Below are positions 1 through 50,225 of a stretch of 50,225 nucleotides of DNA, in pieces. The notes under the pieces were generated by a model that was given only the letters and a program-made list of their open reading frames with translations, made no database searches and was not told the origin of the DNA. Source of the stretch: Oscillospiraceae bacterium (GTDB lineage: Bacteria; Bacillota; Clostridia; Christensenellales; UBA1242); the NCBI GenBank assembly GCA_963636895.1, contig CAVHMC010000001.1:1-50225 (forward strand), written 5' to 3'. Both the position numbers and the translations under genes were made by a program. The stretch's first letter is position 1, and the number at the start of each line of letters is the position of its first letter.

Positions 1-55
1 TTTGGTTGAAATTTGGTTGAAATTTGGTTGAAATTTGGTTGAAATTTGGTTGAAA
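1..55. repeat. 11-bp tandem repeat (TTTGGTTGAAA)x5, cut by the window edge
   Basis: Five perfect head-to-tail copies read directly from base 1. Copy number beyond the window is unknown. Every + frame meets TGA inside the unit. The array abuts the terminator at 53-88. Confidence 0.95.
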
Positions 56-88
56 AAAATCTACGAAAGAAACTCTCGTAGATTTTTT
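53..88. terminator. bidirectional intrinsic terminator
   Basis: A-run 53-59, stem ATCTACGA 59-66 pairing with TCGTAGAT 76-83, 9-nt loop, T-run 83-88. The symmetric A/T flanks let it serve the minus-strand ORF ending at 127 and any + strand gene left of the window. Confidence 0.75.
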
Positions 89-126
89 AATTAATTTTTT
101 TTGCAAAATTTTTGATAAAATCTTAG

Positions 127-516
127 TTAGCAAATATCTTGCCCCATATTTTCTTTGTCAAATTTTTCAGTGGTTTTATTCTTTTCTTTTAATCTTTCCA
201 TCAAATTTTTATAAGCGTTGTAATCTTCTTCTCTACCGAAATAGGAATTGCCTTGCTCGTCAATGTGCATGCCTACACCTTCAAGTTTTGCGTTATTTTT
301 TTTGTTTGGGTCAAACGTCGAGACTGTTTTTGCCACCTTTGCTTCCTTATATTGAGACAATTTGTTGACATTTGCAAATGCCACGTTGTCGCCATAAAAA
401 TTTCTTCCTTCATTATCCTTGTAGACCCCAAAAAAATCATCTTTAAACAATTTAATCATTTGATATGAGTCTCTTATCTTCGAATTGCAAGACCTTATTC
501 CGCCAATATCATTCAT
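127..516 (-). CDS. hypothetical 129-aa protein (no signal peptide or recognisable family)
   Basis: ORF track. ATG at 514-516 is preceded by AGAGGG (524-529) with a 7-nt spacer; TAA stop at 127-129 is followed by the terminator at 53-88. Own promoter candidate at 557-585. I recognise no conserved motif. Confidence 0.6.
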   Translation of the reverse strand: MNDIGGIRSCNSKIRDSYQMIKLFKDDFFGVYKDNEGRNFYGDNVAFANVNKLSQYKEAKVAKTVSTFDPNKKNNAKLEGVGMHIDEQGNSYFGREEDYNAYKNLMERLKEKNKTTEKFDKENMGQDIC

Positions 517-556
517 AAAAATACCCTCTTTTTATATATATTTTTATTACGTTTCT

Positions 557-585
557 ATGCTAACATATTCCCGTTTTTTTGTCAA
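557..585 (-). promoter_or_regulatory. candidate sigma-70-type promoter for the 129-aa ORF
   Basis: Minus strand reads TTGACA (585-580), 17-nt spacer, TAGCAT (562-557). The -35 is perfect and the -10 matches 4 of 6. Confidence 0.35.
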
Positions 586-831
586 TAGGTAATTTTACAA
601 AGTTGTTTATTTTAGTGGCATGTGAAGGTTTACTCCTATAAAAATGATAAATAATTTTTATATGCTAACACTTTAAAACTTAGCAAAATAAAAAATAAAA
701 ACAAAACATACAAAAAATAATGTTCAATTTTAATTAGTTTCAAAAAACATTGACTAGTCTTATAAATTTTTATCGCATTTTTTAAATGGTAGGTCCCCAT
801 CAAATGAATAATTTTTATAAAAAAATCACAT

Positions 832-868
832 AAAAAGGCTCAAATTTATTCCCTAAAAATGAGCCTTT
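832..868 (-). terminator. terminator-like hairpin (repeat copy A)
   Basis: Same hairpin, displaced by 234 bp. Stem arms at 834-842 and 860-868. Confidence 0.45.
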
Positions 869-948
869 AGATAATTTACTTTAAGTAAACACGTTACGTC
901 ACTTTAATCTTTCAATTAAAAAGCAAAACATCGCAAAAAGCCTATATG

Positions 949-985
949 AAAAAGGCTCAAATTTATTCCCTAAAAATGAGCCTTT
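949..985 (-). terminator. terminator-like hairpin (repeat copy B)
   Basis: Same hairpin as 1066-1102, displaced by 117 bp, with loop GGGAA. Confidence 0.45.
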
Positions 986-1065
986 AGATAATTTGTTTTA
1001 AGTAAACACGTTACGTCACTTTAATCTTTCAATTAAAAAACAAAACAGTGCAAAAAGCCTATATG

Positions 1066-1102
1066 AAAAAGGCTCAAATTTATTTCCTAAAAATGAGCCT
1101 TT
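1066..1102 (-). terminator. terminator-like hairpin, first after the rpoC stop (repeat copy C)
   Basis: Minus strand: AAAGGCTCA, loop, TGAGCCTTT, then TT. Inner TTTA/TAAA pairs leave a GGAAA apical loop. The U-tract is only about 5 nt. Confidence 0.5.
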
Positions 1103-1215
1103 TAAAAAATTTATTCAAGCCAATGCTTTTAGCCACCTAAATTTTTAACAATGCTAAAACATCGCAAAAATCGAAATAATTTAAGTTTATAGACTGAGAA
1201 TTTTATTTTTAAAAA

Positions 1216-4200
1216 TTAGTCTTCAGCCATCATGTCTGCTTTTTCTTTTTCAAGCCTTTCTTGTTCACGTTTTTGAGCTTCTTGCTCAAGCCAAGCACGA
1301 GACACTTCCGGATAAGCTTCCTTATAGCCTCTCATACCTGTACCCGCTGGAATAAGCTTGCCTATCATGATATTTTCCTTAAGTCCTAGCAACTTGTCCA
1401 CTTTGCCCTTTACGGCAGCCTCGGTCAAAACTCTTGACGTCTCTTGGAAGGAAGCAGCGGACAAGAACGACTCCGTCGCAAGAGAAGCGTTTGTGATACC
1501 AAGTAATATTCTCTTTGCAGTAGCAGGTTTTCCACCATTCATCAAAATATTTTTGTTGATTTCTTCGTAATCTTGAAGTTCAAGCATAGCACCTGGCAAA
1601 AGTTCTGAGTCTCCCGGGTCTTCAATCTTGACCTTTCTAAGCATTTGTCGAATAATAATCTCGACGTGCTTTGCATTGATACGAACGTCTTGAAGCCTAT
1701 AAACACTCAAAACTTCTCTCAATAGATACTCTTGTACGCCCCTTAGACCAATAACTCTCAAAATATCGTTTGGATAAATTGAACCTGAAGTCAATCTTTG
1801 CCCGACAGCCACAGTATCTCCCGTTTTGACAGACAAAATTGTCTTGTTCTTTGGAGGAGTCATATATTCTACATCGCCTTCGCTTGAGAAAACTGTAATC
1901 TTGTATCTCTCTCCGCTATCTTCCACCTTTACTTTGCCAGCGACTTCGCTTATGATTGCTTCGCCCTTTGGTCTCCTTGCTTCGAAGATTTCTTCAACAC
2001 GAGGAAGACCTTTTGTGATATCAGCAGCTGCCGCAACACCACCAGTGTGGAAAGTTCTCATAGTAAGCTGTGTACCTGGTTCACCAATACTTTGGGCAGC
2101 GATAGTACCCACCGCTTCGCCAATGCTAACCATTTGGTTGCTTGCCATATTTCTACCATAGCACTTTGCACAAACACCATGTTTTGATTTGCAAGTAAGA
2201 AGAGTCCTAATTTCAACTTGAGTAATGCCAGCATCTACAACTGCTTTTGCTTGGTCTGGCAAAATCATCTCGTTTGCCTTAACGATAATCTCTTTTGTCT
2301 TTGGATTGACGATATCATGCACCGCGACACGACCAGAAATTCTGTCTTCCAACTTTTCGACAACGGTCTTGTCTTCGATAATATCACTCACCACAAGGCC
2401 CTTTGGTTGCTCGCCAAGGTTCTTAAAGCAGTCATCTTCCACAACCACAACTTCTTGTGCAACGTCGACAAGCCTACGTGTAAGATAACCAGAGTCGGCA
2501 GTCTTAAGAGCCGTATCGGCAAGACCTTTACGTCCACCACGTGAAGACAAGAAATAATCAATAGGAGTAAGCCCTGTCCTAAAGCAAGACTTAACCGGAA
2601 TATCAATCTTGATAGCGGAAGTACTTGCGATAATGCCACGCATACCACAAACTTGGTTGACCTGAGAAGGGTTACCACGAGCACCCGACGTAATCATCAT
2701 CTTAACAGGGTTAAGTGTCTCCAAGCCATTCAAAACTGCGTCTTTAACTTTTTCGGTGGTCTCATTCCAAATATTAATATTTTTGTTGATTTTTTCATCA
2801 AAAGAAATAAGACCACGTCTAAAGGCTTTCTCATTTTCAAGCACTTTTGCATCTGCTTCTTTTATAAGTTTTGCTTTTTCCTTTGGTTCTTTCATGTCAT
2901 AGACATTGATAGTCAAAGCGCCAATTGTGGAATATTTATATCCTAATTCCTTAATTTTATCAAGCATAACCACTGTTGGCGTAGGGCCCAATTTGTTGTA
3001 AGTGTTTGCGACAACTTGTCCCAAAACTTTTTTAGAAACAGCACCTTCGACTTCATATCTCAAAGCGTTTTCTTTCTTTGACCTATCAATAAAACCAATA
3101 TTTTGAGGAATACAATGGTTAAATAAAATTCTACCAACAGTTGTCTCCACCTTGCCCGTAATCGTCTCTCCCTCAAAATCTACCGTACGTCTAACGATAA
3201 TTTTGCTTTGAAGTTCAAGGTTTTTGGTTTGATAAGCCATAATTGCTTCGTCTTCATCCTTGTAAACACTGCCTTCGTTCAAAGCATTTGGTTTGTCCAC
3301 CGTCAAATAATAGCACCCAAGAACAATATCTTGTTGTGGCGTCATAACAGGCTTGCCGTCGGCTGGCTTCAAGACATTGTTGCTTGCAAGCATAATCATA
3401 CGTGCTTCTGCCCTTGCTTCAAGGGATAGTGGCACGTGAATAGGCATCTGGTCACCGTCGAAGTCGGCATTGAAGCCTACGCAAACGAGTGGGTGAAGTT
3501 TGATAGCCCTTCCTTCACAAAGTACAGGCTCAAACGCTTGGATACCAAGTCTATGAAGTGTAGGAGCACGGTTAAGCAAAACTGGGTGGTCCTTAATAAC
3601 TTCGTCCAAAACGTCCCAAACAATAGGTTTTTCTCTTTCAATAATTTTCTTTGCAGTCTTGATATTATGAGTGTCGTTCATTTCAACAAGTCTATGCATA
3701 ATGAATGGCTTGAAAAGTTCAAGAGCCATCTCTTTTGGAAGACCGCATTGATAAATTTTGAGTTCTGGACCAACAACAATAACCGAACGTCCCGAGTAGT
3801 CCACCCTTTTCCCTAGCAAGTTTTGACGGAAACGACCTTGTTTACCACGAAGCATAGCAGTCAAGGACTTCAAATCTCTTTGTTTTGGCCCTTGGATAGC
3901 CTTGCCACGTTTTCCGTTTTCAATAAGAGCGTCCACCGCTTCTTGTAGCATTCTCTTTTCGTTTCTAATAATAACGTCAGGTGCACCAAGTTCAATAAGT
4001 TTTTTAAGACGATTGTTTCTATTAATAACACGTCTATAAAGGTCATTCAAGTCACTTGTTGCAAATCTTCCACCATCAAGTTGCACCATAGGTCTAAGGT
4101 CTGGCGGAATAACAGGAATAACGTCCATAATCATCCATTCTGGCTTGTTGCCACTCTTTAAAAAGTCGTCAACAATTTCAAGACGTTTAACTGCCTTAAG

Positions 4201-4812
4201 TTTCTTTTGCCCTTTTGAGGTCCTAACAATCTCTCTTAGTTCCTTATAATCTTTTTCAAGGTCAATTTGAGATAGCAAAGTCTTTATCGCTTCGGCACCC
4301 ATTCCAGCCTTGAAAGCATCTGGGCCGTATTCGTCAAGAGCATCACGATATTCCTTATCAGAAATGACTTGTTTATAGACAAAAGGTGTGTTCTTTGGGT
4401 CAATAACAATATAATTGACATAATAAAGGACCTGTTCAAGTGCTTTTGGTGTAATATCAAGAATAGTACCAATACGAGATGGGATACCCCTAAAGAACCA
4501 AATATGGCTTACAGGAGTTGCAAGTTCAATATGCCCCATTCTTTCACGTCTTACAGTAGAGTGAGTAACTTCCACTCCGCACTTGTCGCACACAACACCT
4601 TTGTATCTAATTCTCTTGTATTTTCCGCAAGAGCATTCCCAATTCTTTCTAGGTCCAAATATCCTTTCGCAAAATAGACCGTCTCTCTCAGGCTTCAACG
4701 TACGATAATTTATGGTCTCAGGCTTGGTCACTTCTCCATAACTCCACGACCTAATTTTTTCTGGCGAAGCGATACCAATCTTCATAGAATCAAAATTGTT
4801 TAGTTCAAACAT
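1216..4812 (-). CDS. rpoC: DNA-directed RNA polymerase subunit beta' (1,198 aa)
   Basis: N-terminus MFELNNFD...[22 protein letters not shown], zinc motif [20 protein letters not shown], catalytic [12 protein letters not shown] at 4810-4812 is preceded by AAGGAG (4819-4824) with a 6-nt spacer. TAA stop at 1216-1218. Confidence 0.99.
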
Positions 4813-4854
4813 AAAATTCTCCTTATTTTACTTTTCCTATTTAAAATTTTATTT

Positions 4855-4880
4855 GAAAGGTCAAAAGTTTTGGACCTTTC
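4855..4880 (-). promoter_or_regulatory. hairpin in the rpoB-rpoC intergenic spacer
   Basis: GAAAGGTC (4855-4862), 10-nt loop, GACCTTTC (4873-4880). On the sense strand it is followed by AAATAAAATTTT, not a clean U-tract, so this is not a canonical terminator. Confidence 0.4.
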
Positions 4881-4913
4881 AAAATAAACATTGCTGTGAT
4901 TAACTTTGACAAA

Positions 4914-7900
4914 CTATTCCAAATCGTCAAACAAAGACTCTTCGTCAAAGTCGTCAAATATATCGCTATCGCTAGTTGACGAAGACGCATCTTGCTCGGA
5001 AACAATGTCAGAAGATGTAACGTCTTCTCCATCAAGCCCAAGTTCAATATCTTGAGTTGGCTCTTTTGGTTTTGAAACAAATGGGGCAGGCTCATTCTCG
5101 TCATTGGTAAGTTCGCTAATAGAGACTTCCTTGTTTTCTTCGGTCAAAATCTTTATGTCAAGCCCCAAACTTTGGAACTCTTTTATCATAACCTTAAAGC
5201 TTTCTGGAATACCTGGGTCAGCAATTGGGAATCCTTTTACAATTGCTTCGTAAGCTTTGTTCCTACCCACGACATCGTCACTCTTGACTGTAAGCATTTC
5301 TTGAAGAAGGTGAGAAACACCATATGCTTCGAGAGCCCAAACTTCCATTTCACCAAATCTTTGTCCACCAAACATTGCTTTTCCGCCCAAAGGTTGTTGA
5401 GTAACAAGCGAGTAAGGTCCTGTTGACCTTGCGTGCATCTTGCTGTCAACCATATGGTCAAGTTTTAGCATATACATAGTGCCGACAGTAACTCTATTCT
5501 CAAATGGTTCGCCCGTACGTCCGTCGTACAACACAATCTTTCCATCTTCACTCATATTGTTGTCTTTCATGAGTTGGAAAATCTCATTTTCTTTTATGCA
5601 GTCAAATACAGGCACTGCAACTTTCCAATCAAGCACTTTTGCAACTTTTCCAAGAAGGACTTCTAGCACCTGCCCCACATTCATACGACTTGGAATACCA
5701 AGTGGGTTTAAAACTACGTCAACAGGAGTACCGTCTGCCATATATGGAAGGTCTGCAAGTGGAAGGACGCGGGAAACAACACCTTTGTTACCATGACGTC
5801 CGGACATTTTGTCACCAACAGACAACTTTCTCTTTTGTGCGACGTAAACTTTTACCATCGTATTTACACCCGGCTCAAGCTCGTCTTTATTTTTTCTTGT
5901 AAACACTTGCACGTCGACAACCACGCCACCACGTCCATGTTGAACACGCAATGATGTATCTCTCACTTCTCTAGCCTTTTCGCCAAAGATTGCACGAAGA
6001 AGTCTCTCTTCTGGAGTAAGTTCCGTCTCGCCTTTTGGAGTAACTTTACCCACCAAGATATCCCCCGTCCTGACTTCTGCACCGACTCTAACGATACCAT
6101 TTTCGTCAAGGTTCTTCAAGGCATCTTCGCCAAGGTTTGGAATATCTCTTGTAATTTCTTCGTCGCCAAGTTTTGTGCTACGAGCCTTGCTTTCTTCTAC
6201 TTTCAAAGTGATAGAGGTATAAATGTCTTCTCTTACAAGTCTTTCGGAAATCAAGATAGCGTCTTCGTAGTTATAACCTTCCCAGTTCATGTATGCTACG
6301 GTCATATTTTTGCCAAGAGCAAGTTCGCCATTCTTGGTCGAGAAACCATCTGCCAAGGTGTCGCCAACTTCTACCCTTTGATTTTTCACAACAGCTGGTT
6401 TTTGGTTGATACAAGTATCTTGGTTGGTCTTTGCATATTTAATAAGTTGATAAACGTCTGTGTTTCCGTCGTCATTTTTAACCCTTATCTCAGTACCCGA
6501 AACAAAGGATACAAAACCTGCCTTCTTGCAAAGTACCATAGCACCACTATCTACAGCAATCTTATGCTCCATACCAGTTGCCACTATTGGAGCTTCTGTC
6601 GTCAAAAGTGGAACAGCTTGACGTTGCATGTTGGAAGCCATCAAAGCACGAGCGGTATCGTCGTTGGCTAGGAATGGCACAAGTGCAGTCGCTGCTGAGA
6701 TAAGTTGACGTGGAGAAACGTCTACATAATCAACTTCATTTGCAGGCACTTCGATAACGCTTTCCTTCTTTCTCACGACAATACGTGGGTTTACAAAGTG
6801 TCCATCTTCAGTCAAAGGTTCGGTTGCTTGTGCTACGCAACAATTTTCTTCTTCATCTGCCATAAGGTAAACAACTTCGTCTGTCACTTTTCCTGTCTTT
6901 TTATCCACAACTTTAAGTGGAGACAAAAGGAAACCATACTCATTTATTTTTGCATAGCAAGCAAGAGAGTTGATAAGACCAATACCTTGACCTTCTGGAG
7001 TCTCAATAACACAAATTCTACCATAATGCGAATAGTGAATATCACGCACATCGGCAGTAGCCCTTTCTTTCTTAACACCGCCAGGACCGACAGCGGAAAT
7101 TTTCCTTTTTTGTGTAAGCTCACTAATAGGGTTGACTTGGTCCATAAGTTGCGACAACTGAGAAGAAGCCAAAAAGTCTTTTAATGCCTTATTTATAGGT
7201 CTTGCGTTGATAACGCTTGCTGGGTTGACTGTTGACAAGTCTTGTGCTTGGAGAGTCTCTCTTATAACACCTGCAAGTTTATTTACGCCACTTCTAAACG
7301 CACTTGACATAAGTTCGCCCACAGTTGCAATTCTACGATTTGCCAAATGGTCAATATTGTCGATTTCACCAATGCCGTCATTCAAATCAAGATGATAACT
7401 TATTGTAGCCAAAATATCGTCCATTGTAAGTTGGAAATTCATGAGTTCTTTTGCATGTGACCTTATTGCTTCCAACCTTTCTTCTTTAGTTTTGTGTTTA
7501 GAAAGAAGTTTCTTCAAAGTTGGATAATGCACTTTTTCTAGTATTCCAAGTTCTTTCTCATCACATGGGAAAATAGCAGACAAATCTACTCTATTGTTGC
7601 CCACAACTTTGTGTGGAACAAATTTGTCCCCGTCCATTTTAAACTCGCCACGTAAAGTCTTTGCTCTAAGCCAAACCTCGTTGACTCCGCCGTTTTGAAT
7701 TTCTTTTGCGACGTCTCTCCCTATTATCTCGCCATCTCTTACAACAATTCTGTTGCCAATCTTTATATCGCCATAAGCCGTTTGCCCTGTGATACGAGTT
7801 GCAATGGAGAGTTTTTTGTTAAGTTTGTATCTTCCCACCCTTGCCAAATTGTAATATTGGTGAGTAAAGAAAAGAGAGTTGATATAATTATATGTTGCTT

Positions 7901-8657
7901 CCGCGCTTGGGACTTCGCTTGGACGCATTTTTTTAGATAGCTCAACAAGAGCCGACTCTTGTGTGTCTTGTGGCTCTTTATCAAGAGTATTCATAATAAG
8001 TGGGTTGTTGCCAAAAATATCGGCAATTTGCTTTGACGTGAAACCAAAACATTTAAGGAAAACGCCAAGGGTAACCTTGCTACTTCTATCAATAACGACC
8101 TTTAAGATGTCGTTTACGTTTTGTTCAATTTCAATCCATGTCCCACGAGTAGGAATAATTGTACCATTGAAAAGCCATTTACCTGTCTTGTCTTGCTCTT
8201 TTGCAAAATATGCACTTGGACTTCTCACGATTTGGCTGACGACGACCCTTTCAATACCATTGAAAATAAACGAGCCTTCTTCCGTCATAAGTGGCACGTC
8301 ACCTAGGAACACTTCTTGCTCCACAACTTCCCCGTCTTCCTTTCTCACAAGTCTAACTTTAGCTTTTAGTGCAACGGAATAAGTTATTCCCTTTCTCTTA
8401 CACTCAAGTTTGCTGTACTTGCTTGTTGGGTCCAAGGTGTAGTCTACAAAGTAGATTTCGGCTTTGCCCGAGTAGTCTACAATTGGAGAAAATTCTTCCA
8501 AAATCTCTGCTATGCCATGTTCCAAAAAGTCCTTGTAGGCATCTTTTTGGATAGCAATAAGATAAGGCATATCAATAGGTTCTTTTATTTTGGAAAAATT
8601 GTATCTTTCGACTTTTCCGTACATTGTTTTTTTGAATTGTGGTTTAGATTGTCCCAT
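4914..8657 (-). CDS. rpoB: DNA-directed RNA polymerase subunit beta (1,247 aa from the ATG)
   Basis: Conserved blocks include [45 protein letters not shown] and [15 protein letters not shown]. The track ORF starts at GTG 8661-8663, but AAGGAG (8663-8668) overlaps that codon. The ATG at 8655-8657 sits 5 nt after the SD, so it is the preferred start. TAG stop at 4914-4916. Confidence 0.97.
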
Positions 8658-8844
8658 TTTCACTCCTTAACCGTTTAAATATGTATATTTTTCATATGTT
8701 GTTGCAAAAAAATAGATATTATGTTTCCCTTATTTAAAAACTGATATTCCAACATAATTTAACCATAATAATCTATCTCATTTTCTTCCCTCGTTCCCCC
8801 ATTTGACACCAAAAAGCGCATTGTAACAGCATAATGTAACATTG

Positions 8845-8873
8845 AGTTTAACACACCCAAAAATTTTAGTCAA
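8845..8873 (-). promoter_or_regulatory. candidate rpoB promoter
   Basis: Minus strand reads TTGACT (8873-8868), 17-nt spacer ending in TGT (extended -10), TAAACT (8850-8845). This would give a leader of about 180 nt. Confidence 0.4.
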
Positions 8874-8903
8874 TAGATTTTTACAAAAATATTTAAAAAT
8901 TTG

Positions 8904-8932
8904 TTGACAAATTTAGAATTTTTCTATACAGT
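8904..8932 (+). promoter_or_regulatory. orphan plus-strand promoter-like element
   Basis: TTGACA (8904-8909), 17-nt spacer, TACAGT (8927-8932), or TATACA at 15-nt spacing. An A/T-rich tract lies upstream. No plus-strand CDS lies downstream; it points at the hairpin at 9053-9138. Confidence 0.3.
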
Positions 8933-9052
8933 GTTGCTCCAAAAATAAATTTACACCTTTTTTAAGTACATTTCAAGACCCAAATTTACAAAATTTTACA
9001 TTTTAATTTTGCAATTACAAGGTTGCCAACAAGCAAAATTGACTTAATATAC

Positions 9053-9138
9053 AAAAAAACAAGGCCTATGACTTTGAAGTGCACCCCAAAAGTTAGACGA
9101 CTTTAGGAGGTTCACTTCACTTAAACCTTGTTTTTTTT
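9053..9138. terminator. compound hairpin / bidirectional terminator after the 5,644-aa gene
   Basis: Outer 12-bp stem AAAAAAACAAGG (9053-9064) pairs with CCTTGTTTTTTT (9126-9137). Inner rod 9076-9118: GAAGTGCACC / GGTTCACTTC with one mismatch, CC/GG, then AAAGT/ACTTT with a 6-nt loop. T8 on the plus strand and a U-run on the minus strand. It starts 5 nt after the TAA at 9143-9145. Confidence 0.7.
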
Positions 9139-9142
9139 ATTA

Positions 9143-12100
9143 TTATTTTTTTGTTACAAAGATGACTATAACTCCCGGGTCGCTAGAGTTGACATTGTCT
9201 AAGTGAGATGAAACATTGATTTTACTCTTCTCTTCACTATCGCTAATATTTGTTATCTTGTAAACATAACTTAAATCGTTTGAACTGTCTTTTGTTATGT
9301 ATGCAAGCCCTATCTTTCCATTGACACCTTGCAAATTAAGTGTAGACAATTGGTCCAAATCTATCTCCACACCTGCAGGGTTATCTGCAGAATCTGGTGT
9401 AATAAGATTTTTATTCTTTCCGTCAACTGTAAAGGAGTATGTTCCGCCACCCATAACAAAGACCTTTTTGCAAAGCAATGTGCCACTGCTCCAATAGATA
9501 GAGTCAAAACCATTGTTTTGAGTCATATCCCCAGTATTATTGCTGTATATTAAAGTGTAATCTCCTTCTGCTTTTTCTTGTTGTCCCACAATAATTGCAT
9601 TGGAGTTACTTCCCGCAAAGCCATTGGTTTGGTCGTTTGTATATATTGACAAACTATCTTTCAAAAAGCTTCTATTCCTTGCAAGGCCAATAACTGCACC
9701 TGCTGAGAAATCTTTGTTGTCCGACCTTGTTGTAGTTGTAGCAAGCGAATAGCATGACGATATAGAACTATCCGCCCCATCAAGTATACCTACAATGCCA
9801 CCCACATAAGACCAAATTTGAATTGACGTAACTTCTCTCCCCGAAGAAACCCTTGGCTCGACATATCCTTCAACTTTGCAATCTTTTATGCTTCCATTTT
9901 GCATTGTCCCCACTATTCCACCCACCGAGTCAAATCTGTTGGAATAGGACTTTATTTGGGTAGACTTCTCTACTTGACAGGCTTTTATAGTCACCATATC
10001 GGCACCATATCCAAGCACACCACCGACGCAAACATTTGCAGTCGTAAGAGACGAAGTGGATAGCCCTGCAATCTTGGCGTCAACCGTTGCATACAAAATC
10101 GTCTCGGCTTGGTTGTCTACTGTTTCCACAGCATATCCCACAACACCACCAACGTATGCTCCGCCATCGGAAGAATATCCCAGCAAGTTTACACTACCTA
10201 TGCTACCTTCTGTAACCATATTTATCGTTTTTTCTTGTTCGTCTTCCGTTTGCTTGGTAACAGTAAATTTGTCAATGTCAGCCGTTTTCCCGCCATAGAC
10301 GCGTACGTTTTTTATCATAGAAGTCGTATCCGATGTTGTGTAATATCCCACTACACCGCCAACATATGAACCACCCGAAGTTGTAGCAGATATGCAACTT
10401 GACACAACCATATTCTTTATTGTTGTATTTTCCGCAAAACCAACAATTGAGCCCGAATAAGCACGTGCTTCTACTTGACTTGCATTGATTTTTATAAAAG
10501 TATCCATAAGGTAGCCATTGAGAATGATAGCATTTTGGGTGTAACCAAATAGACCTGAATAGGTATAATTGGAGTCTATTGTAATACCTTTTATAACATG
10601 CCCATTGAAATTAAAAACACCACAAAATGAGTTTGTTCTATCCTTTCCTATTGGAGAGAAATATCTTCCGCTAAAATCTAGGTCGTTGACAAGCATAAAC
10701 TCCATATTGGAAGTTATCAAAGTGCCATCGTTGACACTATTTGCAAGCCAGACCAAATCTTCTTCGCAAGTTATTAGATATACCTTGCTTACACTAGCCT
10801 TGCTTATGCTATCTTTTGCAAAATTTGCGAGTGTATCTTCAAATTTGCCCGATTGATATGTGCCGTCTTCATTATAAACATTTTTGACACTATCAATATA
10901 GTTGTACACCAATTTTTTATTGTTGCCACTGTCGTAATCAAAGCCAACAAGGGCTTCGCTTGGCGAGTTCTTCCACTCTCTATTTAGTCCGCTCAACGAT
11001 GGATAGGTTGCCACAGCAGATGGATTTAGACTGTATTCTTTTGCCCAAAGGTCTTCTTTCTTAAAGTTGTATCCTTCGCCCGAAACTAGATTTGCAAAAG
11101 TTGGCTGTGTTTGCCCTTTTGTGACAACATTTTGTTCGGAAATATAGTAAAGTGCTGGAGTGCCAAGTTCTTGACTTGAATTGTCATAGCCATACAACCT
11201 TGGAGAAAGGTTAAAGATATTTACAATTTCACTTGTGCTATCAATTTTGCCAATAACTACACCACCTTGATAATTTTGATTTTGAGCATTAGCCACAGTC
11301 ACAAGGCCATAATAATTGTTGTAGCAATTGTATACGTTGGAACTGACCACTTCGCCTACAAGTCCGCCTACCTTATAAGTTGACGAGTCGCCCGCTTGCA
11401 CGTAAACATTGTTGTAGCTGTTATACAAACCTTTTTGTGCGTCACCATTGTCCTTGCTATTTGATAATACACCTACAATTCCACCTACACTCACCGACGC
11501 TCTTATTTTACTTGGAGAAGACGAGAGATTTGCTTGTGAGCAATCTGTATAAAGTGAGACAAGCGAACTATTGGTTGCTTGTGCAACTATGCCACCTGCG
11601 TAAGAGACATCTTGCACAATAGGACTTTCTAGCCCCACATTCTTAATTGTTGCGTCTTTTACAACACCAAACAGCCCACCAAACTCGTCATCAAAACTTT
11701 CGTTGCCAATACTGTCGTAATATTTTGATTTGCCACTAACGGTCAAATTCTTTATCTCATAATATCTTCCGTCAAATGTGCCTTTAAATGGATTGCTACT
11801 TGTCCCAATAGGTGTAAAGTATTTATTAGATAAATCGATAGATTTTGTCAATTTTATTGTAATGCCTTTACTATCAATTTCTCCGCTATTTATTTTTCTT
11901 GCCATATATGCAAGTTCTTCGGCTGAAGACACAAGATAGGTCGATGTGGACGAGTCGATTTCTTTTGTATTGTCTACCCAATAAGATGTGTTTTGATTGT
12001 TTTTTAAGGTTGGGTACCAAGTCTCATGCTTAAAATTCCAAACTTTATCAAAATCAAGCACCCAAGTAGTAGTCTCCGTATCGGTTTTCTTTCTCATCTC

Positions 12101-15100
12101 ATAACTAGATTTAAGCTTCAAGTCAGAAGAAGAAAGTGCTTTTGAGAAGAAATACACGTCGCCATTATCTTTCCCTTTAAAGAAGTTGTCGTCAAAATTT
12201 TCTTGCACGCTCTTGTATTGCCCATCGCTAAAGCAAGTATATCCCGTATAGACTATATTGCTACTGTAGGCACAGCCTGCCAAATAGTAGTTGTTTAAGT
12301 CGAAAGACACTCTATCTTCTATCTTTGTTTCTTCCTTATAGTCTCCCTTTGCACTATTGTCCACAAAACAATAACTTATATCTCCCACAATTGCACCCAA
12401 AGCATTCCTACTTGGGACAATGTCGTAAATAATTACAAGACCAACGTTAATATTGTTTTGGATATACACATAAGAGGCGTCAAAAATCTTTGTGTTGTAT
12501 ACATAGCCCACAATTCCACCTTCGTAAACAGTGCTGGAATTGTTGCTAGAAATTGTTGCACTATTGTAGTTGTCTTTGACAAAAACTTGCCCAACAGATG
12601 TAGTCGCATTTTTGCCAAGGTCTATTGCACCCACAATTCCACCAATGCCAAATATTGACGAATTGGTCGACGAAGAAGAAATGTTGCCCGAATTGTAAGA
12701 TTGCTCCACTATTGGTGTATTTTCCTTATTTTTCAATCTACCTACCACACCACCAATTGAAATGTAAGAAAATGTTGAGGACAAGACTTCAAAATCTATG
12801 GAAGCCAAGTTGGACAAAAATTTAAGAGAGTTGTCCGCACGCCCCACGACACCACCCACATCAAACGATGCAAGGGAACTTTCCAAACTATCCTCTATAT
12901 CTTCTCTTGTTATGCTCCCTGTCGATTGGAAAGAGTTGGTGTCTTCCACCACGATTTGTCCATTGTTCTTTAAATTTGAAATTGAATGTTTAACTATATA
13001 TTCAATTTTGCTATCACCTATCGCACCGCCAATAAAAGCCTTGTGTGCATTGGTTTTAACTTCAATATTGCCCGTATTTTGTGCATAACCTATGGTACTA
13101 TTGGTTGCTTTACCCACAATACCCCCGACATACAAGTACACGATGCTATCACTATCCACATAACTATTATAGGTAGAGTTTACACTTATCTTGCCCGAAT
13201 TGGTTGCATAGTTGTCGGCATTTCCAGAAATCGTCGCCTTGTCAACTTTTCCCACCAAGCCACCTATATACAAGGTTGTATTTGTATTGCTTGTCAAGGA
13301 TACACCTGCATCGTTGGTGCAAGTTGTTAGTGACGAGCCCGCCAAGCTCTCATCGCTACTCACCATCTCGCCCACAATTCCGCCAGCAATTGACAAACCT
13401 ACAGCACTATTTCTATTGAAAATATTTGATATCGTGCTATCTATTGCCTTCCCCACAAGTCCGCCAGCAATTTTACCTACGACTTCTCCACCTAAAATAT
13501 TCAAATCAACTATTTCGGCATTTTTTATAACCCCAAACAAGCCCGCATAGTCTAGGTACTTTTGATGGTTGTTGTACTCTATTGTAACTGTGCCGTCTTG
13601 GTTGTTGTATGTTACTCCGCTAGAATTTTGGTTGACTGACACATATTGGATATTCATATTGTTGCCATTAAAGGTTCCTTCAAATGGACATTCTTCTGTA
13701 CCAATCGGTATCCAATATTTTCCACTTAAATCAATATCTGTCATTAGTATAAGGGTTTTGTCCTTGTAGGTATCTTTTCCGCTATTTACATCATTTGCCA
13801 CCTTTGCCAAGTCTTCTGCCGAATTGATATATGATATTGTGTCTTCGCTTGAGGCAAATTTGCTCCAAATATATGTCTCCGCAATTTCAAGGTTTGTTGG
13901 ATATTTTGTCGCGTCGTCAAAGTCGTCCGCATAGAAATAGTTGTCCATCGTCCAATAGCCATTGTCAAAAGCCTTGTAAATAACACCCTTGCTTGAGACC
14001 TTCAAGTTGTACACTCTTGCGGTTTGATTTATTTCGTATTTAGAAGAAAGATAAATTGATGCAACAGGTTTTTCGTATTGGTCAGAGTTTTGTTCCACGT
14101 AAGGAATATTGGTTATGGAATAGGTTAAGACGACTTCTTCTACGACATATTGCACCTTTGTACCATCGTCTACGACTTCTTTTTCCACATTAAATACAAG
14201 TTGGGTTATCTTGCTACCATTAGGAAGAAGTAGATTTGGTGTTGACTTATATTGTCCTCTAATATACTCGCTTGTGTCACCTTCCCCATTAATAACTTCC
14301 TTAATAGTCGTTATCTCACCCAAAGGAATTTGTATGCCGTTTATCAAGGCATATTTTTGTTTTAGTATGTCTCTGTAGTCATAGAAAGTATAACCATTTA
14401 GGCTCCCCACACTTACACCTGTAAAAGACATATCACAAGTTGAATTTGTGTAAGTCTTTGTGTCTTCAAAATTGGTTATAACTCGGTTGGAGAGATAATA
14501 AATCTTTGGATAATATTGTTCGCCACTTTCTGTCGTTCTTATATAAAAATTACTCCAATCTTCCTTTGTTTCTTCCGTATCTTGAATTTGTATGTATGTG
14601 CCAGCCTCGTGAGTATCGTTGAGAGTTGTGACTGTGACGCCATCAACTTGCTTGTAATAGACCACACCAAATCTCAACTTGTACCAATCAAAATCTTTTC
14701 TATTTTCATAACTCGTTGCCCAATTGCCACTTGCATCATAACTTATCTCGGTGTAAAGTTCGTCAGAGTTTTTAATTGCATTTGGTGTATTGCCAACAAA
14801 TTCGTAAATCATATCTACAACGACGTCACCTACTTGAGATTTTATCTTGTCTTGAGTGTTTGAACTAGACTTCATTGCATAACTGACAAGTGGGTCTTGC
14901 GCTTCATAGTAGAAATCTTGCACACTGTATGGGTAAACCATCTGCGTATCGCCATTTTTTAAGATATTTGTGGCAAAAGACTTGCTTTGCATTGCGTCAA
15001 TTTTTGGAGAATAGTAGGTCGAGTTGAGATATTTAAAGTCGCTACTTGACTTGTATAATTTATCCACAAAATAACTCTTGTTGCCGTACTTAATTGCTTG

Positions 15101-18100
15101 CTCGCAGTTGGCACTTATGGTATCTGTAGAAGAATAGAAAGCAATAAGTCCAATAAAACCTGCAAAGGCATAATCGTTGGACGAGTAGAGTTTGCTCAAG
15201 GCACGATAGTCGTCTGATAAATAATTGTTGCCCGCAATACAAGAAGAAATAAGTGTCGTTACGTTTTCTTCCAAATTGGCTCCCCCAACATATATGCTAC
15301 GAGAGTTGAAGATTGCCCTTTCTTGCTCGTCTGTGAAATCTATAAAGGCTGACTTGTTGTATCCTGCTTCTACAAGAATGTCTTTATCATTTATTGTACC
15401 TATCAATCCGCCCACAAATTTTCCACCAAGCACAGCTCCCGTTGCTACGACACCGACAAGTCCGCCACCCACCATTCTACCTACAGCACCGCCCACCACG
15501 ACAGCTGTCTCGTTCCTTACATTGATAGTGGTGATAGAATTGGCAATAAACCCGCCATTGTTTAGCCCCACAAGCCCACCAAGACCTAGAATAGTATTGC
15601 TAGAAGAAGCGAAGAAAATGCTATCACTTTCGTCTTCTTCTGGATAAAGCGTTTGTATCATTTTATCTTGGTCAACATATTTTACCGACGAGCTTATTAT
15701 TCTCCCCCTATTTTCCCCCACAAGTCCACCCGCATATGCCATGGACTTAATAAAGGAAGTGTCTTCTAAAGAATAAGTAATATTGACATAATTTACAATA
15801 GCCTTTGTTCCTACAAGTCCAAAAGCCCCGCCAACAATGTTGCCTTGATATATACAAGTAGTGTCTATCGTGATATTGTTTGCATTGTAATTTTTAAGTG
15901 TAGAAGGGTCTACCACTTCGGTGACATCAAAGATGCCCACAATTCCGCCCGCATAAGAAAGTTTGTCCATCGAGCCATTAGAGATATACAACATGGCATT
16001 TATGTCGGATATCGCATTGTAAGTTGCATTGACAGACACGCTACAATTTATATCTTTTATTATAACATTGCCCGTTGCATAACCTGCCAAGCCCCCCACC
16101 GCATTTTTGCCTGCGATATATTTGCTCCCTTCCCCTATAATATTGATGTTGTTAAGGAAAATCTTTTTAGACGACTCGCCACCCACGAGTTTCCCCGCCA
16201 AAGCACCAACATATTTGTGCGAATTGGATATAACTTCTTGAACGACAATATTCAAGTCGCTAACAACGGTGTCGTTTTTAGAAGAGCCAGTCGACGTCGC
16301 AATCTCGGCAAAAAGTCCAAAGGAATCATCGTCAAGAATTGCACTCGACACCCTTTCCTCGTCATTAAAGTAAGAAATTGCAAGGTTGCTAAGCGTCATA
16401 TGGTTGCCTTGCAAAACACCGCTAAAGGTTTTTGACGAAGTTTTAACAAAAACATTGCCAAAATCTATATTTCTCACGAGTCTATAGAACTTGCCATCAG
16501 TGTTTTCGGACAAAATATTCGCAAAAGACTCATAATCGTAAAGCAAATATGGATTTGTCCTTGTTCCCTTTAGGTCGGACACCCCTTTTACCCTTTCGGA
16601 ATAATAATAGGACACACTTTGAAGTTCTTTCAAAACAATTTTGGTTATAACACTATCTTCATTGACGTCAACAAATATGGTATCATTGGCTCTAAAATTG
16701 TTGTCCGAGTCCACGTACGTGTTGCCTGTCAAAACCTTTATGTCAAGAATTTGTTTTGTGCCATCTCCATAATCTGCCCTTACAAAATCTAGCCCTGTGG
16801 ACGACTTTTCGGCAACAATAGTGAGTGAGTTGCCGTCTTCCAAAGGATAGTTAAAGGTGTATTGAAAAAGAGAAGCATTGTATAAAGAGGTATAGATAAT
16901 GTCGCTATCTGTATACTTTCCGCTAGAATTCTTAATGTAATATTTTGTTAATGTCAAGTTGTTTCCCACGCCTTCTGCACTTGATGTGGAATACAACTCT
17001 GTCTCGCCCTCTAAATTGAACAAAACATTTTCGCTCATCTTGTAATTTTTCTTTTTCCCGACATAAGTGTGCATACTTATCGTGTCAGTCAAAGTGGAGA
17101 CAAGGAGAGGTCTTCCTTCTATAATCGCCCAAGTGTATCCGTCTACATAATAATACTGCTTGTATGCCACAGTCACAGTGTTTGACGTTAAGGACATATC
17201 AAAATTGACAAAGTTGTCATGGGTTGAGAAAGCCGACGCTTCAAGCCCAAAAGCTTTCTTGTTGTCTGGAGTCTGCGAAGCGGACTCTGTAGAACCCGTT
17301 GAGACATAGAAATTCTCCGACGCCCAACCTTTTACGTCTTGATTACCCCTTTGAGAAATTAAATAATAACAATTGTTTAGAGTGCCATTGACAACGACCT
17401 TGTTCTCTTTTGGTCCTATAAAAGGATAAATAGCACTCGCATTGTCGCCAACTTCTCTATAAAAGATGGAATAGCATCTACTTATCACACTTGAAGAGTT
17501 TTCTTGATACACAAATCCCGACTTGATATTTGCAGTTTTTGCAAATATATTGACGTAGCAATCGTTGATAATAGACTCATTGCTATATACAAAAGCCCCA
17601 ATATTGCCACCGCCTTGACTTATGAGAGCTGTGCCGGTGTTGGTTATCTCCGCGTCAGTACTTGCCCTTGAACCTTGCACGTAGCACTCGGCAATTGAGC
17701 CTGTGTTTTGGTATGCAAAGCCACCAACGTTGCAATTTTGAGCAAGATTTTCCACTTCGCTTGAATCGAAATAACTTGATACAATCATTCCACTGTTGGT
17801 ATGCACGACGCCACCTATTTGCCCATATGCAACAACCTTAAACTCTTGCACCTTGGAATTGGTTATATATCCTGTATTTGTGTTGCCTGCCACAAGCCCG
17901 CCAATATAATTGCTACTAGACGACTCTGGAGAAGTCAAAGATATAATTCCCGTCACCTTGCAGTTGGTTATAACGCCATTGTTGGTAGAAGCAAGTCCGC
18001 CAAAGTTGATAGACGAATACTTTGACATGTCGCAACTCAAAGTTATTTGTCGAGATACATAACTTTGAGTATCTTGGTTAAACTCCACTTTACTTGTATA

Positions 18101-21100
18101 CACAACGGTTGTATTGCAGACCATCGTATCCTGAGAAATACTTGTAAACAAGCCAAGATTTCCTTGTGTAGCACTTTCTTGAGGGTCCGCAAAACTTGTA
18201 ATAAATATTTTGTAATTGTTTCCGTCAAAACTCTTGAATTTTGCTTCAAATGGAGTGTAATTTGTCAAAATAAGATCAGAAATAAGTCTAAAATCACCCT
18301 CGGTCTCTTTACTTAATGCAAGGAATTCTTCAACACTTGCCACCGGTGTTGGATTGTAGAAAGACAAGGAAGAAACAAAACTTAGCACAAAATTTTGAGT
18401 AAAATTAAATGCACTTGCATAAATTGATGTGTCATAATTGTAGTTTTCCACATTTGGCACACCTAAATATGTTTGCCCATCGACCTTGCTAGATAAACTC
18501 AACCTAACATACAAGGACATGTCGGAGACTGTATCTTCTTGATAGCCACACACTGCGACATAACTATTGTAAATTTCCACGCCAAAGGTATTGTTGTTGT
18601 AAGAACTTCCACTCTTCAAAGCACTCAAAGTCCCTTCGGAATTCTTGTAGAACCACACACCCGACGTAAAATCTTCTTCCGTCGACTTTGAATTGTAACT
18701 TGCCTTAGTTATTTTTTCTTGCAAGGCTGTGATATACTCGGCAAAATTTTCTTTTATTGTATATCCACTATTTGTCAAAAGTTTATACAAAGAGTCGCTA
18801 GCTCCATCTGTACTCTCAATATATTTGTCGTACCATTGCGAGTACCAATTGTTGGCGCTTGTTGTTACACTCTCGTCATAACATGCTTCCACATCAACAA
18901 GGAGTGGTGTCGTTGTGGCGTTTACAAGTGTCAAATAGTCTTCTGTTACTTGCCCCGCCGTTATATTTGTTACTGTGAAAAGTGATAATACAAAGGTTAT
19001 TTGCTTTGTGTCAGAAGTTATCCCCTTATCAAGAGTCAAGGTTAAAGTTATTTTCTTCCCAATAAGGTCAGTGGAGAACTCGTTTTTAGCAAAATTCATT
19101 ATGTTGACATAATAAGAGCCGTTTTCTAAATAAGGTACAAAAATCTTCTCTTGAGCTGACGTTAAATTGGTATTTGAAGTAACCTCCCACTCCGCAACTT
19201 GATAGATGTTGGAAGTTATGACGTCTAGTTTTTGTTTTGTGTTAACAGGGAGATAATATACCCCATCTTGCCCTTTAAACTTATCATCAAATTTTAGTTC
19301 CACACTTGTTTTTGAAAGGGTTTTTATTGCGACCATTTGTGTAAGAGTGATATTACCCTTGCTATCTAGCACGTCTATATACAAGTAATACACCTGCCCA
19401 TCTAAGGTGTCACTTGGAACAAGAAGCCCAAAAAACATAAATCTACTATACGAATACACACCACTGTCGTTGTAGAGATAGACGTCTTGCGCGCTCTCTT
19501 TTGTTACAATAAGTGCACCTGTGCTATCATAAGTCGTGCCATATTGCAAACTGAGTGAGAATTTATTTCCAGAAGTTGTCCCCTTGGAGTTGTACTCTAA
19601 TTGTGTAATTGTCAAAGTTTTGGTAGACGTACTTAGGTATCTAATTCTAAGATTTGAATAATCGGCGAGATATGGGTACGTTTCAAGAGTCATAAGAGCC
19701 ATTCTGCCATTGTATATAACATTGTTTTGGCTAGGAGATTGTGGGAAATCTTTATCAAGTTCCGAATAAATATTTGTTATAATTGTCTTTAAGTTCTTTT
19801 GTGGAAGAATGGTTAAAGTGATTTCTTTTTTCGATTTTTCATTTGATTTAGCATAAAACTTTATATTATAGACGAGATTTTCTTTTAGTGGCTCAAGTTT
19901 GTTGGCGTAGAAAAAGGTAAATGTGTATGCGATGCCCTTGTCCACTTCTTGTCTCAAACTTGAACACTTCAAAGCCATATCCTCGCTATTGTTTACACTT
20001 GGAGTACTTACAAATACAATCTCATCGCCCACCACATCGGTATAAGCGACAACTGTCAAAGTAAACTTCTCCAATTGATTCATTGTAATATTTGTGTCTA
20101 TATTGTTTTTAATAAATATTTCAGTTGCACCATTTTGAATATTAAGTGCAAAGTAACGCTCCTCTTCTAAAAATACGATTTTCTCCGCGTCACCTATTAT
20201 GTCTTTTATAAATGGAACATAATGTATAGACAAATTTTCATATGCAATTTTTGCAAGAAATGTAATATTCCTTGCATCTTCCACGTCAATATATTGATAG
20301 CCTTCTTCTGTGTTGTAGTCCCATTTTTGCCCATTAACGGTGAGCATTTGGTCAAGACTATCGGTGTAATCAGAAGGAATATCATCAAAATAAATCTTAA
20401 ATCTCACCCCAATTTTATTGCAAGTAGAGTCAAACGAGAGTTCTTTTCCGTTTAGCGTTCTTGTATAAGTTGCACTAGTATAGAAAGATTTTGGGCTGTT
20501 TTTTATCACAGACAAACTGCCTATTTCGCTTAAGTCGTACAAGGTAGAATCATTGGTGTAAAGTTTTACGTCAGAAGCCCCACTCATAACATAAACATTT
20601 ACAAGTGTAGTAGCCACTGAGGACAATTTTGAGAAAATTTTGAGAGTGACACTGCCCGTTTTGCACAAAGTTATCTTGCCATTTTGTATTTGCAAAACCC
20701 CATTTTGCTCATAGGTTGTAACGGATATTTTGGAAGTTTTGTAAGTTAAGTTTGGAATAACAATATTCAAAAATTCGTCTACATCAATAGTGTTTAAACT
20801 TTCAAGTTGTTCCGCACTATATAGGCCTTTTGTATCTTCAGCAAGGAACAATACAACGGAAGTAGATTTGTCCGAACTTGCATCAAGGAATCTTGTGTCT
20901 TCCCCACTGTCAGTCTTGACAGAGACAGTGATTGTTGGAGAAATAGACATAAGTGGGTTGCCATCTTTTACAAGAAAATATTTTATTTCGTCTTCCGTAT
21001 TCGTATTTGTAGCCCAATACTCGCCTGACACACCTATTGAAGTCTCCTTTTTATCAAAAGACTTTTTATTTGAGTTGTAAACATATGCAATTATATATCT

Positions 21101-24100
21101 ACTTGCATTGCCTTCTGTTGCACCACCAAGGAAATTCGTTGCAAAGCCATTGCCATAGCCATAGCCATAAGCAAAAACATCTTGAATACTTGTATTGCTA
21201 CAACTTGCGACAAATAGCCCACCATTGCCACTCAAAGTCTCCACATTGACATATGTAGCACATTGAGAAATTGATACATTCCATGCATAGCCTATAAGTC
21301 CACCCACTATCGAACCTTGCACGTCGTATCCTTGATTTGACAAATCATAATAACTTTTGACGTAAGAAAACTTCATATCCAAATAACTAGCATGTCCAAT
21401 AAGTCCACCCACATATTGACTGCCTTTCACTAAAAGGCGAGAAGTAGAGTAAGACTGCGTGTCATAATTTTCCGCACTTACATTGTTGAGAGTTACATTA
21501 TGTGTAGAGTCTATACCTTGCACCTTTCCAACTGCTCCACCAACATAATATCTTCCTTCAACATGTGCTATAGAATAACTATCCTTTATAGAATATTCTG
21601 TATCGCCCAGATTTTCATTACGCTCCAATTTTCCGACAAGTCCGCCAACATTGTCCATGCTAGGTGCAATGATACGCCCGTTTGCTGAAAAGTTGCTAAT
21701 CGTACCGCTACAATATCCCGCCACCACACCTATATTAGAGTTGCCCGAGCCTAGGGTAGAATTATCTTGTATATTTAAAACAATATTACAATCAAAGCCA
21801 AGGTCGTCGTAAGCAATTTCATAATTCTCCGCTGTTTCGGCAAAACCTACAATTTTGCCATAGTTTTTGCCTACAAAACCGCCAACGATAATCTCGGCAT
21901 TGTCTTTCCCCGAATTGACATTTATTTCTCCTGTTGTAGGCACAGCATATGTATTCTCCAAAAGGCCATAATTTTCACCTACGATACCACCAAGAGTTAA
22001 ATTGCTTGAAGTTGTGACTTTATAGGTAGAAAATTTTATCGAAACATTGGTTATCTTGCCATAGTTTGCAATAGCAAGCCCAGCAAGAGTGGCGTCGGTC
22101 ATAAGACTTATATTGTAACTATCATAATAAAGAGCTAAGTCGGATATTTCACCGTTTTCTCCTATCCTAGCAAAAATACTTTCCTTATCTCCACTAAAAG
22201 TCCCATTATGCTTGATATTTACAAACCCATAATATTTATAAGTATCTTCGCCATTTATATTTTTAATTGTATATTTTCCGCTAAGAGTTCCACCAAAGCC
22301 ATAAGCATAATAGGTGGCTTTTTCCACATATTTTGTGGCTTCCACAAATGTCCCATCGCTATTTTTTGTATAATATGGCTCCAATTTGTTTTCAAAACTA
22401 TCTTCATCAACTACAGTTGAAATTTGATAATAGTTGCCGATAGGAGCAAAATCTTTCATATTGATTTCAAGGTCTTTTGTTAGAACATAATTTCTCGTCA
22501 CAGACTCTTCGTCCTTGCCAATCGCTTTCAACTCGTCCAAGGTCGAAATATAATAAGGCATATCCTTCCCGTCGCTTACGGTAAAGTTGACAACTGCCAT
22601 GTTTTGAGAAAATGACGCCAACGACTCAACCTTAACTGTCCTAAGATAATAAGTCGTCCCCGCTTGATAATTTTGTGCTATGACATAAGCGCCTGTGCTA
22701 TCACTACAATAAAATTGCCCTTCAACGAAATCACTTTCTGATAAGTTTTCAAATTTTACGTATTCAAAATTAAAGAATTTGTTATAGGCATCTAGCGTCG
22801 TCACCTTATCTTGTGGAACAAATAACACATATCCACTTCCAACAAAAGAGGACTGAATATCAAACAAATAATTTTTTGTTTTGTTATCAAAGGAATCTAA
22901 CGTCAAACTAAACATTGAGTCGTTTTCAAAGTAGTAGGTGTTTTCTCCTATCTTTGTAGAAGCGACAACTCGAGTCAACAATTTATCGTTGTGGATATTT
23001 GTTCCCAAAAAGGACACCGATATTTGAGTTTGTTCCGTCTCCCCCTTGCGATAATTTATCTCGGTGTTGCTAGACTTGATTTCTTGCACTTCTTTTACAG
23101 GAGTTATGCTTATCCTTGTTGATTTTTCAAGAGTCTTTGTCGCCCCACCTTCAAATTGTTTTATCCCCACAGTGACAAGGATAGAACCCGACACATTGCT
23201 TGTAAAATTTTCGTTTAATCTAAACACGTAATAATCATTGCCGTCGCTTGCCTTAACCACGCCATCGTTCAATTTTGTGATATAATCGTCCTTGCTGTTT
23301 GTGATTGTATTTTGAGACAACATACCGTTTTTTGATACCGAATAATAGGCCTTAAGCACGTCATTTACATAAATTTCAATAAAACCATTGTTTGCAAAAG
23401 AATACGTTGGGTCGTTGCCGTCTTTTCCGCTTGTCTCAACCTTTATGCCAAAAATACTGTCGTCTTTGTCAAGAGTCTCAGCATCAACGATATAAGAGTC
23501 TCCACTTTTTTGCACCTTGTTTGCATAATAAATTTTGTTGGCATTTTTGACAGAATCTTTCAAATTTGTTATAACCATGGACCCAATTGGGACGTAAGAC
23601 GACAAATTTATCGTTTTATTTATTATTGACCCATTAGCATTGATAATAGACATAACAAGGATATAACTATCACTTGTGTAATTTACAAATGTAAAGCCAA
23701 AATCTCGGACGTCAAAAGAGAAATTGTTATCCCCCATAACGTAACTATTTGTGTCCCCAATAGTGGTTGACAAAGATGAGTATCCAACCACCATATTTTT
23801 AATCAAATTTGTATTATCTAGCGTGTTTTTGTATAGTGAATAATTTATTTCATAACTAGTAGGGACTGGTTGTGTAGAAATAGCAAAATAATATCTTTTG
23901 CCATATTCCACTTTTGCACTCATATCACTTTCACCTTTTGTCACAGAAGACGTCGCACTAGGGTCTAACAACTCGACATTAAGAGCATTTATTGCGGAAA
24001 AAACTTTTACTTTAATCTTATAAACATCTTTTAAATTGCTTGCCGATATTGAAATTTCAGACTCCAAAACGGTGCCTTTATAAATTTTGACAGGCTCAAT

Positions 24101-26077
24101 GATAAAACTCTTTTCTCCCTTATTCCACGTAACGACAACAGAACTTGGGTCGCTCGACACAATAGATAAGTTGTCCAAAGTTGCGCCAGCTGGATCGCAA
24201 GTCAAACTAACTATCGCTTGGTTGTTTGATATGTCTCCGTCAAGATTAATTGTCTTGTTGCACTCAAAATTTTCATCAAAACCAACATTGCTTTCTTCTA
24301 CGCTAATAGTTTTGCGTGAACCATCGGTATTCAATTCATAATTATTGTCACTATCAATCACAAATTTTGTGTATGTATAAGAAATAGCCGTTATATTTTT
24401 TAGCCCTTCTTTTACAGTTAGAAGGCAAAAAGCAACAGCCTGCTCGCCTTTTGGTTTTTGAGCCTTAAAAGTCATATAAATTTGTGTATCTTCTCTCAAC
24501 TCCTCTGTTGGCTTGACGTAAAAAGTTGTATCCTTGTCAAAAAGTTTATCCTTTATATTGTCATTGGTTAAATTAGTCACTGTTTGAGAATTTTTCTCTT
24601 TATAAGACACGACAAGTTTGCCTGTTATATCAAAAGTTGTTCCATCTATATTTGTAAACTCAAGCGTAAACTTAGAATTATCTTGCAAAATAGTTGGTTG
24701 GTTGTCGATTTCGACAAAAAAGCTTTCGCCAGCAAGGTCGTCCGACGAATTGCGATAAATATCTTTTGCTAAAGGTTGAGAAAAGTCTTGCAAGGCAGTT
24801 TGACCATTCACTTTAAAGCCTTTAACTAGGTCGTACGCCTTTGTTGTAAGGGTTGTTTTCAAAGGATAATTTGGAACGTCATAACTAGCATAATTGCACT
24901 CAAAAACAAGTGGATAAGACCTATCCGAGCCATAAAGTGTTGTATCTTCCGTATTTTTTGTGGCTGTAACATGCACAAGTTGATAAGCCGTTGTTGCTTG
25001 GTTGTAGTCGGTAGTTGACTTATTGTTCTTATCTAGATAGACGATAGAAGTTTGGTCGATATTTGTCGAAAATGGGAACTTGCTATCTTTTACGACATCA
25101 AAACTAACCTTTTCTCCATTTGTTTTTGCTGTCAAAACTAGGTCCACATAATTATGTGTGACAAGGTTTGCATAAAAGTCATGCATTGTCACAATATTGT
25201 TTGTTGTTGCGTCGTCAAAACTTTTCCCTTTATAAACGACGAAGTTTGTTATATTGTTTAAAAATCTCACCGTAAGTACCGCTTGCAAGTCTTCACCCAA
25301 GGGGTTTGTGTAGGTGGCTACTACGTCGATAGACTCAAGATTTGTCTCCTTATCAAGAGACAACGTGCAATTTGTTTTATCAAAAGTAAGGCCATACGTC
25401 TCAAGGTTATATGTTTCAAAATTGCTCTCGGTCACTTTTTGAGATTCTTCATAATCGGTTTTATTGAGCTTTCCAAATTGAAAAGACAAACTATCTTTAT
25501 CCTGCAAAGAAAGATAATTTAAAAGATTTAGTTTGTTTGCGTCATCATGCACATTGGCAAGTGCAAGATTTGTCTCAGTAAAGTTTAGCTCACTTGCCAC
25601 CGGTTGAACGTCTACATATATTGTTTTTGTTCTTCCCGTCTCGTTGTTGAGAACGGTGAGTTCGCTTTGTCCCACACCTATCAAAGTAATATCAACATAC
25701 ACGTCTTGGCTGTCCGACTTGCCACTTCCACCACACGACAAAACTTCCACATTGCTTGAAGACACCGTTGAACTAAAATTAAAGCCGTTTGGGTAACCCG
25801 AATAGGACACTTTGAGAGACGCTTTTGGATAATTGCTTTGAGAAATATTTTTTTGAGATAAATAAAAGGTGTAGTTGCCGTCTATTTTTTCATCAAAAGA
25901 ATAGCCCGTCGACTTTACTCTTTTTGTGCCGTCACTCAAAGGCTCCACAATATCAGTTTGAGAAATAGAAAAGGACAACGAAAATTTTAAGTTGTCGTAT
26001 TTATCTCCACAACCTATAAGTCCAAAACAACATATAGCAAATATTACCGCTAGAAATGTTCTAATAAATTTTTTCAT
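9143..26077 (-). CDS. giant surface lipoprotein, about 5,644 aa, Ig-like stalks plus six GLUG-like beta-helix modules
   Basis: Uninterrupted 16,956-nt ORF (track 9143-26098, starting at TTG). The preferred start is ATG 26075-26077, which gives MKKFIRTFLAVIFAICCFGLIGC (basic n-region, hydrophobic core, lipobox LIGC) behind the purine-rich AGGAAAGGGAAAA. Contains dozens of GG[LIV]VG / NxGxIxN[SC]Y repeats. TAA stop at 9143-9145. Confidence 0.9.
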   Translation of the reverse strand: MKKFIRTFLAVIFAICCFGLIGCGDKYDNLKFSLSFSISQTDIVEPLSDGTKRVKSTGYSFDEKIDGNYTFYLSQKNISQSNYPKASLKVSYSGYPNGFNFSSTVSSSNVEVLSCGGSGKSDSQDVYVDITLIGVGQSELTVLNNETGRTKTIYVDVQPVASELNFTETNLALANVHDDANKLNLLNYLSLQDKDSLSFQFGKLNKTDYEESQKVTESNFETYNLETYGLTFDKTNCTLSLDKETNLESIDVVATYTNPLGEDLQAVLTVRFLNNITNFVVYKGKSFDDATTNNIVTMHDFYANLVTHNYVDLVLTAKTNGEKVSFDVVKDSKFPFSTNIDQTSIVYLDKNNKSTTDYNQATTAYQLVHVTATKNTEDTTLYGSDRSYPLVFECNYASYDVPNYPLKTTLTTKAYDLVKGFKVNGQTALQDFSQPLAKDIYRNSSDDLAGESFFVEIDNQPTILQDNSKFTLEFTNIDGTTFDITGKLVVSYKEKNSQTVTNLTNDNIKDKLFDKDTTFYVKPTEELREDTQIYMTFKAQKPKGEQAVAFCLLTVKEGLKNITAISYTYTKFVIDSDNNYELNTDGSRKTISVEESNVGFDENFECNKTINLDGDISNNQAIVSLTCDPAGATLDNLSIVSSDPSSVVVTWNKGEKSFIIEPVKIYKGTVLESEISISASNLKDVYKIKVKVFSAINALNVELLDPSATSSVTKGESDMSAKVEYGKRYYFAISTQPVPTSYEINYSLYKNTLDNTNLIKNMVVGYSSLSTTIGDTNSYVMGDNNFSFDVRDFGFTFVNYTSDSYILVMSIINANGSIINKTINLSSYVPIGSMVITNLKDSVKNANKIYYANKVQKSGDSYIVDAETLDKDDSIFGIKVETSGKDGNDPTYSFANNGFIEIYVNDVLKAYYSVSKNGMLSQNTITNSKDDYITKLNDGVVKASDGNDYYVFRLNENFTSNVSGSILVTVGIKQFEGGATKTLEKSTRISITPVKEVQEIKSSNTEINYRKGETEQTQISVSFLGTNIHNDKLLTRVVASTKIGENTYYFENDSMFSLTLDSFDNKTKNYLFDIQSSFVGSGYVLFVPQDKVTTLDAYNKFFNFEYVKFENLSESDFVEGQFYCSDSTGAYVIAQNYQAGTTYYLRTVKVESLASFSQNMAVVNFTVSDGKDMPYYISTLDELKAIGKDEESVTRNYVLTKDLEINMKDFAPIGNYYQISTVVDEDSFENKLEPYYTKNSDGTFVEATKYVEKATYYAYGFGGTLSGKYTIKNINGEDTYKYYGFVNIKHNGTFSGDKESIFARIGENGEISDLALYYDSYNISLMTDATLAGLAIANYGKITNVSIKFSTYKVTTSSNLTLGGIVGENYGLLENTYAVPTTGEINVNSGKDNAEIIVGGFVGKNYGKIVGFAETAENYEIAYDDLGFDCNIVLNIQDNSTLGSGNSNIGVVAGYCSGTISNFSANGRIIAPSMDNVGGLVGKLERNENLGDTEYSIKDSYSIAHVEGRYYVGGAVGKVQGIDSTHNVTLNNVSAENYDTQSYSTSRLLVKGSQYVGGLIGHASYLDMKFSYVKSYYDLSNQGYDVQGSIVGGLIGYAWNVSISQCATYVNVETLSGNGGLFVASCSNTSIQDVFAYGYGYGNGFATNFLGGATEGNASRYIIAYVYNSNKKSFDKKETSIGVSGEYWATNTNTEDEIKYFLVKDGNPLMSISPTITVSVKTDSGEDTRFLDASSDKSTSVVLFLAEDTKGLYSAEQLESLNTIDVDEFLNIVIPNLTYKTSKISVTTYEQNGVLQIQNGKITLCKTGSVTLKIFSKLSSVATTLVNVYVMSGASDVKLYTNDSTLYDLSEIGSLSVIKNSPKSFYTSATYTRTLNGKELSFDSTCNKIGVRFKIYFDDIPSDYTDSLDQMLTVNGQKWDYNTEEGYQYIDVEDARNITFLAKIAYENLSIHYVPFIKDIIGDAEKIVFLEEERYFALNIQNGATEIFIKNNIDTNITMNQLEKFTLTVVAYTDVVGDEIVFVSTPSVNNSEDMALKCSSLRQEVDKGIAYTFTFFYANKLEPLKENLVYNIKFYAKSNEKSKKEITLTILPQKNLKTIITNIYSELDKDFPQSPSQNNVIYNGRMALMTLETYPYLADYSNLRIRYLSTSTKTLTITQLEYNSKGTTSGNKFSLSLQYGTTYDSTGALIVTKESAQDVYLYNDSGVYSYSRFMFFGLLVPSDTLDGQVYYLYIDVLDSKGNITLTQMVAIKTLSKTSVELKFDDKFKGQDGVYYLPVNTKQKLDVITSNIYQVAEWEVTSNTNLTSAQEKIFVPYLENGSYYVNIMNFAKNEFSTDLIGKKITLTLTLDKGITSDTKQITFVLSLFTVTNITAGQVTEDYLTLVNATTTPLLVDVEACYDESVTTSANNWYSQWYDKYIESTDGASDSLYKLLTNSGYTIKENFAEYITALQEKITKASYNSKSTEEDFTSGVWFYKNSEGTLSALKSGSSYNNNTFGVEIYNSYVAVCGYQEDTVSDMSLYVRLSLSSKVDGQTYLGVPNVENYNYDTSIYASAFNFTQNFVLSFVSSLSFYNPTPVASVEEFLALSKETEGDFRLISDLILTNYTPFEAKFKSFDGNNYKIFITSFADPQESATQGNLGLFTSISQDTMVCNTTVVYTSKVEFNQDTQSYVSRQITLSCDMSKYSSINFGGLASTNNGVITNCKVTGIISLTSPESSSSNYIGGLVAGNTNTGYITNSKVQEFKVVAYGQIGGVVHTNSGMIVSSYFDSSEVENLAQNCNVGGFAYQNTGSIAECYVQGSRASTDAEITNTGTALISQGGGNIGAFVYSNESIINDCYVNIFAKTANIKSGFVYQENSSSVISRCYSIFYREVGDNASAIYPFIGPKENKVVVNGTLNNCYYLISQRGNQDVKGWASENFYVSTGSTESASQTPDNKKAFGLEASAFSTHDNFVNFDMSLTSNTVTVAYKQYYYVDGYTWAIIEGRPLLVSTLTDTISMHTYVGKKKNYKMSENVLFNLEGETELYSTSSAEGVGNNLTLTKYYIKNSSGKYTDSDIIYTSLYNASLFQYTFNYPLEDGNSLTIVAEKSSTGLDFVRADYGDGTKQILDIKVLTGNTYVDSDNNFRANDTIFVDVNEDSVITKIVLKELQSVSYYYSERVKGVSDLKGTRTNPYLLYDYESFANILSENTDGKFYRLVRNIDFGNVFVKTSSKTFSGVLQGNHMTLSNLAISYFNDEERVSSAILDDDSFGLFAEIATSTGSSKNDTVVSDLNIVVQEVISNSHKYVGALAGKLVGGESSKKIFLNNINIIGEGSKYIAGKNAVGGLAGYATGNVIIKDINCSVSVNATYNAISDINAMLYISNGSMDKLSYAGGIVGIFDVTEVVDPSTLKNYNANNITIDTTCIYQGNIVGGAFGLVGTKAIVNYVNITYSLEDTSFIKSMAYAGGLVGENRGRIISSSVKYVDQDKMIQTLYPEEDESDSIFFASSSNTILGLGGLVGLNNGGFIANSITTINVRNETAVVVGGAVGRMVGGGLVGVVATGAVLGGKFVGGLIGTINDKDILVEAGYNKSAFIDFTDEQERAIFNSRSIYVGGANLEENVTTLISSCIAGNNYLSDDYRALSKLYSSNDYAFAGFIGLIAFYSSTDTISANCEQAIKYGNKSYFVDKLYKSSSDFKYLNSTYYSPKIDAMQSKSFATNILKNGDTQMVYPYSVQDFYYEAQDPLVSYAMKSSSNTQDKIKSQVGDVVVDMIYEFVGNTPNAIKNSDELYTEISYDASGNWATSYENRKDFDWYKLRFGVVYYKQVDGVTVTTLNDTHEAGTYIQIQDTEETKEDWSNFYIRTTESGEQYYPKIYYLSNRVITNFEDTKTYTNSTCDMSFTGVSVGSLNGYTFYDYRDILKQKYALINGIQIPLGEITTIKEVINGEGDTSEYIRGQYKSTPNLLLPNGSKITQLVFNVEKEVVDDGTKVQYVVEEVVLTYSITNIPYVEQNSDQYEKPVASIYLSSKYEINQTARVYNLKVSSKGVIYKAFDNGYWTMDNYFYADDFDDATKYPTNLEIAETYIWSKFASSEDTISYINSAEDLAKVANDVNSGKDTYKDKTLILMTDIDLSGKYWIPIGTEECPFEGTFNGNNMNIQYVSVNQNSSGVTYNNQDGTVTIEYNNHQKYLDYAGLFGVIKNAEIVDLNILGGEVVGKIAGGLVGKAIDSTISNIFNRNSAVGLSIAGGIVGEMVSSDESLAGSSLTTCTNDAGVSLTSNTNTTLYIGGLVGKVDKATISGNADNYATNSGKISVNSTYNSYVDSDSIVYLYVGGIVGKATNSTIGYAQNTGNIEVKTNAHKAFIGGAIGDSKIEYIVKHSISNLKNNGQIVVEDTNSFQSTGSITREDIEDSLESSLASFDVGGVVGRADNSLKFLSNLASIDFEVLSSTFSYISIGGVVGRLKNKENTPIVEQSYNSGNISSSSTNSSIFGIGGIVGAIDLGKNATTSVGQVFVKDNYNSATISSNNSSTVYEGGIVGYVYNTKIFDASYVYIQNNINVGLVIIYDIVPSRNALGAIVGDISYCFVDNSAKGDYKEETKIEDRVSFDLNNYYLAGCAYSSNIVYTGYTCFSDGQYKSVQENFDDNFFKGKDNGDVYFFSKALSSSDLKLKSSYEMRKKTDTETTTWVLDFDKVWNFKHETWYPTLKNNQNTSYWVDNTKEIDSSTSTYLVSSAEELAYMARKINSGEIDSKGITIKLTKSIDLSNKYFTPIGTSSNPFKGTFDGRYYEIKNLTVSGKSKYYDSIGNESFDDEFGGLFGVVKDATIKNVGLESPIVQDVSYAGGIVAQATNSSLVSLYTDCSQANLSSSPSKIRASVSVGGIVGVLSNSKDNGDAQKGLYNSYNNVYVQAGDSSTYKVGGLVGEVVSSNVYNCYNNYYGLVTVANAQNQNYQGGVVIGKIDSTSEIVNIFNLSPRLYGYDNSSQELGTPALYYISEQNVVTKGQTQPTFANLVSGEGYNFKKEDLWAKEYSLNPSAVATYPSLSGLNREWKNSPSEALVGFDYDSGNNKKLVYNYIDSVKNVYNEDGTYQSGKFEDTLANFAKDSISKASVSKVYLITCEEDLVWLANSVNDGTLITSNMEFMLVNDLDFSGRYFSPIGKDRTNSFCGVFNFNGHVIKGITIDSNYTYSGLFGYTQNAIILNGYLMDTFIKINASQVEARAYSGSIVGFAENTTIKNMVVSSCISATTSGGSYVGGVVGYYTTSDTTSMIKNVRVYGGKTADIDKFTVTKQTEDEQEKTINMVTEGSIGSVNLLGYSSDGGAYVGGVVGYAVETVDNQAETILYATVDAKIAGLSTSSLTTANVCVGGVLGYGADMVTIKACQVEKSTQIKSYSNRFDSVGGIVGTMQNGSIKDCKVEGYVEPRVSSGREVTSIQIWSYVGGIVGILDGADSSISSCYSLATTTTRSDNKDFSAGAVIGLARNRSFLKDSLSIYTNDQTNGFAGSNSNAIIVGQQEKAEGDYTLIYSNNTGDMTQNNGFDSIYWSSGTLLCKKVFVMGGGTYSFTVDGKNKNLITPDSADNPAGVEIDLDQLSTLNLQGVNGKIGLAYITKDSSNDLSYVYKITNISDSEEKSKINVSSHLDNVNSSDPGVIVIFVTKK
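9480..10795 (-). other. ORF1 module 6, canonical cap (approximate)
   Basis: Cap ITCEEDLVWLANSVNDGTLITSNMEFMLVNDLDFSGRYFSPIGKDRTNSFCGVFNFNGHVIKGI. Closes with FDSIYWSSGTLLCKK. Confidence 0.7.
10985..11940 (-). other. ORF1 module 5, canonical cap (approximate)
   Basis: Cap VSSAEELAYMARKINSGEIDSKGITIKLTKSIDLSNKYFTPIGTSSNPFKGTFDGRYYEIKNL. Closes with LWAKEYSLNPSAVATYPSLSGL. Confidence 0.7.
12000..13845 (-). other. ORF1 module 4, canonical cap (approximate)
   Basis: Cap INSAEDLAKVANDVNSGKDTYKDKTLILMTDIDLSGKYWIPIGTEECPFEGTFNGNNMNI, located in the DNA at about 13660-13845. Closes with VWNFKHETWYPTLK at 12003-12044. Confidence 0.7.
15100..16575 (-). other. ORF1 module 3 (approximate)
   Basis: Cap NPYLLYDYESFANILSENTDGKFYRLVRNIDFGN...FSGVLQGNHMTLSNL. 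Rungs VGGLAGYATGN, AGGIVGIFD, AGGLVGENRGRIISS, LGGLVGLNNGGFIANS, VGGAVGRMVGGGLVG. Confidence 0.6.
17100..18355 (-). other. ORF1 module 2 (approximate)
   Basis: Cap VEEFLALSKETEGDFRLISDLILTNYTPFEAKFKSFDGNNYKI. Rungs FGGLASTNNGVITNC, IGGLVAGNTNTGYITNS, IGGVVHTNSGMIVSS, VGGFAYQNTGSIAEC. Closes with YTWAIIEGRPLLVS. Confidence 0.65.
18356..20944 (-). other. ORF1 internal stalk region (approximate)
   Basis: About 860 aa without GGxVG. Beta-rich segments such as GSVTLKIFSKLSSVATTLVNVYV. Confidence 0.35.
20945..22556 (-). other. ORF1 module 1: divergent cap plus GLUG-like repeats (approximate)
   Basis: Cap YYISTLDELKAIGKDEESVTRNYVLTKDLEINMKDFAPIG. Rungs LGGIVGENYG, VGGFVGKNYGKIV, VGGLVGKLE, VGGAVGKVQG, VGGLIGHASY, VGGLIGYAWN. 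Closes with KYFLVKDGNPLMS. Confidence 0.6.
22557..26008 (-). other. ORF1 N-terminal Ig-like/beta-sandwich stalk (approximate)
   Basis: About 1,150 aa, rich in S/T/N/Y, with no GGxVG repeats. Big_2-like strand motif GVGQSELTVLNNETGRTKTIYVDV. Confidence 0.4.
26009..26077 (-). other. lipoprotein signal peptide with lipobox L-I-G-C (Cys23)
   Basis: MKKFIR + TFLAVIFAICCFGL + IGC read from the translation. The mature protein starts CGDKYDNLKF. Confidence 0.75.
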
Positions 26078-26128
26078 TTTTCCCTTTCCTATTTTCAAAC
26101 TTTTTGTGTCTTTTTTGTTTGTTTATCT

Positions 26129-26157
26129 TTACTACTTTTTGTTTTTAATTTTTTCAA
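26129..26157 (-). promoter_or_regulatory. weak candidate internal promoter between the two giant genes
   Basis: Minus strand reads TTGAAA (26157-26152), 17-nt spacer, TAGTAA (26134-26129). Weak -10. It lies about 50 nt upstream of the ATG at 26077. Confidence 0.25.
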
Positions 26158-26267
26158 ACTTTTGTATTTATTTCTCTCTTTTTTGTTTTTTTGTTTATTT
26201 TTTATTGCCTTTACTTTTTTTGTGTAGTTGCAACGGTCAAATTGATTTTGAGAACAAAGTGACAAAT

Positions 26268-29200
26268 TTACACAAGTTGTCCGTTAATCTTGAAATCTTG
26301 ATTGAGCAATTCGACTATCGTTATCCACTCGTCATTGAGATGGTACAAGAATTTGTATAGCAAGGTCTTGACACCAAGTTCCGAAGTAAAGCCTTTCTTA
26401 GAAAGAGCGTTTCTTGACATTTGAATGTCTCCACCGCACGCTTGCAACTCATTGTACGTATCTCCTATAACGATGCTTGCTGTGTTAAGGTTGAAAGTAA
26501 TACCTGTAACCGTATAAGTAGTATCTCCATCTGTAAAACTCCCCATAGATTTCTCTTGGTAATCAGTAGGAATTTCAAGTTGATATATACCAGCCTCAGT
26601 GTTTTTGAGACTTTCCTTTACGACCGCTTTAATCTTCGTGTAAGTAATGAGTGCATTTGAACTTGAAGGAGCAGACCTATCCGCTGGGAATGACGCTTTT
26701 GTATATCCAGAAGAATTTAGCATCGTCTTGACATCTGAGACTGCTTCTATCTCGTTGGTTGTTGAAGGTTTCAAACGGCAATAAGTTTTGTATGTTGTAG
26801 TTGTCTCGCCTTTGTCATTTGTAGTGACAGTTTTTGCTTGTACATAATAACCTATCATATACGCTTTTTGCTCTTCTTGCTTCTTTTCTTTTGCTTCTTT
26901 GTTTCTTTCTACCCAATCATCAGCATACTCTGGGACAACATTGGCATAATCTTTAAGTTTTTCTACCAATTTATCTTTTATTTCCGATTTGCTTACTGTC
27001 AACAAATCTACAATAAAGTTGCCAAGTTTTTTGTAATCTATACCGCTATTGTATTCGGTGTCTGTATTTTCGTCGTCAACTTCTTCGTCATCGAACAAAT
27101 CAGCTAGACCGCCTATGCCCTTATTTTCTGGAAGGTCACAATCTTTAAACTCCAGCACAGGGACAATCTTCGTCTTGCCATCTTCGCTTTGTGCCACTTT
27201 TATTGACCCATAAATTGCACTCACCGAGCCCGCAAGAGTACCACGCTTATCAGCAATGTGATTGATGTAAGCTTTGTCGTCTTCTCCAAAGGAATGTTCT
27301 TCTACTGAACCGTCGCCTTCACCATCTTCCCCTACGGTATCTCTCCCATAATAATAGTATCCGTAAACTTGTGCCTTGTTTTCGCTCTTTCTGATTACCG
27401 AGCCTCTCTTAGACAAAAGGTCTGCAACGTCGGAGACATTTATGTCCATTGCTATATCAAGAGCAGATTCCGTAACTGCCGAGCCTACGATACCACCTAT
27501 CGAGCCTTCGTCGTATCCTTCGTCGCAAAATTCTTTATAGCTAGCAACAGTCTTCAAAGTTTTGTTGTCGTCACCAAGTTTCTTTGCATTGGTCGTGTCA
27601 GTTTTCTCTGTGCCGTTCCAAGGATTGCTCGCCCCAGGAGTCGCGGATATCTCTTGAGTATCGTCTGTCCCTTCTTTAAACACTCGTTTGAGAGTTAGGT
27701 TTGCATTGTTGATACAATTTTCTATTGTTCCACCAGCCATTTCACCCGCTATACCACCAACCGTCGCTTTATGACCTGCAACAATTTTGATTTCGTTCGT
27801 CACATCTTTTACCGTTCCGCCAGCACCTACTAGACCCACAACACCACCTATCGTATTGTTTTTGCCATCAAATATTTTTTCTTTCGCAGTCACAATCTTG
27901 TCAGAACCATTTAGTGTACCTGCAACATAACCTGCAACGCCACCTATGACAGTACCATTGAGAGTTGAAACAGCTTTAAAGCTACTTTCAAGCTTAAGTT
28001 CAGCACCGTCTAAAACAGCACCAACCGCTCCACCTACCATAAGAGCCGTAACATTTGCACCCAAACCTTGGTCAATCTTGAGAGTAACGGTTGTTTCTGA
28101 TTCGCCTTTTGTCACCGCACCTATCACGTCGCCAGCACCCTTTATCGCTTGAACCAATAGTGTTGAGAAGTCAAAGAGTTTATCAAATTCTTTTACATTT
28201 ATTTCAATTGTAGAAGTGCCACTTACTCGCCCTATGATTGAGCCTGCATAACTTATGTTGCCTGCAACAGCTCCAATACTTAAATTAGTGATTGTTGCAT
28301 TTGTAAAGTTGCCATTTTCTAAATGTCCAATAATTCCACCAGCGTAATACTTATCCGACACAACGCTTAGAGCAATATTCAAACCAAGCCCAAATACAGG
28401 CATTGGAGAGAACCCGCTTGTTGTTGTATCGGTCAAAGGTCTAGCACCGATATATTTTATGTTGCCTTCCCCATTATAATAGCCTACAACACCGCCAAGA
28501 GAAGTTTTGAGAACGCCATCTTTGACAAGTTCTGAAATGAAATCCGTCCCGCCATCTTCGTCGGCATCACCCTCTGTGCCATCGCCTGTTACATTGTCTA
28601 TAAGTTTGAGCGTTGTCCCGTCAAGTGCAAACACACCGTTTGTTTCAACATTAAAGATACTATAGTTGCTTATTCCCGATATCTCTCCACCAATCATCGA
28701 ACCTATCGCACCACCAGCATATATCTCGCCTCTGACATATAGGCCTGTTGTTCCACTTAGAACAGTTGCATCGTCCATCATCTTTCCAACAAGACCGCCC
28801 GCAGTCCAACCGTTGACAATGCCTGCACTTTGCAAATAGCCGTCTTCTGATTTTTGTGAAAGACCAACCCCCATTTTTTGAAGTGTTTTTTCTACTTTAG
28901 ACCAGAAACTACTTGTTGTGGTTGCGTCCATACCTATTTGAGCATGGTCTTTTGCGATACCTACCGAACCACCCACAGCACCAATACCTGCGACATTGTC
29001 TTCCCCGCAAAGTCTTGCAATTGTTGATACTGACTCTTTATTGCCATAAACCGCATAAATCATCTGCTTTGCAGTCTCAAGTTTATTTTTAGAGTCAATT
29101 TCTGTCTTGACTTGTACGCCTATACCTGCTTTGCCCGATTCCAACGTAGAATATCCATCTAGCACACCTACAAAGCCACCCACACTCATGCTTCCGGAAA

Positions 29201-32200
29201 TTGTAGTCAAGTTGTCTTCAAAGTATTCCTTTATTGTATTTGTGTTTATATTGTCAGTATCAACATCTCCAAAGGCAAAGACCACAAGAGTTTCGTCAAA
29301 CATTGAAAGAATTTTGTTCGTTGTGTCAAAATTGAAAAGTTTTTCGCTAACAAGTGTGGCATCGTCTCCATAGGCAAGTTTTGCAAGGAATACTCCGCCT
29401 GTTTTGAGAAGGGTATCCTCCACCAAAATCTCTCTACCTACATAGACACTGCTAATCACTGGAGACTCGCTTCGCAAATTGGCAGTCCTACCTGACTTGT
29501 GAGTTTGAGCAACACCCACTATTCCGCCTGCATTGCCGGCACGAATAATGTCGCCAAAACTATAGCACTCTTGCACGTCAACCTTGCCAAGCACATGTCC
29601 CACGATACCGCCCACATTTGTGCCACCATAGATATCCGCGTACATTGCACATTTCTTTATATAAGTAGAATTTCCATAGGTTGAGTTGCTACTTATTCTT
29701 CCCGCAATTCCGCCTACATAGGAGTCTGCAAACAAGCGCGCAGTAATAAGTTTGCCATTATCAAAGAAATTTTGTTTTATGTATTCTTCGTCGGCATCGC
29801 CTTTGATGGAATTCGTCAAAGCGGAACTCGCCTTTTCTAGTGCTTCTTCGTTGTCAATAGTAGAATTGCTGACTTCAAATAGATACACCGGATTGCCGTC
29901 TTTATCCTTTGTATCCCAATCAACAGTCAACTTGGAAACTTTCTTTGTCGTATCATCACTATTAGCAGTAGCTGTTGCAAAGGATACCGAGCTTGTCTCG
30001 CTTGAAGAGTCAGAATTTTCTTTCTTCTCTTCGACCTTATATTCCAACTCTTCAACTTTAAGTTGTGTAGCCACGCAGTTGGTGATTGTTCCACCATTGA
30101 GCCAGCCCACAACACCGCCAACGGTAGTACCTTTTTGACCTTCAACTTTTACACTTGAAATAATGTTGGACAAGTTGCCGTTGCACAAATATCCTATGAT
30201 ACCGCCACAAATAGTTCCTGTCTTGGCCTCTATTATAAGTCTATCCGAGTCTTCTGTCTGCAACTCACCCGATTTGTTATACTCGTTTACTTGTCCCACA
30301 ATGTATGGAGTGGAAGAAGTGCCAAGCCCAAAGGTGAAGGAGTCTTTGCTATCATTGCCCAACAATCTACCAAGCAAACCACCGGTAAAGAAACCATTTG
30401 AAACCGTAGTCTTTACAGAGACACCACCTATTGAGCCACCAACATTTGTTTTGCTCTCTGGCACAGCATAGCAACCTATAGCACCACCAACATAAGGAAC
30501 AGTGAAACTATCGTTATAGCCAAATTTGATAGATTTAAGCACCGTAACCGCAATAGATTGATTTGAATTTTCAAATTTAGTACCAAGTTGTCCACCCGTC
30601 ATCAAGCCTACAACACCACCAGCATAACCGCCAGCATTGTAATTTTTTCTCAAATTATCAAAGTACTCTTTTTTACTACTATCTGTCAACACTTCAGTTG
30701 GAATTATACTTTCTGTACTATAGAAATATGCCGAGATACGTATATCTTTTACGTTATTAAACCATTCAAGTATATTATCAACAAATTTTACACCAAAAGA
30801 AGAACTATATCCTGCACTGCAACTACCACCTATCACACCGCTACCTAAATGGCCTACAATTCCGCCCGCATAAGGAGCACTTATGTGTATAGCAGGCTTG
30901 TTTATGATGCTGTCAGCGATGTCGCTTAATTTAGTATTAAACAAACTCGACGTATCTCCCAGCGAACTCAACCACGAGGCTGTAACCTTTGCATTGTAGA
31001 AGGCAGAGTCACCTTCGACATATCCTGCGATACCGCCCGCAAATCTATCACTAATAACAGACCCTGAGTTTGTAACCGTAAATATCGACAAGTCGCCCAA
31101 GCCCTCTATACTAAAGGACAAGGCGTCGTCCCAACTCACTTCAAATTCGTTCTCGTTCCAATTTCCCTCTGCATATAGACCCAAGGTGTGTTCTCTAAAG
31201 AAGAACTCTTCCATTTCTTTTGTATTTATCTTGCCACCATTTGAATATCCATATATTCCGCCAGCAAAAATTGAACCATTGACAATGCCACTATTCATAA
31301 CAGGGCCGTATTTAACTTTTGAAGTTTTTGTTGTGCCTTCTTTGTCTTTGCATAGCATTTCTTGCATTATTGTGGTCATCAATTCTTTAAACTCACCTAC
31401 AAGAGTTGGATTTTCTCTATAAGACGAAACGGTCACTTCTTTGTTGGCATAGCCTACAATTCCGCCCGCCACTCGACCAACAACGTTGAGATAATTGAAA
31501 GTAGACGTGACAAGCAATGGAGAGTCTGCAAGTCCTACTATACCACCTGCCATACCATTGGAGAACACCACACTACTTGCAACAGCACTAAGGACACTAG
31601 GCAACGTGAGCGTATAGCCCATTGAAAGGCTGATAACAAGTTTGCCACTACCATGAGTCATACCCACAATACCGCCCGAAGCACCAAAACCTTTGTCCGT
31701 TGGCTCTTGCCAAATAACTTCTCCATTGGAAGCCGTTGCTCCGTCTGGATAATAATCGTTAAAAACAATCAAACCAAGAGACTTTTCTTCCTTCAACTTT
31801 TCTTCTGTCTCGCTTGGCTCCTCTTGGACTATTTTGCAAATCATCTTTTCTGCTCTTGTAAGTCCATAGGAAATAACTTCTGCTTGATTTTTCTTTGAAC
31901 TGTCATAGATAAAGCTTGTTGGCTTCCAATATGGGTCATGGTGATACTTGTATACCGTTATACCAGATATAGCGGATATGACATCATCATAGAACTCAAT
32001 ATTGCTTACAATGTCGGCATCGGTCAAGCCACCCAAATCAATATTGAGCAAACTGCCATTTGCCGACAAGCCAATATCTACAATAGGATATTTCTTGCCA
32101 TCTATCAAAATCCCCGCCCCTAAACTTGCTGAGAAGGTAAAGGCGTCGTCTATTGTGGTAAGCATCTCGTCAATTTCATCAAAGCCCATATCTATCTTGT

Positions 32201-35200
32201 TAAACCACTCCGAAAGGACTCCGTCAGAAGCGTATCCACTCTTGGACAACTTGGCCATAAATGTAATAATGGCTTGCGTATTGTCTAGTTTTGTTGTGTC
32301 GCTTAAATTGGTAGACATACTCGTCATACTCTTCATAACAGAGAAGGCTGTAAACATCGACATAAGGTTGGTGTACACTCTACCGAAGTTGAAGCACCCC
32401 GATAGGTACGTTTTGTCTACACTATTTGTGTCAAAATATCCAACAATTCCACCAGCAATTTGTCCCATAACAATGCCAAAATAGTTGTTGATAAGTAGAC
32501 CGGTGTCGTCCGACAAGCCTAATTTTTCTTTCAATAAATCAAAGAATGTGGCTTCGTTTTTTTCGTCAAAACTATTTACGATTGAAGCAATAATTTTTAC
32601 GACAGCTTCCGAAATTGAATAGTCAGGAATTTGATAACCAACGATTTGTGTGTCATTCCCGCCACAAACCACACCAAACAAACCACCCGAAATACCCGCA
32701 AGGGAGTAAACGATACCGTTGTTGGACATAACGCCAAACTCAGCCTCTCCACCAACCACGTTATCTTTCCATTTTTGTGGAGTGAATAGTCCGCCCGTTG
32801 CCACACCTACAATACCGCCCGCCACTCGATAGCCTATGATAAGTGATATGTCAAAACTAAAGCCACCCGAAGTGTTGGTAAACGATTTTGTGTTGCTGGC
32901 TCTAACTTCACCCATTTCGCAATATCCCACGATACCACCCGAAATATTTGGCACGCCAAGTACCACATCTGCCAACTTGCTAAGGAAACTCACAACAGTA
33001 CTTGCGTCATCGGAATTTGAGCTAAAAATTTGTCCTAAATTGCTAAACAAGTTGCCAAAAGAACCTGCAAAGGTGCAATTGTAGACCGTTCCATGATTGA
33101 GATAGCCCACTATTCCGCCCGCAAAAGATTTTAGGATATATCCCCTTAAAATTGCCGAAGCTGTGCAACCTGTTATTACCGTATGAGTATTGGTTGAAGT
33201 TGTCTCGGAGACAAGCCCCACAATACCGCCGGAATAAGTAGCAAAAGCACTACCCACACCACCATTGGTGGAGCAATTTTCTATGCGGACAAATTCCTTA
33301 TCACTTGTGTTGTTAAGAAGATAATTTACAGTCCCTACAACACCACCCGCACTTGATTTGGACAAGCCCAAGCCCAACCAAACGTAAAGTTCAGAACCCG
33401 AAAGATTGACTAGTCCATCTGTATTTGCAAAATATTTTGTCAAAGAATCGTAACTTAATACTGACGACACTTCACTTTCAAATACCGCTTTTCCGCCAAT
33501 AGTAAAGCTCACTATACCGCCCGCATAAACATTTATGGTCTTTGGCAAGGTAAAATCTTTTATTGTCACACCATAACTGCTTGCCGATTGATATACTCGT
33601 CCTACAACACCGCCCGCGGACTCGTTTGATATAACATTAACTCGACCAAATGTACTATTTGTACCCTCAAGGTCGCCTTTTAACAATTTACCCACCACAC
33701 CGCCAACCGACGAATATTGTGCAAATCTTGAGATACCTGCTGTGGCTATAGCCGAGCCTTTTACCGACCAATAATCTTCCCCGCTCATGTTGCTAAGTTG
33801 TGTAAAGGCGCTATAAAGAGCTTTTGGGTATTCTTTAGCTGAAGAAGCATCTTTCCATTCTTTTGTAACTGTCTCTATATATTTGTTGAAAGCATTTGCA
33901 ATGTTGGAGTTCTTGTAATCTGGTAAAGTGGCACTCAAGTCAAGATTGCCCGACTTATTAACATCAGAAGCGGAAGCCTTGATAATAGAATCTTTACCCG
34001 ATTGCCCAATTGCAAATTGTTGCAAGATGCCACCTCTCATACGCCCCACAACGCCACCAACGATGGTCTCTAGAGATGACTTGATAGTCATGTCTCCATA
34101 GATGCTAGAATTGGTTATATTTATCTCTCCCATATCGTCATCTTGATACATTTCGCCCGCGATACCACCAAAGATAATCGTACCATAACCGCTCAACTTC
34201 TTAACATCGACATCAACGTTTGCATTTGTGCCAAAGGAGCAATTTTCCAAAGTGCCCTTGTATATGCTCCCAACAATTCCGCCAAGATAAACATCTTGCA
34301 CAAAGAAGGTAACTTCATGCCAATTGTATTCAATTTCTTTATCTTTGGAAGTGTTTGAGATTACATTTTCTTCCCACTTATCGTGGTCAACTATTTCATC
34401 AGACAAATCTGAATATACAAGTTTTACACTGTCTTCATATTCCCAATTGCCATATCCAAGTCTAAATTTGTTTTGCTCGCCCTTTGAGTCGTTTAGGTCA
34501 TAAGTGCAATTCTTGATTAAAGCAGAACCATTGCTAATACCAGCAATTCCGCCCAAATTCATAATGCCGTACAACGATATCTTATTCTTTTCTTGTTCGC
34601 CCTCACTACTTTTGTTGGTCGTTTTGAGTGACACACCATCAATAATTGGCGTTTGCTTGCTACCACCGATGTAGCCTACTACACCACCGACATAAGAGAA
34701 AGGTTGCAAATAATATTGGTCGTCAAAGGAAGGAGCAACAATCATTTTCTTGAAAATTATATCCCCATAATTATTTATGTTTGTAGTAACTTCATCTCCA
34801 CTTTCGTCGACACTCCTTGTATCATCTGTGTCACTATTAGGGTCATTTGTGGTTATTGTGCCACCCGTCATGATGCCCACAATACCGCCAATATAGGTGA
34901 TATCGTCGTTATAGATTTTGTCACCTGCTGTTGTCCCGTCAAGACTGTTGTTGAGATTTTTTCTTTCCGTAATGCGATTGTAGGCCATAACATTGAGACC
35001 GTCTATCTCGACGTTGGAGATAAGTCCCCCTTCCATAAAGCCTACAAGTCCACCTGCAAAGATTGCCTTCCCGTTTGTGAGGGACAAAGACAAATTAACT
35101 CTATTGTTTGCAAAAGATTTGCCGTCGTCCGCTTCCCCTTCAATCTTATCGTTAAGTTTTATAGATGTTATAGGGTTTTGCAATATCTTTTTTGCATCTG

Positions 35201-38200
35201 CATTCATTTGGGAAGTGTACGTCTCTAAGGTGCCATTGTGCCCTTCTGCTAAAGTGCTGAACAAATCGCCATTGTAGACATAGTTTGGAGAGACATTTGC
35301 GACATCGTACTTATCCGCCACCTTTATGCCAGTTATTTCTCCCGAAGCGATATATCCCGCCACAAGACCGGTCTTGGAGTAGCAACCATTAAACACGATA
35401 TCTCTCACTCTTGTCACTTTGCCATCTTTTGTAGACAATGATTCGTTTGGAATAGCACGCACCAAGCCATAAGTTGCAAACATATCAGATACCAATTTGT
35501 TCCCGCCATCAAGGTCACCTATAAACATTGCATCATATGTATCCCAACTCTCCGACCAATATGTCAATTTTTTGTATTTTTTGAGGCTAATATTTCTTGT
35601 AAACAAATAGTGCCTATAATTAAGTTCGTCTTGCAAGCAATTTTCGGTCACAAGCATATCAAGCAACCCACCATGCTTAATGTTGTATGGCATATCCACA
35701 AAGCCATCAATTGTTGATGTTGGGTTTGGACTTTCAAGATTTTCTTTGTTGTTTCTACCATTACCGGTGTAAATCATTGTAAAATACTTTGTAGTATTCT
35801 CGTCAGCATACACTCTTTTCAAATCTTTCGAAACATAACCATAGTTAAACCATGTATTGTCCAAATTGAGAGAAACGTTGTTTCTTTCTGCGACTTGTTC
35901 GCTTGTGTAAACTTTTGTGTTGAAGGTGTCCACCAAGATTTGTTTGTTGGCTTGTCCCACCCAACTTGTTTGGAACAAATCTAATATTGTCTTTGTAACT
36001 GCACTCAATACAACTGTTTTGTCCGAAACATTTGTTATGTTGGTTTTCTTTATATACGAATTTTTAAGTTCTACGTCGCCCGAGAAAGTCGTAGTCCAAG
36101 CATAAATACCACCAGCAGTGATATAACTTGCGTTGTTGTCTTCGACATCTGCAATACATTTTGTCCAAACGGTCCCCGTACTATCTGTCCCTTCAAAGTC
36201 GCCTGTATAAGCAATGTAGTCGTAATAAGTACGATACAAGTTGGCCTTTTGCTCCTTCTCGTCTTTTAAGTTGTTGCACACTATTGGATATATAGACTTT
36301 GACTGATACGCCTCAATGTCAGCCATGGTGTAGGAATTTGATATAACACCATATACACTCTTGTATGCAATACCACCAAAATAACTTCCGCTAGTCTTTG
36401 CACCATCTATAATTGCCCCTGTATAATAGGAATCATATATGTTGCCAACAAGTCCAGCGTTGTCTACCTTGCCATTAAACACTACAAGACCATAACCTGC
36501 ATCGCTGTACAAATCTGCTGTCGAGAAAGTCCTTGCAATAACGCCATAATTGTTGTAGGCAATTGATGCGATAGAACTTGGAGCGTCACCACTTTTTTCT
36601 GTAGACCCCGAAACACCGCAAGAGAAGATAAAACCATAATTATTTTTTGTTATAACAGCCGATTCACTTGCAAAATTTGAGGTTATATCTACAAGCAAAC
36701 CCACAACTGCCGAGTTTTCGGTAATTGTGTCAAAAACGCTTGTTTGCTTGCTAGAATTTTTCCCTATATTGATAGAATAGCCTTGGCAATTGAGAACCCA
36801 ACCTGCATATGAACTTACAACTGTTTCGCCATCAATAGTCTCCGAAATTGAAGTGGAAATAGTATTATCTAAATACAAATCACTATTCAACACATAATAA
36901 GTGTCTTGCAAAAGGCTTCCACCCGCATAACTCACAGGATTAATTTTTGAGCCAACCACAAACTCCGTTGTTGAACTTCCACTACGATAGTTATTGAAGA
37001 AAATTGTCTCCGTACCTTCGACATATTTGATAAAGTCTAGAGAGTTGCTAGTTGCATTAAAGTCTACATTCAACATGTCGTTCAATAGGTTTTTCAACTC
37101 AACTCCTTGCCCGATTGAACTAAAACTATCCACGCTATTTGGCTCACAAGTAGCATTTGTAATGTTATCGTTGGAAACAAGCGATATGTTCTCATTAAAA
37201 TACACTCGTGCAAGAGAGCCTGAGAAGTTGACATCACTATGCTTGCCACCAATTACACTGCTTTCATAAGTTACCAATTTTTGTCCAACAGCATAGTCTC
37301 TTATTGTAGATAAAATCAAATTGCTTTGGTTGCCAGAATCGCTTAGTACATTGAAAGATTTTTGGATACTGCCGACCAAACCTCCAACACAGTATACAAA
37401 ACTATCATCGTTGTAGAAATAACTATTGCTATCTACACCTTTTCCACGCAAAAGCAAGATGTTGCCAAGCACAATAACATTCGTTATGGCTAGAGAGTCC
37501 GCATAGCCCACCGCTCCACCGATGTACATTTGTCCTTCTTGAGAAGCCACAATATCCACCGCTGTCAAAACTGTCCTTAACTCAAGTGAAGTTGCACTCG
37601 CGACTACACCACCCACGACAAGATAGCCAAGCGAACTATAACCATCTTTATCAGTAGTTTTTTCTATTCTAATCTCTTTTGCATCACTTAAAATATTTGT
37701 CAAACTCATTGTGGAAGAAGTTTGCCCAATAATTCCACCCACATAAAGAGAAGCAAAAGATATGGCGTTGACTTTTATTGGAAGGTTGCTATAAACATTG
37801 TTTAAAGATGACGAAGTGTTGTCTCCCACCACACCACCAATGATAGTCTTGGAGCCATTGTTGTCCACATTTGCAACAATTCTTGCATCAAACGCACTAC
37901 CTACGACTTTGGCACGATTTCTAATAAACACATTCTCTATCGAAGCAATATTTCTTCCAACAGCACCACCAACGGTGAGTTGCCCTTTAACATTTGTCTC
38001 GATGCTAATATTGTCGATATATACGTTGTCAATATTTCCACTTGTATAACTCTTGCTTGCGGAGTAAGAACTTGCCGTTCCCACAAGGCCACCAATGTAT
38101 GCACCACCTGTAGAGTTGGTATTTGGATTATTGACAATAAAGGCTTTCGAGTCATTCCCCACTTTTATAGTCAAATTGTCAACATAAACGCCTTCAATTT

Positions 38201-41200
38201 CACCTTTAAAGTAGCCAGCAACACCACCAACATACAAATTCTCGGCATCTTTGTACGATTCGGAATCTGATTGATAATCTGAAGTGATGTATATCTTTGT
38301 ACCATTTTCGCCCATAGCGACGGAATTGCGTATCTTGCCATTGCCTTCTCCTACCAAAGTGCCATAATAAATACTATTTGATTTTTGAGTTGTCGTTATT
38401 TTTACATCAAGATTTGTACTGCACGATTGAATAACAACCGAACTTTCGCCCGTAGAAGCCATAAGTCCGCCAAAATATTCCGCGTTGGTTTCTACTTGTG
38501 AAACAGCAGTGGTTATGCTTGCTATTTTAGACGTGTCAGTTGGTGTCCCGCCTTCATAATTTGAGACGACGGAAGCAATAGTAAATTTTGAATTGTTGTA
38601 GGTATACACTCTTGTCTCGTCAATTTCTGTGCTATTTACTGTTTTTGCTTGTTTGTATCTAGTCACAAGGAAAGCAGTCTCACCAACAAAGGTTGTAGAA
38701 GTCTTTTCAGTCGTAACGGTCCTTGTCCCTTTTGTAATTTCATGTTCTTTGACGTTAGATGGGTATTTTGACACCATTCCCATAAGAGAACTATAAATTG
38801 AGACGTTAGACACCGTCACGCCTTCGGCAAGTGCGACCAAAACAGAAGCTTTGGTAGATGCATCTAGTCCATTTTTAAATGTAACCTTGTAACTATCAAC
38901 AACAATGCTAAAATTGGAGAAAGTTGCATTGCTAGCATGTTCAAACAACGCATAAGAGGTCACTTCCGAATTGTCGACATTAAATTTAAGATTAAACAAA
39001 ATTGGATATCTAGAATATTTATTGCCATCTGTATCTGTGTATTCTATGGTGTTGCCCACAATTCTTCCGCCAAAAGTTTTGGAAATAGGAGTAATATCGC
39101 CCACTGTGCTAAAATCTAAGTCGTTCATGATAAGGTAAGTCATTTCTGCATTGTTGGAAGATGACACCTCTTCCATAAACTCTTCTGCCGTATAAATTCT
39201 TCTCACATTGGTTTGCATACCATATTGCAAAGTAGGAAGGACTTGCTCCTCGTTATAGGACCATACGTCACGAGACCATTTTAATGGCCCAAAGTATTTG
39301 TCGCGAAGGAATGTCCCATCGTCTGTTTCATTTTGAATAAATCTATACAATTGATGAGGTTGAATGAGATAATAGACCTCGCCTTCTAAATAACCGCTCA
39401 AGTATTCGTCGTAATTTGCACCGCTTTTCGCTGTACCCCAAAGTTCTATAAGGTTATTTTGAGGATAGGTCGAAGAAACAAATGTCTCATCTTTTCCCTT
39501 GTTTAGCTCTGTAGCATCAAATTGTCTCAAGGCATATTGATTGAAATATACTTTTGAAGATTGCTCAATGCGAACAATGCCTTGCCCTTTGCTTGCATCG
39601 GCATTGGTATATTCTCCATACAAAGCACCAAGTTTGCCTTTTTTGCCAGCAGTATTTTCATCATTAACAAACGCATACAAATCGTCAAAATCAGTTTTTT
39701 CATAAATATTTAGTGCAACGATATTGCTAAGTGTCAAGGTCTTGTTGCCACTAGTAATACTTTCAAACAAACCATCTATTGGGTTGTCAAATATCTTACC
39801 TATTATACCACCAATTTTTGTGTCTTTATTTGTTGTATCGCCAAGCAAACTTGCATTGGTGTAGACATTTCTAAGTTCGCCCACATAACTTCCGCCAACA
39901 ATACCACCCACTGCGGTTGCGTGAGAATTTCTTACATCGACTCTATTGTAGGAATCAATTATACTACCTGAGCCATTTACCGAACTCCCCGCATTGATAC
40001 CCACAAGTCCACCGATGTATGTTGGAGTTGCATCTGTGCTATCGTTGTACAAATTGATATTGATTTGCCCCCTACTAGACCCACCTTCCACATATTCTTT
40101 TAAGGCTTTTTCCATAGATTGGTCATAAGTTTTGTTGTAAGAGACATATGTCTTGTTTACCATACCATAGTTGAAGCCCGCAACGCCACCCGCCACAAGT
40201 TTGGCGGAGAGCAAAGAGCCACTGCCTACGATAAACTCAGACCTTGCAACCATGGTTTGCGACCCAATTAAACCAAACAATCCGCCCACATAATTTGATA
40301 TAATTGCAACATCTTTGTTAAAGGAGGTATCTGTTATATTTTTAGAATTCTTTTTAAACTCGCCCACATGGACATTGTGTACGACTTCTTTTGAAATAAC
40401 CGCTGTACTACTTGTCAAAGTTTCTTGCCTTAGGTCTACCACACCCGCTATACCACCCGCGTAGGAACAAGTGTCAGATTTTAGCCCAGAAAGTCTTAAA
40501 TTGCCCGATTGTGTAAGTGGGGCTATTTTTGACCAAATGCTAAAATCTTTTACAAGAGTTGCACTGTTTTTGTCAGTGTTGCCTTTAATTGACAATGTTG
40601 AGTAAATATTGGAGACATAGTACAACTTGTCTTTATCAACACTTGACCTACTATTTGGGTCGCTTGACGTAATAATTCCCGCCAAAGCCCCCACGTAGTT
40701 TTTACCAAACACGAGCCCTTCTTGATTGCTTGATGGGACAAGGGTAACATTAGAAATATTGCTATCTACAATAACGCCCGCAAGAGCACCCACCGCTGTG
40801 GTGTCTGTAGCACTTATATTGGTTACACCAAGTGTCAAATTCTTGACCCCAGCACGATAAATATCTTTAAACAAACCAAAAGCATAGCTGTTGCTTGCGT
40901 TGTCGTTGAGATTGATATTTGTCATAGCAAGATAATTGCCATCAAAAATTGCTGTTTGACCTGTAATAGAAGTAAATTCTACCGTAGTAGACTCAATGTT
41001 GTCGTTGTTAAAATCAATATTGTTGATAAGTCTAACATTAAATACATATTTTGAAGACGAATTTTCAAGTTGTAAATTGTTTTTGTATTCTCTAAAAATT
41101 TTGTTGTATTGTTCTGCTGTAGAGATTATGTATGGGTTGTTGAGCGAACCCAATTCGTAATCTACAACATAGGTAAAGTAGACCGTAACATCTCCACCAC

Positions 41201-44200
41201 TAGACTTGGTAGTATTTTTTATTCTACTTGAAATTGCAATCGTGTTGGCACTTACAAGGTCTGGATAACCGTTTATTCCGTCTTTTTCCATTCTTATAGC
41301 CCAAACACCACCCGAGCCATTCCCTGATGAAAGACTTAAATCTTCTATCTCTGGGTCAAAAGAGAAGCCGTTGAAACTATCTGTTAAAGTAAATTGATTT
41401 ACTCCTGACCTAGCGCTTGAAGTAGACACACCGTCTACAATAGCATTGTCCGAAAGCTTTTGTGCCCTTTCGTCTTTGGTGTATAGTTCTTCTCCCTGTC
41501 CGTCTTCCAATAGATAGTAGCAATTTTCTATTGTCCCAAGTTGCTTTTTAGAACTGTTATCTCCAGGAGAAGCGATTGTGCTTTCAAAAGGTCCATAAGT
41601 GTTTTTGTTGGAAATTTTACTTAAGGAATATGATGTCTTGATATATGAAGTTTCCCCTTTAATATACACAAATCCAGCCACACCCGGCAAGGAATTTGCC
41701 GAACTATCATTTACCCTAGCAGTCTTTATAGCATAATCGTAACTACCTGTGAGATTGATATTGGAGTAGCAGTCGGCAATATAGTTTGTGTTGGAGAAAA
41801 CAAACCCCGAGGCACACCCATTTGAGAAAATACCTCCACCAAGTTTGCGAGAATTGACGTTTTGAGCATCGTTTTCTTCTATGCCACTAGCATAAGAACC
41901 ATAAATGTACCCAGTATTATTGACGACAAAGCCCGCAGTCCTTATATTTTGAGTGCCATTAGCAGAACTAAAGACTTCTATTTGCAAATTATCCGCATAA
42001 CTTGAAGAAATTGTACCTGAGTTGGTTGCGACAAACCCGCCAACATTTCCCGCTCCATAAAGAGCCATGGTAAAGTTTGTGACATCACTTAATTTTTCTT
42101 TTGTTGCAACAACCGAACCAATATAACTTGTCTTTAAGACATAAACGTCTTTTCTACCCACACGAGAGTTGGTGATAATACCACTATTTGTTCCAACAAA
42201 GCCACCAACGTTGATGGAGTCTCGAGAGACAGTGTTGTTTGTGTAAGCATTGATAACATACCCATTGCTGACAGTAGACGTCGTAGCTATTACGTCACAG
42301 TTGGTTATTATACCTTCATTGACGCCAGCAAGTCCGCCATAATTGATGGTGGTGTAAGAATTAAGTTGCGTCATATATTGTTGTGTATTTGACGTGCCAC
42401 CCACACCTGTTTTGGAGTTTGGCAGTGCAACGATAACGTTTTTGACAATAGATGAACTTGAAATTTTGCCAAACAAACCAAAGTTGACTGATTGGGTTGT
42501 TCTACTATCTGGCAAATAGAAACTATTGATGGTTATAACCTTATTATTCCCGTCAAAAGAAGCAAAGTTTGCATCAATTGGAGAATAGGTATCAAGTGTT
42601 AAGTCGTTTACCAAAATGTAGTTGCCTTGTCCGTTTTGCGCATTTGCCATCTTCATAAATTCTTCTTGTGTGGAGACAGCTATAAGGTCAGTCTCATCGT
42701 CACCAGCCACAACATTGACCGTAAAGTCTATCTTAGCAACATATATACTTGTAAGAGACTCGTCCAGTGGAATAAGTTGCAATTTACCCTCATTGTAGAC
42801 ATAGGAGAACTTCATTCTTAAATTGGCAGACCCGGCATTGATAAGACCTTCGAGATAAATGGTGTTGTAGTCAATTGTATAATTGATAGTCGAACCGCTT
42901 GCACCTAGCAAATCTGCAGTGGCAACAAAAGTGTCACTGTCTGCTGTAGCAGAAAGTTGCTTGACTGAGAAAGGCACATTGTTGAGTTCGCTTGCAACAT
43001 TTAGATTTCTATATTCTCCGTCAATAGTTGGATTTTCGATAAACCAATAATAAGGGATATCGGCATTGTCACTTAAAGAAGAATATTTATTTGCAAGCAC
43101 CGCTCTTGAAATATTCTTTTCAATTGCACTCAAACTACTTTTTGTTCCATATCCTTCAAGGCTTACTTGCAATTGTTTTGATGAAGAAATCGTCATATTA
43201 AACACATTGTTGTCGTCAAGGCCATTGATAGACACCTTGGTCACCACAGCATCTACAACTGTAACGGTTTGTTCCAAAACTTGATTTATAACATCATCTC
43301 CGGTTGAAATCTCAACAGTCAACCTAATCTTGATTGTGTCACCAACTTTTGCATTTTTGCCAAGTTTCAAAAGCCCATTTTCTAAAGTAGCATAATCGGA
43401 ACTTTCTCCCTTTTCTTTTCCGCCACTAATGTAATTGTAGGATAAGTAATACTTGTAGCCCGTTTGAACCTTTGGAGTGATAGCAAGGTAATCAGCGGTT
43501 GTTTCTTCGTTTTCAATACCTGTTGCTGTATACGCTATGATATTTCTTGACGTCCCGTCGTGAGAAATCGTCAAAGTTGCAGTTGGAGCCTCGACAACTC
43601 TAAGAGGAATAGTCGTTGTGCTCTTTCTCTCCGCATACTTTCCGCTTGACGAAGTAAAGCCCATATAACTTACTTTTACGATAATATCTATCGAGTCCCC
43701 CGCTTCGAGCGAACTTGGTGCAACCACCCTTATATACAATCTACCCACGCCCCCATCTTCGCCAAAACTATAACTATATGCATCACCATGAAGAATACCT
43801 GTCTTGTAGTCTAAATATGCATCTTTTAAGGTAGAAACTAGTTGCAAATTTACACTACCATCGGCATTTGTGGTGGTGCTTGGACCTGCGATATAATAGG
43901 AATTGTTATCCCCTTTGTCCCCATTAACTTTTAAGAGTTGAACAAAGGACAATTCTTTGCTCCCTTTTACAGAAGACTCTATTGTCACAGACATTTCGTT
44001 TGCATAATAAGGCACCAAGTCTACCACGAGCAACCCGCCCATTCCACTCACCAAAGTGCTACTTGCATTTGTGACATAAGAATAAAAAGTTGTACTCCCT
44101 TCATTTGGCTCGCTTGCTTTTACAAGTTTTGACGCTTCCTTTGTATATGTATAATAGGAATATTCTATACTTGACAATTCCGATGGAGAAACAACGACCG

Positions 44201-47200
44201 TAAAATCGGACGATTTATTTTGAGCCGAGCAAGAGACGATATATTTGCTTACGTCCGTCACGTTGTACGCTTCGCTCTTTAAAACCAATTTCATTGAGTA
44301 CCAGAAAGTATTATCTCCGTCAACAGTTTCTTCTGGTTTTGTAAGAATTATTGAGAAAGGACTACTTACATTTTCATAAATAAAGGTATTTGCATCGTCG
44401 CCATATTTTCTTGCAACCATTTCACTAGCCTCGCTACTACCATCTTTTGCAATACTTATAGACAAATTTTGCACTGTGGTTGTTGTATTGCCCACGTAGA
44501 CATAGGCGTCAAAGGTTTTGGTGGTGTTTAGATAGCCAGATAGTCTAATCTCCGACATACTAAACCCAATTTCCACAACATTGACTTCGGCTTTAAGGAA
44601 AGAGACCCAGTTTTCACTTGTATAGCAGTAATCAGTATCGTCAATCGTAAACCTAACTGTAGCAACCAATTTATATGAGCCTTCTTTAACGAATTTTATT
44701 CGTTTTGACTCCTTTACAATATATTGAGTGTCGTTTGTTACGTCTTTATATTCGGCCGAAGTCTCCTTGTAATACAAGGTAAAATCAACCGCATAATTTG
44801 TATAATTAGAAATTTCTTCATTATTTTCGTCAACCAAAGCGTAATTGAAATTGACGAATTGATTGCTTGCAACCGATTTTTGATTAGAAGAGTAGTTATA
44901 ATCCCAATACGAGTCTTGCAAACTGCCGTTTTGAGAAAGCAAAAGTTTGTCAAAATCTTCCACCACCACGACCGTAATTTCGCCACAAATATTGGAACTT
45001 TCCTTCAAAGCGAACTTGAGAGTCTCCACCCCCACTTTTAGTAACTCCAATTCGCCAGAATCTGTCACTCTCGCAACACCATTTGACGTAAGAGTGCTAA
45101 CGACAAGGTTGATATTTGTCACCGAACTTGTCGTTGTAACACTAAATATATCGGCAAGATTGTAAAATCTTGAATTCTCCCCATAGGTTAGAATAATTAC
45201 CTTCTTATCGCCATTTTCGTAATGATAATAGTTTTGTCCAAAGACAATTTGGTTGTTCGCACTCACTTCTCCGCCGAGACCTACAACCGAAATGTCTGAT
45301 GGAATATCTGCGAGCAAACTTGTATGCTTTTTGATAATTACAGAGTTATCTCCGTCATAATACTCAATCAAAATATTTGGAGTGGCATCTTCTTTTGGAG
45401 AAGTAGCATCGCCCACAAATCTTTTTTCTAATATATTGGTATTATTTAAAGTACCATATTTAAGTAGATAATAATATTTTGTACCGCTTACACCCAAAAG
45501 GTCCAACTCGCTAGCACTTGCACTAAAGTCAACCGACACTACACCGATATAGAAGACGTCATTAAGTAAAGTTATCACATGCGCACTTGCATTTTCCGTA
45601 TTTCCGCCAACAAGCCCCTTTACATAAGAAGAATTTTTAAGAGATATAATGTTGAAAGTTGAAAAAACGTTGCTAAGGTTTATATTTGTCCCGTCACCCA
45701 CAAGTCCGCCTGCATGAGCCTCGTCTCCATAAATAAATATGTCGCCCTTTGAAACATACAATTGATTTGATTTTGAAGTAAAACCATACGAATAGGAATT
45801 TTGCAACAATAACAATTCAGCATAACCCACAACACCGCCAACATAATCGTTCCCCACTATCATAGGAGAATATCCACCATCAGAATACAAATCGTGATTT
45901 TCCACTCTTGCATTAAAGATATTTGCCAAGTCAGTGGAAGTTCCGTTTTCTGCAGACGCATAACCTACCACGCCACCGACATAGTTGTTGCCAGCAACCT
46001 TTATTGAAGTTAAAATATTAGAAATTTTTGCATTTTTGGTTAAAAGTTTTCCAGCCACGCCACCGACATTATTACATGTAAACGTATTTGACTTGTTGGT
46101 TGAAGTGTTAAAACTGCCAATATTGCCTTCTATTGCAAAGTTTGAAATTGTGCCATAATTTACACCCGCAATGCCACCGATAGCGGATTCTTCATTTGTA
46201 ATCGCCCCGCCCCTAACATTGATATATGCAACGACATCAACATCTCTTTGATTATAACTTATAAAGTTGACTTTCGAAGACGATTGTGTACTAGCCTTGT
46301 AATTGCCGTCTATTGTGCCCTTGTTTTCACCCACAAGTCCGCCCACATAAGACGTCTCGCTAGACGTAACTACAATTGATGTGCCCGTCGAATAGGTCGT
46401 CGAAGTGTAATCTTTTTCTTTATCACTAAAATAATTTAAATTTGAAAAATATTTTGTATTTCTTGCTTCGTCGTTGTCAGAAGACAAATCTACACCATAG
46501 CACAAAATTGTGCCATTGTTTTGCCCCGCAAAAGAGCCTAGTTTGACATCGCTTTTAGTCTTTGATTCTATAGTAATATATTCAACTACTACATTTATAA
46601 TAAAACCATTATTAATACCAGCAACTATACCCACATTGCTTACTTGATTGTTGCTATTTATAGAGATAGTAGCATTTTTTATTTTCAAATTGTACACAGC
46701 ACCATAGGTCTTATCATTTTTTGCAATTTCGCTAAACAAGCCCACCTTGCCGTCTACTGCACTGGATAAACTTAGCCCATCTATAGTATAACCATTGCCA
46801 TTAAGCACACCTGAAAAACTGCTTATTGGGGTCCATGCATAGTTACCACCTAAAGAGATATCGTTTACCAATTGATAATTCTTGGTTGGGGCATTTGAGA
46901 TAGCACTCAATTGAGAAGCAGTCTTGATAGAATACGCTTGTTTCTCACCATCTTCCACAACAACTCTTATTTTTTTGTAAACTTTGTAGGTCGTATTTGA
47001 AACGTAACTATCTTTTGCGATAAGGACAAGATAGAAAATTCCACCGTCTTTAACGGCAAGATTGAAAGTTTCTTCTCCCGCCAAATCTAAAGAATATCCA
47101 CTAGTTGTGCCTTTTGAGAGTGTAGCGTATTTGTTTGCTGTATCCTTTTCGTCACTTTCACCATTTGTTATGTATGCAAAAAGGCTCTTGTCTCTAATTG

Positions 47201-50141
47201 TTTCATTTGCTATTTTCCCAGTCAACACAGCGTTTAGGTTAATAGTCGAATTGTCGTGCACTCTTATTTCGTCATAACTAGACTTTTCCGCAACGTCGAC
47301 CTTTGTTGTAACATTGTCCACCACCGTTGTAGCATTGATGCCAATACTTTTTACTTGGTTAGCCTTTGTTACAACAATTTTGCAATCAATAGGGCTTTGA
47401 TAAAGACCAAACTCGTCGATATGCACTTTGATAAATATCGTTGCTTCGTCCTTGTATTCTCCAAGAGACACCGTCCCTTTAAGGATATCTCCATAAACGG
47501 TGTAGTTGTTGAAACTATTATTATCCAAAGTTATGTATGATATATCAGATTGGTTTACCAAAACAAACTTTATTCTACTTGCCATTTCATTATAAAGCGT
47601 CGAACTTGTATTGCCAAACTCTATCTTAAACTCAAAGGTCGCGGTCGCATTGTCTCGCAAATTGTAAGGAACAGAGTCCACATCATAAATTCTTGCTTCC
47701 TTTTGTCTTAAACTAACGTTCCCTGGGATAAAAACGTTGAGAGTAAAGGTCAAGGTTGCAGTTTTTACTCTCCAGCCAATATAATTATTTGACATTTGGA
47801 AAAAGTCATAATATTTGACAGTAGCGCTTATCGTCGTTGTACCTTGTTCGTTGGCTGTGATTATGCCATTTTTAATTGAAGCAATATCACTTTTTTCCGA
47901 AGTGTATTCTACATCTCCCAAGATTTTGCCATTGCCTTCAAGAGACAAACTCAATTTGCCACCTTTTACCACACTTGCGCAAGGATTTGTCTCGTCGTTT
48001 ATATCATTCTCCGTAAGTTTTGTCTCATTGTTTACTTTTTCCAATTTCAAACTATTACGTACCATTTGAAAGCCAACAACCACAACGTTGATAGAATTTG
48101 ATATGCCGTTTGGTGCGGTAAACGTGATAGTTGTTTTGCCGACAGCCAATCCGCTAACTTGCAAAACCCCACCCAACTTAAGATTGTTGTTTATTCCATC
48201 AAAATAACTACTTGCATTGGCTAAAGCCTTTATCTCGACGATATTGCTACCACTTGCGAACTTTATATTGTCACTCAAATTGTTGTCATAGAAATATGCC
48301 ACAAGAGACCCAGACGTGTTGCCCGCTTCCAAAACGAGCTCGTTGTAACTCGTTTTATCTTTTTCCGTCAAATTGTAGAAAGTGGAACTGCCATTTTCCA
48401 CAATAACCGTTGACGCAACAATTGTTGTCACACCTTTTTTGGTCTCAAACGAAATGGTCTTCTTTTGTCCACTCAAGCCATTGTTATCACTTGATGGCGA
48501 GACGGTGTTTCCATTTGCAAGTTTTAACTCAGAATTTACGATATTTTCAAAAACAAAACTAAATTTATTGCTATCACTGCTATCACTAATTTTGTCTGAG
48601 ACTGCCTTTGCATAAAATGTCCTTTCGTCTTCCTTTGAAATATCGCGGTCAAAATAATATTTGCCTTCACTTGATGTAACACTAATTGGTTTACCATTTG
48701 TATCGGTAAAAACAAAGTATTCACTTAAATTTGAAGTCACCACGTCACTTACAATTTGCACACGAACAGTCCTATCACATTCTGGCGACTTAGACATATC
48801 CCCAAGGTCAATGTCAAATCTTGTGCCCTTATCATTGGAATAGCTATCATAAACAACTGAAGAATTGTTCTCAATATTTTTGCCATCTTGCAAAACTTTG
48901 ACACTTGTCGCAAGAGAGTAAACGTTGACTGTAAAATCTTTTACGTCGTTCAAAGTTGTATCCGAATTGGCATCTTTGTACTCTCCCAGCAAATCGCTAA
49001 AGAGATATTCCACGTCATTTGTAAAATTAAACTTGATTTTAAAGTCAAGGTGAGCCACTCCCGTATTTTTCGCCCCAAAAACAAATGTTGCAGAATTTTC
49101 TTCGTTTTGTTGCTCTCTTTTTTCAATTATGCTGTCAAACAAAGGCTCTATTGTAATAGATTCTTGAGAGTTAACAGCCACTTTAATTTGTTCAAGCGAA
49201 TAAGAGTAAGATGCCGTCCCGACCTTGTACTCAGCACCCGGATATGTAAAAAGCACAAAATCAAATTTATTGTTTTGTCCCATCACATTAAAGGAAGTTT
49301 GATTACTCGAGACTGAAATATCGTTATAGGTAAGTGGAGCAACAATATTTATTGAAGTGCTTGCCTTTAATTTTTGGTTTGCTTCACTATCGTCATTTTC
49401 AACATACTTGCTTGACTTTGCGGTAACGTTTACCTTGCCAGATAAACTTGTGTCTAAAACGATAAGAGAATATTTGCCGGTCGTCTCGTTTTTCTCAATC
49501 TCAAAACATGGCTTGTCTGAGACATAGTAGACGCCATCTTCTACCTTGCTAAAAGTTGAAATTGCTCCATCACTATCCACATAGGAATCTAGGGAGAAGT
49601 CGACTTGCTTTTCGCTTTCTTCAAATTCAAAAGCACTACTATATGAACTCGCAAATTGAAGGTTGTCCGTAAGACTGATAGATTGTCCAGCCAATACACC
49701 AAGGTTGTCTGAAGACACAAAGGAAATCTCGGTAACAGGGAGAAGAACCTTAAAATACAAGTCAAGAGACCCACGATTGAGAACCTCAATAGACGAAACC
49801 GTCAACTTAAAAGTTTGCGAACCCGAAGGACTAGATGCACTCACTTCGGCAGACGTGTCAGAGATATTCTTAGCGGTTAGCGAATCTGACGAATTAAACT
49901 GTAGCCTTTTTGAGGCAACAGCGTCAGAGTTGACTTTTGCCGAGACAATAAAATTCTCACCATACATAACTTGATAGCAATTACTCTCGCTATCATAAGA
50001 CAACGCCTCACCTGTCGACTTGTTGACGACAGAAACCAACTCGACTTTTAGATTTGCATACTTATCACCACCACCGCAAGCAAACAAAGCACCCGACAAG
50101 GAAAGCATAAAAATTGCCAAAAACAAAAACACCTTTTTCAT
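26268..50141 (-). CDS. giant surface lipoprotein, 7,957 aa, Ig-like stalks plus GLUG-like beta-helix modules and a C-terminal repeat region of about 2,870 aa
   Basis: Uninterrupted 23,874-nt ORF. ATG at 50139-50141 is preceded by AAGGAG (50152-50157) with a 10-nt spacer. N-terminus MKKVFLFLAIFMLSLSGALFAC. Big_2-like motifs GLAVGKTTITFTAPNG and ANEQGTTTISATV. Dozens of GG[LIVF]VG / NxGxIxN[SC]Y repeats. TAA stop at 26268-26270. Confidence 0.9.
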   Translation of the reverse strand: MKKVFLFLAIFMLSLSGALFACGGGDKYANLKVELVSVVNKSTGEALSYDSESNCYQVMYGENFIVSAKVNSDAVASKRLQFNSSDSLTAKNISDTSAEVSASSPSGSQTFKLTVSSIEVLNRGSLDLYFKVLLPVTEISFVSSDNLGVLAGQSISLTDNLQFASSYSSAFEFEESEKQVDFSLDSYVDSDGAISTFSKVEDGVYYVSDKPCFEIEKNETTGKYSLIVLDTSLSGKVNVTAKSSKYVENDDSEANQKLKASTSINIVAPLTYNDISVSSNQTSFNVMGQNNKFDFVLFTYPGAEYKVGTASYSYSLEQIKVAVNSQESITIEPLFDSIIEKREQQNEENSATFVFGAKNTGVAHLDFKIKFNFTNDVEYLFSDLLGEYKDANSDTTLNDVKDFTVNVYSLATSVKVLQDGKNIENNSSVVYDSYSNDKGTRFDIDLGDMSKSPECDRTVRVQIVSDVVTSNLSEYFVFTDTNGKPISVTSSEGKYYFDRDISKEDERTFYAKAVSDKISDSSDSNKFSFVFENIVNSELKLANGNTVSPSSDNNGLSGQKKTISFETKKGVTTIVASTVIVENGSSTFYNLTEKDKTSYNELVLEAGNTSGSLVAYFYDNNLSDNIKFASGSNIVEIKALANASSYFDGINNNLKLGGVLQVSGLAVGKTTITFTAPNGISNSINVVVVGFQMVRNSLKLEKVNNETKLTENDINDETNPCASVVKGGKLSLSLEGNGKILGDVEYTSEKSDIASIKNGIITANEQGTTTISATVKYYDFFQMSNNYIGWRVKTATLTFTLNVFIPGNVSLRQKEARIYDVDSVPYNLRDNATATFEFKIEFGNTSSTLYNEMASRIKFVLVNQSDISYITLDNNSFNNYTVYGDILKGTVSLGEYKDEATIFIKVHIDEFGLYQSPIDCKIVVTKANQVKSIGINATTVVDNVTTKVDVAEKSSYDEIRVHDNSTINLNAVLTGKIANETIRDKSLFAYITNGESDEKDTANKYATLSKGTTSGYSLDLAGEETFNLAVKDGGIFYLVLIAKDSYVSNTTYKVYKKIRVVVEDGEKQAYSIKTASQLSAISNAPTKNYQLVNDISLGGNYAWTPISSFSGVLNGNGYTIDGLSLSSAVDGKVGLFSEIAKNDKTYGAVYNLKIKNATISINSNNQVSNVGIVAGINNGFIINVVVEYITIESKTKSDVKLGSFAGQNNGTILCYGVDLSSDNDEARNTKYFSNLNYFSDKEKDYTSTTYSTGTSIVVTSSETSYVGGLVGENKGTIDGNYKASTQSSSKVNFISYNQRDVDVVAYINVRGGAITNEESAIGGIAGVNYGTISNFAIEGNIGSFNTSTNKSNTFTCNNVGGVAGKLLTKNAKISNILTSIKVAGNNYVGGVVGYASAENGTSTDLANIFNARVENHDLYSDGGYSPMIVGNDYVGGVVGYAELLLLQNSYSYGFTSKSNQLYVSKGDIFIYGDEAHAGGLVGDGTNINLSNVFSTFNIISLKNSSYVKGLVGGNTENASAHVITLLNDVFYIGVVSVDFSASASELDLLGVSGTKYYYLLKYGTLNNTNILEKRFVGDATSPKEDATPNILIEYYDGDNSVIIKKHTSLLADIPSDISVVGLGGEVSANNQIVFGQNYYHYENGDKKVIILTYGENSRFYNLADIFSVTTTSSVTNINLVVSTLTSNGVARVTDSGELELLKVGVETLKFALKESSNICGEITVVVVEDFDKLLLSQNGSLQDSYWDYNYSSNQKSVASNQFVNFNYALVDENNEEISNYTNYAVDFTLYYKETSAEYKDVTNDTQYIVKESKRIKFVKEGSYKLVATVRFTIDDTDYCYTSENWVSFLKAEVNVVEIGFSMSEIRLSGYLNTTKTFDAYVYVGNTTTTVQNLSISIAKDGSSEASEMVARKYGDDANTFIYENVSSPFSIILTKPEETVDGDNTFWYSMKLVLKSEAYNVTDVSKYIVSCSAQNKSSDFTVVVSPSELSSIEYSYYTYTKEASKLVKASEPNEGSTTFYSYVTNASSTLVSGMGGLLVVDLVPYYANEMSVTIESSVKGSKELSFVQLLKVNGDKGDNNSYYIAGPSTTTNADGSVNLQLVSTLKDAYLDYKTGILHGDAYSYSFGEDGGVGRLYIRVVAPSSLEAGDSIDIIVKVSYMGFTSSSGKYAERKSTTTIPLRVVEAPTATLTISHDGTSRNIIAYTATGIENEETTADYLAITPKVQTGYKYYLSYNYISGGKEKGESSDYATLENGLLKLGKNAKVGDTIKIRLTVEISTGDDVINQVLEQTVTVVDAVVTKVSINGLDDNNVFNMTISSSKQLQVSLEGYGTKSSLSAIEKNISRAVLANKYSSLSDNADIPYYWFIENPTIDGEYRNLNVASELNNVPFSVKQLSATADSDTFVATADLLGASGSTINYTIDYNTIYLEGLINAGSANLRMKFSYVYNEGKLQLIPLDESLTSIYVAKIDFTVNVVAGDDETDLIAVSTQEEFMKMANAQNGQGNYILVNDLTLDTYSPIDANFASFDGNNKVITINSFYLPDSRTTQSVNFGLFGKISSSSIVKNVIVALPNSKTGVGGTSNTQQYMTQLNSYTTINYGGLAGVNEGIITNCDVIATTSTVSNGYVINAYTNNTVSRDSINVGGFVGTNSGIITNSRVGRKDVYVLKTSYIGSVVATKEKLSDVTNFTMALYGAGNVGGFVATNSGTISSSYADNLQIEVFSSANGTQNIRTAGFVVNNTGYIYGSYASGIEENDAQNVNSRKLGGGIFSNGCASGFVFSNTNYIADCYSNINLTGSYDYAIKTARVNDSSANSLPGVAGFVYIKGETSYIKTSYSLSKISNKNTYGPFESTIASPGDNSSKKQLGTIENCYYLLEDGQGEELYTKDERAQKLSDNAIVDGVSTSSARSGVNQFTLTDSFNGFSFDPEIEDLSLSSGNGSGGVWAIRMEKDGINGYPDLVSANTIAISSRIKNTTKSSGGDVTVYFTYVVDYELGSLNNPYIISTAEQYNKIFREYKNNLQLENSSSKYVFNVRLINNIDFNNDNIESTTVEFTSITGQTAIFDGNYLAMTNINLNDNASNSYAFGLFKDIYRAGVKNLTLGVTNISATDTTAVGALAGVIVDSNISNVTLVPSSNQEGLVFGKNYVGALAGIITSSDPNSRSSVDKDKLYYVSNIYSTLSIKGNTDKNSATLVKDFSIWSKIAPLTQSGNLRLSGLKSDTCSYAGGIAGVVDLRQETLTSSTAVISKEVVHNVHVGEFKKNSKNITDTSFNKDVAIISNYVGGLFGLIGSQTMVARSEFIVGSGSLLSAKLVAGGVAGFNYGMVNKTYVSYNKTYDQSMEKALKEYVEGGSSRGQININLYNDSTDATPTYIGGLVGINAGSSVNGSGSIIDSYNRVDVRNSHATAVGGIVGGSYVGELRNVYTNASLLGDTTNKDTKIGGIIGKIFDNPIDGLFESITSGNKTLTLSNIVALNIYEKTDFDDLYAFVNDENTAGKKGKLGALYGEYTNADASKGQGIVRIEQSSKVYFNQYALRQFDATELNKGKDETFVSSTYPQNNLIELWGTAKSGANYDEYLSGYLEGEVYYLIQPHQLYRFIQNETDDGTFLRDKYFGPLKWSRDVWSYNEEQVLPTLQYGMQTNVRRIYTAEEFMEEVSSSNNAEMTYLIMNDLDFSTVGDITPISKTFGGRIVGNTIEYTDTDGNKYSRYPILFNLKFNVDNSEVTSYALFEHASNATFSNFSIVVDSYKVTFKNGLDASTKASVLVALAEGVTVSNVSIYSSLMGMVSKYPSNVKEHEITKGTRTVTTEKTSTTFVGETAFLVTRYKQAKTVNSTEIDETRVYTYNNSKFTIASVVSNYEGGTPTDTSKIASITTAVSQVETNAEYFGGLMASTGESSVVIQSCSTNLDVKITTTQKSNSIYYGTLVGEGNGKIRNSVAMGENGTKIYITSDYQSDSESYKDAENLYVGGVAGYFKGEIEGVYVDNLTIKVGNDSKAFIVNNPNTNSTGGAYIGGLVGTASSYSASKSYTSGNIDNVYIDNISIETNVKGQLTVGGAVGRNIASIENVFIRNRAKVVGSAFDARIVANVDNNGSKTIIGGVVGDNTSSSLNNVYSNLPIKVNAISFASLYVGGIIGQTSSTMSLTNILSDAKEIRIEKTTDKDGYSSLGYLVVGGVVASATSLELRTVLTAVDIVASQEGQMYIGGAVGYADSLAITNVIVLGNILLLRGKGVDSNSYFYNDDSFVYCVGGLVGSIQKSFNVLSDSGNQSNLILSTIRDYAVGQKLVTYESSVIGGKHSDVNFSGSLARVYFNENISLVSNDNITNATCEPNSVDSFSSIGQGVELKNLLNDMLNVDFNATSNSLDFIKYVEGTETIFFNNYRSGSSTTEFVVGSKINPVSYAGGSLLQDTYYVLNSDLYLDNTISTSISETIDGETVVSSYAGWVLNCQGYSINIGKNSSKQTSVFDTITENSAVVGLLVDITSNFASESAVITKNNYGFIFSCGVSGSTEKSGDAPSSIASIAYNNYGVIARTFSTADLYSDAGYGLVVFNGKVDNAGLVGNIYDSYYTGAIIDGAKTSGSYFGGIAYKSVYGVISNSYTMADIEAYQSKSIYPIVCNNLKDEKEQKANLYRTYYDYIAYTGDFEGTDSTGTVWTKCIADVEDNNASYITAGGIYAWTTTFSGDVELKNSYIKKTNITNVSDKTVVLSAVTKTILDLFQTSWVGQANKQILVDTFNTKVYTSEQVAERNNVSLNLDNTWFNYGYVSKDLKRVYADENTTKYFTMIYTGNGRNNKENLESPNPTSTIDGFVDMPYNIKHGGLLDMLVTENCLQDELNYRHYLFTRNISLKKYKKLTYWSESWDTYDAMFIGDLDGGNKLVSDMFATYGLVRAIPNESLSTKDGKVTRVRDIVFNGCYSKTGLVAGYIASGEITGIKVADKYDVANVSPNYVYNGDLFSTLAEGHNGTLETYTSQMNADAKKILQNPITSIKLNDKIEGEADDGKSFANNRVNLSLSLTNGKAIFAGGLVGFMEGGLISNVEIDGLNVMAYNRITERKNLNNSLDGTTAGDKIYNDDITYIGGIVGIMTGGTITTNDPNSDTDDTRSVDESGDEVTTNINNYGDIIFKKMIVAPSFDDQYYLQPFSYVGGVVGYIGGSKQTPIIDGVSLKTTNKSSEGEQEKNKISLYGIMNLGGIAGISNGSALIKNCTYDLNDSKGEQNKFRLGYGNWEYEDSVKLVYSDLSDEIVDHDKWEENVISNTSKDKEIEYNWHEVTFFVQDVYLGGIVGSIYKGTLENCSFGTNANVDVDVKKLSGYGTIIFGGIAGEMYQDDDMGEINITNSSIYGDMTIKSSLETIVGGVVGRMRGGILQQFAIGQSGKDSIIKASASDVNKSGNLDLSATLPDYKNSNIANAFNKYIETVTKEWKDASSAKEYPKALYSAFTQLSNMSGEDYWSVKGSAIATAGISRFAQYSSVGGVVGKLLKGDLEGTNSTFGRVNVISNESAGGVVGRVYQSASSYGVTIKDFTLPKTINVYAGGIVSFTIGGKAVFESEVSSVLSYDSLTKYFANTDGLVNLSGSELYVWLGLGLSKSSAGGVVGTVNYLLNNTSDKEFVRIENCSTNGGVGSAFATYSGGIVGLVSETTSTNTHTVITGCTASAILRGYILKSFAGGIVGYLNHGTVYNCTFAGSFGNLFSNLGQIFSSNSDDASTVVSFLSKLADVVLGVPNISGGIVGYCEMGEVRASNTKSFTNTSGGFSFDISLIIGYRVAGGIVGVATGGLFTPQKWKDNVVGGEAEFGVMSNNGIVYSLAGISGGLFGVVCGGNDTQIVGYQIPDYSISEAVVKIIASIVNSFDEKNEATFFDLLKEKLGLSDDTGLLINNYFGIVMGQIAGGIVGYFDTNSVDKTYLSGCFNFGRVYTNLMSMFTAFSVMKSMTSMSTNLSDTTKLDNTQAIITFMAKLSKSGYASDGVLSEWFNKIDMGFDEIDEMLTTIDDAFTFSASLGAGILIDGKKYPIVDIGLSANGSLLNIDLGGLTDADIVSNIEFYDDVISAISGITVYKYHHDPYWKPTSFIYDSSKKNQAEVISYGLTRAEKMICKIVQEEPSETEEKLKEEKSLGLIVFNDYYPDGATASNGEVIWQEPTDKGFGASGGIVGMTHGSGKLVISLSMGYTLTLPSVLSAVASSVVFSNGMAGGIVGLADSPLLVTSTFNYLNVVGRVAGGIVGYANKEVTVSSYRENPTLVGEFKELMTTIMQEMLCKDKEGTTKTSKVKYGPVMNSGIVNGSIFAGGIYGYSNGGKINTKEMEEFFFREHTLGLYAEGNWNENEFEVSWDDALSFSIEGLGDLSIFTVTNSGSVISDRFAGGIAGYVEGDSAFYNAKVTASWLSSLGDTSSLFNTKLSDIADSIINKPAIHISAPYAGGIVGHLGSGVIGGSCSAGYSSSFGVKFVDNILEWFNNVKDIRISAYFYSTESIIPTEVLTDSSKKEYFDNLRKNYNAGGYAGGVVGLMTGGQLGTKFENSNQSIAVTVLKSIKFGYNDSFTVPYVGGAIGCYAVPESKTNVGGSIGGVSVKTTVSNGFFTGGLLGRLLGNDSKDSFTFGLGTSSTPYIVGQVNEYNKSGELQTEDSDRLIIEAKTGTICGGIIGYLCNGNLSNIISSVKVEGQKGTTVGGVVGWLNGGTITNCVATQLKVEELEYKVEEKKENSDSSSETSSVSFATATANSDDTTKKVSKLTVDWDTKDKDGNPVYLFEVSNSTIDNEEALEKASSALTNSIKGDADEEYIKQNFFDNGKLITARLFADSYVGGIAGRISSNSTYGNSTYIKKCAMYADIYGGTNVGGIVGHVLGKVDVQECYSFGDIIRAGNAGGIVGVAQTHKSGRTANLRSESPVISSVYVGREILVEDTLLKTGGVFLAKLAYGDDATLVSEKLFNFDTTNKILSMFDETLVVFAFGDVDTDNINTNTIKEYFEDNLTTISGSMSVGGFVGVLDGYSTLESGKAGIGVQVKTEIDSKNKLETAKQMIYAVYGNKESVSTIARLCGEDNVAGIGAVGGSVGIAKDHAQIGMDATTTSSFWSKVEKTLQKMGVGLSQKSEDGYLQSAGIVNGWTAGGLVGKMMDDATVLSGTTGLYVRGEIYAGGAIGSMIGGEISGISNYSIFNVETNGVFALDGTTLKLIDNVTGDGTEGDADEDGGTDFISELVKDGVLKTSLGGVVGYYNGEGNIKYIGARPLTDTTTSGFSPMPVFGLGLNIALSVVSDKYYAGGIIGHLENGNFTNATITNLSIGAVAGNISYAGSIIGRVSGTSTIEINVKEFDKLFDFSTLLVQAIKGAGDVIGAVTKGESETTVTLKIDQGLGANVTALMVGGAVGAVLDGAELKLESSFKAVSTLNGTVIGGVAGYVAGTLNGSDKIVTAKEKIFDGKNNTIGGVVGLVGAGGTVKDVTNEIKIVAGHKATVGGIAGEMAGGTIENCINNANLTLKRVFKEGTDDTQEISATPGASNPWNGTEKTDTTNAKKLGDDNKTLKTVASYKEFCDEGYDEGSIGGIVGSAVTESALDIAMDINVSDVADLLSKRGSVIRKSENKAQVYGYYYYGRDTVGEDGEGDGSVEEHSFGEDDKAYINHIADKRGTLAGSVSAIYGSIKVAQSEDGKTKIVPVLEFKDCDLPENKGIGGLADLFDDEEVDDENTDTEYNSGIDYKKLGNFIVDLLTVSKSEIKDKLVEKLKDYANVVPEYADDWVERNKEAKEKKQEEQKAYMIGYYVQAKTVTTNDKGETTTTYKTYCRLKPSTTNEIEAVSDVKTMLNSSGYTKASFPADRSAPSSSNALITYTKIKAVVKESLKNTEAGIYQLEIPTDYQEKSMGSFTDGDTTYTVTGITFNLNTASIVIGDTYNELQACGGDIQMSRNALSKKGFTSELGVKTLLYKFLYHLNDEWITIVELLNQDFKINGQLV
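26271..27099 (-). other. ORF2 unique C-terminal domain, about 275 aa (approximate)
   Basis: Acidic stretch DDEEVDDENTDTEY, then a charged helix-like stretch EKLKDYANVVPEYADDWVERNKEAKEKKQEEQK, then a non-repetitive domain ending ...WITIVELLNQDFKINGQLV. No GGxVG. Confidence 0.45.
27100..35710 (-). other. ORF2 C-terminal super-region of irregular GG[IV]VG rungs (approximate)
   Basis: Starts at DMPYNIKHGGLLDMLVTEN...FIGDLDGGNKLVSDM. Continues with FAGGLVGFMEGGLISNV, YIGGIVGIMTGG, YVGGVVGYIGG, LGGIAGISNGSALIKNC, YLGGIVGSIYKGTLENC and many more, down to SIGGIVGSAV (about 27483-27510) and GIGGLADLF (about 27100). Confidence 0.55.
35720..36960 (-). other. ORF2 module 5, degenerate (approximate)
   Basis: Starts near INPVSYAGGSLLQDTYYVLNSDLYLD. 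The NNYG[FV]I and SNSY parts of the rung are kept, but the GGxVG part is mostly lost. Confidence 0.35.
37200..39205 (-). other. ORF2 module 4 (approximate)
   Basis: Cap IYTAEEFMEEVSSSNNAEMTYLIMNDLDFSTVGDITPISKTFGGRIVGN. Rungs FGGLMASTGES, VGGVAGYFKGEIEG, IGGLVGTASS, VGGAVGRNIASIEN, IGGVVGDNTSS, VGGIIGQTSS. Confidence 0.55.
39225..41160 (-). other. ORF2 module 3 (approximate)
   Basis: Cap NPYIISTAEQYNKIF...VRLINNIDFNNDNI...AIFDGNYLAMTNI. Rungs VGALAGVIV, VGALAGIITS, AGGIAGVVD, VGGLFGLIGS, AGGVAGFNYGMVNKTY, IGGLVGINAGS. Closes with DVWSYNEEQVLPTLQYG. Confidence 0.6.
41255..42700 (-). other. ORF2 module 2 (approximate)
   Basis: Cap STQEEFMKMANAQNGQGNYILVNDLTLDTYSPIDANFASFDGNNKVI. Rungs YGGLAGVNEGIITNC, VGGFVGTNSGIITNS, VGGFVATNSGTISSS. 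Closes with GGVWAIRMEKDGINGYPDLVS. Confidence 0.65.
42701..45429 (-). other. ORF2 internal Ig-like stalk (approximate)
   Basis: About 910 aa without GGxVG. Big_2-like motif GVARVTDSGELELLKVGVETLKFALKESSNICGEITVVVV. Confidence 0.4.
45430..46945 (-). other. ORF2 module 1 (approximate)
   Basis: Cap YSIKTASQLSAISNAPTKNYQLVNDISLGGNYAWTPISSFSGVLNGNGYTIDGL, located at 46765-46945. Rungs VGGLVGENKGTIDGN, IGGIAGVNYGTISNF, VGGVAGKLL, VGGVVGYASA, VGGVVGYAEL, AGGLVGDGTN. Confidence 0.65.
46946..50075 (-). other. ORF2 N-terminal Ig-like stalk (approximate)
   Basis: About 1,040 aa without GGxVG. Recurrent Big_2-like strand motifs: SGKVNVTAKSSK, GLAVGKTTITFTAPNGISNSINVVVV, IITANEQGTTTISATV. Confidence 0.45.
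50076..50141 (-). other. lipoprotein signal peptide with lipobox-like L-F-A-C (Cys22)
   Basis: MKK + VFLFLAIFMLSLSGAL + FAC. Phe at position -2 is atypical for a lipobox. The mature protein starts CGGGDKYANLKV, paralogous to ORF1 CGDKYDNLKF. Confidence 0.65.
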
Positions 50142-50225
50142 CTCTCACCTACTCCTTATTATGTCAAAAAAAATCTAAAAAATTAACGTTAGTACAATGT
50201 TATGATTAATTATAAAATAATATAG

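Follow-up and report, generated by a model that had tools for sequence, protein, structure and literature searches.

The window, i.e. the whole stretch of 50,225 bases of DNA analysed here, is dominated by two giant genes, A and B, that are real, intact and under purifying selection and, judged by their sequences, belong to a large family of lipoproteins of 3–8 kaa that lacks an annotation. The explanation considered here as the best one, with a probability of about 60%, is that both genes are translated into lipid-anchored, extended surface fibres, which would serve as adhesins and/or as a coat.

Both giant open reading frames (ORFs) are co-directional and together fill 81% of the window (41 kb), directly upstream of rpoBC, as the first-pass annotation had described, but they lie on the minus strand (A 26268–50141; B 9143–26077). 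Gene A starts with ATG, runs through one stop-free frame of 7,957 aa and is identical in sequence to P0022 of a public protein collection. Concerning gene B, the full ORF (9143–26098) reaches back to a TTG at 26098; translation plausibly starts at the ATG at 26077, located behind a GGAAAGGG ribosome-binding site and giving a protein of 5,644 aa, which is also the length of the B product stored in the public protein collection. The A–B spacer (26078–26267, minus strand) is A-rich and that between B and rpoB (8664–9142, minus strand) exhibits promoter-like sites, no terminator-like site being present in either of them. The conserved downstream neighbours, rpoB (4914–8663; NCBIfam rpoB equivalog, 1,535 bits) and rpoC (1216–4812), occupy positions 1216–8663 of the same strand. 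Besides these four genes, the window contains one small ORF; it harbours no dedicated secretion gene, as had been claimed before, and neither Rfam families nor tRNAs were detected in it.

The ORFs might be an artefact of assembly or pseudogenes in decay, left open through chance or mis-assembled repeats; this deserves consideration because the contig is metagenome-derived, giant repetitive genes often mis-assemble, and the contigs of two close relatives (L003 and L010) break just upstream of rpoB. Chance is ruled out, however, since 178–626 stops per gene interrupt each of the remaining five reading frames, the longest open stretch there being 221 codons. Assembly collapse, against which the first-pass annotation had cautioned, is rejected because the 41 kb are free of DNA repeats above 60 nt. 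Moreover, independent assemblies (ENA, Logan and NCBI) contain orthologues of equal length, more than 1,500 codons have been kept open at the same locus in 45 genomes, and the dN/dS ratio of the rpoB-adjacent orthologue is 0.10–0.15 (unsaturated pairs) versus 0.02–0.05 for rpoB. An artefact is thus regarded as already refuted, and the two ORFs are genuinely coding, as had been supposed. The codon usage of A and B resembles that of rpoBC (RSCU correlation r = 0.83–0.86), and recent horizontal transfer has also been rejected due to this native usage.

The two proteins are collinear, with 24–36% identity over roughly the first 3,500 residues, and cannot be aligned after that, so that their earlier designation as paralogues applies to the former part and not to the remainder. 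The full-length orthologues of A are P0031 (7,963 aa, 48% identity, 100% coverage), P0034 (7,993 aa), P0025 and P0043, and those of B are P0096 (5,583 aa, the same length in at least five assemblies), P0121 and P0163; the profile of the conserved core module retrieves as many as 1,528 cluster representatives at E ≤ 1e-30. A word-index homology search gave nothing with a two-sequence N-terminal profile and one match with the C-terminal 1,200 aa of A, which reflects the sensitivity of the index rather than an orphan status, since the exhaustive HMMER scan found relatives. As far as the claim of an undescribed system is concerned, no paper describing the family has been found in the literature; the pair is, however, not unique, its family being already present, albeit unnamed, in public databases.

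It should be pointed out that the B orthologues are only 33–45% identical where rpoB is 85–89% identical, their C-terminal tips being the least conserved. In a similar way, the C-terminal (distal) domain of A (residues 7561–7957; 26271–27461, minus strand) is its least conserved part, sharing 27–29% identity with P0020, P0031 and P0034 and being unalignable in more distant orthologues, with the protein end and the stop position conserved in P0020. This divergence suggests that A and B may evolve in the manner of surface-exposed proteins. With regard to the genomic neighbourhood, 45 of the 63 genomes of related species have a family member that ends 170–680 nt upstream of rpoB, a placement that persists even where rpoB has diverged to 61% identity, and collinear B orthologues are found upstream of rpoB in 16/16 close relatives. 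An insertion between rplJL and rpoB was considered and rejected, no rplJL being present upstream of rpoB in the relatives inspected; SipW/TasA-like genes, suspected upstream of rpoB in relatives without the giant gene, obtained no support from Pfam.

Both proteins start, as proposed in the first-pass annotation, with a signal peptide and a lipobox, i.e. MKKVFLFLAIFMLSLSGALFA preceding Cys22 in A (50076–50141, minus strand) and MKKFIRTFLAVIFAICCFGLIG preceding Cys23 in B (26009–26077, minus strand). They conform to the PROSITE PS51257-type rule—a positive n-region, an uncharged h-region, the lipobox [LIVMFWSTAG]2-[LIVMFYSTAGCQ]-[AGS]-C and the cysteine at position 15–35—and the same applies to 111 of 143 large family representatives, in which the conserved motif C-G-x-x-Y-x-N-[LM] then follows. 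Predicted lipoprotein signals are, at the level of sequence, a hallmark of this giant-protein family. The AF2 model places a helix at residues 2–22 of A. The signal peptide is the sole hydrophobic segment in each of the two proteins, and LPXTG is absent anywhere in A and B, in agreement with the earlier reading; a sortase anchor, which would be accompanied by a second hydrophobic segment, is thus not recognised in either of them.

The signal peptide of A is followed by about ten predicted Ig-like/β-sandwich domains, the putative stalk (residues ~30–1065; 46947–50054, minus strand), assigned by AF2 and Foldseek. The model of the N-terminus, based on a 7-sequence alignment (pLDDT 79.7, pTM 0.46), is all-β with units of ~100 aa, i.e. 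the domains are modelled as beads on a string, and the Foldseek search with it returned 278 PDB matches at E ≤ 1e-3, all of them multi-Ig arrays, including the Ig-like domains of bacterial S-layer proteins, α2-macroglobulin and PrgB. A PDB profile search with the N-terminus gave weak Big_2-like matches only, and Pfam recognises just one of the ~10 domains, the Big_2 (PF02368) match at residues 742–776 (47814–47918, minus strand), with 27.0 bits against the cutoff of 22.8 in an 800-aa tile and 18.8 bits when scanned within a 4,000-aa piece. In B, the N-terminal region homologous to the Ig-like stalk of A (24% identity) covers residues 24–1170 (22568–26008, minus strand) and is devoid of GGxxG motifs.

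Beyond the stalk, A consists of several segments, all on the minus strand. The first cap and GLUG β-helix module (residues 1068–~1560; 45462–46940), with cap HMM 70.8 bits at 1070–1142 and Glug 23.2 bits, aligns with B 1354–1615. The subsequent rung-free region (1561–2484; 42690–45461), without GGxxG and without a Pfam match, is probably composed of β-sandwich domains, the AF2 model having β-strands at 2401–2485, i.e. in its last ~85 residues. The conserved core β-helix module (2485–2975; 41217–42689; Glug 22.5 bits), delimited by alignments, AF2 and Foldseek, contains the cap YILVNDLTL..FDGNN, the rungs GG[LF][AV]..N.G.I[TS]N[CS] and the end GVW..YP[DE]LV. A third cap and β-helix module (3001–3560; 39462–41141; cap HMM 65.7 bits, Glug 23.6 bits), lying within the AF2 model and aligning with B 3171–3567, precedes a fourth cap with a rung region (3645–~4300; 37242–39209), with cap HMM 76.3 bits at 3649–3741 and GGxxG at 4016–4252. 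The long GGxxG-rich region (~4870–7560; 27462–35534), in which every 250 aa contain 3–5 GGxxG motifs, most often spaced 31–45 aa apart, and Glug is at or near the cutoff in three tiles, is likewise predicted from its motifs to be β-helical.

In B, also on the minus strand, the first cap and GLUG module (residues 1175–1620; 21218–22555; Glug 27.3 bits) was recognised by the cap HMM, and the conserved core β-helix module (2575–3005; 17063–18355) scores 412 bits against the module profile and is 33% identical to the core of A. A further cap and β-helix module (3175–3800; 14678–16555; cap HMM 71.1 bits) is succeeded by three more cap and GLUG modules with a variable C-terminus (4083–5644; 9146–13831), their caps being positioned at 4083, 4714 and 5100 with cap HMM 82 bits each, the internal repeats sharing 27–38% identity and Glug reaching 34.2 and 44.5 bits.

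The assignment of the modules to the GLUG-type β-helix, already made from the sequence alone, agrees with both structural and profile evidence. The AF2 model of A 2401–3500 (pLDDT 72.7, pTM 0.80) retrieved by Foldseek, among the matches listed (E ≤ 1), right-handed β-helices only, comprising the IgA1 protease β-helix (probability 1.00) as well as the L. reuteri SRRP adhesin and Ag43; the models of the two regions of A, recommended in the first-pass annotation, thus show the predicted Ig-like and β-helix folds. PF07581 (GLUG) exceeds the Pfam gathering cutoff of 20.5 bits in seven tiles of A and B (23.2, 22.3, 23.6 and 23.1 bits in A; 27.3, 34.2 and 44.5 bits in B) and matches 6 of 12 core modules of the family. 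The tiled scan, likewise recommended, brings both Big_2 and GLUG above their thresholds, whereas Glug attains only 18–22 bits if pieces of 3–4 kaa are scanned; the whole-piece searches of Pfam, NCBIfam and PDB sequences are nearly empty, so that tiling was needed for above-threshold matches. A PDB profile search with the core module gave antibody noise only and no sequence-level PDB match. Concerning the rung motifs proposed previously, GG[LIV]VG is found 34 times in A and 20 times in B, but the literal NxGxIxN[CS]Y has no match in the two proteins, its looser version being detected by the strict rung HMM only in the core module (A 2600–2780, B 2691–2783). For the broader motif of the GGxxG type, A has 62 copies against 2.6 expected and B has 34 against 0.9, which is a 24- to 38-fold enrichment, and the GGxxG triads are invariant across both the A- and B-type orthologues.

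With these features, A and B, regarded as translated genes of an uncultured gut bacterium from the Christensenellales-like Clostridia, would yield products exported by Sec, and the cysteine of the lipobox (Cys22 or Cys23) would be modified by diacylglycerol with subsequent cleavage, so that each protein would remain anchored by its N-terminus on the outside of the cytoplasmic membrane. The ~ten Ig-like domains would form a flexible stalk, long enough to span the wall; beyond it, successive capped right-handed β-helix modules of the GLUG type would act as stiff rods, with β-rich segments in between, and the least conserved C-terminus would be the distal tip. It is the lipid tether, Ig stalk, rod modules and distal tip taken together that lead to the proposal of long fibres. 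The pair would thus provide lipid-anchored surface fibres of two lengths, for which the first-pass annotation gave a rough estimate in the 100-nm range. Their role may be attachment, with glycans, particles, host mucus or partner cells as targets, and/or the formation of a fibrous coat around the cell. We infer lipidation, extension, surface exposure and an adhesin or coat function, as well as, from motifs, the folds of A ~4870–7560 and of B.

The coat half of this proposal is favoured because a gene kept beside rpoBC in 45 of the 63 species resembles a core envelope component more than a usual accessory adhesin. If emphasised exclusively, it becomes a possible though not probable alternative, in which the proteins are not adhesins but abundant, constitutive components of a fibrous barrier of the S-layer kind, protecting the cell from phage, bile or host immunity without a specific ligand; such a reading overlaps the preferred one and differs from it in emphasis only. 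It draws on the rpoB-adjacent position itself, maintained over the above-mentioned rpoB divergence, on purifying selection, on the lack of a terminator-like site between A, B and rpoB, and on the resemblance of the stalk fold, as seen by fold searching, to Sap, EA1 and SbsB, which are S-layer proteins. SLH or another wall-binding module is, however, absent, the size of 3–8 kaa far exceeds that of known S-layer proteins, and the fast-evolving tips would fit a ligand or immune interplay equally well. A more far-reaching version, rather doubtful at present, is that the family may be the principal and essential surface organelle of uncultured gut Clostridia throughout an order-level clade that carries it immediately upstream of rpoBC, i.e. 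a lipoprotein fibre layer replacing the sortase-/S-layer-type display and perhaps mediating the attachment to other cells or partners on which these organisms depend, as exemplified by Christensenella, which is reported to form flocs with methanogens (PMC7002349).

It speaks against an adhesin or coat that β-helix folds are common in polysaccharide lyases and that the lowest E-values obtained with the core model in Foldseek belong to PL6 alginate lyases and pectate lyases, the former at the top; for a host living in the gut, the β-helix modules could therefore be imagined as surface-displayed PL6/PL1/GH28-like lyases or hydrolases of multi-catalytic carbohydrate-active enzymes degrading dietary or host glycans. 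This is nevertheless unlikely: the TM-scores are low (0.11–0.17), corresponding to the generic β-helix fold only, no Pfam lyase, hydrolase or Beta_helix family and no NCBIfam family of the PL1, PL6 or GH28 type was seen at E ≤ 0.1 in any tile, and there is no NCBIfam or PDB sequence match, which is in accordance with the first-pass annotation, where no obvious catalytic motif was seen. GLUG is the sole signal of a family, and its only relative with a solved structure, the β-helix of the IgA1 protease, is a non-catalytic gating domain (PMC7695701). Even less can be said for contact-dependent antagonism, i.e. a CdiA/FHA-like β-helical stick delivering a variable C-terminal toxin, despite the very long β-helical rods and the least conserved C-termini; it has been rejected because of the absence of an immunity gene, A being followed by B and B by rpoB with no small immunity-like gene after either ORF. 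In addition, the C-termini diverge gradually and collinearly instead of being swapped, no toxin, TPS or pre-toxin Pfam domain was found, and the N-terminal lipid anchor argues against release. The lipid-anchored fibre with an adhesin and/or coat role thus remains the preferred reading.

Among known systems, the classical giant adhesins of Gram-positives and Gram-negatives (Ebh, SiiE and LapA/BapA types) are, like A and B, multi-kiloresidue, modular, β-rich fibres with Ig-like repeats; they are retained by a C-terminal TM segment, LPXTG or T1SS and have many near-identical repeats, whereas in A and B the lipid anchor is N-terminal and the DNA is strongly diverged and free of such repetition. 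The serine-rich repeat adhesins of gut Gram-positives share the right-handed β-solenoid (L. reuteri SRRP binding region, PDB 5NY0), but only at the level of fold (E 0.24), since A and B possess neither Ser-rich tracts (serine content 10.7–10.8%, no tandem repeats) nor LPXTG, and there are no aSec genes in the window. The only solved GLUG (PF07581) example is the N-terminal β-helix of the IgA1 metalloprotease from Streptococcus pneumoniae (PDB 6XJA/6XJB; PMC7695701), a Gram-positive surface protein likened to A and B by the seven GLUG tiles and the probability of 1.00 for the core model; it differs in having one short β-helix (~270 aa) with an M26 protease and in being LPXTG/G5-associated, compared with at least 4–6 capped modules in each of A and B, which lack a protease domain, use a lipoprotein anchor and are 3–4 times larger. 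The Giant1–5 proteins of the Bacillota gut symbiont Apilactobacillus kunkeei, encoded by tandem co-directional genes, are extracellular proteins of 3,000–8,000 aa that, like A and B, combine a β-solenoid with elements of the Ig type, evolve fast and are inferred to function in adhesion, the length of Giant3 being estimated at ~0.2 µm (PMC12863079). They have, however, Sec/SPI signals, mostly α-helical repeat rods with one N-terminal β-solenoid, and C-terminal DUF5776/SH3b-like wall-binding domains (PMC12863079), whereas A and B have lipoboxes, are all-β where modelled, contain many β-helix modules and no DUF5776, and exhibit no detectable homology to them. Finally, very large predicted proteins of uncultured bacteria have been surveyed in metagenomes, including those of 10–30 kaa in mammalian-gut Clostridia (West-Roberts et al. 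2023, bioRxiv 10.1101/2023.11.21.568195; ‘neglected giants’, PMC11573180); these clostridial giants are RCC1, Listeria-Bacteroides-repeat, YG-repeat or dockerin proteins, unlike A and B, and the words ‘GLUG’ and ‘lipoprotein’ are absent from the text of both surveys. A and B join the already known giant bacterial surface proteins, the new points being the unannotated family and its rpoB adjacency.

Although the guts of humans and animals commonly harbour Christensenellales-like Clostridia, most of these bacteria are uncultured, with next to nothing described of their cell surface. The family marks a blind spot in that standard whole-protein scans are near-empty and thresholds are passed only on tiling; since such scans miss it and short-read assemblies often break at the locus, it is unnamed in every source checked. 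If the proposal is true, the N-terminal lipid anchor would be added to the known ways of giant-fibre display of the Gram-positive type, i.e. LPXTG, SLH and wall-binding repeats. Should the genome be small, the 41 kb of the A–B pair would account for ~3% of it. Given its size, the purifying selection acting on it and its fixed place beside the RNA polymerase genes in most of the relatives examined, the family is probably a major determinant of the contact with host, phage and partner microbes.

Gene A, occupying positions 26268–50141 of the minus strand, is a single open frame of 7,957 aa beginning with ATG, with just 84 nt between that start and the end of the window. Gene B lies on the same strand and is open at 9143–26098 when read from a TTG, its likely start being the ATG at 26077, since this codon is preceded by GGAAAGGG and the public protein collection stores the same length of 5,644 aa. 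According to that collection, the window is an entire NCBI contig of 50,225 bp. It is followed, again on the minus strand, by rpoB (4914–8663; NCBIfam equivalog, 1,535 bits) and rpoC (1216–4812). A pattern scan, yielding consensus matches only, revealed promoter-like sites upstream of rpoB and no terminator-like site in the A–B and B–rpoB spacers. The former spacer (26099–26267), extremely A-rich on the coding strand with A6–A7 runs and an imperfect 23-nt tandem repeat (26112–26170), also lacks a strong promoter-like site. The region 3' of rpoC (1–1215) is low in GC (33% over 1–2000); its sole ORF (127–516, minus strand; 129 aa) has no match in Pfam and NCBIfam, and rpsL/rpsG are absent downstream of rpoC within the window. 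The plus-strand ORFs of 160–196 aa opposite the giant genes (15845–16435, 32002–32484 and 34653–35228) occupy the antisense frame poorest in stops and are most likely spurious.

Chance openness of A and B is excluded, since the five other frames of the same DNA contain 178–626 stops per gene, the longest open run being 221 codons. Repeat collapse or expansion is of no concern—the first-pass annotation had named collapsed repeats as refuting its proposal—because the modular repetition is confined to the protein level, the 41 kb of both genes being free of notable tandem repeats and of direct repeats exceeding 60 nt at an identity above 80%. In RSCU, A and B correlate with each other at r = 0.97 and with rpoBC at 0.83–0.86, the latter match marking both genes as native to this genome. 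When 1.84 billion cluster representatives were scanned exhaustively with HMMER, full-length orthologues emerged for both A—P0031 (7,963 aa, 48% identity, 100% coverage), P0034 (7,993 aa), P0025 (7,689 aa) and P0043 (7,808 aa)—and B, i.e. P0096 (5,583 aa), P0121 (5,651 aa) and P0163 (5,805 aa); P0096 recurs with an identical length of 5,583 aa in no fewer than five independent assemblies (ENA, Logan, NCBI). In the contigs L083 and L084 of two relatives, coming from unrelated assemblies, a gene of 5,629 or 5,639 aa directly follows the A orthologue. Concerning selection, dN/dS was determined for three pairs of closely related species in which dS is unsaturated; it is 0.10–0.15 for the rpoB-adjacent giant ORF vs 0.02–0.05 for rpoB, which indicates that purifying selection acts on a protein that is itself fast-evolving. 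On the stops, codon usage, orthologues and dN/dS, the two giant frames are thus genuine, and their being an artefact is exceedingly improbable.

The divergence is considerable, B orthologues being only 33–45% identical at an rpoB identity of 85–89%, and conservation is lowest in the last ~400 residues of both A and B, where no family is recognisable. In the closest species pair (L008 and L013), dS of the giant ORF is 0.23, i.e. about four times the 0.06 of rpoB; this excess could stem from recombination at the giant gene or an exchange of its alleles, or just from tighter codon constraint on rpoB.

Searched with a profile of the core module—the conserved β-helix module at residues 2485–2975 of A and 2575–3005 of B—the cluster representatives yielded 22,148 matches at E ≤ 1e-3, of which 1,528 reach E ≤ 1e-30. 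Among the best 148 matches (A and B excluded), 141 are 2,800–8,000 aa long; the module typically lies at residues ~2,100–3,300, and about 80% of the best matches start with a lipoprotein signal followed by the conserved C-G-[NKDE]-[KDP]-Y-x-N-[LM]-x-[LI]. No member of this giant family is named in any source checked. The locus was compared in 63 species-representative genomes nearest by rpoB (61–89% identity) for which 5 kb or more of sequence upstream of it is available: 45 carry a giant-family open frame of at least 1,500 aa that ends 170–680 nt upstream of rpoB (16/16 at ≥75% rpoB identity, 29/47 at 61–68%), the member in distant clades being a complete lipoprotein of 2.9–3.2 kaa. The B-type gene is therefore ancient and fixed in position, and the 8-kaa A-type paralogue characterises the clade of the window, in which the gene order is spoIIID-A-B-rpoB-rpoC (L083, L084). 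The closest rpoB genes (GTDB, one genome per species) come from MAGs recorded from human, mouse, chicken, goat, deer, rabbit and buffalo guts.

Several details of the relatives deserve mention. Upstream of the A orthologue, L083 and L084 (both 1–10000) share pth, mfd and genes for a 572–574-aa protein with no Pfam match, an LPG_synthase_TM protein, a 155–238-aa protein, a Peptidase_M23 protein, an acyl-carrier-like protein and SpoIIID. In L004 (1–1868), its rpoB being 96% identical to that of the window, homology ends ~250 nt upstream of rpoB, and in place of the giant gene there are two ORFs, one for a P-loop (guanylate-kinase-like) protein of 187 aa and one for an HTH protein of 80 aa; either sister species differ in whether they possess the giant gene, or the short-read contig is chimeric. 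The giant gene is also missing 5' of rpoB in L044 (6689–9781) and L023 (8692–9639), which encode there proteins of 195–315 aa with N-terminal signal peptides, preceded in L044 by two membrane proteins of 347–463 aa; a suspected SipW/TasA-like arrangement found no support in Pfam. In L047 (7011–10000; rpoB 86%) the B-type ORF ends 2,989 nt upstream of rpoB vs the usual 170–680 nt, pointing to an insertion between them. The more distant L001 (1–14134) carries three consecutive co-directional giant-family genes (5,392, 1,778 and 1,377 aa) adjoining pgm and hrcA-grpE-dnaK-dnaJ, so that either family members are present at loci other than that of rpoB as well, or frameshifts have broken up a single giant gene. 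None of the relatives inspected showed rplJ-rplL upstream of rpoB.

Both proteins are acidic, with the signal peptide as their sole hydrophobic segment. The Sec/lipobox signal ascribed to each ORF is borne out by the PS51257-type rule, to which MKKVFLFLAIFMLSLSGALFA followed by C22 in A and MKKFIRTFLAVIFAICCFGLIG followed by C23 in B conform; as also claimed earlier, neither protein contains LPXTG. The AlphaFold2 model of A 1–1070, based on a seven-orthologue alignment (pLDDT 79.7, pTM 0.46), consists of the signal helix and an all-β chain in which some ten units of ~100 residues follow one another. The 278 PDB entries matched to this model by Foldseek at E ≤ 1e-3 are all multi-Ig/β-sandwich arrays, including Nup210, bacterial α2-macroglobulins, contactins, the GhpA base, the PrgB Ig-like domains and the S-layer proteins Sap, EA1 and SbsB. 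Together with Big_2 at A 742–776 (27.0 bits vs a cutoff of 22.8, once the protein was tiled), these results corroborate the proposed Ig-like stalk.

Beyond the stalk, module starts are defined by the cap motif …Y.L.NDI.L……PI……F.G.FDGN……I.NL…GLF, found at residues 1070, 2489, 3004 and 3649 of A and 1175, 2579, 3177, 4083, 4714 and 5100 of B. The AlphaFold2 model of A 2401–3500 from 16 sequences (pLDDT 72.7, pTM 0.80) shows a short-strand solenoid periodicity, and all E ≤ 1 matches among the 50 PDB rows listed by Foldseek are right-handed parallel β-helices, such as PL6 alginate lyases, pectate lyases, tailspikes, L. reuteri SRRP, Ag43 and, with a probability of 1.00, the pneumococcal IgA1 protease, whose β-helix is a non-catalytic gating domain (PMC7695701). 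The cutoff of GLUG (PF07581), 20.5 bits, is exceeded by four A tiles, the last one (7201–7957) among them, and by three B tiles, one of which gave the top score of 44.5 bits. The GLUG-type β-helix modules of the first-pass annotation thus hold; its NxGxIxN[CS]Y rungs do so in a looser form and only in the core module, the rungs elsewhere being marked by GGxxG. A contains 62 copies of this motif and B 34 (expected 2.6 and 0.9), none of them within the first 1,250 residues; they are dense in A 5000–7600 and have a modal spacing of 31–45 residues. For A ~4870–7560 and all of B, the fold is predicted from motifs and homology. It should be noted that the Big_2 and GLUG scores fall below the gathering cutoffs in 3–4 kaa pieces and rise above them in 570–800-aa tiles, which probably explains the near-absent precomputed annotation of the family. 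The two proteins are paralogous, as proposed, over roughly their first 3,500 residues, where they are collinear (N-termini 24% identical; A 1258–1500 aligning with B 1354–1615; A 2464–3455 vs B 2550–3567 at 26–36% identity); their C-terminal halves are not alignable.

Based on the signal motif, the modelled stalk and core folds and the fast evolution, greatest at the tips, a fibre model is proposed. A and B would be exported by Sec and lipidated by Lgt/LspA at the lipobox Cys, the N-terminus staying in the outer leaflet of the cytoplasmic membrane; the Ig-like stalk would span the wall, the capped GLUG β-helices would project outwards as rods, and the variable C-terminus would form the distal tip. 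If each Ig domain contributes ~4 nm and each rung (~25–40 residues) ~0.48 nm, an extended A would roughly reach the 100-nm range, in agreement with the earlier figure. The lipid-anchored architecture with Ig-like stalk and GLUG β-helix rods is held with high confidence; for the function, i.e. attachment and/or a fibrous coat provided by fibres that come in two lengths, the odds are about even, and the reading as a whole is given a probability of about 0.6. The initial observation is confirmed and its structural interpretation supported, the function being a reasoned hypothesis.

Differing from these attachment or coat fibres mainly in emphasis, a structural envelope role is favoured somewhat by the core-gene-like conservation beside rpoBC, and is regarded as possible, albeit rather unlikely. 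Enzyme arrays are disfavoured as improbable, and toxin-delivery filaments still more so: the tiled Pfam scan of A and B found no catalytic, toxin, secretion or wall-binding family at E ≤ 0.1 anywhere, in accordance with the lack of an obvious catalytic motif noticed before, and NCBIfam and PDB sequence searches with the giant proteins gave no match.

The individual parts—lipobox, Big_2/Ig-like domains, GLUG β-helix—are already known, and giant modular bacterial surface proteins are an established category, the A/B pair being one instance of a large existing family. Among the nearest analogues, the Giant1-5 cluster of Apilactobacillus kunkeei also comprises tandem extracellular proteins of 3–8 kaa with a β-solenoid, but, unlike A and B, with SPI signals, α-helical rods and SH3b-like C-terminal anchors (PMC12863079); the others are the SRRP adhesins and the GLUG β-helix of the IgA1 protease. 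A and B belong to none of these families, membership tests having placed them outside Giant1-5 and the SRRP adhesins. They stand apart in four respects: a lipid anchor at the N-terminus of proteins this large, the high number of capped and diverged GLUG modules, a family that is both large and coherent, and its fixed place upstream of rpoBC. The statement that this is not a described system agrees with the searchable full-text literature on giant proteins, GLUG and Christensenellales surface proteins or lipoproteins (subscription-only sources excluded), in which no account of the family was found; the words "GLUG" and "lipoprotein" are both absent from two giant-protein surveys (bioRxiv 10.1101/2023.11.21.568195; PMC11573180). 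The interest of the giant family lies in its being uncharacterised and abundant in gut Clostridia, and in its conserved position beside rpoBC.
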